Assembly: GCA_964016885.1 (NCBI GenBank)
Contig: CAXHJY010001477.1
Span: 558,001-622,000 of the forward strand
Length of the DNA stretch: 64,000 bases
Source: Eledone cirrhosa
Lineage: Eukaryota
Reading direction: 5' to 3'
This document shows, in pieces, positions 1 through 64,000 of the stretch (positions within the stretch are counted from its first letter, which is position 1; every line of letters begins with the position of its first letter). The position numbers and the translations under genes are program-made. The notes under the pieces are model-generated. The model searched no databases and had not been told where the DNA came from. It saw only the letters and a program-made list of their open reading frames with translations.

Positions 1-270
1 GTGACTTAGACCATGGCTAACTCTTGATATAGACATTAGTGACTTAAACCATGGCTAACTATATAGACATTAGTGACTTAGACTATGGCTAACTCTTGAT
101 TTAGATATTATTGACTCAGACCATGGCTAACTCTTGTTTTAGACATTTCTGACTTAGACCAAGGCTAACTCTTGTTTTACACATTGGTGACTTAGACCAT
201 GGCTAACTCTTGTTTTAGACATTTCTGACTTAGACCAAGGCTAACTCTTGATTTAGACAACAGTGACTTA
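1..270. repeat. 38-bp minisatellite, left part (GTGACTTAGACCATGGCTAACTCTTGTTTTAGACATTA)
   Basis: About 7 tandem copies visible. Runs off the window start and is interrupted at about 270 by an RTE LINE. Confidence 0.95.
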
Positions 271-2069
271 ATGATGATGGTGTACTTGCCATCAATGATG
301 CTGATAAGAAGGTAGCTTGGAAGTGTCACTACGAGAGGCTACTAAATGAGGAGAATAAATGGGAGAAAGACAGTCTCCCCCAAATCAATCCAATAGAGGG
401 ACCAGCAGTGCAAGTTGAAGGTAGTATAATAAGTAAGGCAATCAAAGATATGAAGACTGGCAAGGCGGCTGGGCCTTCGGAAATAGTTGCTGAAATGCTG
501 AAAGCTTCTGGAACGGTGGGACACACCATGGTCACCCGGATGGTAAACCAAGTCATACAGAATGGGGTTGTTCCGAAGGACTGGCGTAGCAGCATCATCA
601 TTAACTACTACAAGGATCAAAGGAGATGCCCTAGATAGGGAAACTATAGAGGCATTAAATTAATTGACCAGGTCATGAAGGTCACAGAAAAAGTAATAGC
701 GCAACTAATCAGAGAGCGAATTGATCTAGATGAAATGCAGTTCGGGTTTGTGTCAGGTAAAAGTACCACAGACGCTCTTTTCATTGTACGACAACTACAG
801 GAGAAGTACCTAACTAAAAGTAAACTCCTATACTTAGCTTTTGTTGACTTGGAGAAAGCCTTCGACAGAGTCCCACGCCCCATCATCTGGTGGGCTCTCA
901 GAAAACTAGGTGTTGATGAATGGCTTGTGAGAGCTATACAAGCCATGTATAAAGAAACAGTCAGCAAAGTTAGAATTAACAACGAATATAGTGAAGTGTT
1001 TAGCGTAAAAGTTGGTGTTCATCAAGGCTCCGTCCTTAGCCCCCTCCTATTTATTATTGCCCTTCAGGCTATAACAGAGGAGTTCAAGACTGGCTGCCCA
1101 TGGGAACTCCTATACGCAGATGATCTAACGCTCATAGCTGAATCAATGGCTGAACTAGAGAAGAAATTCCAAACATGAAAGCATGGCCTAGAATCAAAAG
1201 GCCTTAAAATTAACCTGTCTAAGACTAAAGTTCTAGTATGTAGGAAGGAAAATAGGGCACTGGTCCCATCTGGGAAATGGCCATGCTCAGTGTGTAGGAA
1301 AGGAGTAGGTAAAAACTCCATTTTATGTCCCAAATGCAAAGTATGGGTGCATAAAAGATGTAGTGGGATCACAGGTAAGCTAACTAAGAATATAGATTTT
1401 ATATGTGGCCGGTGCTCAGGTGCAATAAGTAGCAACAAGTGCCCACAGAATACTAGCTCATTCCATTGCACAGATGGTTCTATAGAAATAGTGGACACCT
1501 TCCGTTACTTGGGTGACAAAATCAGCAGTGGGGGAGGGTGCTCTGAAAGTACAGTAGCCAGAGTTAGAACTGGATGGAAAAAGTTCAGAGAGCTTATACC
1601 ACTATTAGCCGCTAAAGGGTTCTCTCTAAAAATGAAAGGCAGGCTGTATGATGCCTGCATACGAACAGCAATGTTGCATGGCAGTGAGACCTGGGCATTG
1701 TGTGCAGACGATATACGCAGACTGGAGAGGAACGAAGCTTGCATGCTCCGATGGATGTGTAATAGTAATATACGCGAACGGCAAAGCATAAACGAACTAA
1801 GGGAAAAATTAGAAATAAGAGGGATCAGATGTTGTTTACTCAAGAGAAGGCTACGTTGGTATGGTCACGTGGTGCGCATGAAAGATGACAGCTGTATAAA
1901 AAAGTGCAGGGCAATAAAGATAGACGGTAGCCACGGAGTAGGCAGACCCAGAAAAACCTGGGACGACTTGATAAATTCCAACCTCACACACTTACACCTC
2001 TCCAAGACAATGTCACTGGACCGAGATCTTTGGCGCTACACAGTAATACAGAAGACACGCCTTACCTAA
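271..2069 (+). pseudogene. RTE reverse transcriptase ORF, disrupted, with internal PHD-type finger
   Basis: ORF pieces 408-638, 675-1178 and 1290-2069 join through indel(s) near 610-645 and an in-frame TGA at 1176-1178 at an expected Trp. The endonuclease domain is lost by 5' truncation. Confidence 0.9.
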
Positions 2070-2457
2070 GTACAAAGTGAAACCTAGAACAGTCAGTAGG
2101 CACCTCTAACAAAAATACACCCCCGTCCCACTACCCCCACCCCATCCACACCACCCCTTTCTCTGTAAAGTTATGTTGGTACCACAACATCCAGTCCGAA
2201 ACAAATGAGGTCGTGTAGGTGTCACGACAAAAACACACAGTCCACGCTGTAATGTGGCCATGTAGGTAACATGGTAAAAACCTCCCAGTCCACACTGTAA
2301 ATGTGGTTGGTGTTAGGAAGGGCATCCAGCCGTAGAAAACTCGCCGGACAGTCCTATGCAAGTAAGACAACCACTCTTGCCTCAAGTGGGAAAACTCCCG
2401 TCTAACCCATGCTAGCATGGAAGATGGACATTAAACGTTGATGATGATGATGATGAT
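271..2457 (+). mobile_element. 5'-truncated RTE-clade non-LTR retrotransposon
   Basis: RT motifs QFGF, FVDLEKAFDRV, GVHQGSVLSP, LYADD, FRYLG and RTE-type C-terminus RRLRWYGHVVRM...GRPRKTW. 3' UTR ends in a (GAT)n tail at about 2440-2457. Probable short TSD TGACTTA. Confidence 0.93.
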
Positions 2458-2975
2458 GACTTAGACCATGGCTAACTCTTGTTTTACACATTGGTGACTT
2501 AGACCAAGGCTAACTCTTGTTTTACACATTGGTGACTTAGACCATGGCTAACTCTTGTTTTACACATTAGTGACTTAGACCATGGCTAACTCTTGTTTTA
2601 GACATTAGTGACTTAGACCAAGGCTAACTCTTGTTTTACACATTGGTGACTTAGACCATGGCTAACTCTTCTTTTACACATTGGTGACTTAGACCATGGC
2701 TAACTCTTGTTTTACACATTGGTGACTTAGACCATGGCTAACTCTTGTTTTAGACATTAGTGACTTAGACCAAGGCTAACTCTTGTTTTACACATTAGTG
2801 ACTTAGACCATGGCTAACTCTTGTTTTAGACAACAGTGACAGACCATGGCTAACTATTGTTTTAGACATTAGTGACTTAGACCATGGCTAACTCTTGTTT
2901 TAGACAATGATGACTTAGACCATGCCTAACTCTTGTTTTAGATATTAGCAACTTAGACCATGGCTAACTCTTGTT
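2458..2975. repeat. 38-bp minisatellite, right part
   Basis: About 13-14 tandem copies of the same unit resume directly after the RTE tail. Confidence 0.95.
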
Positions 2976-2990
2976 ATAGCTACATACAGT

Positions 2991-3082
2991 TACACACACA
3001 CACAAACACACTGCAACACACACACAGACAACTACAAACACAGGCAGACAGCTACACTCACACAACACACAACACACACACA
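2991..3082. repeat. degenerate (CA)n microsatellite
   Basis: CA-rich run visible directly. Confidence 0.8.
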
Positions 3083-3139
3083 GACTGCTACCAAAAGAAC
3101 CAGGTCCAAACATTTTCGTCTGCAGATATACTGTTGATG

Positions 3140-3425
3140 GCCTCCATCAGTTCTTGCTGTCTGTTCCATTTGTTTGAGCAACGGTACAACCTGCTCATAC
3201 AATTAACATTCAAGTGGCTGAGCATTCCACAGACATATGTACCCTTAATGTGATTCTCAGGGATTTTCAACATGATACAGTAGGTGACATGGCTAGTGCA
3301 TTGTATTACAGATACAATTGGAGAAACATGAGAAAGTTTCTTGTTCAAGGACACAATGAACTGCCAGGAAATGAACTCATGACTTTGTGATCATGAGCTG
3401 AACACCCTAACCACTAAGCCATGTG
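3140..3425 (-). mobile_element. tRNA-derived SINE (family B), degenerate
   Basis: Minus strand reads TGGCTTAGTGGTTAGG (A box) ... GAGTTCATTTCC (B-box-like) ... GTGTCCTTGAACAAG ... TTAAGGGTACATATGTCTGTGGAATGCTCAGCCACTTG. Same family as 5097-5352. Confidence 0.7.
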
Positions 3426-3449
3426 TCTTCACTAAATATGCATCGAAGC

Positions 3450-3643
3450 AGATACACACACAGATATATATACAAATGTAAATACACACACAGATATATA
3501 TATAGAGAAATGTCAATACATACACACACAGATATACATATACAAATGTAAATACATACATACACACACACACACAGAATATATATACAAATGTAAATAC
3601 ACACACAGATATATACACATGTAGATACATACATACACATACA
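3450..3643. repeat. AC/AT low-complexity tandem repeat (about 30-bp units)
   Basis: Repeated ACACACAGATATATATACAAATGTAAAT-like units. Confidence 0.8.
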
Positions 3644-3671
3644 CTTTTAAAAGTGAATAAATTAAGCTTAC

Positions 3672-3750
3672 CACAATCTGTTCCAAGAATTTCCCCGATG
3701 TTGTCTGCAACATGTCATCAAATTCCATGCTCATCCGTTTTGCTACCCAT
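3672..3750 (-). CDS. PDZD8: PDZD8 coding exon 3 (SMP domain): (R)WVAKRMSMEFDDMLQTTSGKFLEQIV
   Basis: Acceptor ttttatAG, donor GTAAGC, 79 nt = 1 + 26 codons, phase matches exon 2. Resembles vertebrate PDZD8 RWVTKKIKVEFEELLQTKTAGRLLEGL as recalled. Confidence 0.88.
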
Positions 3751-4196
3751 CTATAAAATTAGATAAAAAAGTAATACATTGATAAACAAGATTCATTAAA
3801 GGTACTAGCAGAAAACCACTCTTTGGGTGGTTTTCTGCTAGCACGTGTAGTGTGTATATTGATATATACGCAAGTATATATACATGTAAATATGATACAT
3901 CAAATAACATCGTAATTGACAATATACACAGAAATTGAAGAGAGACTGTGTTACACTGTCTTATGTAATCTGTAACGTAATCCATGATACATTAAAAAAA
4001 AGACGATATTATATATAAACTGCATTAGGAGAAAATTAGTGACAGAAATATATGAATGTTTATTTAAGCAATCGCTAACTGGAAGTGTTGATATTTGAAA
4101 ATGTTAAAGAAGTGAATCTTTAAATAAATAATAAAATATATTTCATCAACAGCTACGAAATTTAGTAGATAAATTATGTAATATTCATTCATTATT

Positions 4197-4312
4197 TATT
4201 CAAATCCCGCCGAGGTTAACTTTGCCTTTCATCCTTACGGGGTCGATAAAATAAAGTACCAGTAATGCACTGGGTACTTGCTGGCCTTGTGCCTAAAGTA
4301 GAAACAATTATT
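4197..4312 (+). mobile_element. tRNA-derived SINE (family A, Nin-domain-like core), 5'-truncated
   Basis: TTCAAATCCCGCCGAGGTTAACTTTGCCTTTCATCCTTACGGGGTCGATAAAATAAAGTACCAG. Homologous to 16083-16210 and 58515-58692. Confidence 0.75.
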
Positions 4313-4419
4313 TATTCAAAGTAATCCAACTTATTTTACAAACGGGATAAAAAATTATATTTTAGATGCAGTCCGGCACTCCTTTCTTTATTATAGTTTA
4401 GATTAAGTCAAAGACACAA

Positions 4420-4600
4420 CAATTTCCCATGTATCGGTACCACAATATAATGCACCCACTGGACCATGTGAGGTGTGGCACATATGTAAGAAAGACCCAC
4501 TCCAGGTAATCTGACAGGTCAGTAACTAAATACTGACATTGCGTGTGACGATTTGTCCAACCCATGCTAGCAGGGAAAACAAACATTAAATGACGCTGTT
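4420..4600 (+). mobile_element. short element with RTE-type 3' tail
   Basis: Ends CCAACCCATGCTAGCAGGGAAAACAAACATTAAATGACG, matching the RTE 3' terminus at 2401-2445. 5' boundary uncertain. Confidence 0.55.
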
Positions 4601-5096
4601 CATGACCCAGATAGCCCGAGGGGAGTGGAGTTTAGAAGGAATAATTTATAAATTACTTTTAACTGATTATGTTTAAAGTTTTTTTACTTTAATTCCCTTT
4701 CTTCGTTTTCTTTTACAAAGCTGTTTCTAACATAATTAAAGTTATTGTGACATTAAAATGTTGTACCAGACTGAGGAGGGATTTTGAGTCAGGCAATGTC
4801 TTTTCTCTCTTATTTTCATAGCCCCTAAGATTCTTTAATAATTTAGCAGAAAATATCTAAAACCATGTTTGTTAATTCAAATGTTTATAGTCTCTTTACT
4901 AGTTGACAGATTATTGTAAAAATTTGCAGTATTAGAGTAAGTACTTAGATTTTTAATTTTTATGATACACTCAGTGCTGTTTTGTACTTTACACAAACAT
5001 CTGGTAAATATGGTTTGTTGCGGTACAAAAGGTTAAAAATTAGATGAAAGAATTAATATTCTTGTTGATATTGTTGTTTTTACTGCTACTACTGTG

Positions 5097-5352
5097 AAGG
5101 CAGATGGCGTAGTGGTTAGGTTTTTTGACTCAAGATTGTAAGGACCGGAGTTTGATTCCCAATGATCCATTGTGCCCTTGAACAAAGCACGTTATTTCAT
5201 ATTGCTCCTGTCCACTCAACTTGCAAAAATGAGTCATACCCATAATTCAAATAGTCAGCTTTGTCACACAATGAGTCAAGTAAATATCTCTGAGAATTAT
5301 GTTAAGGGTACATGTGTATGTGGAATGCTCAGTCACTTGCACATTAATTTAG
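5097..5352 (+). mobile_element. tRNA-derived SINE (family B)
   Basis: TGGCGTAGTGGTTAGG A box, GAGTTTGATTCCC B box, then a body shared with 3140-3425 and 15290-15690. A short family-A fragment follows at about 5360-5418. Confidence 0.72.
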
Positions 5353-5449
5353 TAATTAATTGTTTCTACTTTGGGCACAAGGCCAGCAATTACGCAGTGT
5401 ATTACTGGTACTTTATTTAATGTTTGTTGTTTCCTTGAAAGTATGAAAC

Positions 5450-5660
5450 AATGAAAGCTTGCCTGGAATGGTCATGTATCCTGTCACAACTCCTGGACCA
5501 AAACCATCCTTCGAGGGGGAAGGAGGGAGAGACAAAGAAAATTCTGGTCCAACAACATCAAAGACTGGACTGGTCACAGCACTGAGCCCCTTCTACACAT
5601 GACAGAGACCAATGGTGACAGCTGACCACAAAGGTGTCTAGAGTGACACCCTAGCAAGTG
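5450..5660 (+). mobile_element. 3' fragment of a second RTE-like LINE family
   Basis: Translates with lesions to KLAWNGHVS..TKTILRG..GRRERQRKFWSNNIKDWTG..DQW, a typical RTE C-terminus. An inverted homologue lies at 7047-7290. Confidence 0.7.
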
Positions 5661-6566
5661 ACTGTACCAGTGGCACACAAATGACTGGCTGTACCAGTGG
5701 CACATCTAGAGTCGCACCCTAATGACTGGCTGTACCAGTGGCACCCCAATGACTGGCTGTACCAGTGCCACATCTAGAGTGGCACCCCAATGACTGGCTG
5801 TACCTGTGGCACACTAATGACTGGCTGTACCAGTGGCACATCTAGAGTCGCACCCTAATGACTGGCTGTACTAGTGGCACCCCAATGACTGGATGTACCA
5901 GTGGCACATCTAGAGTGGCACCCCAATGACTGGCTGTACCAGTGGCACATCTCGAGTGGCACCCCAATGACTGGCTGTACCAGTGGCACATCTAGAGTGG
6001 CACCCCAATGGCTGGCTGTACCAGTGGCACTCTAATGACTGGCTGTACCAGTGGCACATCTAGAGTGGGACCGCAATGGCTGGCTGTACCAGTGGCACAT
6101 CTAGAGTGGCACCCCAATGGCTGGCTGTACCAGTGGCACATCTAGAGTGGGACCGCAATGGCTGGCTGTACCAGTGGCACATCTAGAGTGGCACCCCAAT
6201 GGCTGGCTGTACCAGTGGCACATCTAGAGTGGCACCCCAATGGCTGGCTGTACCAGTGGCACATCTAGAGTGGCACCCCAATGGCTGGCTGTACCAGTGG
6301 CACATCTAGAGTCGCACCCCAATGGCTGGCTGTACCAGTGGCACATCTAGAGTCGCACCCTAATGACTGGCTGTACCAGTGGCACATCTAGAGTGGCACC
6401 CCAATGGCTGGCTGTACCAGTGGCACTCTAATGACTGGCTGTACCAGTGGCACATCTAGAGTGGCACCCCAATGGCTGGCTGTACCAGTGGCACATCTAG
6501 AGTGGCACCCCAATGACTGGCTGTACTAGTGGCACATCTAGAGTGGCACCCCAATGACTGGGTGTA
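5660..6566. repeat. 41-bp minisatellite (CCAGTGGCACATCTAGAGTGGCACCCCAATGACTGGCTGTA) with about 26-bp deletion variants
   Basis: More than 20 tandem units, contiguous with the RTE-like fragment upstream. Confidence 0.95.
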
Positions 6567-6619
6567 TCAGCTACAGAAACATAACACATGTTTTGAATAC
6601 CAGCTAAATAAGGGGACAG

Positions 6620-6885
6620 TTAGTTGTATTACTAAATGAGACTGTTGTATTACTAATGAGACAGTTGTATAACTAAATGAGACAGTTGTATTACTAAATG
6701 AGACAGTTGTATTACTAAATGAGACACATGTATTACTAAATGAGACAGTTGTATTACTAAATGAGACAGTTGTATTACTAAATGAGACAGTTGTATTACT
6801 AAATAAGACAGTTGTATTACTAAATGAGACAGTAATATTACTAAATGAGACAGTTGTATTACTAAATGAGACAGTTGTATTACTG
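6620..6885. repeat. 21-bp minisatellite (AGTTGTATTACTAAATGAGAC)
   Basis: About 12 copies. Explains the spurious NTTVSFS-repeat ORF. Confidence 0.95.
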
Positions 6886-7046
6886 AATCTCTCCAAATTC
6901 CTGGTTATTTTCAAAATGATCTGAAAACCATAGGGGACAGTGTCATTCTTTAGAAATATGGTAACAAATGGTTTAATTACAATAAAGAATTTGAAGTTGG
7001 TGGTAATATATCCCCGAATTAGTGCTAAAGAGACCTTTGACACATA

Positions 7047-7290
7047 CATCATCATCTGGTTTCCAGAACTGGTACAGCCAGTTGTTGGGGTGCCACTCTA
7101 GATGTACAACTGGTACAGTCAGTCATTAGGATGCCACGCTAGACACTTTTGCAGTCAGCTGTCACCATTGGTCTATTCCCTCTCATGTGAAGAAGTGTCC
7201 CAGCGTTGTGATCTGCCCAGTCTTTGATGTTGTTGGACCCCAATTTTCCTTGTCTACCTGTTTATTGCCCTCCTTTGACTGTGACCTTAA
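7047..7290 (-). mobile_element. 3' fragment of the second RTE-like family, with (GAT)n tail
   Basis: Reverse-complement homologue of 5510-5730. CATCATCATC at about 7047-7056 is the tail. Carries only about 2 copies of the 41-bp unit. Confidence 0.72.
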
Positions 7291-7299
7291 CCCATTACC

Positions 7300-7433
7300 G
7301 TTTATATTATTCTATATATACTATTGTATTTCCACAGTAAAGGCTTTACCTCACATAACATTTACATTACTCTATATACACTATTGTATTGTCACAGTAG
7401 AGGCTTTACCTCACATAATATCTCACATAACAT
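7300..7433. repeat. 60-72-bp AT-rich minisatellite, left part
   Basis: Two units of ACTCTATATATACTATTGTATT.TCACAGTAAAGGCTTTACCTCACATAA... The array resumes at 13050. Confidence 0.85.
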
Positions 7434-7643
7434 CTCGTATACGAGAGACGTGTGTTGACATGTGTGAACAAGCTCGGCTACCGAGTCGGATTTACTTACT
7501 CAAAAGTGAGTTTTGATTAATTTTTTTATACTGTAATATACGTTAACCCCTTGCCTTGGTCGTCAAACTTTGAGTTTATTTATTTTCGCCCCTTTTTGGG
7601 GCGAATTTTCCAGTTAAAAACTTATTACGGCAAACTAATAGAA

Positions 7644-9353
7644 ATGGACGGAATTTTCACATCTCATCCTAACGTGAAAGCCATGCCCCCTAAGAAAGGT
7701 GATACAGAGAAGCTAGAAGCACAAGGCTCTAAGTCTTCCCTCCTGACTTCTGCAAAAGAAACATGGAACACGGAATTAAAAGAAAAATTTGTAAAAATGG
7801 GTGAAAACCCAGAAAGTCACATAAACGCAGACAAAAACAGCAATAGTCACAACACCAACCAAGGAAAAAATAACGATAACACCAAACAAAGCGAACCCAC
7901 TACTGGTGCCTCCTTTGCACAGGCGGTCCGGAAAACACAAACCTGCAAGCAACTGGACATTACAACTCTGAGAGAAAAGATGAAGGAAGCGAAACAGTAT
8001 GTAACTTTCAAAGAAGGAGGAGACTTCACAATCACCTCCCCACAAGAAATCAAAAGAGACACGATGCTAAGAACGATATCTTTCAGAACAATTTCCAACA
8101 TAACAAGGAAACCAACTCAATTATCCCAAAAAGAGATTGAGCTGGTCCTAAAAAATGTGTGGAGTGATATATCGTTCATACAAAAAGGGCCACTCTATGG
8201 GAATATAACGGTCCTAATGAAGGATCAATTGATGGCCAGAAAATACTCTGTGGCGCCAATTGTTTCCAAGCTACATACATTTTTCCCCACATATTTAGGG
8301 AAAAGAACGCAGAAGATAAGGGTCTCCGGAATCCGGCCAAATGCATGCATTTCCTGGGTACTAAAAGGATTTTTAGAAGACGAGGACGGAATCCCTTCAG
8401 TAGGAGAAGTCACCACAGACGTTTTCGGCGGTTTGAGCGTGGAGGTTCTGGTCCAAATGAGACCAGAACGAATAGCTAGAATACCACAGAGGGTGTCCCT
8501 CGATGGAGAAACATTTATATATATTTCAGCCGAGGGTAGGAGGCCCATATGTTACTACTGTTCAAGCAGGGGTCATCTAAGGGCTGCTTGTCCTCAATTG
8601 ACAAAAAAAAGGCTCTTTTACCTACACCCCACACACCACCACCGCCACCACCACCACCACCACCTCCACCACCACCACCACAACAACAACAAAAACAACA
8701 CGGAAAAATAACACAAGACACGGCCCCACCCAAAACACACACAAATACAACAAAACCCCAAAATACACCACTACCCGACAGCACGGACGAGGACCCAGCG
8801 GAAACGGCACCTAGTGACGAAGAGGGGGAACCCTTCCAGCCTGTAAAAAGGAAAAAAAGAAAGCACCACTCGAACATAAACGAAACAAACACACAACCAC
8901 CAACAAAAACAAAACAAACAGAACAAACAAAATCTGCCCCACCCCAAAACATAACACATACAACAAAACGTAAGCACACACAAGAACAACAAACAAACAC
9001 AACACAAATAAAACAGTATACATACATTAACACAAATAACAAAGAACTAGTAAAAACAATACACAAAGACCCTTCGGTGGAAACTGAAGGGCAATTCTTT
9101 GCAAGCGCGGCCAACAAACCGCATTTAAAAATGATGACTCCCAATGGTCACCTATGCAAAACTAAGAGAGAACTTTCCTGAGGACGTGGGGAAAACATGT
9201 ACTCGACCCTATAACCGCGTCCTCTTGAAACGTTTCCCCACCCACACATCACCAAACACCCACACTCCACCACAGAACAACACCCCACCAAACAACCCCT
9301 CCAATACACCCATGGATATTGTGCAACCTGCTCCTCAGGAGCCGAACAGGTAG
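7644..9353 (+). pseudogene. L1/Tx1 ORF1 (nucleic-acid-binding, zinc knuckle), two apparent frameshifts
   Basis: SFAQAV motif and CYYCSSRGHLRAAC knuckle. A -1 shift at the A8 run near 8603-8610 enters a Pro/Thr/Gln-rich tail with KRKKRK. A +1 shift near 9143 follows. Ends 21 nt before ORF2. Start could be ATG 7644 or 7683. Confidence 0.8.
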
Positions 9354-9374
9354 GTCCTTCCTCTTTTAACCAAC

Positions 9375-12300
9375 ATGGCTGATATAAGAGTTGGGTGTCT
9401 GAATGTACGTGGCCTGGGACTGTCTTGGAAACAAGGCAAACTTTTAAACGATCTCAGGTCGCATAGAATGGATGTAATGGCTATTTGCGAGTCCAGGAAC
9501 AGCAGCGAGCACCAACTGGCGCCCCTCTTCGACGACTTTGAGATCTTCGCATCTCTCTGTCAACCGGGGGTTGGGGGTGGAGTTGTCGTTCTGCTGCGAA
9601 AGCACCTGGGCCTCGCCATACAGAAGGTGCACCTGGACCCGGAGGGTCGACTGGTGGTTTTAGACGTCGGCAGTAGTGAAAGTGGAGCCCTTAGACTAAT
9701 AGCTGTGTACGCCCCTTTTTGGGCAGCGCGGCCGGAATACTTCCAACGTCTGGAAACTTTTCTGGGAACGTCCCGCTCCTTGCTTTTAGTGGGGGACTGG
9801 AATGGTATCCTGGATGCACGTTGGGACTATGTAGGGGCATGTGCCAATAGAGGGGGGTGTAAAAGCCTCAAAAGGTTAATCGGCCGATTCGACCTGGCCG
9901 ATAGATATCGACTAGATTTTCCGACTGTACCACTATGGACGTGGACCAATCGCAGTGGAACATCTAGGTCGTACCTAGATAGGGTCCTAGTTAGAGAGAA
10001 GGATAGGGACACATTTAGCTGTCCAAAAATGTTCATGGTTGACTATTCGGATCACAAGTTAGTGACCTGCATAGCCAACCTTGATAGAACCCATAGACAG
10101 GGACCCGGTTACTGGAAGCTGAACTTGTCCTTACCGAGAAGCAAAGCTTACAGTAAACGGATTAGCACGTTAGTTAAGCAGAGTTTGACAGGGGCAATTG
10201 TCAACAACAGGTGGTGGAGCTCTCTTAAGAGAGCAATTAGAATAGAATCGATAGGTTTTAGTCAGGAATTAGCAAGGGATAGGAACAAGACGGAAAGGGA
10301 ATTAGTAGATAGAGTAGAAGAGGCGATTAGGAGTGGCAATGTAGCCGGCGTGCTAGCATCAAGAATGGCCTTAGACCAGTTCTTTGAGGTGAAGCATGAA
10401 GGCTGCATTGTCAGGAGTAAAATACGTGCTCTGGGTAATGAGGGAGCCAAAGCTGTGAGCTGGGCCCGAGTGACAGAGGCAAGAAGTGGGAACAAGTCCA
10501 CGATTCGGTCTTTGAAGGACCAGGATGGGCGTGTGATCCTTGAACCTGGGCAGATGTGTGCGGCCTTTCAGCGGCACTTTGCACGACTGTTCGAGAGGGG
10601 CGGCGCGCCGGGTGAGACTATGGATTTCAATCCATACCTCGACGGTCTGCCGCGCCTCCCGGACGCGGAGGCGAAGTCCTGCGAAAGGACGATTTCAGCT
10701 GCTGAGATAGGGGCGGCGCTGAGCCAATGCGGCAAACGCAAATCCCCGGGTCTCGATGGTCTACCATACGAGCTATATGTAGCGATGCCGGACTTGTTCT
10801 CCGATATCCTCGAAGCGGTCTACTGCAACTGGCAGCAGAACGGGAGAATTGCCAGTTCTGTGACCAAGGGCGTAGTTACGCTGGTAAGGAAGGATGAGAA
10901 CAAGGGGGATTACATAAGTAACTTCAGGCCCATAACTCTGCTAAATACAGAGTTAAAGATTTTGACCAAGGTGTTAGCGAAGAGGTTGGCGCTTGTCGTT
11001 GGAAACCTGGTGGGAGAAGCGCAGACATGCGCAATCCCGTCCAGGTCCATTCACGACAATCTCCACCTTATGCGATACATCATAGAGAGGGTAGGGAATG
11101 AACCCGGCTTTGGTGGGGCCCTGATCAACTTGGATCAATCTAAAGCTTTCGATAGGGTTGACCATCGTTACCTGGATGCGGTGCTCACGGCGGCAGGCTT
11201 CGGACCCGTTTTCAGGGGTTGGATTGCTGCGATGCACAGCAGCAACGTCTGCTCAAGGGTCAAGGTGAACGGCCACCTCTCGGAGCCATTCCAAATCATG
11301 CGATCCATCCGACAGGGATGCCCTCTCTCCTCCCTACTGTATGTTGCTGGCTCTTGAGCCACTACTGCGGAAGTTGGAGCGGTTGCAGGGCATCCCTTTG
11401 GAACCGGGATTGCAGAAAGCGGCGTCGGCCTACGCCGATGACGTGACAGTAATGGTGTCGATAACCTCGCAAATCGGTGAGATCGGCACCTTACTGGAGG
11501 AATATGAAAGGTTTACAGGAGCCAAGCTGAACCGTGACAAGTCCGTCGGTTTGCAACTCGGAACATGGAGAGGCAAACCGATGCCCTCCAACGACGTCGT
11601 CGGACGCTGGACGGAGGGCCCGGTGAAGCTGCTTGGGGTCTGGTTCGGACCAGACCTCCAGGTGGAGAAAAACTGGAACAAGGTAACGGCCAGGGTGTTT
11701 GCACTCGCCCAGAAGTGGGCCCAGTGCAAACTATCCCTGAAAGGTCGAGCAGAGGTGGCGAATACTTATATAGCATCCGTCATCTACTACCGCCTGACCG
11801 TCGTGCCTTGCCCAGTGAAAAGACTCGCCAAAATGGAGTGCGCGCTGTTCCAATTTCTTTGGAACAAGCGGACCCCTTTGGTGAGGAGATCCATCTGCTG
11901 TCAACACCCTTCAAAAGGAGGGCTGGGGATGCTGTGGCTACAGATGCGTAAACACGCATTAAGGCTACGGCACCTCCAGGTATTCCTCACCGGTCAACCG
12001 GTGTGGGCCCCGTTTGTGAGGCGAGCCTTTCCCAGACTCGTCTCGCTCACCGAGCTGCAATCCTGGGTCAAGCAAAGACTGAGAAAAGTGGGCGACTGGC
12101 ACATTGAATGTGCCCAGGCGCTCACGGCCCTCTGGAAAGCGGACCCGGCAATCAGTGGAGACTCCACCTCGACATTCTATAGAGGGTTGGTACGCAGCAG
12201 GTGTGACAATGCTCTCGGAGAAGTTCTAGGCATGGAGAAAGATGAACTGGCCAGTCTGTTCGGTAGGACGTTTGGCCCTGGACCGATGGACAACTTCCAA

Positions 12301-12812
12301 AAGTCCCTGGCTTAGCAGTGCTACCGAGGGGCTCTACCCGTTCGAGACAAGCTCCACAGGCATGGGAGCCTGGGTAGTGATCCTTTGAATAAGATCTGTC
12401 CGAGATGCGTGCATGACGACGAAACCGTTGCGCACGCATTCGTACACTGCCCAGACATTGCTGACCTGTGGGGCTATGTGGAACGACTACTGTCGAGGGT
12501 GGTACCAATCCGGTTGACCACCGAGTCCATTGTCACGATCAAACCGCGTCTCCTTTCAAAAACGAAGGAGAGGCGGTTTTTCTCTGTGTGATAGCCATGG
12601 CTAAAGAAGTTGTATGGTGGACGAGGCTGAAAGGGCTGAGGTCAGACACCTTTCTCTCTGGCCAACAACTGGTCCCCCTTTTCAAATACCATTTTAAAAG
12701 AAGGATCAGAATGGAGAGAGAGGTGCTCTACCCCAGCAAGTTTTATGAAAGGTGGGTGAAAGTAGGGAGAATGGCCAGAGTGAATGGGTCTTCTCTCTAT
12801 ATCAGCCTGTAG
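9375..12812 (+). pseudogene. L1/Tx1 ORF2 (APE endonuclease-reverse transcriptase-zinc finger), three lesions
   Basis: CLNVRGL, VYAP, GDWN, SYLDR, SDH (APE). KSPGLDG, FRPITLLN, DQSKAFDRV, RQGCPLS, YADD (RT). CPRC..ETVAHAFVHC finger. Frameshift near 11345, TAG at 12313-12315, frameshift near 12545. Confidence 0.92.
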
Positions 12813-13049
12813 GTGAAAGAAGAGGAAAAAGAGGAGACGAGGGAAGCACCTACTCTTTGTGCTCCTGAGGAGAAGGGTTGCACATTTTTTCCGGGGTGTG
12901 TGCGACCCATGTTAATGCCCCCTCCCTATTGAGGACTTTGTTTGTTGTTGTTATTTCATTGTTATATTTTTGTACTCGTGAATTATATGTAAACTTCGCC
13001 CCTTGTATCTGTCCCTACCTTTTGTGACCTGGTGGCAAATAAAGAAATC

Positions 13050-13320
13050 ACTCTATATATACTATTGTATTGTCACAGTAAAGGCTTTACATCACAATAT
13101 CTCACATAACATTTACATTACTCTATATATACTATTGTATTTTCACAGTAAAGGCTTTACCTCACATAATATCTCACATAACATTTACATTACTCTATAT
13201 ATATATATACTATTGTATTTTCACAGTAAAGGCTTTACCTCACATAATATCTCACATAACATTTACATTACTCTATATATACTATTGTATTTTCACAGTA
13301 AAGGCTTTACCTCACATCAT
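13050..13320. repeat. 72-bp AT-rich minisatellite, right part
   Basis: About 3.7 units with spacings 70, 72 and 78 bp. Confidence 0.88.
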
Positions 13321-13624
13321 ATCAAATCTATGATATTTTGATGTTATTTATTTTGAGAACAAATCCTTAACATCAGTATGAGTGGTCAGTTACACCCAGT
13401 TTGAACAGAAAGAAGAGAGAGAATCTGGCCAGATATGGGTGTTTAAATGCTAGTGTTAAAGATGGTTTTGGACCCATAAACAGCCTGTGAAATAACACCA
13501 ACTCAGCTGTTGAACTAAAGACATGGTAGTTAAAGAATGTGTGTATTATCTTATTTGTCTTATTTGTTTGAGGCACCACCAGTAATACTACATGCTATAT
13601 TACTGGTACTGCTAATTAATAAAT

Positions 13625-15232
13625 TAACTACTTCTTCGCTCATTTGTTCCTGAGAGATTCGTTGGGACAAAGTCCTCAAACACTCCCTCCAGCGGGTCCT
13701 ATCAGAAGCAACCATCTCCAGCTGATCCAGCTGGCTCCCCAAGCTCATGGATGTTATCCCAACCATCTTCCTCGAGGTCTACGCCTGGGTCTCCTGCTGG
13801 TTGGTTCTGCCCGTAAAATCTGTCCAGTGATTCTTACCTGAAACATTCTAACCACATGTCCATAGTATCAGAGCTGTGATCTCTCAATTCAGATAAGTAA
13901 CAGCTCTACCTGGAGTGACTCTCCAGTGATTCTTACCTGAGACATTCTAACCACATGTCCATAGTATCAGAGCTGTGATCTCTCAATTCAGATAAGTAGC
14001 AGCTCTACCTGGAGTGACTCTCCAGTGATTCTTACCTGAGACATTCTAACCACATGTCCATAGTATCAGAGCTGTGATCTCTCAATCCAAAGAAGTAACA
14101 GCTCTACCTGGAGTGACTCTCCAGTGATTCTTACCTGAGACATTCTAACCACATGTCCATAGTATCAGAGCTGTGATCTCTCAATTCAGAGAAGTAACAG
14201 CTCTACCTGGAGTGACTCTCCAGTGATTCTTACCTGAGACATTCTAACCACATGTCCATAGTATCAGAGCTGTGATCTCTCAATTCAGAGAAGTAGCAGC
14301 TCTACCTGGAGTGACTCTCTAGTGATTCTTTCCTGAGACATTCTAACCACATGTCCATAGTATCAGAGCTGTGATCTCTCAATTCAGAGAAGTAGGGGCT
14401 CTACCTGGAGTGACTCTCCAGTGATTCTTTCCTGAGACATTCTAACCACATGTCCATAGTATCAGAGCTGTGATCTCTCAATTCAGAGAAGTAGGGGCTC
14501 TACCTGGAGTGACTCTCCAGTGATTCTTTCCTGAGACATTCTAACCACATGTCCATAGTATCAGAGCTGTGATCTCTCAATTCAGAGAAGTAGGGGCTCT
14601 ACCTGGAGTGACTCTCCAGTGATTCTTTCCTGAGACATTCTAACCACATGTCCATAGTATCAGAGCTGTGATCTCTCAATTCAGAGAAGTAGGGGCTCTA
14701 CCTGGAGTGACTCTCTAGTGATTATTTCCTGAGACATTCTAACCACATGTCCATAGTATCAGAGCTGTGATCTCTCAATTCAGAGAAGTAGGGGCTCTAC
14801 CTGGAGTGACTCTCCAGTGATTCTTTCCTGAGACATTCTAACCACATGTCCATAGTATCAGAGCTGTGATCTCTCAATTCAGAGAAGTAGGGGCTCTACC
14901 TGGAGTGACTCTCCAGTGATTCTTACCTGAGACATTCTAACCACATGTCCATAGTATCAGAGCTGTGATCTCTCAATTCAGAGAAGTAACAGCTCTACCT
15001 GGAGTGACTCTCCAGTGATTCTTTCCTGAGACATTCTAACCACATGTCCATATTATCAGAGCTGTGATCTCTCAATTCAGAGAAGTAGGGGCTCTACCTG
15101 GAGTGACTCTCTAGTGATTCTTTCCTGAGACATTCTAACCACATGTCCATAGTATCAGAGCTGTGATCTCTCAATTCAGAGAAGTAGTGGCTCTCTGATC
15201 TCCGAGCTACGCACTTTATCAGGTAATGTTAA
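13625..15232 (-). mobile_element. 3' fragment of a third RTE-like LINE containing an internally amplified coding segment
   Basis: Minus strand reads TLPDKVRSSEIRE..PLLL*IERSQL*YYGHVVRMSQ...RITGQILRAEPTSRRPRRRPRGRWL...MVASDRTRWRECL. Confidence 0.8.
13823..15194. repeat. 99-bp minisatellite, about 14 near-identical copies, derived from RTE coding sequence
   Basis: Period 99 (13823 to 13922). Unit translates on the minus strand as ESLQVEPLLL*IERSQL*YYGHVVRMSQERITG. Confidence 0.95.
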
Positions 15233-15289
15233 CTATAAGGATAAATATAAAATATGTTCCAGATAATATCAATACTAGGATCTGTAAAC

Positions 15290-15690
15290 ATTGGTAGCCT
15301 GGATTCGTCCCACTGAGTGGCATTTTGGGCAATTGTCATTATAGCTTCGGGTTAACCCAAGCCTTGTCAGTGGGGTAGATGGAAACTGTTTGGAAACCTG
15401 TCAAATGAACTGTACCTATAATTCAAATGTTGGGTTTCTCCCTGGGAATTACATAAAGGATGCACATATCTGTGGAACACTGCCATTTACATGTTAATTT
15501 CACAAGCTGTCCCTGTGAATCAAAGGGCCATCCATGTCATACACTGTGTCATACTGAATCTCCCTGACAATTACATTAAGAGTACATGTGTCAGTGGAAT
15601 ACTCAGCCACAAACATTTTAATTTAATGAGCTAGATGTTCCATTGCTCAAACAACTGGAACACTCATCCTCAAAACCAACACAGGTCCAT
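15290..15690 (+). mobile_element. degenerate SINE (family B-related) with internal duplication
   Basis: Two copies of the TTACAT.AAG..T.CA..T.T..GTGGAA.ACT motif shared with 5097-5352. Confidence 0.55.
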
Positions 15691-16082
15691 TTCATTGTTA
15701 AAGAATTCTCACACAATTAATTTTAAATATTTTTGGTAACCCAACCGTTTGGATAGCAACCCACACAAGACCACCTATTTTAAAGGGTTCCTTAGAAAGA
15801 ATACTCAAGGAGTGTGGGAGAATGCTCTCTGGTATGCAGAACTCCAGACACAAGCCATTACGGTCAGAGTAGACAGAATGGAGATAGCATTACCCCAGAG
15901 AATTCCAATTTGTGGGGCTCATTCCTGAAGGTTGCCAACTCTACCCTGATGGAGTAGAAGGTGGGATGGAAACCAACAATGCCACAAGTCTCCATTGCTA
16001 CAGGCTTCTTTCTAAATCAAAATCTTCTGACATACTTTTTTATAAAAACTATAAGTTATGTCACAAACACCATCTTCATAAT

Positions 16083-16210
16083 TGTTTCTACGTTTGGCAC
16101 AAGGCCAGCAATTACCCAGTGTATTACTGGTACTTTATTTCATCAACCCCATGAAGATGAAAGGCGAAGTTAACCTCAGCGAGAGTTGAACTCAGAACGT
16201 AAAGGGGCAT
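16083..16210 (-). mobile_element. SINE family A
   Basis: Reverse-complement homologue of 4197-4312. Confidence 0.75.
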
Positions 16211-16519
16211 AACTCTATGGCCCTTTACCATCTTAATAATGAAATAATTTTCATTCATCATTTCCAAATTGTTCATTAATTAATTCAAATACAGTATATT
16301 TTATTAGAAATATGGTAATGAAACAGTGAACCCTCTTTAAACCCTGAACATTCTCATTAACCCTCCTTGCTAACCCTGAATAGCTCAATACATTTCTTTC
16401 AGTAAATGTTTTTGTTAAACCTCAAATATGTCTATGTATTTTCTCCAAGGTGTACCTAATTCTTGTTTCAACAAAAGAAACTCCTGGTATATTTGTCGAA
16501 CCATTAATAATTCTTTCTA

Positions 16520-16922
16520 ACATTGGCATATGACCAGCAATTCAGAAGGAAGGAGGGAAAAGTTGATTATATTGACCCTAGTGTTTAACTGGTACATTAT
16601 GTTACTAAACTTGGGAGCATGAAAGACAAAGTTCACCCCAAAGAGATTTTAACTCAGAATATAGAAAGTTATAACTAAATACCACAAAGTATTTTGTCAG
16701 ATACTCTACAGATTCTGCCAATCCACTACCCTCATGTCAAAACATTAATAATAATTCGAATAATGGTTTCTCATTTAGACTAGTAATTTTGGTACTTTAT
16801 TTTGACCCCATAAGTATGAAATGCACAATTGATCTTGGTAGGATTTGAACTTAGAACATGGAGAACCTGTACAAATACTGTATGGTATTTTGTCTGACAT
16901 TTTACTGATTCTGCCAATCCAA
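16520..16922 (-). mobile_element. two older SINE family A copies (about 16520-16730 and 16790-16922)
   Basis: GGTAC.TTAT...ATGAAA..CA.A.TT...GATTT.AACT.AGAA...GATTCTGCCAATCCA occurs twice. Confidence 0.6.
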
Positions 16923-16959
16923 ACAACTAGACCAGACTTGAAATAGAAATGTTATGAGA

Positions 16960-17460
16960 GCTCACTCAACCATCTTTTGTATATGGATGACCTCAAGTTG
17001 TATACTGCAAATGATAAACAAAACACACTGCTATAGACAATACACAAATTTACTAGAGGAATTAATAGGAGATTCAGATGAGAAAATCCACCAACCACCT
17101 CGAAAAGACAAACATTAATTAAGAACAATATCATTCTAGATAAAGATACAAGGATAAAAGAATTATATCATACACAGACTTATTGATACTTAATAATTAA
17201 TGAACTAGACAATGTACAACACACAAATGAAAGAAAAAGATATAAAGAAATATTATAGATGTATTAGATTAATATTTAAAACAGAAATAAATTCCAAAAG
17301 AAATATGGTCATAATCATCAATACTGTAGCTGTCTCAGTAATAAGTTATATATTCTCAAGTGGACACTAAACAAACTAGCAAGAATAGTCAGAAAAAAAT
17401 TACAAAAATATAAGGACTGCTTTTAGAATAAAACTACCCAAAATTAGATAGAGAACCTAA
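16960..17460 (+). mobile_element. highly decayed RT fragment, R4/Dong-like non-LTR element
   Basis: LNHLLYMDDLKLYTANDKQ at about 16965-17021, later INTVAVSVISY. The YMDDLKLY signature fits RLE-type R4-like RTs. Confidence 0.6.
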
Positions 17461-17877
17461 CAAATACAAAATAGAGGCTGAAATGACAATTGTGAAGGAA
17501 CTGTAAGAGATGGAATAGTGAAGAGAGTATTGCTAGCTATTCTCTGTAGCTTTCACTATAACTGTGAGGTACAATTGAATTACACCATCCAGCCATCAAT
17601 GCAAAGTTTATCCACACCTTATTTCTCTCCACTCTCCTTTTTTCTTTTTGCCATTATGATTTTGTTAATGAATTTTAAAAATTTTAAAAGTCAGGCCAAC
17701 CATGGTAGTTTATTTTAAATAGTAGTGTGTCACTTTGAGAGTGATTTCACTATGTTTGACCCCTTAAAACTGTTGTGAAGGGATAAGAGTAACAACAGAA
17801 ATTGTGAAATTACTAAATATGGTATTACAAAATTCCAGTCTAAATCAATAAGAAAAGACAGAGGCATATTCTATCTG

Positions 17878-20800
17878 GTTGCCCAGACTTAGACAAGGGA
17901 GTATAGGTGTAAGTATTAGACAAGGGAGTTGCCCAGTCTTAGACAAGGGAGTATAGATGTAAATATTGGACAAGGGAGTTACCCAGACTTAGACAATGGT
18001 GTTGTCCAGACTTAGACAAGGGTGTTGTCCAGACTTAGACAAGGGAGTTACCCAGACTTAGAAAAGGGTGTTGTCCAGACTTAGACAAGGGATTTACCCA
18101 GGCTTAGACAAGGGAGTTGCCCAAACATAGACAAGAGAGTTACCCAGATTTAGAGAAGGGAGTTGTCCAGACTTAGACAAGGCAGTTGTCCAGACTTAGA
18201 CAAGGGAGTTACCCAGACTTAGACAAGGGAATATAGGTGTAAATATTAGACAAGGGAGTTTCCCAGACTTAGACAAGGGAGTTTACCAGACTTAGACAAG
18301 GGAGTTCCTAAACTTAGACAAGGGAGTTGTCCAGAATTAAAAAAAGGGTGTTACCCAGACTTAGACAAGGGTGTTGCCCAGACTTAGACAAGGGAGTTGC
18401 CCAGACTTAGACAAGGCAGTTGTCCAGACTTAAACAAGAGTGTTGTCCAGACTTAGACAAGGGATTTGCCCAGACTTTGACAAGGGAGTTACCCATACTT
18501 AGACAAGGGGGTTGCCCAGATTAGAAAAGGGTGTGGTCCAGACTTCGACAAGGGGGTTACCCAGACATAGACAAGGGTGTTGTCCAGACTTAGACAAGGG
18601 TGTTGTCCAGACTTAGACAAGGGTGTTGTCCAGACTTAGACAAGGGAGTTGCTCAGACTTAGACAAGGGAGTTGCCCAGACTTAGACAAGGGTGTTGTCC
18701 AGACTTAGACAAGGGTGTTGTCCAGACTTAGACAAGGGTGTTGTCCAGACTTAGACAAGGGTGTTGTCCAGACTTAGACAAGGGAGTTGACCAGACTTAA
18801 ACAAGGGAGTTGCCCAGACTTAGACAAGCCAGTTGTCCAGACGTAGACAAGGGAGTTACCCAGACTTAGACAAGGGAGTTACCCAGAATTAGACAAGGGA
18901 GTTGTCCAGACTTAGACAAGGGAGTTGTCCAGACTTAGACAAGGGAGTTACCCAGATGTAGACAAGGGAGTTGCCCAGACTTAGACAAGGGAGTTGCCCA
19001 GATCTAGACAAGGGAGTTGTCCAGACTTAGACAAGGGAGTTGCCCACACTTAGACAAGGGAGTTACTCAGACTTAGACAAAGGAGTGTAGGTATAAATAT
19101 TTGACAAGGGAGTTGCCCAGATTGAACAAGGGAGTTCCCAGACTTAGACAAGGGAGTTGCTCAGACTTAGACAAGGGAGTTACCCAGAATTAGACAAGGG
19201 AGTTGCCCAGACTGAGACAAGGCAGTTGTCCAAACTTAAACAAAAGTGTTGCCCAGACATAGACAAGGGAGTTGTCCAGACTTAGACAAGGGAGTTGTCC
19301 AGAATTAGACAAGGGAGTTACCCAGACTTAGACAAGGGAGTTGCCAAGACTAAGACAAGGCAGTTGTCCAAACTTAATCAAAAGTGTTGCCCAGACATAG
19401 ACAAGGGAGTTGTCCAGACTTAGACAAGGGATTTTCCCAGACTTAGACTAGGGAGTTGCCCAGACTTAGACAAGAAGTTGCCCAGACTTAGACAAGGGAG
19501 TTGCCCAGACTTAGACAAGAGTGTTGTCCTGACTTAGACAAGGGAGTTGCCCAGACTTAGACAAGGGTGTTGTCCAGACTTAGACAAGGGTGTTGTCCAG
19601 ACTTAGACAAGGGAGTTGACCAGACTTAAACAAGGGAGTTGCCCAGACTTAGACAAGCCAGTTGTCCAGACGTAGACAAGGTAGTTGCCCAAACTTAGAC
19701 AAGGGAGTTGTCAAGACTTAGACAAGGGAGTTACCCAGACATAGACAAGGGAGTTGTCCAGACTTAGACAACAGTGTTGCCCAGACCTAGACAAGGCAGT
19801 TGTACAGACTTAGACAAGGGAGTTGCCCAGACGTAGACAGGGGAATTGCCCAGACTTTCACAAGGGAGTTGCCCAGACTTAGACAAGGGAGTTGCCCAGA
19901 CTTAGACAAGGGAGTTGTCCAGACTTAGACAAGGGTGTTGTCCAGATTTAGACAAGGGTGTTGTCCAGACTTCGACAAGGGTGTTGTCCAGACTTAGACG
20001 AGGGTGTTGCCCAGACTTAGACAAGGGAGATGTCCAGACTTAGACAAGGGAGTTGTCCAGACTTAGACAAGGGTGTTGCCCAGACTTAGACAAAGGAGTT
20101 GCCCAGACTTAGACAAGGCAGATTCCCAGACTTAGACAAACCAGTGGTCCAGACTTAAACAAGAGTGTTGCCAAAATTAGACAAGGCTGTTACTCAGACT
20201 TAGACAACGGTGTTGTCCAGACTTAGACAAGGGTGTTGTCCAGACTTAGACAACGGTGTTGTCCAGACTTAGACAAGGGTGTTGTCCAGACTTAGACAAG
20301 GGAGTTACCCAGACTTAGACAAGGGAGTTGCCAAGACTGAGACAAGGCAGTTGTCCAAACTTAAACAAAAGTGTTGCCCAGACATAGACAAGGGAGTTGT
20401 CCAGACTTAGACAAGGGATTTTCCCAGACTTAGACTAGGGAGTTGCCCAGACTTAGACAAGAAGTTGCCCAGACTTAGACAAGGGAGTTGCCCAGACTTA
20501 GACAAGAGTGTTGTCCAGACTTAGACAAGGGAGTTGCCCAGACTTAGAAAAGGGTGTTGTCCAGACTTAGACAAGGGATTTACCCAGGCTTAGACAAGGG
20601 TGTTGCCCAAACATAGACAAGAGAGTTACCCAGATTTAGAGAAGGGAGTTGTCCAGACTTAGACAAGGCAGTTGTCCAGACTTAGACAAGGGAGTTACCC
20701 AGACTTAGACAAGGGAATATAGGTGTAAATATTAGACAAGGGAGTTTCCCAGACTTAAACAAGGGAGTTCCTAAACTTAGACAAGGGAGTTGTCCAGAAT

Positions 20801-23800
20801 TAAAAAAAGGGTGTTACCCAGACTTAGACAAGGGTGTTGCCCAGACTTAGACAAGGGAGTTGCCCAGACTTAGACAAGGCAGTTGTCCAGACTTAAACAA
20901 GAGTGTTGTCCAGACTTAGACAAGGGATTTGCCCAGACTTTGACAAGGGAGTTACCCATACTTAGACAAGGGGGTTGCCCAGATTAGAAAAGGGTGTGGT
21001 CCAGACTTCGACAAGGGGGTTACCCAGACATAGACAAGGGTGTTGTCCAGACTTAGACAAGGGTGTTGTCCAGACTTAGACAAGGGAGTTGCTCAGACTT
21101 AGACAGGGGAGTTGCCCAAACTTAGACAAGGGTGTTGTCCAGACTTAGACAAGGGTGTTGTCCAGACTTAGACAAGGGTGTTGTCCAAACTTAGACAAGG
21201 GTGTTGTCCAGACTTAGACAAGGGAGTTGACCAGACTTAAACAAGGGAGTTGCCCAGACTTAGACAAGCCAGTTGTCCAGACGTAGACAAGGGAGTTACC
21301 CAGACTTAGACAAGGGAGTTACCCAGAATTAGACAAGGGAGTTGTCCAGACTTAGACAAGGGAGTTGTCCAGACTTAGACAAGGGAGTTACCCAGATGTA
21401 GACAAGGGAGTTGCCCAGACTTAGACAAGGGAGTTGCCCAGATCTAGACAAGGGAGTTGTCCAGACTTAGACAAGGGAGTTGCCCACACTTAGACAAGGG
21501 AGTTACTCAGACTTAGACAAAGGAGTGTAGGTGTAAATATTTGACAAGGGAGTTGCCCAGATTGAACAAGGGAGTTCCCAGACTTAGACAAGGGAGTTGT
21601 CCAGAATTAGACAAGGGAGTTACCCAGAATTAGACAAGGGAGTTGCCCAGACTGAGACAAGGCAGTTGTCCAAACTTAAACAAAAGTGTTGCCCAGACAT
21701 AGACAAGGGAGTTGTCCAGACTTAGACAAGGGAGTTGTCCAGAATTAGACAAGGGAGTTACCCAGACTTAGACAAGGGAGTTGCCAAGACTAAGACAAGG
21801 CAGTTGTCCAAACTTAATCAAAAGTGTTGCCCAGACATAGACAAGGGAGTTGTCCAGACTTAGACAAGGGATTTTCCCAGACTTAGACTAGGGAGTTGTC
21901 CAGATTAGAAAAGGGTGTGGTCCAGACTTAGACAAGAAGTTGCCCAGACTTAGACAAGGGAGTTGCCCAGACTTAGACAAGAGTGTTGTCCTGACTTAGA
22001 CAAGGGAGTTGCCCAGACTTAGACAAGGGTGTTGTCCAGACTTAGACAAGGGTGTTGTCCAGACTTAGACAAGGGAGTTGACCAGACTTAAACAGGGGAG
22101 TTGCCCAGACTTAGACAAGCCAGTTGTCCAGACGTAGACAAGGTAGTTGCCCAGACTTAGACAAGGGAGTTGTCAAGACTTAGACAAGGGAGTTACCCAG
22201 ACATAGACAAGGGAGTTGTCCAGACTTAGACCACAGTGTTGCCCAGACCTAGACAAGGCAGTTGTACAGACTTAGACAAGGGAGTTGCCCAGACGTAGAC
22301 AGGGGAATTGCCCAGACTTTCACAAGGGAGTTGCCCAGACATAGACAAGGGAGTTGCCCAGACTTAGACAAGGGAGTTGTCCAGACTTAGACAAGGGTGT
22401 TGTCCAGATTTAGACAAGGGTGTTGTCCAGACTTCGACAAGGGTGTTGTCCAGACTTAGACGAGGGTGTTGCCCAGACTTAGACAAGGGAGTTGTCCAGA
22501 CTTAGACAAGGGAGTTGTCCAGACTTAGACAAGGGTGTTGCCCAGACTTAGACAAAGGAGTTGCCCAGACTTAGACAAGGCAGATTCCCAGACTTAGACA
22601 AACCAGTGGTCCAGACTTAAACAAGAGTGTTGCCAAAATTAGACAAGGCTGTTACTCAGACTTAGACAAGGGTGTTGTCCAGACTTAGACAAGGGTGTTG
22701 TCCAGACTTAAATAAGGCAGTTGGCCAGACTTAGACAACGGTGTTGTCCAGACTTAGACAAGGGTGTTGTCCAGACTTAGACAACGGTGTTGTCCAGACT
22801 TAGACAAGGGTGTTGTCCAGACTTAGACAAGGGAGTTGCCCAGACTTAGACAAGGGTGTTGTCCAGACTTAGACAAGGGTGTTGTCCAGACTTAGACAAG
22901 AGTTTTCCCCAGACTTCGACAAGGGAGTTGTCCAGACTTAGACAAGGGAGTTGCCCAGACTTAGACAAGGGAGTTGCCAAGACTGAGACAAGGCAGTTGT
23001 CCAAACTTAAACAAAAGTGTTGCCCAGACATAGACAAGGGAGTTGTCCAGACTTAGACAAGGGATTTTCCCAGACTTAGACTAGGGAGTTGCCCAGACTT
23101 AGACAAGAAGTTGCCCAGACTTAGACAAGGGAGTTGCCCAGACTTAGACAAGAGTGTTGTCCAGACTTAGACAAGGGAGTTGCCCAGACTTAGACAAGGG
23201 TGTTGTCCAGACTTAGACAAGGGTGTTGTCCAGACTTAGACAAGGGAGTTACCCAGAATTAGACAAGGGAGTTGTCCAGACTTAGACAAGGGAGTTGTCC
23301 AGACTTAGACAAGGGAGTTACCCAGATGTAGACAAGGGAGTTGCCCAGACTTAGACAAGGGAGTTGCCCAATTCTAGACAAGGGAGTTGTCCAGACTTAG
23401 ACAAGGGAGTTGCCCACACTTAGACAAGGGAGTTACTCAGACTTGGACAAAGGAGTGTCGTGTAAATATTTGACAAGGGAGTTGCCCAGATTGAACAAGG
23501 GAGTTCCCAGACTTAGACAAGGGAGTTGCCCAGACTGAGACAAGGCAGTTATCCAAACTTAAACAAAAGTGTTGCCCAGACATAGACAAGGGAGTTGTCC
23601 AGACTTAGACAAGGGAGTTGTCCAGAATTAGACAAGGGAGTTACCCAGACTTAGACAAGGGAGTTGCCAAGACTTAGACAAGGGAGTTGCCCAGACTTAG
23701 ACAAGAGTGTTGTCCAGACTTAGACAAGGGAGTTGCCCAGACTTAGACAAGGGTGTTGTCCAGACTTAGACAAGGGTGTTGTCCAGACTTAGACAAGGGA

Positions 23801-26800
23801 GTTGACCAGACTTAAACAAGGGAGTTGCCCAGACTTAGACAAGCCAGTTGTCCAGACGTAGACAAGGTAGTTGCCAAGACTTAGACAAGGGAGTTGTCAA
23901 GACTTAGACAAGGGAGTCACCCAGACATAGACAAGGGAGTTGTCCAGACTTAGACAAGAATGTTGCCCAGACCTAGACAAGGCAGTTGTACAGACTTAGA
24001 CAAGGGAGTTGCCCAGACGTACACAGGGGAATTGCCCAGACTTTCACAAGGGAGTTGCCCAGACGTAGACAAGGGAGTTGCCCAGACTTAGACAAGGGAG
24101 TTGTCCAGACTTAGACAAGGGTGTTGTCCAGATTTAGACAAGGGTGTTGTCCAGACTTCGACAAGGGTGTTGTCCAGACTTAGACGAGGGTGTTGCCCAG
24201 ACTTAGACAAGTGAGTATAGGTGTAAATATTAGACAAGGGAGTTGCCCAGACTTAGACAAGGGAGTTGTCCAGACTTAGACAAGGGAGTTGTCCAGACTT
24301 AGACAAGGGTGTTGCCCAGACTTAGACAAGGCTGTTACTCAGACTTAGACAAGGGTGTTGTCCAGACTTAGACAAGGGTGTTGTCCAGACTTAGATAAGG
24401 CAGTTGGCCAGACTTAGACAACGGTGTTGTCCAGACTTAGACAAGGGTGTTCCCCAGACTTCGACAAGGGAGTTGTCCAGACTTAGACAAGGGAGTTGCC
24501 CAGACTTAGACAAGGCAGTTGTCCAGACGTAGACAAGTGTGTTGCCCAGACTTAGACAAGGGAGTTGTCAAGACTTAGACAAGGGAGTTGCTCAGACTTA
24601 GACAAGGGAGTTGTCCAGACTTAGACAAGGGAGTTGTCCAGACTTAGACAAGGGAGTTGCGCAGACTTAGACAAGGGAGTATAGGTGTAAATATTAGACA
24701 AGGGAGTTGCCCAGACTTAGACAAGGGAGTTGTCCAGACTTAGACAAGGGTGTTGCCCGGACTTAGACAAGGGAGTATAGGTGTAAATATTAGACAAGGG
24801 AGTTGCCCAGACTTAGACAAGGGAGTTGTCCAGACTTAGACAAGGGAGTTGCGCAGACTTGGACAAGGGAGTTACCCAGATGTAGACAAGGGAGTTGCCT
24901 AGACTTAGACAAGGGAGTTGCCCAGATCTAGACAAGGGAGTTGCCCACACTTAGACAAGTGTGTTGTCCAGACTTAGACAAGTGAGCTGTCCAGACTTAG
25001 ACAAGGGAGTTGTCCAGACATAGACAAGGAATTGTCCAGACTTAGACAAGGGAGTTGTCCAGACTTAGACAAGGGAGTTGTCCAGAATTAGACAAGGGAG
25101 TTACCCAGACTTAGACAAGGGAGTTGCCAAGACTAAGACAAGGCAGTTGTCCAAACTTAATCAAAAGTGTTGCCCAGACATAGACAAGGGAGTTGTCCAG
25201 ACTTAGACAAGGGATTTTCCCAGACTTAGACTAGGGAGTTGCCCAGACTTAGACAAGAGTGTTGTCCAGACTTAGACAAGGGAGTTGCCCAGACTTAGAC
25301 AACGGTGTTGTCCAGACTTAGAAAAGGGAGTTGCCCAGACTTAGACAAGGGAGTTGACCAGACTTAGAAAGGGGAGTTGCCCAGACTTAAACAAGGAAGT
25401 TGTGCAGACTTAGACAAGGCAGTTGTCCAGGCTTTGACAAGGGATTTGCCCAGATTTAGACAAGGGAGTTGTCCAGACTTAGACAAGGGAGTTGACCAGA
25501 CTTAGACAAGGCTGTTGTCCAGACTTAGACAAGAGAGTTGCCCATACTTAGACAAGGGAGTTGCCCAGACTTAAACAAGGGATTTGTCCAGACTTGGACA
25601 AGGGATTTGCCCAGACCTAGACAAGGGAGTTGCCCAGACTTAGACAAGGGAGTTGTCCAGACTTAGACAAGGGAGTTACCCAGACTTAGAAAAGGGAATT
25701 ACCAAAACTTAGACAAGGGTGTTGTCCAGGCTTAGACAAGTGTCTTGCTCAGGCTTAGACAACGGAGTTGCCCAGACTTAGACAAAAGAGTTCCCAGACT
25801 TAGACAAGGAAGTTACCCAGACTTAGACTAGGAAGTTACCCAGACTTAGACAAGGAAGTTACCCAGACTTAGACAAGGGTGTTGTCCAGACTTAGACAAG
25901 GGAGTTATCCAGACCTAGTCAAGGGAGTTACCCAGACTTAGACTAGGGAGATGCCCAGACTCAGACAAGGGTGTTGTCCAGACTTAGATAAGGGAGTTGC
26001 CCAGACTTAGACAAGGGTGTTGTCCAGACTTAGACAAGGGAGTTGTCCAGACTTAGAAAAGGGAGTTGCCCAGACTTAGATAAGGGAGTTGCCCAGAATT
26101 AGACAAGGAAGTTGCCCAGACTTAGACAAGAAAGTTGCCCAGGCTTAGACAAGGGAGTTGCCCAGACTTAGAAAAGGGAATCGTCCAGACTTAGATAAGG
26201 GGGTTACCCAGACTTAGACGAGGGTGTTGTCCAGACTTAGCCAAGGGTGTTGTCCAAATTTAGACAAGGGATTTACCAAGAATTAGACAAGGGAGTTGCC
26301 CAGACATAGAGAAGGTAGTTGTACATACTTAAGAAAGGGAGTTGCCCAGACTTAGACAAGGGAGTTGCCCAGACTTAGACAGGGAAGTTACCCAGACTTC
26401 GACAAGCGAGTTGTCCAGACTTAGATAAGGGAGTTGCGCATACCTAGACAAGGGAGTTGCCCAGACTTAGACAAGGGAGTTCACAGACTTAGACAAGGGA
26501 GTTGTCCAGACTTAGACAAGGGAGTTGTCCAGACTTAGAAAAGGGAGTTGCCCAGACTTAGATAAGGGAGTTGCCCAGACTTACACAAGGGTGTTGTCCA
26601 GACTTAGAAAAGGGAGTTGCCCAGACTTAGACAAGGGAGTTGTCCAGACTTAGACAAGGGAGTTGACCAGACTTAGACAAGGCAGTCCTCCAGACTTAGA
26701 CAAGAGAGTTGCCCGGACTTAGACAAGGGAGTTACCCAAACTTAGACAAAGTTGTTGTCCAGATTTAGACAACTGTCTTGCTCAGACTTAGACAACGGAG

Positions 26801-29800
26801 ATGCCGAGACTTAGACAAGGGAGTTCCCAGACTTAGACAAGGGAGTTCCCAGACTTAGACAAGGAAGTTACCCAGATTTAGACAAGGAAGTTACCCAGAC
26901 TTAGACAAGGGTGTTGTCCAGACTTAGACAAGAGTTACCCAGACTTAGACAATGGAGTTGTCCAGAATTATATAAGGGAGTTATCCAGACCTAGTCAAGG
27001 GAGGTAGCCTACTCTTAGACAAGGGAGTTGCCCAGACTTAGAGAAGGGTGTTGTCCAGACTTACATAAAGGAGTTGCCCAGACTTAGACAAGGGTGTTGT
27101 CCAGACTTAGACAAGGGAGTTGCCCAGACTTAGATGAAGGAGTTGCCTAGACTTAGACAAGGGTGTTGTCCAGACTTAGACAACGGTGTTGTCCAGACTT
27201 AGAAGAGGGAGTTGCCCAGACTTAGACAAGGGAGTTGCCCAGAGTTAGACAAGGAGGTTGCCCAGACTTAGACAAAGAAGTTGCCCAGACTTAGACAAGG
27301 GAGTTGCCCAGACTTAGAAATGGGAATAGTCCAGACTTAGATAAGGGGGTTACCCAGGCTTAGACAAGGGTGTTGTCCAGACTTAACCAAGAGTGTTGTC
27401 GAAATTTAGACAAGGGATTTACCAAGAATTAGACAAGGGAGTTGCCCAGACTTAGACAACGGTGTTTTCCAGACTTAGAAAAGGGAGTTGCCCAGACTTA
27501 GACAAGGGAGTTGCCCAGACTTAGAAAGGGGAGTTGCCCAGACTTAAACAAGGAAGTTGTCCAGACTTAGACAAGTTAGTTGTCCAGACTTTGACAAGGG
27601 AGTTGACCAGACTTAGACAAGGCTGTTGTCCAGACTTAGACAAGAGAGTTGCCCATACTTAGACAAGGGAGTTGCCCAGACTTGGACAAGGGATTTGCCC
27701 AGACCTAGACAAGGGAGTTGCCAAGACTTAGACAAGGGAGTTGTCCAGACTTAGACAAGGGAGTTACCCAGACTTAGAAAAGGGAATTACCCAAACTTAG
27801 ACAAGGGTGTTGTCCAGACTTAGACAAGTGTCTTGCTCAGACTTAGACAACGGAGTTGCCCAGACTTAGACAAGGGAGTTCCCAGACTTAGATAAGGAAG
27901 TTACCCAGACTTAGACAAGGAAGTTACCCAGACTTAGACAAGGAGATTACCCAGACTTAGACAAGGGTGTTGTCCAGACTTAGACAAGGGAGTTACCCAG
28001 ACCTAGACAATGAAGTTGTCCAGAATTATACAAGGGAGTTATCCAGACCTAGTCAAGGGAGTTACCCAGACTTAGACTAGGGAGATGCCCAAACTCAGAC
28101 AAGGGTGTTGTACAGACTTAGATAAGGGAGTTGCCCAGACTTAGACAAGGGTGTTGTCCAGACTTAGACAAGGGAGTTGTCCAGACTTAGAAAAGAGTTG
28201 CCCAGACTTAGATAAGGGAGTTGCCCAGATATAGACAAGGGTGTTGTCCAGACTTAAAGAGGGAGTTGCCCAGACTTAGACAAGGGAGTTGCCCAGAGTT
28301 AGACAAGGAAGTTGCCCAGAATTAGACAAGAAAGTTGCCCAGGCTTAGACAAAGGAGTTGCCCAGACTTAGAAAAGGGAATCGTCCAGACTTAGATAAGG
28401 GGGTTACCCAGATTTAGACGAGGGTGTTGTCCAGACTTAGCCAAGGGTGTTGTCCAAATTTAGACAAGGGATTTACCAAGAATTAGACAAGGGAGTTGCC
28501 CAGACCATAGAGAACGTAGTTGTACAGACTTCGACAAGGAAGTTACCCAGACTTCGACAAGGGAGATGCCCAGACTTAGACAAGGAAGTTACCCAGACTT
28601 CGACAAGGGAGTTGTCCAGACTTAGATAAGGGATTTGCGCATACCTAGACAAGGGAGTTGCCCAGATTTAGACAAGGGAGTTGTCGAGACTTAGACAAGG
28701 GAGTTGACCAGACTTAGACAAGGCTGTTGTCCAGACTTAGACAAGAGAGTTGCCCATACTTAGACAAGGGAGTTGCCCAGACTTAAACAAGGGATTTGTC
28801 CAGACTTGGACAAGGGATTTGCCGAGACCTAGACAAGGGAGTTGCCCAGACTTAGACAAGGGAGTTGTCCAGACTTAGACAAGGGAGTTACCCAGACTTA
28901 GAAAAGGGAATTACCAAAACTTAGACAAGGGTGTTGTCCAGACTTAGACTAGTGTCTTGCTCAGGCTTAGACAACGGAGTTGCCCAGACTTAGACAAGGG
29001 AGTTCCCAGACTTAGACAAGGAAGTTACCCAGACTTAGACTAGGAAGTTACCCAGACTTAGACAAGGAAGTTACCCAGACTTAGACAAGGGTGTTGTCCA
29101 GACTTAGACAAGGGAGTTATCCAGACCTAGTCAAGGGAGTTACCCAGACTTAGACTAGGGAGATGCCCAGACTCAGACAAGGGTGTTGTCCAGACTTAGA
29201 TAAGGGAGTTGCCCAGACTTAGACAAGGGTGTTGTCCAGACTTAGACAAGGGAGTTGTCCAGACTTAGAAAAGGGAGTTGCCCAGACTTAGATAAGGGAG
29301 TTGCCCAGACTTAGACAAGGGTGTTGTCCAGACTTAAAGAGGGAGTTGCCCAGACTTAGACAAGGGAGTTGCCCAGAATTAGACAAGGAAGTTGCCCAGA
29401 CTTAGACCAGAAAGTTGCCCAGGCTTAGACAAGGGAGTTGCCCAGACTTAGAAAAGGGAATCGTCCAGACTTAGATAAGGGGGTTACCCAGACTTAGACG
29501 AGGGTGTTGTCCAGACTTAGCCAAGGGTGTTGTCCAAATTTAGACAAGGGATTTACCAAGAATTAGACAAGGGAGTTGCCCAGACATAGAGAAGGTAGTT
29601 GTACATACTTAAGAAAGGGAGTTGCCCAGACTTAGACAAGGGAGTTGCCCAGACTTAGACAGGGAAGTTACCCAGACTTCGACAAGCGAGTTGTCCAGAC
29701 TTAGATAAGGGAGTTGCGCATACCTAGACAAGGGAGTTGCCCAGACTTAGACAAGGGAGTTCACAGACTTAGACAAGGGAGTTGTCCAGACTTAGACAAG

Positions 29801-32800
29801 GGAGTTGTCCAGACTTAGAAAAGGGAGTTGCCCAGACTTAGATAAGGGAGTTGCCCAGACTTACACAAGGGTGTTGTCCAGACTTAGAAAAGGGAGTTGC
29901 CCAGACTTAGACAAGGGAGTTGTCCAGACTTAGACAAGGGAGTTGACCAGACTTAGACAAGGCAGTTCTCCAGACATAGACAAGAGAGTTGCCCGGACTT
30001 AGACAAGGGAGTTACCCAAACTTAGACAAAGTTGTTGTCCAGACTTAGACAACTGTCTTGCTCAGACTTAGACAACGGAGATGCCGAGACTTAGACAAGG
30101 GAGTTCCCAGACTTAGACAAGGAAGTTACCCAGATTTAGACAAGGAAGTTACCCAGACTTAGACAAGGGTGTTGTCCAGACTTAGACAAGAGAGTTACCC
30201 AGACTTAGACAATGGAGTTTTCCAGAATTATATAAGGGAGTTATCCAGACCTAGTCAAGGGAGGTAGCCTACTCTTAGACAAGGGAGTCGCCCAGACTTA
30301 GAGAAGGGTGTTGTCCAGACTTACATAAAGGAGTTGCCCAGACTTAGACAAGGGTGTTGTCCAGACTTAGACAAGGGAGTTGCCCAGACTTAGATGAAGG
30401 AGTTGCCTAGACTTAGACAAGGGTGTTGTCCAGACTTAGACAACAGTGTTGTCCAGACTTAGAAGAGGGAGTTGCCCAGACTTAGACAAGGCAGTTGCCC
30501 AGAGTTAGACAAGGAGGTTGCCCAGACTTAGACAAAGAAGTTGCCCAGACTTAGACAAGGGAGTTGCCCAGACTTAGAAATGGGAATAGTCCAGACTTAG
30601 ATAAGGGGGTTACCCAGGCTTAGACAAGGGTGTTGTCCAGACTTAACCAAGAGTGTTGTCGAAATTTAGACAAGGGATTTACCAAGAATTAGACAAGGGA
30701 GTTGCCCAGACTTAGACAACGGTGTTGTCCAGACTTAGAAAAGGGAGTTGCCCAGACTTAGACAAGGGAGTTGCCCAGACTTAGAAAGGGGAGTTGCCCA
30801 GACTTAAACAAGGAAGTTGTCCAGACTTAGACAAGTTAGTTGTCCAGACTTTGACAAGGGATTTGCCCAGATTTAGACAAGGGAGTTGTCCAGACTTAGA
30901 CAAGGGAGTTGACCAGACTTAGACAAGGCTGTTGTCCAGACTTAGACAAGAGAGTTGCCCATACTTAGACAAGGGAGTTGCCCAGACTTAAACAAGGGAT
31001 TTGTCCAGACTTGGACAAGGGATTTGCCCAGACCTAGACAAGGGAGTTGCCAAGACTTAGACAAGGGAGTTGTCCAGACTTAGACAAGGGAGTTACCCAG
31101 ACTTAGAAAAGGGAATTACCCAAACTTAGACAAGGCTGTTGTCCAGACTTAGACAAGTGTCTTGCTCTGACTTAGACAACGGAGTTGCCCAGACTTAGAC
31201 AAGGGAGATGCCCAGACTCAGACAAGGGTGTTGTCCAGACTTAGATAAGGGAGTTGCCCAGACTTAGATAAGGGAGTTGCCCAGACTTAGACAAGGGTGT
31301 TGTCCAGACTTAGACAAGGGAGTTGTCCAGACTTAGAAAAGAGAGTTGCCCAGACATAGATAAGGGAGTTGCCCAGACATAGACAAGGGTGTTGTCCAGA
31401 CTTAAAGAGGGAGTTGCCCAGACTTAGACAAGGGAGTTGCCCAGAGTTAGACAAGGAAGTTGCCAAGACTTAGACAAGAAAGTTGCCCAGGCTTAGACAA
31501 GGGAGTTGCCCAGACTTAGAAAAGGGAATCGTCCAGACTTAGATAAGGGGGTTACCCAGATTTAGACGAGGGTGTTGTCCACACTTAGCCAAGGGTGTTG
31601 TCCAAATTTAGACAAGGGATTTACCAAGAATTAGACAAGGGAGTTGCCCAGACATAGAGAACGTAGTTGTACAGACTTCGACAAGGAAGTTACCCAGACT
31701 TCGACAAGGGAGTTGCCCAGACTTAGACAAGGAAGTTACCCAGACTTCGACAAGAGAGTTGTCCAGACTTAGATAAGGAAGTTGCGCATACCTAGACAAG
31801 GGAGTTGCCCAGACTTAGACAAGGGAGTTCACAGACTTAGACAAGGGTGTTGTCCAGACTTAGACAAAGGAGTTGTCCAAATTTAGACAAGGGATTTACC
31901 AAGAATTAGACAAGGGAGTTGCCCAGACATAGAGAACGTAGTTGTCCAGACTTAGAAAAGGGAGTTGCCCAGACTTAGATAAGGGAGTTGCCCAGACTTA
32001 CACAAGGGTGTTGTCCAGACTTACACAAGGGTGTTGTCCAGACTTAGAAAAGGGAGTTGCCCAGACTTAGACAAGGGAGTTGCCCAGACTTAGACAAGGA
32101 AGTTGCCCAGACTTAGACAAGCGAGTTGCCCAGACTTAGACAAGCGAGTTGCCCAGACTTAGAAAAGGGAGTTGTCCAGACTTAGACAAGGGAGTTGACC
32201 AGACTTAGACAAGGGAGTTGCCCAGACTTAGACAAGGAAGTTACCCAGACTTAGACAAGGGAGTTGTCCAGACTTAGACAAGGGAGTTGTCCAGACTTAG
32301 ACAAGGGAGTTGACCAGACTTATACAAGGGAGATGCCCAGACTTAGACAAGGGTGTTATCCAGACTTAGACAAGGGAGTTACCCAGACTTAGGCAAGCGT
32401 GCTGTCCAGAATTAGACAAGGGAGTAGCCCAGACTTAGACAAGGGAGTTGCCCAGACTTAGACAAGGGATTTACCAAGAATTAGAAAAGGGAGTTGCACA
32501 GACTTACATAAGGGAGTTGCCCAGACTTAGACAAGGGAGTTACCCAGACTTACACAAGGGAGTTACCCAGACTTAGACAAGCGAGTTGCCCAGACTTAGA
32601 CAAGGGAGTTACCCAGACTTAGACAAGGAACTTACCCAGAATTAGACAAGGGAGTTGCCCAGACTTAGACAAGGGTGCTGTCCAGACTTAGACAAGGGTG
32701 TTGTCCAGACTTAGACAAGGCAGTTGTGCAGACTTAGACAAGGGAGTTGTCAAGACTTAGACATGGAAGTTGCCCAGATTTAGACAAGAGTGTTACTCAG

Positions 32801-35800
32801 ACTTAGACAAGGGTGTTGTCCAGACTTAGACAAGGCTGTTGTCTAGACTTAGACAAGGGAGTTGCCCAGACTTAGACAAGGCAGTTGTCCAGACATAGAG
32901 AAAAGATTTGCCCCAACTTAGACAAGGGAGTTGTCCAGACTTAGACAAGGGAGTTGACCAGACTTAGACAAGGCAGTTGTCCGGACTTAGACAAGAGAGT
33001 TGCCCAGACTTAGACAAGGGAGTTGCCCAGACTTAGACAAGGGAGTTGTCCAGACTTAGACAAGGGAGTTACCCAGACTTAGAAAAGGGAATAGTCCAGA
33101 CTTAGATAAGGGGGTTACCCAGGCTTAGACAAGGGTGTTGTCCAGACTTAAACAAGTGTTGCCCAGACTTAGACAATGGTGTAACTCAGACTTAGACACG
33201 GGTGTTGTCCATACTTAGACAAGGGAGTTGTCCAGACGTAGACAAGGGAGTTGTCCAGACTTAGACAAGGGAGTTGCCCAGACTTAGAAAAGGGAATAGT
33301 CCAGACTTAGATAAGGGGGTTACCCAGGCTTAGACAAGGGTGTTGTCCAGACTTATCCAAGAGTGTTGTCCAAATTTAGACAAGGGATTTACCAAGAATT
33401 AGACAACGGGGTTGCCCAGACTTAGACAACGGTATTGTCCAGACTTAGACAACGGTGTTGTCCAGACTTAGAAAAGGGTGTTGTCCAGACTTAGACAAGG
33501 GTGTTGACCAGACTTATACAAGGGAGATGCCCAGACTTAGACAAGGGTGTTATCCAGACTTAGACAAGGGAGTTACCCAGGCTTAGGCAAGGGTGTTGTC
33601 CAGAATTAGACAAGGGAGTAGCCGAGACTTAGACAAGGGAGTTGCCCAGACTTAGACAATGGAGTTACCCAGACTTAGACAAGAGTGTTGCCCAGACTTA
33701 GACAATGGAGTTGCCCAGACTTAGACAAGGAAGTTGTCCAGACTTGGACAAGGGATTTGCCCAGACTTAGACAATGGAGTTGCCCAGACTTAGACAAGGG
33801 AGTTGTCCAGACTTAGACAAGGGAGTTACCCAGACTTAGAAAAGGAAGTTACCAGACTTAGACAATGGTGTTGTCCAGACTTAGACAAGGGAGTTGCCGA
33901 GACTTAGAAAAGGGTTTTGTCCAGACTTCGACAAGGGTGTTGTCCAGACTTAGACAAGGGTTTTGTTCAGACTTAGACAAGAGTGTTGTTCAGACTTAGA
34001 CAAGGGTGTTATCCAGACTTAGACAAGGGAGTTGCTCAGACTTAGACAAGGCCGTTGTCCAGACTTAAACAAGTGTTGCCCAGACATAGACAATGGTGTA
34101 ACTCAGACTTAGACATGGGTGTTGTCCATACTTAGACAAGGGAGTTGTCCAGACGTAGACAAGGGAGTTGTCCAGACTTAGACAAGGGAGTTGCCCAGAC
34201 TTAGAAAAGGGAATAGTCCAGACTTAGATAAGGGGGTTACCCAGGCTTAGACAAGGGTGTTGTCCAGACTTTTCCAAGAGTGTTGTCCAAATTTAGACAA
34301 GGGATTTACCAAGAATTAGACAAGGGAGTTGCCCAGACTTAGACAAGGGAGTTGTCCAGACTTAGACAAGGGAGTTGTCCAGACTTAGACAAGTGAGTTG
34401 TCCAGACTTAGACAAGGGTGTTGACCAGACTTATACAAGGGAGATGCCCAGAATTAGACAAGGGTGTTATCCAGACTTAGACAAGGGAGTTACCCAGACT
34501 TAGGCAAGGGTGTTGTCCAGAATTAGACAAGGGAGTAGCCGAGACTTAGACAAGGGAGTTGCCCAGACTTAGACAAGGGAGTTACCCAGACTTAGACAAG
34601 GGAGTTACCCAGAATTAGACAAGGGAGTTGCCCAGACTTAGACAAGGGTGTTGTCCAGACTTAGACAAGGGTGTTGTCCAGACTTAGACAAGGCAGTTGT
34701 GCAGACTTACACAAGGGAGTTGCCCAGACTTAGACAAGGGAGCTACCCAGACTTAGACAAGGGAGCTACCCAGACTTAGACAAGGGAGTTACCCAGACTT
34801 AGACAAGGGAGTTGACCAGACTTAGACAAGGCAGTTGTCCAGACTTAGACAAGAGAGTTGCCCAGACTTAGACAATGGTGTAACTCAGACTTAGACAAGG
34901 GTGTTGTCCATACTTAGACAAGGGAGTTGTCCATACTTAGACAAGGGAGTTGTCCAGACTTAGACAAGGGAGTTGTCCAGACTTAGAAAAGGGAGTTGCC
35001 CAGACTTAGATAAGGGAGTTGCCCTGACTTAGACAAGGGTGTTGTCCAGACTTAAAGAGGGAGTTGCCCAGACTTAGACAAGGAAGTTGTCCAGACTTAG
35101 ACAAGGGAGTTGACCAGACTTAGACAAGGCAGTTGTCCGGACTTAGACAAGAGAGTTGCCCAGACTTAGACAAGGGAGTTGCCCAGACTTAGACAAGAGA
35201 GTTGTCCAGACTTGGACAAGGGATTTGCCCAGACTTAGACAATGGAGTTGCCCAGACTTAGACAAGGGAGTTGTCCAGACTTAGACAAGGGAGTTGCCCA
35301 GACTTAGAAAGGGGAGTTGCCCAGACTTAAACAAGGAAGTTGTCCAGACCTAGACAAGGCAGTTGTCCAGACTTTGACAAGGGATTTCCCCAGATTTAGA
35401 CAAGCGAGTTGCCCAGACTTAGACAATGGTGTAACTCAGACTTAGACACGGGTGTTGTCCATACTTAGACAAGGGAGTTGTCCAGACGTAGACAAGGGAG
35501 TTGTCCAGACTTAGACAATGGAGTTGTCCAGACTTAGACAAGGGAGTTGACCAGACTTAGACAAGGGAGTTGACCAGACTTAGACAAGGGAGTTGCCCAG
35601 ACTTAGACAAGGGAGTTGCCCAGACTTAGAAAGGGGAGTTGCCCAGGCTTAAACAAGGAAGTTGTCCAGACCTAGACAAGGCAGTTGTCCAGACTTTGAC
35701 AAGGGATTTGCCCAGATTTAGATAAGCGAGTTGCCCAGACTTAGACAATGGTGTAACTCAGACTTAGACACGGGTGTTGTCCATACTTAGACAAGGGAGT

Positions 35801-38800
35801 TGTCCAGACGTAGACAAGGGAGTTGTCCAGACTTAGACAAGTGAGTTGTCCAGACATACACAAGGGTGTTGACCAGACTTATACAAGGGAGATGCCCAGA
35901 CTTAGACAAGGGTGTTATCCAGACTTAGACAAGGGAGTTACCCAGACTTAGGCAAGGGCGTTGTCCAGAATTAGACAAGGGAGTAGCCGAGACTTAGACA
36001 AGGGAGTTGCCCAAACTTAGACAAGGGATTTATCAAGAATTAGAAAAGGGAGTTCTACAGACTTACACAAGGGAGTTGCCCAGACTTAGACAAGGGAGTT
36101 ACCCAGACTTAGACAAGGGAGTTACCCAGAATTAGACAAGGGAGTTGCCCAGACTTAGACAAGGGTGTTGTCCAGACTTAGACAAGGGTGTTGTCCAGAC
36201 TTAGACAAGGCAGTTGTGCAGACTTACACAAGGGAGTTGCCCAGACTTAGACAAGGGAGCTACCCAGACTTAGACAAGGGAGCTACCCAGACTTAGACAT
36301 GGGAGTTACCCAGACTTAGACAAGGGAGTTGACCAGACTTAGACAAGGCAGTTTTCCAGACTTAGACAAGAGAGTTGCCCAGACTTAGACAATGGTGTAA
36401 CTCAGACTTAGACAAGGGTGTTGTCCATACTTAGACAAGGGAGTTGTCCAGACTTAGACAAGGGAGTTGTCCAGAGTTAGACAAGGGAGTTGTCCAGACT
36501 TAGACAAGGGAGTTGACCAGACTTATACAAGGGAGTTGTCCAGACTTAGACAAGGGAGTTACCCAGAATTAGACAAGGGAGGTGCCCAGTCTTAGACAAG
36601 TGTGTTGTCCAGACTTAAACAAGGGATTTACCAAGAATTAGAAAAGGGAGTTGCGCAGACTTACACAAGGGAGTTGCCCAGACTTAGACAAGGGAGTTCC
36701 CAGACATAGACAAGGAAATTACCCAGACTTAGACAAGGGAGTTCCCAGACTTAGACAAGGAAGTTACTCAGACTTAGACAAGGGAGATACCCAGAATTAG
36801 ACAAGGGAGTTGCCCAGACTTAGACAAGGGTGTTGTCCAGACTTAGACAAGGCAGTTGTGCAGACTAAGACAAGGGAGTTGTCAAGACGTAGACATGGAA
36901 GTTGCCCAGATTTAGACAAGAGTGTTACACAGACTTAGACAAGGGTGTTGTCCAGACTTAGAGACAAGGGAGTTGTCCAGACTTAGGCAAGGGAGTTACC
37001 CAGGCTTAGAAAAGTGAATTACCCAAACTTAGACAAGGGTGTTGTCCAGACTTAGACAAGTGCCTTGCTCAGACTTAGACAACGGAGTTGCCCAGACTTA
37101 GACAAGGGAGTTCCTAGACTTAGACAAGGAAGTTACCCAGATTTAGACAAGGAAGTTACCCATACTTAGACAAGGGTGTTGTCCAGACTTAGACAAGGGA
37201 GTTGCCCAGACTTAGACAATGGAGTTGTCCAGAATTATACAAGGGAGTTATCCAGACTTAGTCAAGGGAGTTAGCCCACTCTTAGACAAGAGAGTTGCCC
37301 AGACTTAGACAAGGGTGTTGTCCAGACATAGATAAAGGAGTTGCCCAGACTTAGACAAGGGTGTTGTCCAGACTTAGACAAGGGAGTTGTCCAGACTTAG
37401 AAAAGGGAGTTACCCAGACTTATATAAAGGAGTTGCCTAGACTTAGACAAGGGTGTTGTCCAGACTTAGACAACGGTGTCGTCCAGACTTAGAAGAGGGA
37501 GTTGCCCAGACTTAGACAAGGCAGTTGCCCAGAGTTAGACAACGAGGTTGCCCAGACTTAGACAAGGAAGTTGCCCAGACTTAGACAAGGGAGTTGCCTA
37601 GACTTAGAAAAGGGAATGGTGCAGACTTAGATAAGGGGGTTACCCAAATTTAGACAAGGGATTTACCAAGAATTAGACAAGGGAGTTGCCCAGACTTAGA
37701 CAACGGTGTTGTCCAGACTTAGAAAAGGGAGTTGCCCAGACTTAGACAAGGGAGTTGCCCAGAGTTAGAAAGGGGAGTTACCTAGACTTAGACAGGGAAG
37801 TTGCCCAGACTTAGACAAGGAAGTTGCCCAGACTTAGACAAGGGAGTTGCCCAGACTCAGACAAGGGAGTTGCCCAGACTTAGACAAGGAAGTTACCCAG
37901 ACTTCGACAAGGGAGTTGTCCAGACTTAAATAAGGGAGTTGCCCAGACTTAGACAACGCAGTTCCCAGACTTAGACAAGGAAGTTACCGAGACTTAGACA
38001 AGGGAGTCGTCCAGACTTAGACAAGGGAGTTGCGCATACTTAGACAAGGGAGTTGCCCAGACTTAGACAAGGGAGTTGCCAAGACTTAGACAAGGGAGTT
38101 CCCAGACTTAGACAAGGGAGTTGTCCAGAATTAGACAAGGGTGTTGTCCAGACTTAGACAAGGGTGTTGTCCAAATTTAGACATGGGATTAACCAATAAT
38201 TAGACAAGGGAGTTGCCCAGACTTAGACAAGGGAGTTGTACAGACTTAGACAAGGGAGTTACCCAGACTTAGACAAGGGAGTTGCCCAGACTTAGAAAAG
38301 GGTTTTGTCCAGACATCGACAAGGGTATTGTCCAGACTTAGACAAGGGAGTAACCCAGAATTTGACAAGGGAGTTGTCAAGACTTAGACAAGGTAGTTGT
38401 CCAGACTTAGAGAAGGGATTTGCCCTGACTTAGACAAGAGAGTTGCCCAGACTTAGACAATGGTGTAACTCAGACTTAGACAAGGGTGTTGTCCATACTT
38501 AGACAAGGGAGTTGTCCAGACTTAGACAAGGGAGTTGTGCAGACTTAGACAAGGGAGTTGACCAGACTTATACAAGGGAGTTGCCCAGACTTAGACAAGG
38601 GAGTTACCCAGACTTAGACAAGGGAGTTATCCAGAATTAGACAAGGGAGGTCCCCAGACTTAGACAAGTGTGTTGTCCAGACAAGGGATTTACCAAGAAT
38701 TAGAAAAGGGAGACTTGCGCAGACATACACACGGGAGTTGCCCAGACTTAGACAATGGAACTACCCAGACTTAGACAAGGGAGTTACCCAGACATAGATA

Positions 38801-41800
38801 AGGGAGTTGCCCAGACTTAGACAAGGGAGTTACCCAGACTTAGACAAGGGAGTTACCCAGAATTAGACAAGGGAGTTGCCCAGACTTAGACAAGGGTGTT
38901 GTCCAGACTTAGACAAGGGTGTTGTCAAGACTTAGTCAAGGCAGTTGTGCAGACTTAGACAAATGAGTTGTTGTGACTTAGACATGGAAGTTGCCCATAT
39001 TTAGACAATAGTGTTACTCAGACTTAGACAAGGGTGTTGTCCAGACTTAGACAAGGCTGTTGTCCAGACTTAGACAAGGGAGTTGCCCAGACTTAGACAA
39101 GGCAGTTGTCCAGACTTTGACAAGGGATTTGCCCAGATTTAGACAAGGGAGTTGTCCAGACTTAGACAAGGGAGTTGACCAGACTTAGACAAGGCTGTTG
39201 TCCAGATTTAGACAAGAGAGTTGCCCAGACTTAGACAAGGGATTTGTCCAGACTTGGACAAGGGATTTGCCCAGACCTAGACAAGGGAGTTGCCCAGACT
39301 TAGACAAGGGAGTTGTCCAGACTTAGGCAAGGGAGTTACCCAGACTTAGAAAAGGGAATTACCCAAACTTAGACAAGGGTGTTGTCCAGACTTAGACAAG
39401 TGTCTTGCTCAGACTTAGACAACGGAGTTGTCCAGACTTAGACAAGGGAGTTCCCAGACTTAGACAAGGAAGTTACCCAGACTTAGACAAGGAAGTTACT
39501 CAGACTTAGACAAGGGTGTTGTCCAGACTTAGACAAGGCTGTTGTCCAGACTTAGACAAGTGAGTTACCCAGACTTAGACAATGGAGTTTTCCAGAATTA
39601 TACAAAAGAGTTATCCAGACCTAGTCAAGGGAGTTACCCAGACTTAGACAAGGGAGTTGCCCAGACTTAGACAAGGGTATTGTCCAAACTTAGATAAGGG
39701 AGTTGCCCAGACTTAGACAAGGGTGTTGTCCAGACTTAGACAAGGCAGTTGTCCAGACTTAGAAAAGGGAACTGCCCAGACTTAGATAAGGGAGTTGCCC
39801 AGACTTAGACAACGGTGTTATCCAGACTTAGAAGAGGGAGTTGCCCAGACTTAGACAAGGGAGTTTCCCAGAGTTAGACAAGGAAGTTGCCCAGACTTAG
39901 ACAAGGAAGTTGCCCAGACTTAGACAAGGGAGTTGCCCAGACTTAGAAAAGGGAATTGTCCAGACTTAGATAAGGGGGTTACCCAGACTTACACGAGGGT
40001 GTTGTCCAGACTTAGCCAAGGGTGTTGTCCAAATTTAGACAAGGGATTTACCAAGAATTAGACAAGGGAGTTGCCCAGACTTAGACAAGGTAGTTGTACA
40101 GACTTAGGAAAGGGAGTTGTCCAGACTTAGACAAGGGAGTTGCCCAGACTTAGACAAGGAAGTTACCCTGACTTCGACAAGGGAGTTGTCCAGAATTAGA
40201 TAAGGGAGTTGCCCAGACTTAGACAAGAGACTTCCCTGACTTAGACAAGGAAGTTACCCAGACTTAGATAAGGGAGTCGTCCAGACTTAGACAAGGGAGT
40301 TGCGCATACCTAGAATGGGAGTTGCCCAGACTTAGACAAGGGAGTTGCCAAGACTGAGACAAGGGAGTTCCCAGACTTAGACAAGGGAGTTGTCCAGACT
40401 TAGAAAAGGGAGTTGCCCAGACTTAGATAAGGGAGTTGCCCAGACCTAGACAAGGGAGTTGCCCAGACTTAGACAAGGGTGTTGTCCAGACTTAGACAAC
40501 GGCGTTGTCCAGACTTAGAAAAGGGAGTTGCCCAGACTTAGAAAGGGGAGTTGCCCAGACTTAGACAAGGAAGTTGCCCAGACTTAGACAAGGAAGTTGC
40601 CCAGACTTAGACAAGGGAGTTGCCCAGACTTAGAAAAGGGAGTCGTCCAGACTTTGGAAAGGGAGTTGCCCAGACTTAGACAAGGGAGTTGCCCAGACTT
40701 AGACAAGGAAGTTACCCAGACATCGACAAGGGAGTTGTCCAGACTTAGATAAGGGAGTTGCCCAGACTTAGACAAGAGAGTTCCCAGACTTAGACAAGGA
40801 ATTACCCAGACTTAGACAAGGGAGTCGTCCAGACTTAGACAAGGGAGTTGCGCATACCTAGAAAGGGAGTTGCCCAGACTTAGACAAGGGAGTTGCCAAG
40901 ACTGAGACAAGGGAGTTCCCAGTCTTAGACAAGGGAGTTGTCCAGACTTACAAAAGGGAGTTGCCCAGACTTAGATAAGGGAGTTGCCCAGACCTAGACA
41001 AGGGAGTTGCCCAGACTTAGACAAGGGTGTTGTCCAGACTTAGACAACGGTGTTGTCCAGACTTAGAAAAGGGAGTTGCCCAGACTTAGAAAGGGGAGTT
41101 GCCCAGACTTAGACAAGGAAGTTGCCCAGACTTAGACAAGGGAGTTGCGCAGACTTAGACAAGGAAGTTACCCAGACATCGACAAGGGAGTTGTCCAGAC
41201 TTAGATAAGGGAGTTGCCCAGACTTAGACAAGAGACTTCCCAGACTTAGACAAGGAAGTTACCCAGACTTAGACAAGGGAGTCGTCCAGACTTAGACAAG
41301 GGAGTTGCGCATACCTAGACAAGGGAGTTGCCCAGACTTAGACAAGGGAGTTGCCAAGACTTAGACAAGGGAAATCCCAGACTTAGACAAGGGAGTTGTC
41401 TAGACTTAGACAAGGGAGTTGTCCAGACTTAGAAAAGGGAGTTGCCCAGACTTAGATAAGGGAGTTGCCCAGACTTAGACAAGGGTGTTGTCCAGACTTA
41501 GACAAGGGAGTTGTCTAGACTTAGATAAGGGAGTTGCCCAGACTTAGACAAGGGAGTTCCCAGACTTAGACAAGGGAGTCGTCCAGACTTAGACAAGGGA
41601 GTTGCGCATACTTAGACAAGGGAGTTGCTCAGACTTAGACAAGGGAGTTGCCAAGACTTAGACAAGGGAGTTCCCAGACTTAGACAAGGGAGTAGTCCAG
41701 ACTTAGACAAGGGAGTTGCTCAGACTTAGACAAGGCCGTTGTCCAGACTTAAACAAGTGTTGCCCAGACTTAGACAATGGTGTAACTCAGACTTAGACAA

Positions 41801-44800
41801 GGGTGTTGTCCATACTTAGACAAGGGTGTTGTCCAGACTTAGACAAGGGAGTTGTCCAGACTTAAACAAGTGTTGCCCAGACTTAGACAATGGTGTAACT
41901 CAGACTTAGACAAGGGTGTTGTCCATACTTAGACAAGGGAGTTGTCCAGACTTAGACAAGGGAGTTGTCCAGACTTAGACAAGGGAGTTGTCCAGACTTA
42001 TACAAGGGAGTTGTCCAGACTTATACAAGGGAGTTGACCAGACTTATACAAGGGAGATGCTCAGACTTAGACAGGGGTGTTATCCAGACTTAGACAAGGG
42101 AGTTACCCAGACTTAGGCAAGGGTGTTGTCCAGAATTAGACAAGGGAGTAGCCCAGACTTAGACAAGGGATTTACCAAGAATTAGAAAAGGGAGTTGCAC
42201 AGACTTACACAAGGGAGTTGCCCAGACTTAGACAAGGGAGTTACCCAGACTTAGACAAGGGAGTTACCAGACTTAGAAAGGGGAGTTGCCCAGACTTAAA
42301 CAAGGAATTTGCCCAGACTTAGACAAGGGAGTTGCCCAGACTTAGAAAAGGGAGTTGTCCAGACTTAGACAAGGGAGTTGCTCAGACTTAGACAAGGGAG
42401 TTGCTCAGACCTAGACAAGGAAGTTACCCAGACTTCGACAAGCGAGTTGTCCAGACTTAGACAAGGGAGTTGCGCATACTTAGACAAGGGAGTTGCCCAG
42501 ACTTAGACAAGGGAGTTCCCAGACTTAGACAAGGGAGTCGTCCAGACTTAGACAAGGGAGTTGCGCATACTTAGACAAGGGAGTTGCGCATACTTAGACA
42601 AGGGAGTTGCCAAGACTTAGACAAGGGAGTTCCCAGACTTAGACAAGGGAGTCGTCCAGAATTAGACAAGGGTGTTGTCCAGACTTAGACAAGGGTGTTG
42701 TCCAAATTTACACAAGGGATTTACCAAGAATTAGACAAGGGAGTTGACCAGATTTAGACAAGAGAGTTGCCAGACTTAGACAAGGTAGTTGCCCAGACTT
42801 ATACAAGGGAGTTATCCAGACCTAGTCAAGGGAGGTACCCAGACTTAGACAAGGGAGTTGCCCAGACTTAGATAAGGGAGTTGCCCAGACTTAGACAAGG
42901 GTGTTGTCCAGACTTAGACAAGGGAGTTGTCCAGACTTAGAAAAGGGAGTTGCCCAGACTTAGATAAGGGAGTTGCCCAGACTTAGACAAGGGAGTTTCC
43001 CAGACTTAGATAAGGGAGTTGGCCAGACTTAGACAAGGGTGTTGTCCAGACTTAGACAAGGGAGTTGTCCAGACTTAGAAAAGGGAGTTGCCCAGACTTA
43101 GATAAGGGAGTTGCCCAGACTTAGACAAGGGTGTTGTCCAGACTTAGACAACGGTTTTGTCCAGACTTAGAAAAGGGAGTTGCCCAGACTTAGACAAGGG
43201 AGTTGCCCAGAGTTAGACAAGGAAGTTGTCCAGACTTAGACAAGGAAGTTGCCCAGACTCAGACAAGGGAGTTGCCCAGACTTAGAAAAGGGAGTTGTCC
43301 AGACTTAGACAAGCGAGTTGCCCAGACTTAGACAAGGGAGTTACCAAGACTTAGACAAGGGAATTGTCCAGACTTAGATAAGGGGGTTACCCAGACTTAG
43401 TCAAGGGTGTTGTCCAAACTTAGCCAAGGGTGTAGTCCAAATTTAGACAAGGGATTTACCAAGAATTAGACAAGGGAGTCGCCCGGACTTAGACAAGGAA
43501 TTTACCCAGACTTCGACAAGGGAGTTGTCCAGACTTAGATAAGGGAGTTGCCCAGACTTAGACAAGGGAGTTACAAGACTTAGACAAGAAGTTACCCAGA
43601 CTTAGACAAGGGAGCCATCCAGACTTAGACAAGGGAGTTGCACATACTTAGACAAGGGAGTTGCCCAGACTTAGACAAGGGAGTTGCCAAGACTTAGACA
43701 AGGGAGTTCCCAGACTTAGACAAGGGAGTTGTCCAAATTTAGACAAGGGATTTAACAAGAATTAGACAAGGGAGTTGCCCAGACTTAGACAAGGGTGTTG
43801 TACAGACTTAGACAAGGGAGTTACCCAGACTTAGACAAGGAAGTTACCCAGACATCGACAAGGGAGTTGTCCAGACTTAGATAAGGGAGTTGCCCAGACT
43901 TAGACAAGAGAGTTCCCAGACTTAGACAAGGAAGTTACCCAGACTTAGACAAGGGAGTCGTCCAGACTTAGACAAGGGAGTTGCGCATACCTAGAAAGGG
44001 AGTTGCCCAGACTTAGACAAGGGAGTTGCCAAGACTGAGACAAGGGAGTTCCCAGTCTTAGACAAGGGAGTTGTCCAGACTTACAAAAGGGAGTTGCCCA
44101 GACTTAGATAAGGGAGTTGCCCAGACCTAGACAAGGGAGTTGCCCAGACTTAGACAAGGGTGTTGTCCAGACTTAGACAACGGTGTTGTCAAGACTTAGA
44201 AAAGGGAGTTGCCCAGACTTAGAAAGGGGAGTTGCCCAGACTTAGACATGGAAGTTGCCCAGACTTAGACAAGGGAGTTGCCCAGACTTAGACAAGGAAG
44301 TTACCCAGCCATCGACAAGGGAGTTGTCCAGACTTAGATAAGGGAGTTGCCCAGACTTAGACAAGAGAGTTCCCAGACTTAGACAAGGGAGTCGTCCAGA
44401 CTTAGACAAGGGAGTTGCGCATACCTAGACAAGGGAGTTGCCCAGACTTAGACAAGGGAGTTGCCAAGACTTAGACAAGGGAAATCCCAGACTTAGACAA
44501 GGGAGTTGTCTAGACTTAGACAAGGGAGTTGTCCAGACTTAGAAAAGGGAGTTGCCCAGACTTAGATAAGGGAGTTGCCCAGACTTAGACAAGGGTGTTG
44601 TCCAGACTTAGACAAGGGAGTTGTCTAGACTTAGATAAGGGAGTTGCCCAGACTTAGACAAGGGAGTTCCCAGACTTAGACAAGGGAGTCGTCCAGACTT
44701 AGACAAGGGAGTTGCGCATACTTAGACAAGGGAGTTGCTCAGACTTAGACAAGGGAGTTGCCAAGACTTAGACAAGGGAGTTCCCAGACTTAGACAAGGG

Positions 44801-47800
44801 AGTAGTCCAGACTTAGACAAGGGAGTTGCTCAGACTTAGACAAGGCCGTTGTCCAGACTTAAACAAGTGTTGCCCAGACTTAGACAATGGTGTAACTCAG
44901 ACTTAGACAAGGGTGTTGTCCATACTTAGACAAGGGTGTTGTCCAGACTTAGACAAGGGAGTTGTCCAGACTTAAACAAGTGTTGCCCAGACTTAGACAA
45001 TGGTGTAACTCAGACTTAGACAAGGGTGTTGTCCATACTTAGACAAGGGAGTTGTCCAGACTTAGACAAGGGAGTTGTCCAGACTTATACAAGGGAGTTG
45101 AACAGACTTATACAAGGGAGATGCTCAGACTTAGACAGGGGTGTTATCCAGACTTAGACAAGGGAGTTACCCAGACTTAGGCAAGGGTGTTGTCCAGAAT
45201 TAGACAAGGGAGTAGCCCAGACTTAGACAAGGGAGTTGCCCAGACTTAGACAAGGGAGTTACCAAGAATTAGAAAAGGGAGTTGCACAGACTTACACAAG
45301 GGAGTTGCCCAGACTTAGACAAGGGAGTTACCCAGACTTAGACAAGGGAGTTACCAGACTTAGAAAGGGGAGTTGCCCAGACTTAAACAAGGAAGTTGCC
45401 CAGACTTAGACAAGGGAGTTGCCCAGACTTAGAAAAGGGAGTTGTCCAGACTTAGACAAGGGAGTTGCTCAGACTTAGACAAGGGAGTTGCTCAGACCTA
45501 GACAAGGAAGTTACCCAGACTTCGACAAGCGAGTTGTCCAGACTTAGACAAGGGAGTTGCGCATACTTAGACAAGGGAGTTGCCCAGACTTAGACAAGGG
45601 AGTTGCCAAGACTTAGACAAGGGAGTTCCCAGACTTAGACAAGGGAGTCGTCCAGAATTAGACAAGGGTGTTGTCCAGACTTAGACAAGGGTGTTGTCCA
45701 AATTTACACAAGGGATTTACCAAGAATTAGACAAGGGAGTTGACCAGATTTAGACAAGAGAGTTGCCAGACTTAGACAAGGTAGTTGCCCAGACTTATAC
45801 AAGGGAGTTATCCAGACCTAGTCAAGGGAGGTACCCAGACTTAGACAAGGGAGTTGCCCAGACTTAGATAAGGGAGTTGCCCAGACTTAGACAAGGGTGT
45901 TGTCCAGACTTAGACAAGGGAGTTGTCCAGACTTAGAAAAGGGAGTTGCCCAGACTTAGATAAGGGAGTTGCCCAGACTTAGACAAGGGAGTTGCCCAGA
46001 CTTAGATAAGGGAGTTGCCCAGACTTAGACAAGGGTATTGTCCAGACTTAGACAAGGGAGTTGTCCAGACTTAGAAAAGGGAGTTGCCCAGACTTAGATA
46101 AGGGAGTTGCCCAGACTTAGACAAGGGTGTTGTCCAGACTTAGACAACGGTTTTGTCCAGACTTAGAAAAGGGAGTTGCCCAGACTTAGACAAGGGAGTT
46201 GCCCAGAGTTAGACAAGGAAGTTGCCCAGACTTAGACAAGGAAGTTGCCCAGACTCAGACAAGGGAGTTGCCCAGACTTAGAAAAGGGAGTTGTCCAGAC
46301 TTAGACAAGCGAGTTGCCCAGACTTAGACAAGGGAGTTACCAAGACTTAGACAAGGGAATTGTCCAGACTTAGATAAGGGGGTTACCCAGACTTAGACAA
46401 GGGTGTTGTCCAAACTTAGCCAAGGGTGTAGTCCAAATTTAGACAAGGGATTTACCAAGAATTAGACAAGGGAGTCGCCCAGACTTAGACAAGGAATTTA
46501 CCCAGACTTCGACAAGGGAGTTGTCCAGACTTAGATAAGGGAGTTGCCCAGACTTAGACAAGGGAGTTACAAGACTTAGACAAGAAGTTACCCAGACTTA
46601 GACAAGGGAGCCGTCCAGACTTAGACAAGGGAGTTGCACATACTTAGACAAGGGAGTTGCCCAGACTTAGACAAGGGAGTTGCCAAGACTTAGACAAGGG
46701 AGTTCCCAGACTTAGACAAGGGAGTTGTCCAAATTTAGACAAGGGATTTAACAAGAATTAGACAAGGGAGTTGCCCAGACTTAGACAAGGGTGTTGTACA
46801 GACTTAGACAAGGGAGTTACCCAGACTTAGAAAAGGGAGTTACCCAGACTTAGACAAGGGAGTTGCCCAGACTTAGAAAAGGGTTTTGTCCAGATTTCGA
46901 CAAGGGTGTTGTCCAGACTTAGACAAGGGTGTTGTTCAGACTTAGACAAGGGAGTTGCTCAGACTTAGACAAGGCCGTTGTCCAGACTTAGACAATGGTG
47001 TTGCCCAGACTTAGACAAGGGTGTTGTCCAGACTTAGACAAGGGAGTTGTCCAGACTTAGACAAGGGAGTTGTCCAGACTTAGACAAGGGAGTTGTCCAG
47101 ACTTAGACAAGGGAGTTGACCAGACTTATACAAGGGAGTTGTCCAGACTTAGACAAGGGAGTTACAAGACTTAGACAAGAAGTTACCCAGACTTAGACAA
47201 GGGAGCCATCCAGACTTAGACAAGGGAGTTGCACATACTTAGACAAGGGAGTTGCCCAGACTTAGACAAGGGAGTTGCCAAGACTTAGACAAGGGAGTTC
47301 CCAGACTTAGACAAGGGAGTTGTCCAAATTTAGACAAGGGATTTAACAAGAATTAGACAAGGGAGTTGCCCAGACTTAGACAAGGGTGTTGTACAGACTT
47401 AGACAAGGGAGTTACCCAGACTTAGACAAGGAAGTTACCCAGACATCGACAAGGGAGTTGTCCAGACTTAGATAAGGGAGTTGCCCAGACTTAGACAAGA
47501 GAGTTCCCAGACTTAGACAAGGAAGTTACCCAGACTTAGACAAGGGAGTCGTCCAGACTTAGACAAGGGAGTTGCGCATACCTAGAAAGGGAGTTGCCCA
47601 GACTTAGACAAGGGAGTTGCCAAGACTGAGACAAGGGAGTTCCCAGTCTTAGACAAGGGAGTTGTCCAGACTTACAAAAGGGAGTTGCCCAGACTTAGAT
47701 AAGGGAGTTGCCCAGACCTAGACAAGGGAGTTGCCCAGACTTAGACAAGGGTGTTGTCCAGACTTAGACAACGGTGTTGTCCAGACTTAGAAAAGGGAGT

Positions 47801-50800
47801 TGCCCAGACTTAGAAAGGGGAGTTGCCCAGACTTAGACATGGAAGTTGCCCAGACTTAGACAAGGGAGTTGCCCAGACTTAGACAAGGAAGTTACCCAGA
47901 CATCGACAAGGGAGTTGTCCAGACTTAGATAAGGGAGTTGCCCAGACTTAGACAAGAGAGTTCCCAGACTTAGACAAGGGAGTCGTCCAGACTTAGACAA
48001 GGGAGTTGCGCATACCTAGACAAGGGAGTTGCCCAGACTTAGACAAGGGAGTTGCCAAGACTTAGACAAGGGAAATCCCAGACTTAGACAAGGGAGTTGT
48101 CTAGACTTAGACAAGGGAGTTGTCCAGACTTAGAAAAGGGAGTTGCCCAGACTTAGATAAGGGAGTTGCCCAGACTTAGACAAGGGTGTTGTCCAGACTT
48201 AGACAAGGGAGTTGTCTAGACTTAGATAAGGGAGTTGCCCAGACTTAGACAAGGGAGTTCCCAGACTTAGACAAGGGAGTCGTCCAGACTTAGACAAGGG
48301 AGTTGCGCATACTTAGACAAGGGAGTTGCTCAGACTTAGACAAGGGAGTTGCCAAGACTTAGACAAGGGAGTTCCCAGACTTAGACAAGGGAGTAGTCCA
48401 GACTTAGACAAGGGAGTTGCTCAGACTTAGACAAGGCCGTTGTCCAGACTTAAACAAGTGTTGCCCAGACTTAGACAATGGTGTAACTCAGACTTAGACA
48501 AGGGTGTTGTCCATACTTAGACAAGGGTGTTGTCCAGACTTAGACAAGGGAGTTGTCCAGACTTAAACAAGTGTTGCCCAGACTTAGACAATGGTGTAAC
48601 TCAGACTTAGACAAGGGTGTTGTCCATACTTAGACAAGGGAGTTGTCCAGACTTAGACAAGGGAGTTGTCCAGACTTAGACAAGGGAGTTGTCCAGACTT
48701 ATACAAGGGAGTTGACCAGACTTATACAAGGGAGTTGCTCAGACTTAGACAAGGCCATTGTCCAGACTTAAACAAGTGTTGCCCAGACTTAGACAATGGT
48801 GTAACTCAGACTTAGACAAGGGTGTTGTCCATACTTAGACAAGGGAGTTGTCCAGACTTAGACAAGGGAGTTGTCCAGACTTAGACAAGGGAGTTGTCCA
48901 GACTTATACAAGGGAGTTGACCAGACTTATACAAGGGAGATGCTCAGACTTAGACAGGGGTGTTATCCAGACTTAGACAAGGGAGTTACCCAGACTTAGG
49001 CAAGGGTGTTGTCCAGAATTAGACAAGGGAGTAGCCCAGACTTAGACAAGGGAGTTGCCCAGACTTAGACAAGGGAGTTACCAAGAATTAGAAAAGGGAG
49101 TTGCACAGACTTACACAAGGGAGTTGCCCAGACTTAGACAAGGGAGTTACCCAGACTTAGACAAGGGAGTTACCAGACTTAGAAAGGGGAGTTGCCCAGA
49201 CTTAAACAAGGAAGTTGCCCAGACTTAGACAAGGGAGTTGCCCAGACTTAGAAAAGGGAGTTGTCCAGACTTAGACAAGGGAGTTGCTCAGACTTAGACA
49301 AGGGAGTTGCTCAGACCTAGACAAGGAAGTTACCCAGACTTCGACAAGCGAGTTGTCCAGACTTAGACAAGGGAGTTGCGCATACTTAGACAAGGGAGTT
49401 GCCCAGACTTAGACAAGGGAGTTGCCAAGACTTAGACAAGGGAGTTCCCAGACTTAGACAAGGGAGTCGTCCAGAATTAGACAAGGGTGTTGTCCAGACT
49501 TAGACAAGGGTGTTGTCCAAATTTACACAAGGGATTTACCAAGAATTAGACAAGGGAGTTGACCAGATTTAGACAAGAGAGTTGCCAGACTTAGACAAGG
49601 TAGTTGCCCAGACTTATACAAGGGAGTTATCCAGACCTAGTCAAGGGAGGTACCCAGACTTAGACAAGGGAGTTGCCCAGACTTAGATAAGGGAGTTGCC
49701 CAGACTTAGACAAGGGTGTTGTCCAGACTTAGACAAGGGAGTTGTCCAGACTTAGAAAAGGGAGTTGCCCAGACTTAGATAAGGGAGTTGCCCAGACTTA
49801 GACAAGGGAGTTGCCCAGACTTAGATAAGGGAGTTGCCCAGACTTAGACAAGGGTATTGTCCAGACTTAGACAAGGGAGTTGTCCAGACTTAGAAAAGGG
49901 AGTTGCCCAGACTTAGATAAGGGAGTTGCCCAGACTTAGACAAGGGTGTTGTCCAGACTTAGACAACGGTTTTGTCCAGACTTAGAAAAGGGAGTTGCCC
50001 AGACTTAGACAAGGGAGTTGCCCAGAGTTAGACAAGGAAGTTGCCCAGACTTAGACAAGGAAGTTGCCCAGACTCAGACAAGGGAGTTGCCCAGACTTAG
50101 AAAAGGGAGTTGTCCAGACTTAGACAAGCGAGTTGCCCAGACTTAGACAAGGGAGTTACCAAGACTTAGACAAGGGAATTGTCCAGACTTAGATAAGGGG
50201 GTTACCCAGACTTAGACAAGGGTGTTGTCCAAACTTAGCCAAGGGTGTAGTCCAAATTTAGACAAGGGATTTACCAAGAATTAGACAAGGGAGTCGCCCA
50301 GACTTAGACAAGGAATTTACCCAGACTTCGACAAGGGAGTTGTCCAGACTTAGATAAGGGAGTTGCCCAGACTTAGACAAGGGAGTTACAAGACTTAGAC
50401 AAGAAGTTACCCAGACTTAGACAAGGGAGCCGTCCAGACTTAGACAAGGGAGTTGCACATACTTAGACAAGGGAGTTGCCCAGACTTAGACAAGGGAGTT
50501 GCCAAGACTTAGACAAGGGAGTTCCCAGACTTAGACAAGGGAGTTGTCCAAATTTAGACAAGGGATTTAACAAGAATTAGACAAGGGAGTTGCCCAGACT
50601 TAGACAAGGGTGTTGTACAGACTTAGACAAGGGAGTTACCCAGACTTAGAAAAGGGAGTTACCCAGACTTAGACAAGGGAGTTGCCCAGACTTAGAAAAG
50701 GGTTTTGTCCAGATTTCGACAAGGGTGTTGTCCAGACTTAGACAAGGGTGTTGTTCAGACTTAGACAAGGGAGTTGCTCAGACTTAGACAAGGCCGTTGT

Positions 50801-53800
50801 CCAGACTTAGACAATGGTGTTGCCCAGACTTAGACAAGGGTGTTGTCCAGACTTAGACAAGGGAGTTGTCCAGACTTAGACAAGGGAGTTGTCCAGACTT
50901 AGACAAGGGAGTTGTCCAGACTTAGACAAGGGAGTTGACAAGACTTATACAAGGGAGTTGTCCAGACTTAGACAAGGGAGTTACAAGACTTAGACAAGAA
51001 GTTACCCAGACTTAGACAAGGGAGCCATCCAGACTTAGACAAGGGAGTTGCACATACTTAGACAAGGGAGTTGCCCAGACTTAGACAAGGGAGTTGCCAA
51101 GACTTAGACAAGGGAGTTCCCAGACTTAGACAAGGGAGTTGTCCAAATTTAGACAAGGGATTTAACAAGAATTAGACAAGGGAGTTGCCCAGACTTAGAC
51201 AAGGGTGTTGTACAGACTTAGACAAGGGAGTTACCCAGACTTAGACAAGGAAGTTACCCAGACATCGACAAGGGAGTTGTCCAGACTTAGATAAGGGAGT
51301 TGCCCAGACTTAGACAAGAGAGTTCCCAGACTTAGACAAGGAAGTTACCCAGATTTAGACAAGGGAGTCGTCCAGACTTAGACAAGGGAGTTGCGCATAC
51401 CTAGAAAGGGAGTTGCCCAGACTTAGACAAGGGAGTTGCCAAGACTGAGACAAGGGAGTTCCCAGTCTTAGACAAGGGAGTTGTCCAGACTTACAAAAGG
51501 GAGTTGCCCAGACTTAGATAAGGGAGTTGCCCAGACCTAGACAAGGGAGTTGCCCAGACTTAGACAAGGGTGTTGTCCAGACTTAGACAACGGTGTTGTC
51601 CAGACTTAGAAAAGGGAGTTGCCCAGACTTAGAAAGGGGAGTTGCCCAGACTTAGACATGGAAGTTGCCCAGACTTAGACAAGGGAGTTGCCCAGACTTA
51701 GACAAGGAAGTTACCCAGACATCGACAAGGGAGTTGTCCAGACTTAGATAAGGGAGTTGCCCAGACTTAGACAAGAGAGTTCCCAGACTTAGACAAGGGA
51801 GTCGTCCAGACTTAGACAAGGGAGTTGCGCATACCTAGACAAGGGAGTTGCCCAGACTTAGACAAGGGAGTTGCCAAGACTTAGACAAGGGAAATCCCAG
51901 ACTTAGACAAGGGAGTTGTCTAGACTTAGACAAGGGAGTTGTCCAGACTTAGAAAAGGGAGTTGCCCAGACTTAGATAAGGGAGTTGCCCAGACTTAGAC
52001 AAGGGTGTTGTCCAGACTTAGACAAGGGAGTTGTCTAGACTTAGATAAGGGAGTTGCCCAGACTTAGACAAGGGAGTTCCCAGACTTAGACAAGGGAGTC
52101 GTCCAGACTTAGACAAGGGAGTTGCGCATACTTAGACAAGGGAGTTGCTCAGACTTAGACAAGGGAGTTGCCAAGACTTAGACAAGGGAGTTCCCAGACT
52201 TAGACAAGGGAGTAGTCCAGACTTAGACAAGGGAGTTGCTCAGACTTAGACAAGGCCGTTGTCCAGACTTAAACAAGTGTTGCCCAGACTTAGACAATGG
52301 TGTAACTCAGACTTAGACAAGGGTGTTGTCCATACTTAGACAAGGGTGTTGTCCAGACTTAGACAAGGGAGTTGTCCAGACTTAAACAAGTGTTGCCCAG
52401 ACTTAGACAATGGTGTAACTCAGACTTAGACAAGGGTGTTGTCCATACTTAGACAAGGGAGTTGTCCAGACTTAGACAAGGGAGTTGTCCAGACTTAGAC
52501 AAGGGAGTTGTCCAGACTTATACAAGGGAGTTGACCAGACTTATACAAGGGAGTTGCTCAGACTTAGACAAGGCCATTGTCCAGACTTAAACAAGTGTTG
52601 CCCAGACTTAGACAATGGTGTAACTCAGACTTAGACAAGGGTGTTGTCCATACTTAGACAAGGGAGTTGTCCAGACTTAGACAAGGGAGTTGTCCAGACT
52701 TAGACAAGGGAGTTGTCCAGACTTATACAAGGGAGTTGACCAGACTTATACAAGGGAGATGCTCAGACTTAGACAGGGGTGTTATCCAGACTTAGACAAG
52801 GGAGTTACCCAGACTTAGGCAAGGGTGTTGTCCAGAATTAGACAAGGGAGTAGCCCAGACTTAGACAAGGGAGTTGCCCAGACTTAGACAAGGGAGTTAC
52901 CAAGAATTAGAAAAGGGAGTTGCACAGACTTACACAAGGGAGTTGCCCAGACTTAGACAAGGGAGTTACCCAGACTTAGACAAGGGAGTTACCAGACTTA
53001 GAAAGGGGAGTTGCCCAGACTTAAACAAGGAAGTTGCCCAGACTTAGACAAGGGAGTTGCCCAGACTTAGAAAAGGGAGTTGTCCAGACTTAGACAAGGG
53101 AGTTGCTCAGACTTAGACAAGGGAGTTGCTCAGACCTAGACAAGGAAGTTACCCAGACTTCGACAAGCGAGTTGTCCAGACTTAGACAAGGGAGTTGCGC
53201 ATACTTAGACAAGGGAGTTGCCCAGACTTAGACAAGGGAGTTGCCAAGACTTAGACAAGGGAGTTCCCAGACTTAGACAAGGGAGTCGTCCAGAATTAGA
53301 CAAGGGTGTTGTCCAGACTTAGACAAGGGTGTTGTCCAAATTTACACAAGGGATTTACCAAGAATTAGACAAGGGAGTTGACCAGATTTAGACAAGAGAG
53401 TTGCCAGACTTAGACAAGGTAGTTGCCCAGACTTATACAAGGGAGTTATCCAGACCTAGTCAAGGGAGGTACCCAGACTTAGACAAGGGAGTTGCCCAGA
53501 CTTAGATAAGGGAGTTGCCCAGACTTAGACAAGGGTGTTGTCCAGACTTAGACAAGGGAGTTGTCCAGACTTAGAAAAGGGAGTTGCCCAGACTTAGATA
53601 AGGGAGTTGCCCAGACTTAGACAAGGGAGTTGCCCAGACTTAGATAAGGGAGTTGCCCAGACTTAGACAAGGGTATTGTCCAGACTTAGACAAGGGAGTT
53701 GTCCAGACTTAGAAAAGGGAGTTGCCCAGACTTAGATAAGGGAGTTGCCCAGACTTAGACAAGGGTGTTGTCCAGACTTAGACAACGGTTTTGTCCAGAC

Positions 53801-56253
53801 TTAGAAAAGGGAGTTGCCCAGACTTAGACAAGGGAGTTGCCCAGAGTTAGACAAGGAAGTTGCCCAGACTTAGACAAGGAAGTTGCCCAGACTCAGACAA
53901 GGGAGTTGCCCAGACTTAGAAAAGGGAGTTGTCCAGACTTAGACAAGCGAGTTGCCCAGACTTAGACAAGGGAGTTACCAAGACTTAGACAAGGGAATTG
54001 TCCAGACTTAGATAAGGGGGTTACCCAGACTTAGACAAGGGTGTTGTCCAAACTTAGCCAAGGGTGTAGTCCAAATTTAGACAAGGGATTTACCAAGAAT
54101 TAGACAAGGGAGTCGCCCAGACTTAGACAAGGAATTTACCCAGACTTCGACAAGGGAGTTGTCCAGACTTAGATAAGGGAGTTGCCCAGACTTAGACAAG
54201 GGAGTTACAAGACTTAGACAAGAAGTTACCCAGACTTAGACAAGGGAGCCGTCCAGACTTAGACAAGGGAGTTGCACATACTTAGACAAGGGAGTTGCCC
54301 AGACTTAGACAAGGGAGTTGCCAAGACTTAGACAAGGAAGTTGCCCAGACTCAGACAAGGGAGTTGCCCAGACTTAGAAAAGGGAGTTGTCCAGACTTAG
54401 ACAAGCGAGTTGCCCAGACTTAGACAAGGGAGTTACCAAGACTTAGACAAGGGAATTGTCCAGACTTAGATAAGGGGGTTACCCAGACTTAGACAAGGGT
54501 GTTGTCCAAACTTAGCCAATGGTGTAGTCCAAATTTAGACAAGGGATTTACCAAGAATTAGACAAGGGAGTCGCCCAGACTTAGACAAGGAATTTACCCA
54601 GACTTCGACAAGGGAGTTGTCCAGACTTAGATAAGGGAGTTGCCCAGACTTAGACAAGGGAGTTACAAGACTTAGACAAGAAGTTACCCAGACTTAGACA
54701 AGGGAGCCGTCCAGACTTAGACAAGGGAGTTGCACATACTTAGACAAGGGAGTTGCCCAGACTTAGACAAGGGAGTTGCCAAGACTTAGACAAGGGAGTT
54801 CCCAGACTTAGACAAGGGAGTTGTCCAAATTTAGACAAGGGATTTAACAAGAATTAGACAAGGGAGTTGCCCAGACTTAGACAAGGGTGTTGTACAGACT
54901 TAGACAAGGGAGTTACCCAGACTTAGAAAAGGGAGTTACCCAGACTTAGACAAGGGAGTTGCCCAGACTTAGAAAAGGGTTTTGTCCAGATTTCGACAAG
55001 GGTGTTGTCCAGACTTAGACAAGGGTGTTGTTCAGACTTAGACAAGGGAGTTGCTCAGACTTAGACAAGGCCGTTGTCCAGACTTAGACAATGGTGTTGC
55101 CCAGACTTAGACAAGGGTGTTGTCCAGACTTAGACAAGGGAGTTGTCCAGACTTAGACAAGGGAGTTGTCCAGACTTAGACAAGGGAGTTGTCCAGACTT
55201 AGACAAGGGAGTTGACCAGACTTATACAAGGGAGTTGTCCAGACTTAGACAAGGGTGTTGTCCAGACTTAGAGAAGGGAGTTACCCAGACTTAGGCAAGG
55301 GTGTTGTCCAGAATTAGACAAGGGAGTTGCCCAGACTTAGACAAAGGAGTTACCCTGACTTAGACAAGGGTGTTGTCTAGACTTAGACAAGGGAGTTACC
55401 CAGACTTAGACAAGGGTGTTGTCCAGACTTAGACAAGGGTGTTGTCCAGACTTAGACAAGGGAGTTACTAAGAATTAGAAAAGGGAGTTGCGCAGACTTA
55501 CACAAGGGAGTTGCCCAGACTTAGACAAGGGAGTTACCCAGACTTAGACAAGGGAGTTACCCTGACTTAGACAAGGGAGTTACCCTGACTTAGACAAGGG
55601 AGTTACCCAGACTAAGACAAGGGAGTTGCCCAGACTTAGACAAGGGAGTTGCCCAGACTTAGACAAGGCAGTTACCCTGACTTAGACAAGGGTGTTGTCC
55701 AGACTTAGACAAGGGAGTTACCCAGACTTAGACAAGGGTGTTGTCCAGACTTAGACAAGGGTGTTGTCCAGACTTAGACAAGGGTGTTGTCCAGACTTAG
55801 GTAAGGGTGTTGTCCAGAATTAGACAAGGGAGTTGTCCAGAATTAGACAAGGGAGTTGTCCAGACTTAGACAAGGGAGTTCCCCAGACTTGGACAAGGGA
55901 GTTCCCCAGACTTGGATAAGGGAGTTTCAAGACTTAGACAATGGTGTTGCCCAGACTTAGACAAGGGAGTTGTCCAGACTTAGACAAGGGAGTTGCCAGA
56001 AGACAAGGGTGTTGTCCAGACTTAGACAAGGGTGTTGTCCAGACTTAGACAAGGGAGTTGTCTAGACTTAGACAAGGGAGTTGCCAGAAGACAAGGGTGT
56101 TGTCCAGACTTAGACAAGGGAGTTGACCAGACTTGGACAAGGGAGTTTCCCAGATTTGGATAAGGGAGTTGTCAAGACTTAGACAATAGTGTTGTCCAGA
56201 CTTAAACAAGGGAGTTGACCAGACTTAGACAAGGGAGTATAGGTGTAAATATT
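17878..56253. repeat. 38.4-kb array of a 23-bp satellite (AGACTTAGACAAGGGAGTTGCCC), roughly 1,650-1,700 monomers, single orientation, with higher-order repeats
   Basis: Period 23 seen throughout. Copy number is length/23. Diagnostic variant strings recur at about 2.45 kb, about 3.27 kb, 3,591 bp and 3,819 bp. Confidence 0.98.
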
Positions 56254-56744
56254 AAAAACACATATTTTCATATCCAAAGGTGAAGATTAATGACATGAAA
56301 AATTATAATTGTACTAAGAATTATATGTCAGATATTTAACTTTAATCCTGTACTATATGAAACCACATTAGAGATATATTCTTGAATAGTAGAAAACATC
56401 ATTAAGACAGCATCACATTAAATATTGAACTCTTTACACTATTTAATACAGCAAATTCTTATAACAATCTGTCTACTAATAATAATACTATAAACATTTT
56501 AATTATTAAACCTGTTGTTAGATATTTTCTGCTAAATCATTTAAAACAGCACTAGGACTGCATCACATTAAAAATAAGTCTCTACTTTAATAGTGTAAAT
56601 TTCACAACAATCTGTTCACTTGTAAATATATCATAAACATGATATAACAAACCCGTTTTTACATGTTTTCTGTTAAATTATTACAGGTTGTTAAGAGTTA
56701 ATTATAACAAATAGTATAGCTAAAAGAAAGAATTGTATGCTCCC

Positions 56745-57893
56745 AGCCCACACTGTAGAGTGGTCAAGTAGGTGTCACAACAAAAAGTACCCAGTCCACA
56801 CTCTAAAGTGGTCAAGTAGGTGTCACAACAAAAAGTACCCAGTCCACACTGTAGAGTGGTCATGTAGGCAGTGCTTCAATTTGAGCAGTGCATAGCAACC
56901 AGCCCTGATTGTAAGGTGTTCTGGAAGTATGTTCCCTCAAAGCAGAGGCCTCACTCTCCAGTAGGTCCTCTTCACAATCCCCACACAAGCCAGGTTACTG
57001 ACGACCCCAAGGAATGCACAGAGCTCATTGCTGAATGCTATGCAGGCATTTTCACTATTGAAGATCAGAGTGTAGTCTCCACCACCTATGGCACTGGACT
57101 CTATTACAAGCATGGAATTTACACCTGCAATGCTGCGACATCACCTGAAAAATAAACACAACCATGCCTCCCCTGGTCTTGATGGTGTTACGTACCTGCT
57201 TCTTAAACGTGGTGGGTACTTCCTTCTGCACCAGCTATCACGCTTCTTCCAATTCTGTCTGAACAATGGTGCTACTCCAGAACAGTGGAAAACTGCCAGT
57301 GTCATTCCTCTGTTCAAAAAGGGTGACCGTACATCACCTGTGAACTATCGTCCAGTCAGTCTTACTAGTTGCATCGCCAAACTGATGGAATCCTGTGTCA
57401 CAGAAACACTTTGGAACTTCTGGAAATCTCACAGTCTTATCCGGCCCTCGCAATTTAGATTTATCCCTAACTCCAGCTGCTGTGATCAACTTTAAAACCT
57501 CCATGCTTCCCGAGATTCGCTAACACTACACCTAATGTTCCCCCTCCATACACATACATACATGTATATCATGAATCATACACTATTCACTTCCCTGACA
57601 TTTGTATATTATTTTATGTACTATACATGCACTTTTGACGAGTTGTAGTGCACCTGAGCACTTTACACAATAATTTCATTATAAAGAAAGCATTATTATT
57701 ATTATTATTATTAAGGTGTCACAACAAAAAGCACTGAGTACTCACTGAAAATGGGGTTGGTGTTAGGAAGGGCTTCAAACCAAAATCAGTTCTGTGTGAG
57801 CAAGACATGGTCACCTGACCTAGCATTGTCCACAACAGGATAACTCATTTAGTATGGAAAAATGGACGTAAAACAATGATGATGATGATAATG
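56745..57893 (+). mobile_element. RTE-family 3' UTR fragment split by a nested CR1-like insertion
   Basis: About 48-bp unit GTAGGTGTCACAACAAAAAGTACCCAGTCCACACTGTAGAGTGGTCA repeated at 56745-56868. Resumes AGGTGTCACAAC at 57714 and ends GGACGTAAAACAATGATGATGAT. Homologous to 2210-2457. Confidence 0.75.
56869..57713 (+). mobile_element. CR1/L2-group LINE fragment, 5'-truncated and internally deleted, (ATT)n tail
   Basis: KVFWKYV..., SPGLDG, QWKTASVIPLFKKGDRTSPVNYRPVSLTSCIAKLMES, QFRF..SCCDQL, then abrupt non-coding 3' region and (ATT)n at about 57692-57713. Confidence 0.8.
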
Positions 57894-57939
57894 TAAGATA
57901 TGAAATAAACAACTGATAAATTAAAAAAAAAAAAACTAG

Positions 57940-58201
57940 TACAATGTGGTAGAAACACAAAGGGAAAAGGATGACAAATAAAACAAAACAAAGTAATGTT
58001 TCACCCAGTATATTTCAACATATTTCAAGGTTAAAACCCTCTTTCCAATTGTGAAACAAAAACAGTTCAAAACAAAAACGAACGATCGATGTGTTCTTCC
58101 TTAACTGGTATTAACCCTGAAATATGTTGAAATATACTGGATAAAACAACTTTGTTTTATTAGTCATCCTTTACCCTTTATGTATTTCTACTGCATTGTA
58201 C
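57940..58201. repeat. long inverted repeat (about 92-bp arms, about 76-bp spacer), foldback/MITE-like
   Basis: 57940-58034 (GTACAATGTGGTAGAAA...CCAGTATATTTCAACATATTTCAAGGTTAA) is the near reverse complement of 58111-58201. Confidence 0.85.
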
Positions 58202-58270
58202 CGGCTTTTTTGAAATATTTACCAGTCCTAACAAATAGATTCTGTATAGAAGAACCAAATAAAAGAATAC

Positions 58271-58389
58271 CTTCGAACTTCTCTCGTGTCTCTCAATTCT
58301 TTAAAAAGGAACTGGAATATCAAATTCAAGAATCGGCAACTTTCTTTTTCAAATTTACCATTAGTATCACCAGACATTTTAAACAATTC
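58271..58389 (-). CDS. PDZD8: PDZD8 coding exon 2: ELFKMSGDTNGKFEKESCRFLNLIFQFLFKELRDTREVR(R)
   Basis: Acceptor tttgcAG, donor GTATTC, 119 nt = 39 codons + 2. Resembles PDZD8 SMP start RETCYFLNATILFLFRELRDT as recalled. Confidence 0.9.
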
Positions 58390-58514
58390 CTGCAAATAAA
58401 AACATATTTTTTGATTTACTCGGATGGATACATAGATACATGGATACAGGAATGTATGTATATTGTAAAGGCTGACACTCTACCAATACTGTCAATCTAA
58501 CACTATGTCCATAC

Positions 58515-58692
58515 TTTTGGCACAAAGCCAGCAATTAGCCCAGTGCATCACTGGTACTTTATTTTATTGACCCCATAAGGATGAAAGGCAAAGTTAACCT
58601 CGGTGGGATTTGAACTCAGAACGTAAAGGGCCATCACTCTATGCTGCAAAGCATGGTGTCTGACGCTCTACCGATACTGCCAATCCACTGCT
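58515..58692 (-). mobile_element. SINE family A with tRNA-like head, in PDZD8 coding intron 1
   Basis: Minus strand TGGCAGTATCGG (A box) ... GAGTTCAAATCCC (B box), then the core shared with 4197-4312. Confidence 0.78.
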
Positions 58693-58725
58693 ATATGATA
58701 ATAATAAAAAAAATGTTATTTTTAC

Positions 58726-58872
58726 CTCTGGACACTGAAATTTTCCAAATTGTGGTTTCTTTGGAATTGGTTCCTCTGGCAGGCTGGAAAGCCATCTTCG
58801 AATCCATATGTATTGTATAATGAGAGTTAGTAACATACCAGCTATGGTCGATACTAAAATAATGGCAATCAT
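58726..58872 (-). CDS. PDZD8: PDZD8 first coding exon (N-terminal TM anchor): MIAIILVSTIAGMLLTLIIQYIWIRR...FQCPE
   Basis: ATG, hydrophobic helix resembling PDZD8 ILASAVLGSFLTLLAQF, 147 nt = 49 codons, donor GTAAAA, in phase with exon 2. Confidence 0.88.
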
Positions 58873-59491
58873 TTTGGAAATAATGGCAACTTCATACCAC
58901 CGGTCAAAAACACATAATTCTTCCTACTGGAAAGATTTTTTTTTTTATTTCCCAAACATAATTTAAATTTTTGAACAATCAAAAAATTGCTTCATAATAA
59001 TCAATGAAAGACTTTGGATAATGTTTTAGTTTTTTTTGTTGTTTTTGGTTATATATGTTTAAATGTGTGTATATATATATGTGTATGTTTGAATGTGTGT
59101 ATATATTTGTGTGTGTAAAAGAAACTATTTTGGTTTGTTTTATCCTTTTCTTTGGTTTAAGAAAAATAAGACTGATCTGTTCACAAATGATTATTATTAT
59201 TATTATTATTATCAATAATAATAATTCGATGCTCTTGTGGTAAAATATGGCAAATTAGATGAATAATTAATATTTTCACTTCTTTCCTGTTTTGTTTTTT
59301 TATGTTGTTATTGTTATTAGTTTCCTTGTATTTCTTTTTTATTGATGTTGTTTTTTAAGCCTGCCCTTACATTTCAATATATTTCAGTTTGTTTTATTAG
59401 CCCCACTGTCGAAAAAAAAAAAAATATCGAAAAAAGTGTTACGTTTTATTGTTGTTGCTAAAATTTGATGAGGTTGTAAAACACAACTGAG

Positions 59492-59509
59492 ACACCACCT
59501 GGTGGCAGA
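59492..59509 (-). promoter_or_regulatory. candidate CTCF-like motif / E-box (CTGCCACCAGGTGGTGT) in the putative PDZD8 promoter region
   Basis: Isolated GC-rich word in very AT-rich DNA about 620 bp upstream of the ATG. Close to the CTCF core CCACCAGGTGGCG. Confidence 0.4.
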
Positions 59510-59975
59510 CAGGAAAGAGGTGACATTTTCTAAGTAGGATCACAGAATTAACTAAGAATGTTTCATATTTCTTTCTTCTCATGTTATTTAGTAAATATAC
59601 AAGCTATTGGGGAAGGGGTAAATTCTTTTTGTGTCAGTGTGATAATAGGTTTCTATGTTTTTCTGACACTTATATATGTTAAGTGTTGAAATTTTAATGA
59701 AACATCACAACAGTGTTTTAGTAGAGTTTTCGGGAGAAACTGCATAATTCTTTTCATAATTAAGGAACTAAAATTTTGTTCTTTCTTCCTTTCTTGTTTT
59801 TCTTTGAGAGTCTTTTTGAAGTTCTATTGAAAGCAGAGTTTTTCAACTGGGTTACATTTTATGTGTATTCCATGATAAATATTCTCTCAACAACTGAAAA
59901 AGACAAAAATAAAATAAGAAAATATAATTTTGACAGAAATACAAATGTTATGGAATATTATTTGGAGCAGAAAGT

Positions 59976-60050
59976 TGTGTGTGTGTGTGTGTGTCTGTGT
60001 GTGAGTGTGTGTGTGTGAGTGTGTGTGTGAGTGTGTGTGAGTGTGTGTGT
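59976..60050. repeat. (GT)n microsatellite
   Basis: Direct. Confidence 0.95.
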
Positions 60051-60054
60051 ACAG

Positions 60055-60482
60055 ATGTAGTAATATGAATAACATAACAAATATGTTTTAAATATTTACA
60101 TAAATAACATTACAAATGCTTAGACAACATTATAAATTGCTCGCGATTCTTTCAGAAAGATATATTCTTTTAATGCTACAATATTAAAGAAATTATAAAT
60201 GAAGGGGTGAACAACGGAGCCAACACCAGAGCAAAAGACAGCAACGAGGAGTACTGGGCAACCTCTCTAATGATTTTTGAGGCAAGCCAGCACACTGGCA
60301 GTGTTGCCTCGGGTGATGGCGAGGCTAATGCACTGAAACAGCCAAGCACCCTCGCGAGATTCGCCAGTTACCTCCATTAGGCGAGCCGCCAGTGAGGAAA
60401 GGAACCTCGCAGTCAGCGGCCCGACTCCCCCAAACGTCTCGAAAGCCACAGGCTGAAAAATGTAGCTGGCTGACAGAGAAGA
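60055..60482 (-). mobile_element. 3' fragment of a CRE-like (restriction-like endonuclease) non-LTR element
   Basis: FQPVAFETFGGVGPLTARFLSSLAARLMEVTGESREGAWLFQCISLAITRGNTASVL* matches the FxPxAxETxG...QRxSxAxxRGN C-terminus of CRE/SLACS-type elements. 3' UTR boundary uncertain. Confidence 0.7.
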
Positions 60483-60486
60483 GTAT

Positions 60487-61137
60487 ATACACTGATATAA
60501 TCATACACATCCACACACAGTGTATGACAATGTGTGTGGATGTGTGTGTTTATATCAGTGTATGACAATGTGTGTGGATGTGTGTGTTTATATCAGTGTA
60601 TGACAATGTGTGTGGATGTGTGTGTTTATATCAGTGTATGACAATGTGTGTGGATGTGTGTGTTTATATCAGTGTATGACAATGTGTGTGGATGTGTATG
60701 TTTATATCAGTGTATGACAATGTGTGTGGATGTGTATGTTTATATCAGTGTATGACAATGTGTGTGGATGTGTATGTTTATATCAGTGTATGACAATGTG
60801 TGTGGATGTGTATGTTTATATCAGTGTATGACAATGTGTGTGGATGTGTGTGTTTATATCAGTGTATGACAATGTGTGTGGATGTGTATGTTTATATCAG
60901 TGTATGACAATGTGTGTGGATGTGTGTGTTTATATCAGTGTATGACAATGTGTGTGGATGTGTATGTTTATATCAGTGTATGACAATGTGTGTGGATGTG
61001 TATGTTTATATCAGTGTATGACAATGTGTGTGGATGTGTATGTTTATATCAGTGTATGACAATGTGTGTGGATGTGTATGTTTATATCAGTGTATGACAA
61101 TGTGTGTGGATGTGTATGTTTATATCAGTGTATGACA
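60487..61137. repeat. 38-bp minisatellite (CAGTGTATGACAATGTGTGTGGATGTGTATGTTTATAT), about 16 copies, preceded by one inverted partial unit
   Basis: Period 38 (60518 to 60556). 60487-60519 is the reverse complement of most of the unit. Confidence 0.95.
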
Positions 61138-61424
61138 GACTTCTTTAACTTAAGACACTCTTACATAAACTTTGGATGTTTAAGAAATACAATCTCTATA
61201 AACAGACATTATTTTCTCTCTCTCTCTCAGTGTGTGTGCGTGCATGCATGCGTGGAATTTTATATATACATACACACATACAATTTTTACAAAGAAGTCT
61301 ATGGTGTACCAAAATGAAAAGTTCTTCAGAAAGCCATAAAACAAAGGGAATAATTTGGATATAGTCAAGTAATGATGTTTACATGAAAAAGAGTGTTATC
61401 CTGTTTGTTTTGTAAATATATGGA

Positions 61425-61877
61425 AGTTGATAGAAGTCTTGGAGTGGGGAGACACAGGAAGACTTAGGATGAGGTGATAAAAGCTGACCTTGCCCAATTG
61501 CACCTCTCAAAGGTAATGACACAACACCAAGGCCTCTGGCATTTTGTAACGATATAGAAGACCCAATTTACCACAGGCACAGGTCGAAGCTGAAGCATAT
61601 AGACAATATGCCCAACCCATCCTCCCAATTGTAGGTGTCATGACAAAAGACACCCAGTCCACACTGTAAAGTGGTCGTGTAGGTTTCACAACAAAAGCAC
61701 CCAGCACTCACTGTAAATGAGGTTGATGTTAGGAAGGGCATCCAGCTGTAGAAACCAGGCCAGAATCAGTTCCTGTATGAGCAAGACACGGTCACCTGAC
61801 TAGGTATTACCCACAACAGGACAACTCGTCTAACCCAGGGAGAAAAATGGATACACAATGGTGATTATGATGATGAG
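61425..61877 (+). mobile_element. older RTE 3' fragment related to 271-2457
   Basis: RKT*DEVIKADLAQLHLSKVMTQHQGLW, then the shared 3' UTR (TGTTAGGAAGGGCATCCAGC.GTAGAAAC) and ATGATGATGA tail. Confidence 0.78.
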
Positions 61878-61921
61878 TCACCCATATATATATTCTCAAA
61901 GGTGACAGACTTCTTCAGAGA

Positions 61922-62048
61922 TAGAGGGAAGGAGGGGCAATGATAGATGGGGGGGGGGGGCAGTGAGATATAGAAGGGGCGGGGACAATGAGAGATGGGG
62001 GGCAGTGAGAGATAAGGGGGGGGTGAGAGATAGGGGGAGGGAGGGGGT
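61922..62048. repeat. G-rich low-complexity tract
   Basis: Multiple G4-G12 runs separated by GAGATA-like words. Confidence 0.8.
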
Positions 62049-62239
62049 TCAACAACTCAGTAATATTAGTATATTGCTATTATTGTAAAATATTGAGGTT
62101 TCATTGAATAATAAATTGAAAAAGTTGTGAAAACATTCTCACACTATTTGTAACTTCAAACAGGAAATATAATCAAGTAAAAATGGACACTAACAGATTA
62201 GTGGTGAAATACATGAAAATGTGTGTGTGAATATATATA

Positions 62240-62633
62240 TAGTTGTCACTCCCCCCCCCCCCCCCCCCCGGTATTGGCAGGGGTTGCATTCCTAGAACAC
62301 CCACGAAGAGTGAAAAACCACGAATATTGGACGTGGTCCATAAAAATGCCTATAAGCGTCAAAATATAATGTAAAATATAATAAAATAAAGAGGGAACGT
62401 CTTATACGAAGGGGCATCCAATAGGCCAGTAAATATGGGAAATTGTTAATAATTTAGTGTTAAAAAATATATATTGCCATGAAAAAAGCCATAAAACAAA
62501 TCACGGAAGATATTTACAATTCCGCAAATATGTGGTGGTTTCCACGAACAATTATTAGTTAGGTTCTGAGGAAAATTCTGTGAATAATGGGGACCGCGAA
62601 TATTGTGACCACGAATGTGGGGGCTACACTGTA
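62240..62633. mobile_element. probable Tc1/mariner (Tigger/pogo-like) MITE
   Basis: Right end GGGGGCTACACTG|TATA, degenerate left end next to (TA)n and a C run, repeated ACC(A/G)CGAAT subterminal motif at both ends. Confidence 0.45.
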
Positions 62634-62917
62634 TATATGTCTACATATATAATTAAAATATCACAGGCCATATTCAGTTGATTCAGGGTTTTTTTAAACT
62701 CTGTTATATGTATTACACTGAGGACTGTCAGTTATGATAGACTGAGCTCTTCAGATGGCAAAACCTATAAAAATCAATGAAAGTTCCTAAAAAAATATCT
62801 TTAAGTTTTGAAAAATCCAATAACTTCCTTGAAAAAGATTTTCTTTTCATGATTCAGGGGGCCGACTGACCGCGTGGTGCTGTTTCTTCAGCGGTCGAAA
62901 CCTCTGTATGTGTGTGT

Positions 62918-63578
62918 CATCATCATCATCAACGTTTAACGTCCGTGTTCCACGCTTGCATGGGTTTGGACGGGGGTATTCCCACTTGAGGCAAGAGTGA
63001 TTGTCTTGCTCGCATAGGACTGTCTGGCGGGTTTTCTACAGTTGGATGCCCTTCCTAACACCAACCACATTTACAGTGTGGGTCTGGGAGGTTTTTACCG
63101 TGTTGCCTACACGGCCACATTACAGCGTGGACTGTGTGTTTTTTGTCGTGACAGCTACACGATCTCATTTGTTTCGGCCTGGATGTTGTGGCACCAACAT
63201 AACTTTACATAGGAGGGGGTGGTGTGGATGGGGTGTGGGTGGTGGGACGTGGGTGTATTTTGTTAGAGATGCCTACTGACTGTAGTAGGTTTTACTATGT
63301 ATTTAGGTAAGGCGGGTCTTCTCTATTACTGAGTACCGCCAAAGGTCTCGGTCCAGTGACATTGTCTTGGAGAGGTGTAAGTGTGTGAGGTCGGAGTTTA
63401 TCAGCTCATCCCAGGTTTTTCTGGGTCTGCCTATTCCGTGGTACCGTCTATCTTTATTGCCCTGCACTTTGTTATACAGCTATCGTCCTTCATGCGTATT
63501 ACGTGACCATACCAACGTAGCCTTCTCTCGAGTAGACAACATCTGATCCCTCTTATTTCTAATTTTTTCCTTAGTTCT
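62918..63578 (-). mobile_element. 5'-truncated copy of the RTE family at 271-2457
   Basis: ELRKKLEIRGIRCCLLERRLRWYGHVIRMKDDSCI, a 3' UTR colinear with 2070-2457, and a (CAT)n tail at 62918-62930. Confidence 0.92.
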
Positions 63579-63579
63579 T

Positions 63580-64000
63580 GTGTATATATATATATGGTGG
63601 CTGCCAACTTGTTTTCAAGTATGGCCACTACTTTATATCCATGTAGGAGAACCCCTACCGATGCGCTGAACGAGTGTGACTTTTTAGTCCAGCCAGCGAC
63701 TTGAAAACTCTGGTACAAACACTACACTTGTGACAATTATTGACATATAGTGCTGGGCCCATGGTACATGTGATGACAAGTGCAGATAGATCTCCAGATA
63801 TAAAGCAATGCCTGTGCCGTGAAGCTTTTATAGTGAGCAAAGGCACTGCACAAAGCCAGTCCCACTCTCTTAACCAAGATGATATTTACCAAAAAGAAGA
63901 ACAAGTCAACATCATTGGATACCATGAGGGTTGCAGGTGTTATATCAGAGTTTTCCTTCTCCTAGAATTCTGCCTTGACAAAGGCTAAGGGGTCATCTCT
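63580..64000 (-). mobile_element. decayed 3' end of a BovB-like RTE with terminal C2H2 finger and (TA)n tail
   Basis: HKCSVCTRVFKSLAGLKSHTRSAHR* followed by a short UTR and TATATATA. The upstream part is too decayed to translate. Confidence 0.55.

Follow-up and report, generated by a model that had tools for sequence, protein, structure and literature searches.

The Drosophila Y-loop genes kl-3 and kl-5 lie on a sex chromosome, have satellite introns and are more than 99% non-coding over their span (PMC6508621). The heterochromatic and autosomal giant genes of Drosophila (Pzl, Myo81F and Mitf) have exons scattered through repeat-filled introns, in repeat-dominated regions with assembly gaps, as far as the parts of PMC11207136 and PMC8616060 used here describe them; that part of PMC8616060 also describes Drosophila heterochromatic genes of a heterochromatin-dependent kind. 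In squamates, tandem arrays have formed from pieces of interspersed repeats (the SINE-derived satellites of PMC10702118). The coleoid Z chromosome has been described as LINE-enriched, and SMARCB1 and DDOST belong to the conserved cephalopod Z list, Table S6 (PMC10925132).

The stretch analysed here, called the window, is 64 kb of an Eledone cirrhosa contig and holds the first three coding exons of the lipid-transfer gene PDZD8. We consider it probable that this is an intact single-copy octopod gene with mostly unrelated long intronic arrays, that it likely lies on the Z, and that its introns have likely grown passively in a satellite-rich arm, through local amplifications independent of one another. 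A single 54.5-kb intron is unremarkable beside its neighbours; the wider pattern is what matters.

PDZD8 gene model and protein

The original prediction set out three minus-strand GT-AG exons with matching phases and a continuous peptide, and this was confirmed to the base: the exons have AG/GT ends and phases of 0 and 2+1 at their junctions, and splicing them yields a single open peptide of 115 aa. The sizes given for the giant intron and for the 336-bp intron preceding it were recomputed and are the same. The parts of the gene within the window are:

58726..58872, minus strand: coding exon 1, 147 nt; ATG, hydrophobic N-terminus, 49 aa
58390..58725, minus strand: intron 1, 336 bp
~58470-58715: short dispersed repeat with many genome copies, in intron 1
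58271..58389, minus strand: coding exon 2, 119 nt; start of the SMP-like region, ends in phase 2
3751..58270, minus strand: intron 2, 54,520 bp
3672..3750, minus strand: coding exon 3, 79 nt; single copy by genome search
1..3671, minus strand: 5' part of intron 3, with a reverse-transcriptase element and 38-bp arrays

The frame of exon 2 gave one match among five candidates, to a PDZD8-like protein of Argonauta; with that protein as query, 46 relatives were found, most of them named PDZD8. The three exon pieces correspond to residues 1-49, 49-90 and 89-116 of Argonauta PDZD8 (82, 88 and 96% identity), and since they match in order the anatomy is not due to chance. The PDZD8 proteins of Argonauta hians (GAB1604563.1), Octopus vulgaris (CAI9734708.1) and O. 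bimaculoides (XP_014775737.2, XP_052829643.1) are 81-96% identical over the aligned parts, have the same domain order and carry an identical junction peptide. The matches of the protein comparison are thus PDZD8, as the original prediction had named the gene, and on this comparison it is the octopod PDZD8 orthologue. Its description as a hidden gene fits the 64-kb window only; PDZD8 is annotated in three other octopods.

The remaining exons were located with local tblastn and a short-query genome search. The full model has 23 exons and 1,405 aa, with one terminal and no internal stop; all 22 introns are GT-AG, and 1,088 of the 1,339 residues aligned with the Argonauta protein are identical. 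Intron 3 totals 13,561 bp, exon 4 lying at G000:C1504:548110-548027. Intron 17 yielded no micro-exon for the eight residues that the O. bimaculoides model has in addition. Exons 1-22 follow each other in order and in the same orientation along 476 kb of a single contig without gaps, C1504, an unplaced record of 842 kb without N. The last exon, exon 23, is on chromosome C28, at a distance of 15 kb from the assembly gap at 11,913,304; like exon 3, it is single copy in the genome. Intron 22 contains the gap. The ends of C1504 overlap neither side of it, and it is the split PDZD8 gene that places the contig there and so shows its likely home. The coding sequence, 4,218 nt, occupies 0.67% of at least 633,065 bp (a span inferred across two records, UTRs excluded), leaving more than 99% of the locus non-coding.

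Domain scans were done on the orthologues rather than on the joined model. MMM1 (PF10296) was detected at 63-168 of the O. vulgaris protein, above the cut-off, and at 64-168 of the Argonauta protein, just below it. PDZ, C2 and C1 domains were also found in the orthologues, as was a match to 7F6J (PDZD8 chain, E 5e-10). The SMP, PDZ, C2, C1 and C-terminal coiled-coil regions are all present in the joined model, which is 43% identical to bird PDZD8 over residues 64-400. By eye, its N-terminal 25 residues look hydrophobic, as the transmembrane ER anchor of PDZD8 would be, and the SMP-like region comes after this stretch, as in the orthologues. Pfam gave no family for the three window exons alone, which are too short. 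Intron 2 interrupts the SMP-like region at codon 89, so the domain is indeed split by it.

Satellite arrays in and around the gene

Intron 2 consists of 76% tandem repeat and 17% dispersed repeat; about 3.5 kb had no match in the sequence compared. Its main components are:

17878..56238, unstranded: 23-bp tandem array, 38.4 kb, in one orientation
45103..54337, unstranded: near-identical blocks within that array, 3,819-bp spacing
13823..15194, unstranded: 99-bp tandem array, unit matching dispersed repeat copies
7301..13323, plus strand: young LINE, which we take to be L1/Tx1-like, with endonuclease and reverse transcriptase and terminal repeats of 72 bp; runs antisense to PDZD8
5637..6888, unstranded: small tandem arrays of 27/41/68-bp and 21-bp units

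The 23-bp array (period 23, 1,672 copies, 84% matches) makes up 70.4% of the intron, in agreement with the predicted share of about 70%. All 1,604 anchored units lie in one orientation, with about two mismatches per unit, and the 16 exact genome matches of a 37-mer taken from the array all fall within it. The near-identical blocks, with exact repeats of 2,983 and 2,018 bp, are due either to recent block duplication or to the assembler. The LINE has about ten copies on C1504 with 95-99% identity. Array lengths are as assembled, and expression and splice junctions here are predictions from sequence.

The original view of intron 2 as exceptional was not supported. It is only the fifth largest of the gene, after introns of 180, at least 155 (inferred across contigs), 57 and 57 kb; three of these lie on the same contig, and the largest assembled one measures 179,820 bp. 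The contig is 73% tandem and 20% dispersed repeat, in all 93%. It carries 17 arrays, among which only three pairs are related, most large arrays being composed of unrelated units. The main arrays in the PDZD8 introns have units of 23-89 bp. The 47-bp array of intron 9 (115 kb) is likewise private, with all 376 genome matches of its exact 37-mers inside it. Units of 48, 89 and 99 bp resemble pieces of interspersed repeats; dispersed retroelement copies share 80-82% identity with the 89-bp unit, which can be read as a section of their ORF. The 23-, 47-, 54-, 14- and 65-bp units had no match in the sequence compared. Two arrays that lie upstream of the start codon, of 130 and 76 kb, are as large as the intronic ones, which indicates that arrays are not tied to introns.

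Two further candidates were rejected. An apparent inverted segmental duplication on the contig proved to be matches among LINE copies and repeat families, and long open frames in the low-copy DNA of the large introns, considered as a possible nested gene, look mobile-element-derived by eye.

Exons 13-21 span 145.6 kb here, whereas in O. sinensis a contig of 52.7 kb holds them all. This suggests growth specific to the lineage, although the O. sinensis contig may be collapsed. The PDZD8 models of O. bimaculoides and O. sinensis are fragments, for which such arrays would account. In two Octopus species the gene models are interrupted at introns 9 and 12, the two richest in arrays here; this could mean that large introns are conserved, and hence under selection.

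Chromosome C28 and its satellite load

Two of the three Z markers tried, SMARCB1 and DDOST, map to C28; the third, of the SPAG9 family, had no match anywhere in the genome. Judged from its sequence, C28 is likely the Z chromosome, and PDZD8, of which only exon 23 lies on C28 itself, is likely Z-linked. PDZD8 is not named in the supplement of PMC10925132.

On C28, 20 of 42 point samples lay within tandem arrays, as against 10 of 55 on autosomes (Fisher p = 0.0036, an optimistic value since samples are spatially correlated and three families recur in neighbouring C28 samples); two samples from the small unplaced contigs C29 and C30 were left out. A first matched comparison, 8 of 20 against 3 of 20, did not reach significance (p = 0.16). 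Within the first 31 Mb of C28, 10 of 11 samples were in arrays; in the 80 kb around exon 23, tandem repeat makes up only 11%.

C28 is 136.5 Mb long; the PDZD8-holding records of two Octopus species measure 57.5 and 58.8 Mb. No printed description of a satellite-rich, enlarged Z was found. We tentatively propose that this Z has more than doubled from the size of about 58 Mb seen in Octopus through the expansion of dozens of private arrays, that these fill both arms and have invaded introns of conserved genes, and that PDZD8 has in this way grown beyond 630 kb. If true, satellite accumulation of the W/Y style would be taking place on the gene-rich Z of a ZZ/Z0 system, and housekeeping genes, single-copy in females, would need hours per transcript.

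Proposed origin of the large introns and relation to known systems

Passive inflation of an ordinary conserved gene is the most likely explanation, because sister introns are larger still, the arrays are private, and C28 carries Z genes and array-rich samples. Repeat build-up across the arms of the likely Z, rather than a special control device, is likely responsible. A short piece of intron or retroelement would be duplicated in tandem and then expand to tens of kilobases by slippage and unequal exchange, kilobase block duplications inside arrays coming later. Selection would keep exons and splice sites and is likely too weak here to limit intron length, as is expected under low recombination; the Z recombines only in ZZ males. 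Full-length mRNA would require Pol II to read through the array, as originally predicted. Each array would be read through and each intron spliced co-transcriptionally and then degraded, satellite RNA being a by-product. Pol II elongates at 1-4 kb/min, so that a transcript of 633 kb would be completed in about 3-10 hours.

It is unlikely that the gene is real and its array lengths are inflated or collapsed by assembly, or pieces misjoined across an array. C1504 is unplaced, PDZD8 is split over two records, exact repeats as long as 2,983 bp occur inside the 23-bp array, and the usual accurate long read is shorter than the 38-kb array. However, the 842 kb contain no N, the mismatches in each 23-bp unit provide landmarks for an assembler, and 22 exons are colinear and co-oriented with phases matching across all arrays, an order that a misjoin would rarely restore.

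Little probability also attaches to a gene adapted to heterochromatin, whose expression would, by analogy, depend on a repeat-rich HP1/H3K9me setting where arrays matter collectively and not by sequence. The repeat content of the contig and the breaks within PDZD8 in relatives' models are consistent with such dependence; the far more compact exons 13-21 of the O. sinensis assembly argue against it.

A programme like that of the Y-loops, with satellite introns acting as timer or scaffold, dedicated RNA-binding proteins and a functional strand-specific RNA, would be a very improbable analogy, and the resemblance originally proposed was not supported. The small coding fraction and the likely sex-chromosome location would suit it, as would the finding, in the part of PMC11207136 used here, that Y-loop genes keep their size while the satellite sequence changes. 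The same part, however, reports genes with 50-100-kb introns as unattenuated under disturbed splicing. The largest assembled intron here reaches 180 kb and not megabases, and the array is a 23-bp repeat private to its locus, on a contig that is 73% tandem repeat, and not a megabase simple satellite. The sense strand of the 23-bp array lacks AATAAA, as this reading would allow, but so do its antisense strand and arrays outside PDZD8, and a strand bias reflecting selection on a transcribed array was therefore rejected.

Recursive splicing, in which the 47-bp array would provide splice points for stepwise removal of the longest intron, is hardly credible: a pyrimidine tract with AG|GT is kept on the sense strand in 86% of 2,301 full-length units and scores 9.1, within the range of the gene's own acceptors (lower quartile 6.9; matrix built on only 22 sites), but it also arises in 1.7% of shuffled units, so that with 12 intronic arrays examined a single match would turn up by chance in roughly one case in five. 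It is also present, at lower density, in an array upstream of the gene, and it is conserved no better than the rest of the unit, so that it is not above chance.

The locus provides a natural experiment on the processing, by Pol II and the spliceosome, of 40-115-kb arrays that differ in sequence within one transcript, and each array is a unique probe target. It suggests that satellites, and not LINEs only, can enlarge the ancient cephalopod Z, a point relevant to the evolution of sex chromosomes and to dosage compensation.

Like the LINE-rich coleoid Z (PMC10925132), C28 carries conserved Z genes, and young LINEs are frequent on the contig; it differs in that tandem arrays fill about half of the C28 samples. 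The 48-, 89- and 99-bp units recall the squamate satellites in their origin from interspersed repeats, unlike the 23-bp unit, for which no source was found. With kl-3 and kl-5, PDZD8 shares satellite introns, a span more than 99% non-coding and, by inference, a sex chromosome. Unlike theirs, its introns are 10-fold or more shorter, with complex private units, and its chromosome, likely a Z, is present in both sexes and not sex-limited. We know of no testis restriction of PDZD8 such as that of kl-3 and kl-5. By analogy, PDZD8 most likely stands closer to the Drosophila heterochromatic genes described in those parts of PMC11207136 and PMC8616060: both its surroundings on C1504 and its introns are repeat-dominated, its exons are scattered through them and assembly gaps occur, with the difference that most of its large introns have their own private array of 23-89-bp units, on a likely Z.

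The PDZD8 exons and intron 2

Three minus-strand exons had been proposed in the window, and their splice sites, phases and 115-aa peptide were all recovered on checking its sequence. The same holds for the introns of 336 and 54,520 bp, the larger of which (intron 2) consists for 70 per cent of a 23-bp tandem array. This array contains near-identical blocks spaced 3,819 bp, and acceptor-like sites are almost absent from its sense strand. The remainder of the intron comprises a young LINE and small arrays.

Major repeats of intron 2 (window positions)
17878-56238: 23-bp array, single orientation, about two mismatches per unit
about 7301-13323: young LINE

The family of this LINE has about ten copies, 95-99% identical, on C1504, the unplaced contig whose positions 558001-622000 form the window. 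Its 72-bp terminal repeat has grown to arrays of 1.6-2.6 kb in several copies and is present on autosomes too (sampled stretches L106 and L158).

The identification of the gene as PDZD8 was upheld by a search with exon 2, whose frame matches a PDZD8-like protein of Argonauta hians with 90% identity; the 46 relatives found for that protein are mostly named PDZD8. The Argonauta protein has PDZ and C2 domains and a weak MMM1 match, as well as matches to the coiled coil and C1 domains of PDZD8 whose structures are solved. Three octopod proteins share the peptide that crosses the exon 2/3 junction.

Structure of the whole gene

The E. cirrhosa genome measures 3.0 Gb. C1504 (842,314 bp, without N) is 73% tandem repeat over the whole contig. 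PDZD8 exons 1-22 are colinear on its minus strand, spread across 476 kb, and exon 23 lies on chromosome C28, 15 kb from a 200-N gap. Because the gene is split in this manner, C1504 likely fills the gap C28:11913304-11913503, a placement based on the split gene and not on any overlap. If so, PDZD8 would span at least 633,065 bp, 0.67% of it coding. The joined 23-exon model encodes 1,405 aa with GT-AG at 22/22 introns and no internal stops, and 1,088 of 1,339 aligned residues are identical to the Argonauta protein; one acceptor, that of exon 18, scores poorly. Half of the introns (11/22) are shorter than 4 kb. Mean lengths in O. bimaculoides are 5.2-6.0 kb for introns and 24.7 kb for genes (PMC10925132, Table S2).

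Exon 23 and the large introns of PDZD8
C28:11,898,370-11,897,111: exon 23
Intron 9: 179,820 bp, tandem share 0.90
Intron 22: at least 155,370 bp if C1504 fills the gap, tandem share 0.45 in its C1504 part
Intron 12: 57,128 bp, tandem share 0.99
Intron 15: 56,623 bp, tandem share 0.24
Intron 2: 54,520 bp, tandem share 0.76
Intron 17: 33,858 bp, tandem share 0.94
Intron 14: 23,448 bp, tandem share 0.54

The records that hold PDZD8 measure 57.5 Mb in O. bimaculoides and 58.8 Mb in O. vulgaris; judged by size, they would be the Z chromosome, whose axis reaches 55 Mb (PMC10925132, Fig. S8 text). In O. bimaculoides the gene is represented by partial models of exons 1-7, 10-23 and 10-21, and in O. 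sinensis by those of exons 5-9 and 13-21; the breaks at introns 9 and 12 show that these introns are troublesome in other assemblies as well. A single 52.7-kb contig holds exons 13-21 in O. sinensis, against a span of 145.6 kb in E. cirrhosa. At residue 730 of the joined model, where exon 17 meets exon 18, the O. bimaculoides model is longer by about eight residues, which suggests a micro-exon; none was found in intron 17 of E. cirrhosa.

Tandem arrays and the likely Z chromosome

Unit lengths of the big arrays are 23, 47, 38, 89, 26-28, 49 and 9 bp within PDZD8, and 54 and 65 bp upstream. Only three pairs are related among 17 arrays compared. Exact 37-mers have 16 genome occurrences for the 23-bp array and 376 for the 47-bp array, all in their own introns, in a search blind to diverged relatives. 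Counterparts among dispersed repeats exist for the units of 48, 89 and 99 bp, and the 89-bp unit reads as part of a retroelement ORF; for five units the DNA compared gave no match. This pattern fits independent local amplification, as with SINE-derived satellites (PMC10702118).

Two arrays of C1504
C1504:357016-472303: 47-bp array, 115 kb, private, ending 548 bp before exon 10
C1504:295994-352420: array of 88-90-bp units, 56 kb, unit reading as a retroelement ORF piece

On the sense strand of the 47-bp array, an acceptor-like AG with GT after it is present in 86% of units; the spliceosome would have to get past roughly 2,000 such decoys. No AATAAA strand bias was found in the arrays. An 89-bp array at C28:13.6 Mb (L177) is related in origin to the 88-90-bp array and resembles the window's 99-bp array. 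Upstream of the start codon (C1504:624187-842244), arrays of 130 kb (54-bp) and 76 kb (65-bp) start about 7 kb away, leaving short room for promoter and 5' UTR.

C28 measures 136.5 Mb, yet is placed after a 22-Mb chromosome in size order. It is likely the Z, because SMARCB1 and DDOST, conserved Z genes (PMC10925132, Table S6), both map near 99 Mb, with introns below 9 kb between matched exons; a third Z marker was not found in the genome. Among evenly spaced 800-bp samples, those at least 90% tandem repeat number 20/42 on C28 and 4/23, 0/5 and 6/27 on large, middle and small autosomes (Z versus all autosomes, p = 0.0036, samples correlated). On C28 they cluster at 0-31 Mb (10/11) and 95-133 Mb (9/12), with 1/19 at 34-92 Mb, boundaries set post hoc. 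Against this excess, small autosomes likewise have a high mean tandem share (0.43 versus 0.57), and tandem repeat makes up just 11% of the 80 kb surrounding exon 23. The O. vulgaris genome has 7.45% simple repeats and 3.12% satellites (PMC13282606, supplement).

A 16-bp satellite resembling a telomere-like repeat is common to autosome C18 (L105) and distal C28 (129-133 Mb; L135, L194). At C28:125.8 Mb (L134) lies a GC-rich 317-bp tandem array unlike other sampled units. Four chromosomes (C1-C4) of 379-443 Mb far exceed the longest O. bimaculoides scaffold reported, 203 Mb.

Intron growth and comparison with known giant genes

PDZD8 and satellite-filled introns are already known. The giant-intron observation is real, and its significance rests mainly on the Z-chromosome satellite pattern. 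We found no report of a satellite-rich octopod Z, or of private arrays filling octopus introns, in literature to which subscription journals and bioRxiv supplements may add; 'satellite' had no match in the available main text of cephalopod papers including PMC10925132, PMC13282606, 10.1101/2024.12.09.627507, PMC13122204 and PMC6962438.

The introns probably grew passively; Pol II would transcribe through the arrays, and the introns would be spliced out co-transcriptionally, their RNA then decaying. That the large introns are an effect of assembly is improbable, and dependence of the gene on heterochromatin equally so. The original prediction had likened PDZD8 to Y-loop genes, whose defining traits include introns of simple satellite on the megabase scale and a chromosome limited to one sex (PMC6508621). 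PDZD8 as assembled has neither feature; the likeness is not borne out and a Y-loop-like programme is very unlikely. Recursive splicing is the least probable explanation. PDZD8 would instead work like a heterochromatic or autosomal giant gene of Drosophila, as described in PMC11207136 and PMC8616060.

What the first reader, a model, noticed from the sequence alone, without database searches (positions are those of the whole stretch)
17860..56270. The 38-kb satellite looks expanded in place from one single-copy seed
Seen: the array starts ...TCTATCTG|GTTGCCCAGACTTAGACAAGGGAGTATAGGTGTAAGTATTA and ends ...GACTTAGACAAGGGAGTATAGGTGTAAATATTA|AAAACAC. The TATAGGTGTAAATA word that joins the right flank also recurs as a variant monomer, but only in the left about 7 kb (near 17902, 17952, 18233, 19086, 20718, 21526, 23456, 24216, 24680, 24776). 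Inference: the ancestral locus was one CTGGTTGCCCAGACTTAGACAAGGGAGTATAGGTGTAAATATTAAAAAC that amplified locally about 1,700-fold, a readable record of satellite birth.
Basis: partly seen in the sequence, partly recalled or inferred. Interest (0 to 1): 0.72.

Follow-up and report, generated by a model that had tools for sequence, protein, structure and literature searches.

The report
Giant intronic minisatellite grown in place
A 23-base repeat of about 1,670 copies fills 70% of one intron of the PDZD8 gene, likely in an octopod, and its two ends carry the same 41-base word, so it likely grew on the spot from that word, a route already known from a human calcium-channel gene.

Summary
Observation confirmed. 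The array spans 17878-56254 (1,673 units) in PDZD8 intron 2. It begins and ends with the same 41-bp word (39/41 identical), and all ten internal 26/27-bp units lie in the left 7 kb. Only two new junctions (2- and 3-bp microhomology) are needed to derive both unit lengths from that word, which fits growth in place. Growth was staged: units differ 6-9% from consensus, and kb-scale duplications (0.05-1.6% diverged, youngest on the right) built four domains. That explains the left-only long units and makes this an old, still growing array, not a fresh birth. A second organism's contigs cover the left flank and word at low depth without the pile-up seen in the window's own species: a hint, not a shown empty site. 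No genome was held, so 'single-copy' is untested; the right flank is itself an old dispersed repeat. Closest known case: the human CACNA1C 30-mer. An array with the same anatomy and an unexpanded paralog lies in this window, and the scan noted similar in-place arrays on other DNA of this genome. New member of a known kind; interest 0.3.

The parts
17878..56254 (.). Minisatellite array, 38,377 bp, 1,673 units (23-bp unit; ten internal 26/27-bp units; terminal 18-bp partial long unit)
17878..17918 (.). Left copy of the 41-bp word: head H (17878-17888), core C (17889-17900), tail T (17901-17915), 3 further bases
   Evidence: 39/41 to right copy; sequence
56214..56254 (.). Right copy of the 41-bp word, running into the right flank
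   Evidence: sequence
17901..24801 (.). Zone holding all ten long (T+C) units; domain 1 of the array, built partly by a 2.44-2.46 kb duplication
25261..32608 (.). Domain 2, built partly by a 3.2-3.3 kb duplication (borders are approximate change points)
32608..40299 (.). Domain 3, least duplicated part, most singleton variants (21-32% per bin)
40299..55233 (.). Domain 4, youngest: 3.0-3.6 kb duplications and a 3,819-bp unit (3 differences in 238 monomers, 45051-54316)
17700..17877 (.). Left flank, low copy in the window's own species (1-2 times own-contig depth), also covered in organism B
56298..56729 (.). Old dispersed repeat in the right flank with an internal period near 150 bp; inverted copy at 4653-5081 (279 of 411 aligned bases)
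58726..58872 (-). PDZD8 first coding exon (82% to Argonauta hians PDZD8-like P0001, residues 1-49)
58271..58389 (-). PDZD8 second coding exon (88% to P0001)
3672..3750 (-). PDZD8 third coding exon (96% to P0001); intron 2 is 3751-58270, GT-AG, 54,520 bp

Best explanation
This is a 38-kb minisatellite in PDZD8 intron 2 whose two ends carry the same 41-base word, and it likely arose in place when replication slippage at 2- and 3-base microhomologies duplicated parts of that word, after which unequal exchange likely multiplied first single units and later kilobase blocks. In letters: the likely ancestor read H-C-T-flank. Every unit can be built from two new joins: T back to C (27-bp unit, 3 shared bases) and C back to H (23-bp unit, 2 shared bases). 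One serial-slippage event giving H-C-T-C-H-C-T would account for both ends as seen (inferred; two separate events fit too). The 12-bp core then gives homology for gain and loss of units. The 23-bp unit took over right of 24.8 kb, so long units survive only in domain 1. Later block duplications of 1.5-3.8 kb are shown by the sequence, the youngest on the right. The array is likely neutral filler that is spliced out; no function is shown.
For: Shown: same word at both ends, 39/41; unit order at the start is short-long-short-long and the last unit is a partial long unit; the second unit being long has chance 0.6-3%, and none of the 1,372 units before the terminal tail is long; the first unit equals the consensus; the tail has the low GC of the right flank (0.22 vs 0.23); exact repeated runs reach 129 units against 3 in 5 of 5 shuffles, and 53% of units lie in repeated runs of 6 or more; BLASTN of both flanks against the array-masked window found no left-right match other than the 41-bp word; no Rfam match in the window, no stop-free frame over 75 codons in the array. 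Hint: organism B (X4) has depth 7.3-9.2 over 17700-17891 with no excess on the head letters (0.99 of flank depth), where X1 and X2 show 16-18-fold excess. RAD run X6 (12.5 million reads read) has zero depth on 17364-17930 but hundreds on the SINEs. Local precedent: the 41/27-bp array at 5637-6570 has an unexpanded inverted paralog at 7060-7275 with 3 anchor words against 43.
Against: The microhomologies are only 2 and 3 bases, shorter than the 5-10 of the Haber-Louis model and common by chance. No record joining left flank, word and right flank in another organism was seen; the pieces of X4 over 17604-17930 were not among the 8 X4 rows listed (13,192 pieces of all runs not shown), and the tool warns that summed depth is no copy number. 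X4 has about 4 times flank depth on 17892-17930, so its site is not a plain single copy, or the word occurs elsewhere in B. Unit divergence from consensus (6.2% at 20 sites, 9.2% at all 23) is as large as or larger than half the A-B difference in nearby pieces (about 9-11%; orthology of those pieces not shown), so either the array mutates faster than its flank or it began before the split. The right flank is a dispersed repeat. Other arrays of the unit elsewhere in the genome cannot be excluded.
Confidence: 0.75

Rival explanations
1. Growth in place, but the seed is part of an old dispersed element (non-autonomous transposon with internal repeats) whose body is the right flank; other copies carry the word unexpanded, so the seed is not single-copy.
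For: Right flank 56298-56729 matches 4653-5081 inverted, 279 of 411 bases, score 195 against shuffled maximum 81, and has an internal tandem period (score 78 against 60). X4's extra depth on 17892-17930 could come from such copies. Earlier notes of this scan report arrays grown from transposon pieces in this genome (not checked here).
Against: The match begins 43 bases beyond the word; alignments of the word and of the left flank to 5000-5480 and 3760-5480 scored at shuffle level. The paralog stops just short of a SINE-like stretch near 5095 (recognised by eye), so the test is incomplete. Left flank is low copy.
Confidence: 0.13
2. The array is a copy of a dispersed satellite family, inserted here as a block (for example from a circle or carried by a transposon), and the terminal word is a property of the donor array.
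For: Unit divergence looks old relative to the A-B difference; the unit is GC-richer (0.52) than both flanks (0.31, 0.23), the richest 23-bp window level in the nearest 1 kb; no genome-wide search was possible.
Against: An inserted block should break at arbitrary units; both ends fall on the rare long-unit word. The tail is present at low depth with the left flank in organism B. No look-alike among the scan's indexed windows (467 windows of this genome carry notes, a small part of it). No RAD reads on the word. 30% of 23-bp windows in the rest of the intron are as GC-rich.
Confidence: 0.07
3. The origin is as described but part of the length is an assembly artefact: the near-identical 3,819-bp blocks of domain 4 are over- or under-counted.
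For: 3 differences in 238 monomers (0.05%), near the error level of accurate long reads (from my own knowledge).
Against: Domains 1-3 and the older blocks differ by 0.4-1.6% or have no duplicate, so most of the array is resolved by real variants. This rival changes the size, not the origin.
Confidence: 0.05

Closest known systems
Human CACNA1C intron-3 30-mer repeat (TRACT; bioRxiv 10.1101/311795, passages read)
   Same: Intronic array of a short unit, up to tens of kb (3,000 to 30,000+ bp there, 38 kb here), many unit variants, grown from a single copy (shown there by chimpanzee PCR and genome; inferred here).
   Different: Here two unit lengths from one 41-bp word, units 6-9% from consensus, nested kb-scale duplications; no orthologous single copy, length polymorphism or enhancer activity shown.
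Minisatellite birth models of Haber and Louis 1998 and Taylor and Breden 2000 (not read; as described in PMC6947457 and PMC3389668, passages)
   Same: [quoted passage not shown]
   Different: Shared words here are 2 and 3 bases, not 5-10; two joins rather than one; size far above typical minisatellites.
Microhomology-mediated tandem duplication (PMC13167724; search listing and abstract start only)
   Same: Tandem duplication at microhomology as a general, mostly neutral source of repeats.
   Different: That work concerns the first duplication; this array records a further thousand-fold growth.
Transposon-derived minisatellites and satellites (PMC6947457, PMC3389668, passages)
   Same: The array abuts an old dispersed repeat; the 41/27-bp array in this window grew from a repeated element with an unexpanded paralog.
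   Different: The 41-bp word itself was not found in the paralog of the flanking repeat.

Membership tests
Single-locus giant intronic minisatellite born in place (CACNA1C type) | Head-to-tail units of tens of bases, multi-kb, inside an intron | tested here: met
Single-locus giant intronic minisatellite born in place (CACNA1C type) | One copy of the unit at the orthologous site in a close relative | tested here: inconclusive
   Organism B covers left flank and word at low depth, no head excess, about 4-fold on the core-tail part; no linking record seen
Single-locus giant intronic minisatellite born in place (CACNA1C type) | No arrays of the unit at other loci | tested here: inconclusive
   No genome; none elsewhere in the window; no look-alikes in indexed windows; RAD run empty on the word
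Single-locus giant intronic minisatellite born in place (CACNA1C type) | Length varies between individuals or haplotypes | not testable with these tools
   X1-X3 are one sample, possibly the window's source; RAD runs do not cover the site (one of three RAD runs laid)
Single-locus giant intronic minisatellite born in place (CACNA1C type) | Enhancer activity (a property of the CACNA1C array, not of the class) | not testable with these tools
   needs a reporter assay
Haber-Louis origin | Unit flanked by direct repeats of 5-10 bp | tested here: not met
   2 and 3 exact bases at the two joins (3/12 and 5/12 identities)
Taylor-Breden origin | Incomplete terminal unit continuous with the flank | tested here: met
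   Last unit is the first 18 of the 27 bases of the long unit; feature as described in PMC3389668
Dispersed or centromeric satellite family | High abundance at many loci | tested here: inconclusive
   Depth on the word 19-28 times own-contig depth in X1 and X2 against thousands on SINEs, zero in RAD reads, but only 53 bp of repeat were offered
Transposon-borne internal repeat (MITE or Helitron-like) | Array enclosed by element ends; word present in other element copies | tested here: inconclusive
   No inverted left-right match in 421 and 527 bp of flank; right flank is a dispersed repeat whose in-window paralog does not reach the word
Retrozyme or ribozyme-bearing satellite | Hammerhead or other structured RNA in the unit | tested here: not met
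   0 Rfam matches in the window at gathering score; four-unit DNA fold energy (-12.1, -9.6) within shuffled range (mean -10.7, sd 5.5)

The most novel reading that the evidence does not exclude
The locus preserves the full order of a satellite's life across two species: a few 27-bp units already present in the common ancestor and still short in organism B, then a 23-bp unit that took over and ran to 38 kb in one lineage with a raised, transversion-rich mutation rate (ts/tv 0.75), in a genome where many intronic seeds do the same; such arrays would tune expression of their host genes, as the CACNA1C repeat does.
Probability: 0.1. Interest if true: 0.6.

Novelty: new member of a known kind. Interest (0 to 1): 0.3.

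Why it matters
As one locus it is a clear teaching case: seed, two joins, unit takeover and block duplications can all be read from one sequence, at a size above the human CACNA1C array. It answers no open question alone. Its value would rise if orthologous sites in relatives were assembled, because the order of the two joins and the mutation rate inside the array would become directly measurable, and if a genome-wide census showed that this lineage turns intronic seeds into giant arrays unusually often.

Tried and rejected
No whole genome is held, so no genome-wide search for the unit. Pfam gave 0 families for the 3 exon peptides; the gene was named from one homolog among 4 candidates. No RNA holder listed for the right flank and exons; this says nothing on expression. 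The read-laying stretch included SINE pieces that crowded the loose-end, joint and piece tables, so the letters that follow the word in organism B were not shown; 4 of the 8 listed runs were laid. The right junction was not examined in reads, which leaves the empty-site test open. A likeness between the unit and the 38-bp arrays at 1-270 and 2457-2975 scored within shuffles (21 and 23 against maxima 24 and 26): rejected. Coding role: longest stop-free frame 75 codons: rejected. Special hairpin: fold energy within shuffled range: rejected. RNA-editing footprint of an RNA intermediate: A>G and T>C are among the rarer changes (13 and 16 per site against 37-48 for C>A, C>T, G>A): rejected. The idea that the last 42 units belong with domain 1 was not supported: domain 3 fits them best (log-likelihood -293, domain 1 -301, domain 2 -312, domain 4 -321). 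Look-ups in the scan's notes by sequence, near place and relatives were blank, and no note names PDZD8. Literature: searches (8 papers; 0 papers; 15 of 244 listed) showed no title on such an octopod array; one search gave only ape-genome papers.

Full report
Observation. Tandem Repeats Finder reports one 23-bp array at 17878-56238 with 1,672 copies. A cyclic alignment splits 17878-56254 into 1,673 units of 425 types; 1,541 are 23 bp, 88 are 22 bp. All lie in the first 300 units, and none of the next 1,372 is long. The first 41 and last 41 bases match at 39 positions. Outside the array the window holds no copy of the unit: 14-base matches with up to 2 mismatches fall in two 38-bp arrays and two chance places, and that likeness is at shuffle level.

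Setting. The window has no N and no genome is held. The peptide at 58726-58872 (minus) found one homolog among 4 candidates, a PDZD8-like protein of Argonauta hians, 82% identical. That protein maps to three exons at 82, 88 and 96%. Intron 2 runs 3751-58270, GT-AG, 54,520 bp; the array is 70% of it. The host is likely an octopod: inferred from this match, from SINE sequences I recognise from memory, and from the scan's notes on the same genome.

Anatomy of the ends. Write the 41-bp word as head H (11 bp), core C (12), tail T (15) and three more bases. The short unit is H+C, the long unit T+C. The array starts short-long-short-long and ends with a short unit and the first 18 bases of a long unit, which run into the flank. 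Only two joins are absent from the word itself: C back to H, with 2 shared bases, and T back to C, with 3. The tail is as AT-rich as the right flank (GC 0.22 and 0.23; unit 0.52; left flank 0.31). A block cut from a donor array would seldom end this way: the second unit is long with chance 0.6% (3.3% within domain 1), and the rate of long units in the right 31 kb is at most about 0.2%. So the terminal tail is best read as original flank, and the internal tails as copies made early. This is inference from one sequence.

Growth. Units differ from consensus by 9.2% (6.2% without three hypervariable sites), and neighbours are hardly more alike than distant units (15.1% at lag 1, 15.7% at lag 500). 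Order is far from random: exact repeated runs reach 129 units against 3 in each of 5 shuffles, and 53% of units lie in runs of 6 or more. The 36 duplicated segments found include offsets of 2.44-2.46 kb (domain 1), 3.2-3.3 kb (domain 2), 1.5 kb (domain 3) and 3.0-3.8 kb (domain 4), at 0-1.6% divergence; the 3,819-bp block shows 3 differences in 238 units. Rare variants are shared within domains (Jaccard up to 62%) and little between them (mostly 10% or less); change points fall near 25.3, 32.6, 35.8 and 40.3 kb. The left-only long units are thus a domain trait: some are duplicates of each other, and the later domains descend from stretches without them. The array is old in its units and young in its blocks. 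Substitutions run mostly from G and C to A and T, with ts/tv 0.75 over 1,255 context-distinct changes at 20 sites; with so few sites and no matched control this is a remark, not a result. There is no excess of A>G or T>C.

Other organisms. A run search with the right flank and exons listed 8 runs: three of one sample of organism A (shares 0.53, 0.39, 0.27, possibly the window's source), one of organism B (0.13), a small run and three RAD runs of A. I laid four of them on 16500-17930. X1 and X2 hold 16500-17927 in one contig without a difference. X4 (organism B) has pieces about 9-11% different at 16805-17221, 17230-17351 and 17415-17515, a gap at 17556-17603, depth 7.3-9.2 over 17700-17891 and 31.5 over 17892-17930. 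Relative to flank depth, X4 has no excess on the head letters where X1 and X2 have 16-18-fold, and about 4-fold on the core-tail part where they have 19-28-fold. X1 and X2, but not X4, show the gapped alignments that short-unit tandems give over the long unit (table 4, partly shown). This fits a site in B with the word and a few long units but no large short-unit array. It is a hint only: summed depth is no copy number, the X4 records over this stretch were not among those listed, and no record linking to the right flank was seen. The RAD run X6 had zero depth on 17364-17930 and hundreds on SINEs, weak evidence against a widely scattered family. The right junction was not examined in reads.

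Against the simplest reading. The right flank is not unique: 56298-56729 matches 4653-5081 inverted (279 of 411; score 195, shuffled maximum 81) and has an internal period near 150 bp. The word was not found in that paralog, which ends short of it. Unit divergence is as large as or larger than half the A-B difference, so the array is either older than it looks from B's low depth or mutates faster than its flank. The microhomologies are short enough to be chance.

How ordinary is it. In this window the 41/27-bp array at 5637-6570 has an unexpanded inverted paralog at 7060-7275 that aligns to both of its sides (167 of 193 and 77 of 95) and holds 3 anchor words against 43: the same two-length anatomy, with its seed visible. 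The scan's notes on other DNA of this genome describe several arrays read as grown in place (AI notes, not checked here). In print, the CACNA1C 30-mer is single in chimpanzee and 3,000 to over 30,000 bp in humans, and acts as an enhancer in a reporter test (10.1101/311795, passages; its supplements were not seen and are not needed for this claim). The birth models are summarised in PMC6947457 and PMC3389668 (passages); the primary papers were not read. The Haber-Louis feature (5-10 bp repeats) is not met; the incomplete terminal unit is. My searches showed no title on this array or on octopod arrays of this kind; most subscription papers are outside the library.

Verdict. Real feature, correctly seen. 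Growth in place from the shared word 0.75, with a further 0.13 for growth in place from a word that belongs to a dispersed element; insertion 0.07. Likely neutral: no Rfam match, no long frame, no unusual fold. New member of a known kind; interest 0.3.

Noticed in passing
window 5637-6570 and 7060-7275: A compound 41/27/68-bp minisatellite whose unexpanded paralog lies 500 bp away on the other strand; it aligns to both sides of the array and has 3 anchor words against 43. The element looks like the 3' end of an RTE-type LINE (from memory, not tested).
   Followed up: partly
window 7301-13323: A 5.6-kb LINE with two long frames (stop-free stretches of 396, 667 and 348 codons) sits between two parts of a 60/72-bp minisatellite. 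It resembles the Tx1-type insertion into a 72-bp repeat noted elsewhere in this genome (e1-9516603); clade named from that note and from memory.
   Followed up: no
window 1-2975: A LINE fragment (about 271-2456; stop-free stretches of 179 and 296 codons) is flanked on both sides by the same 38-bp minisatellite.
   Followed up: no
window 56298-56729 and 4653-5081: Two inverted copies of an old AT-rich dispersed repeat with an internal period near 150 bp in the same intron, 68% alike.
   Followed up: partly
window 13823-15194, 60518-61137, 6622-6888: Further young minisatellites of 99, 38 and 21 bp (93-99% matches); with the main array, eight arrays cover about 42 kb of the 64-kb window.
   Followed up: no
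window 16940-17520: A decayed reverse-transcriptase remnant left of the array, seen by eye in the sequence, also covered by organism B pieces.
   Followed up: no
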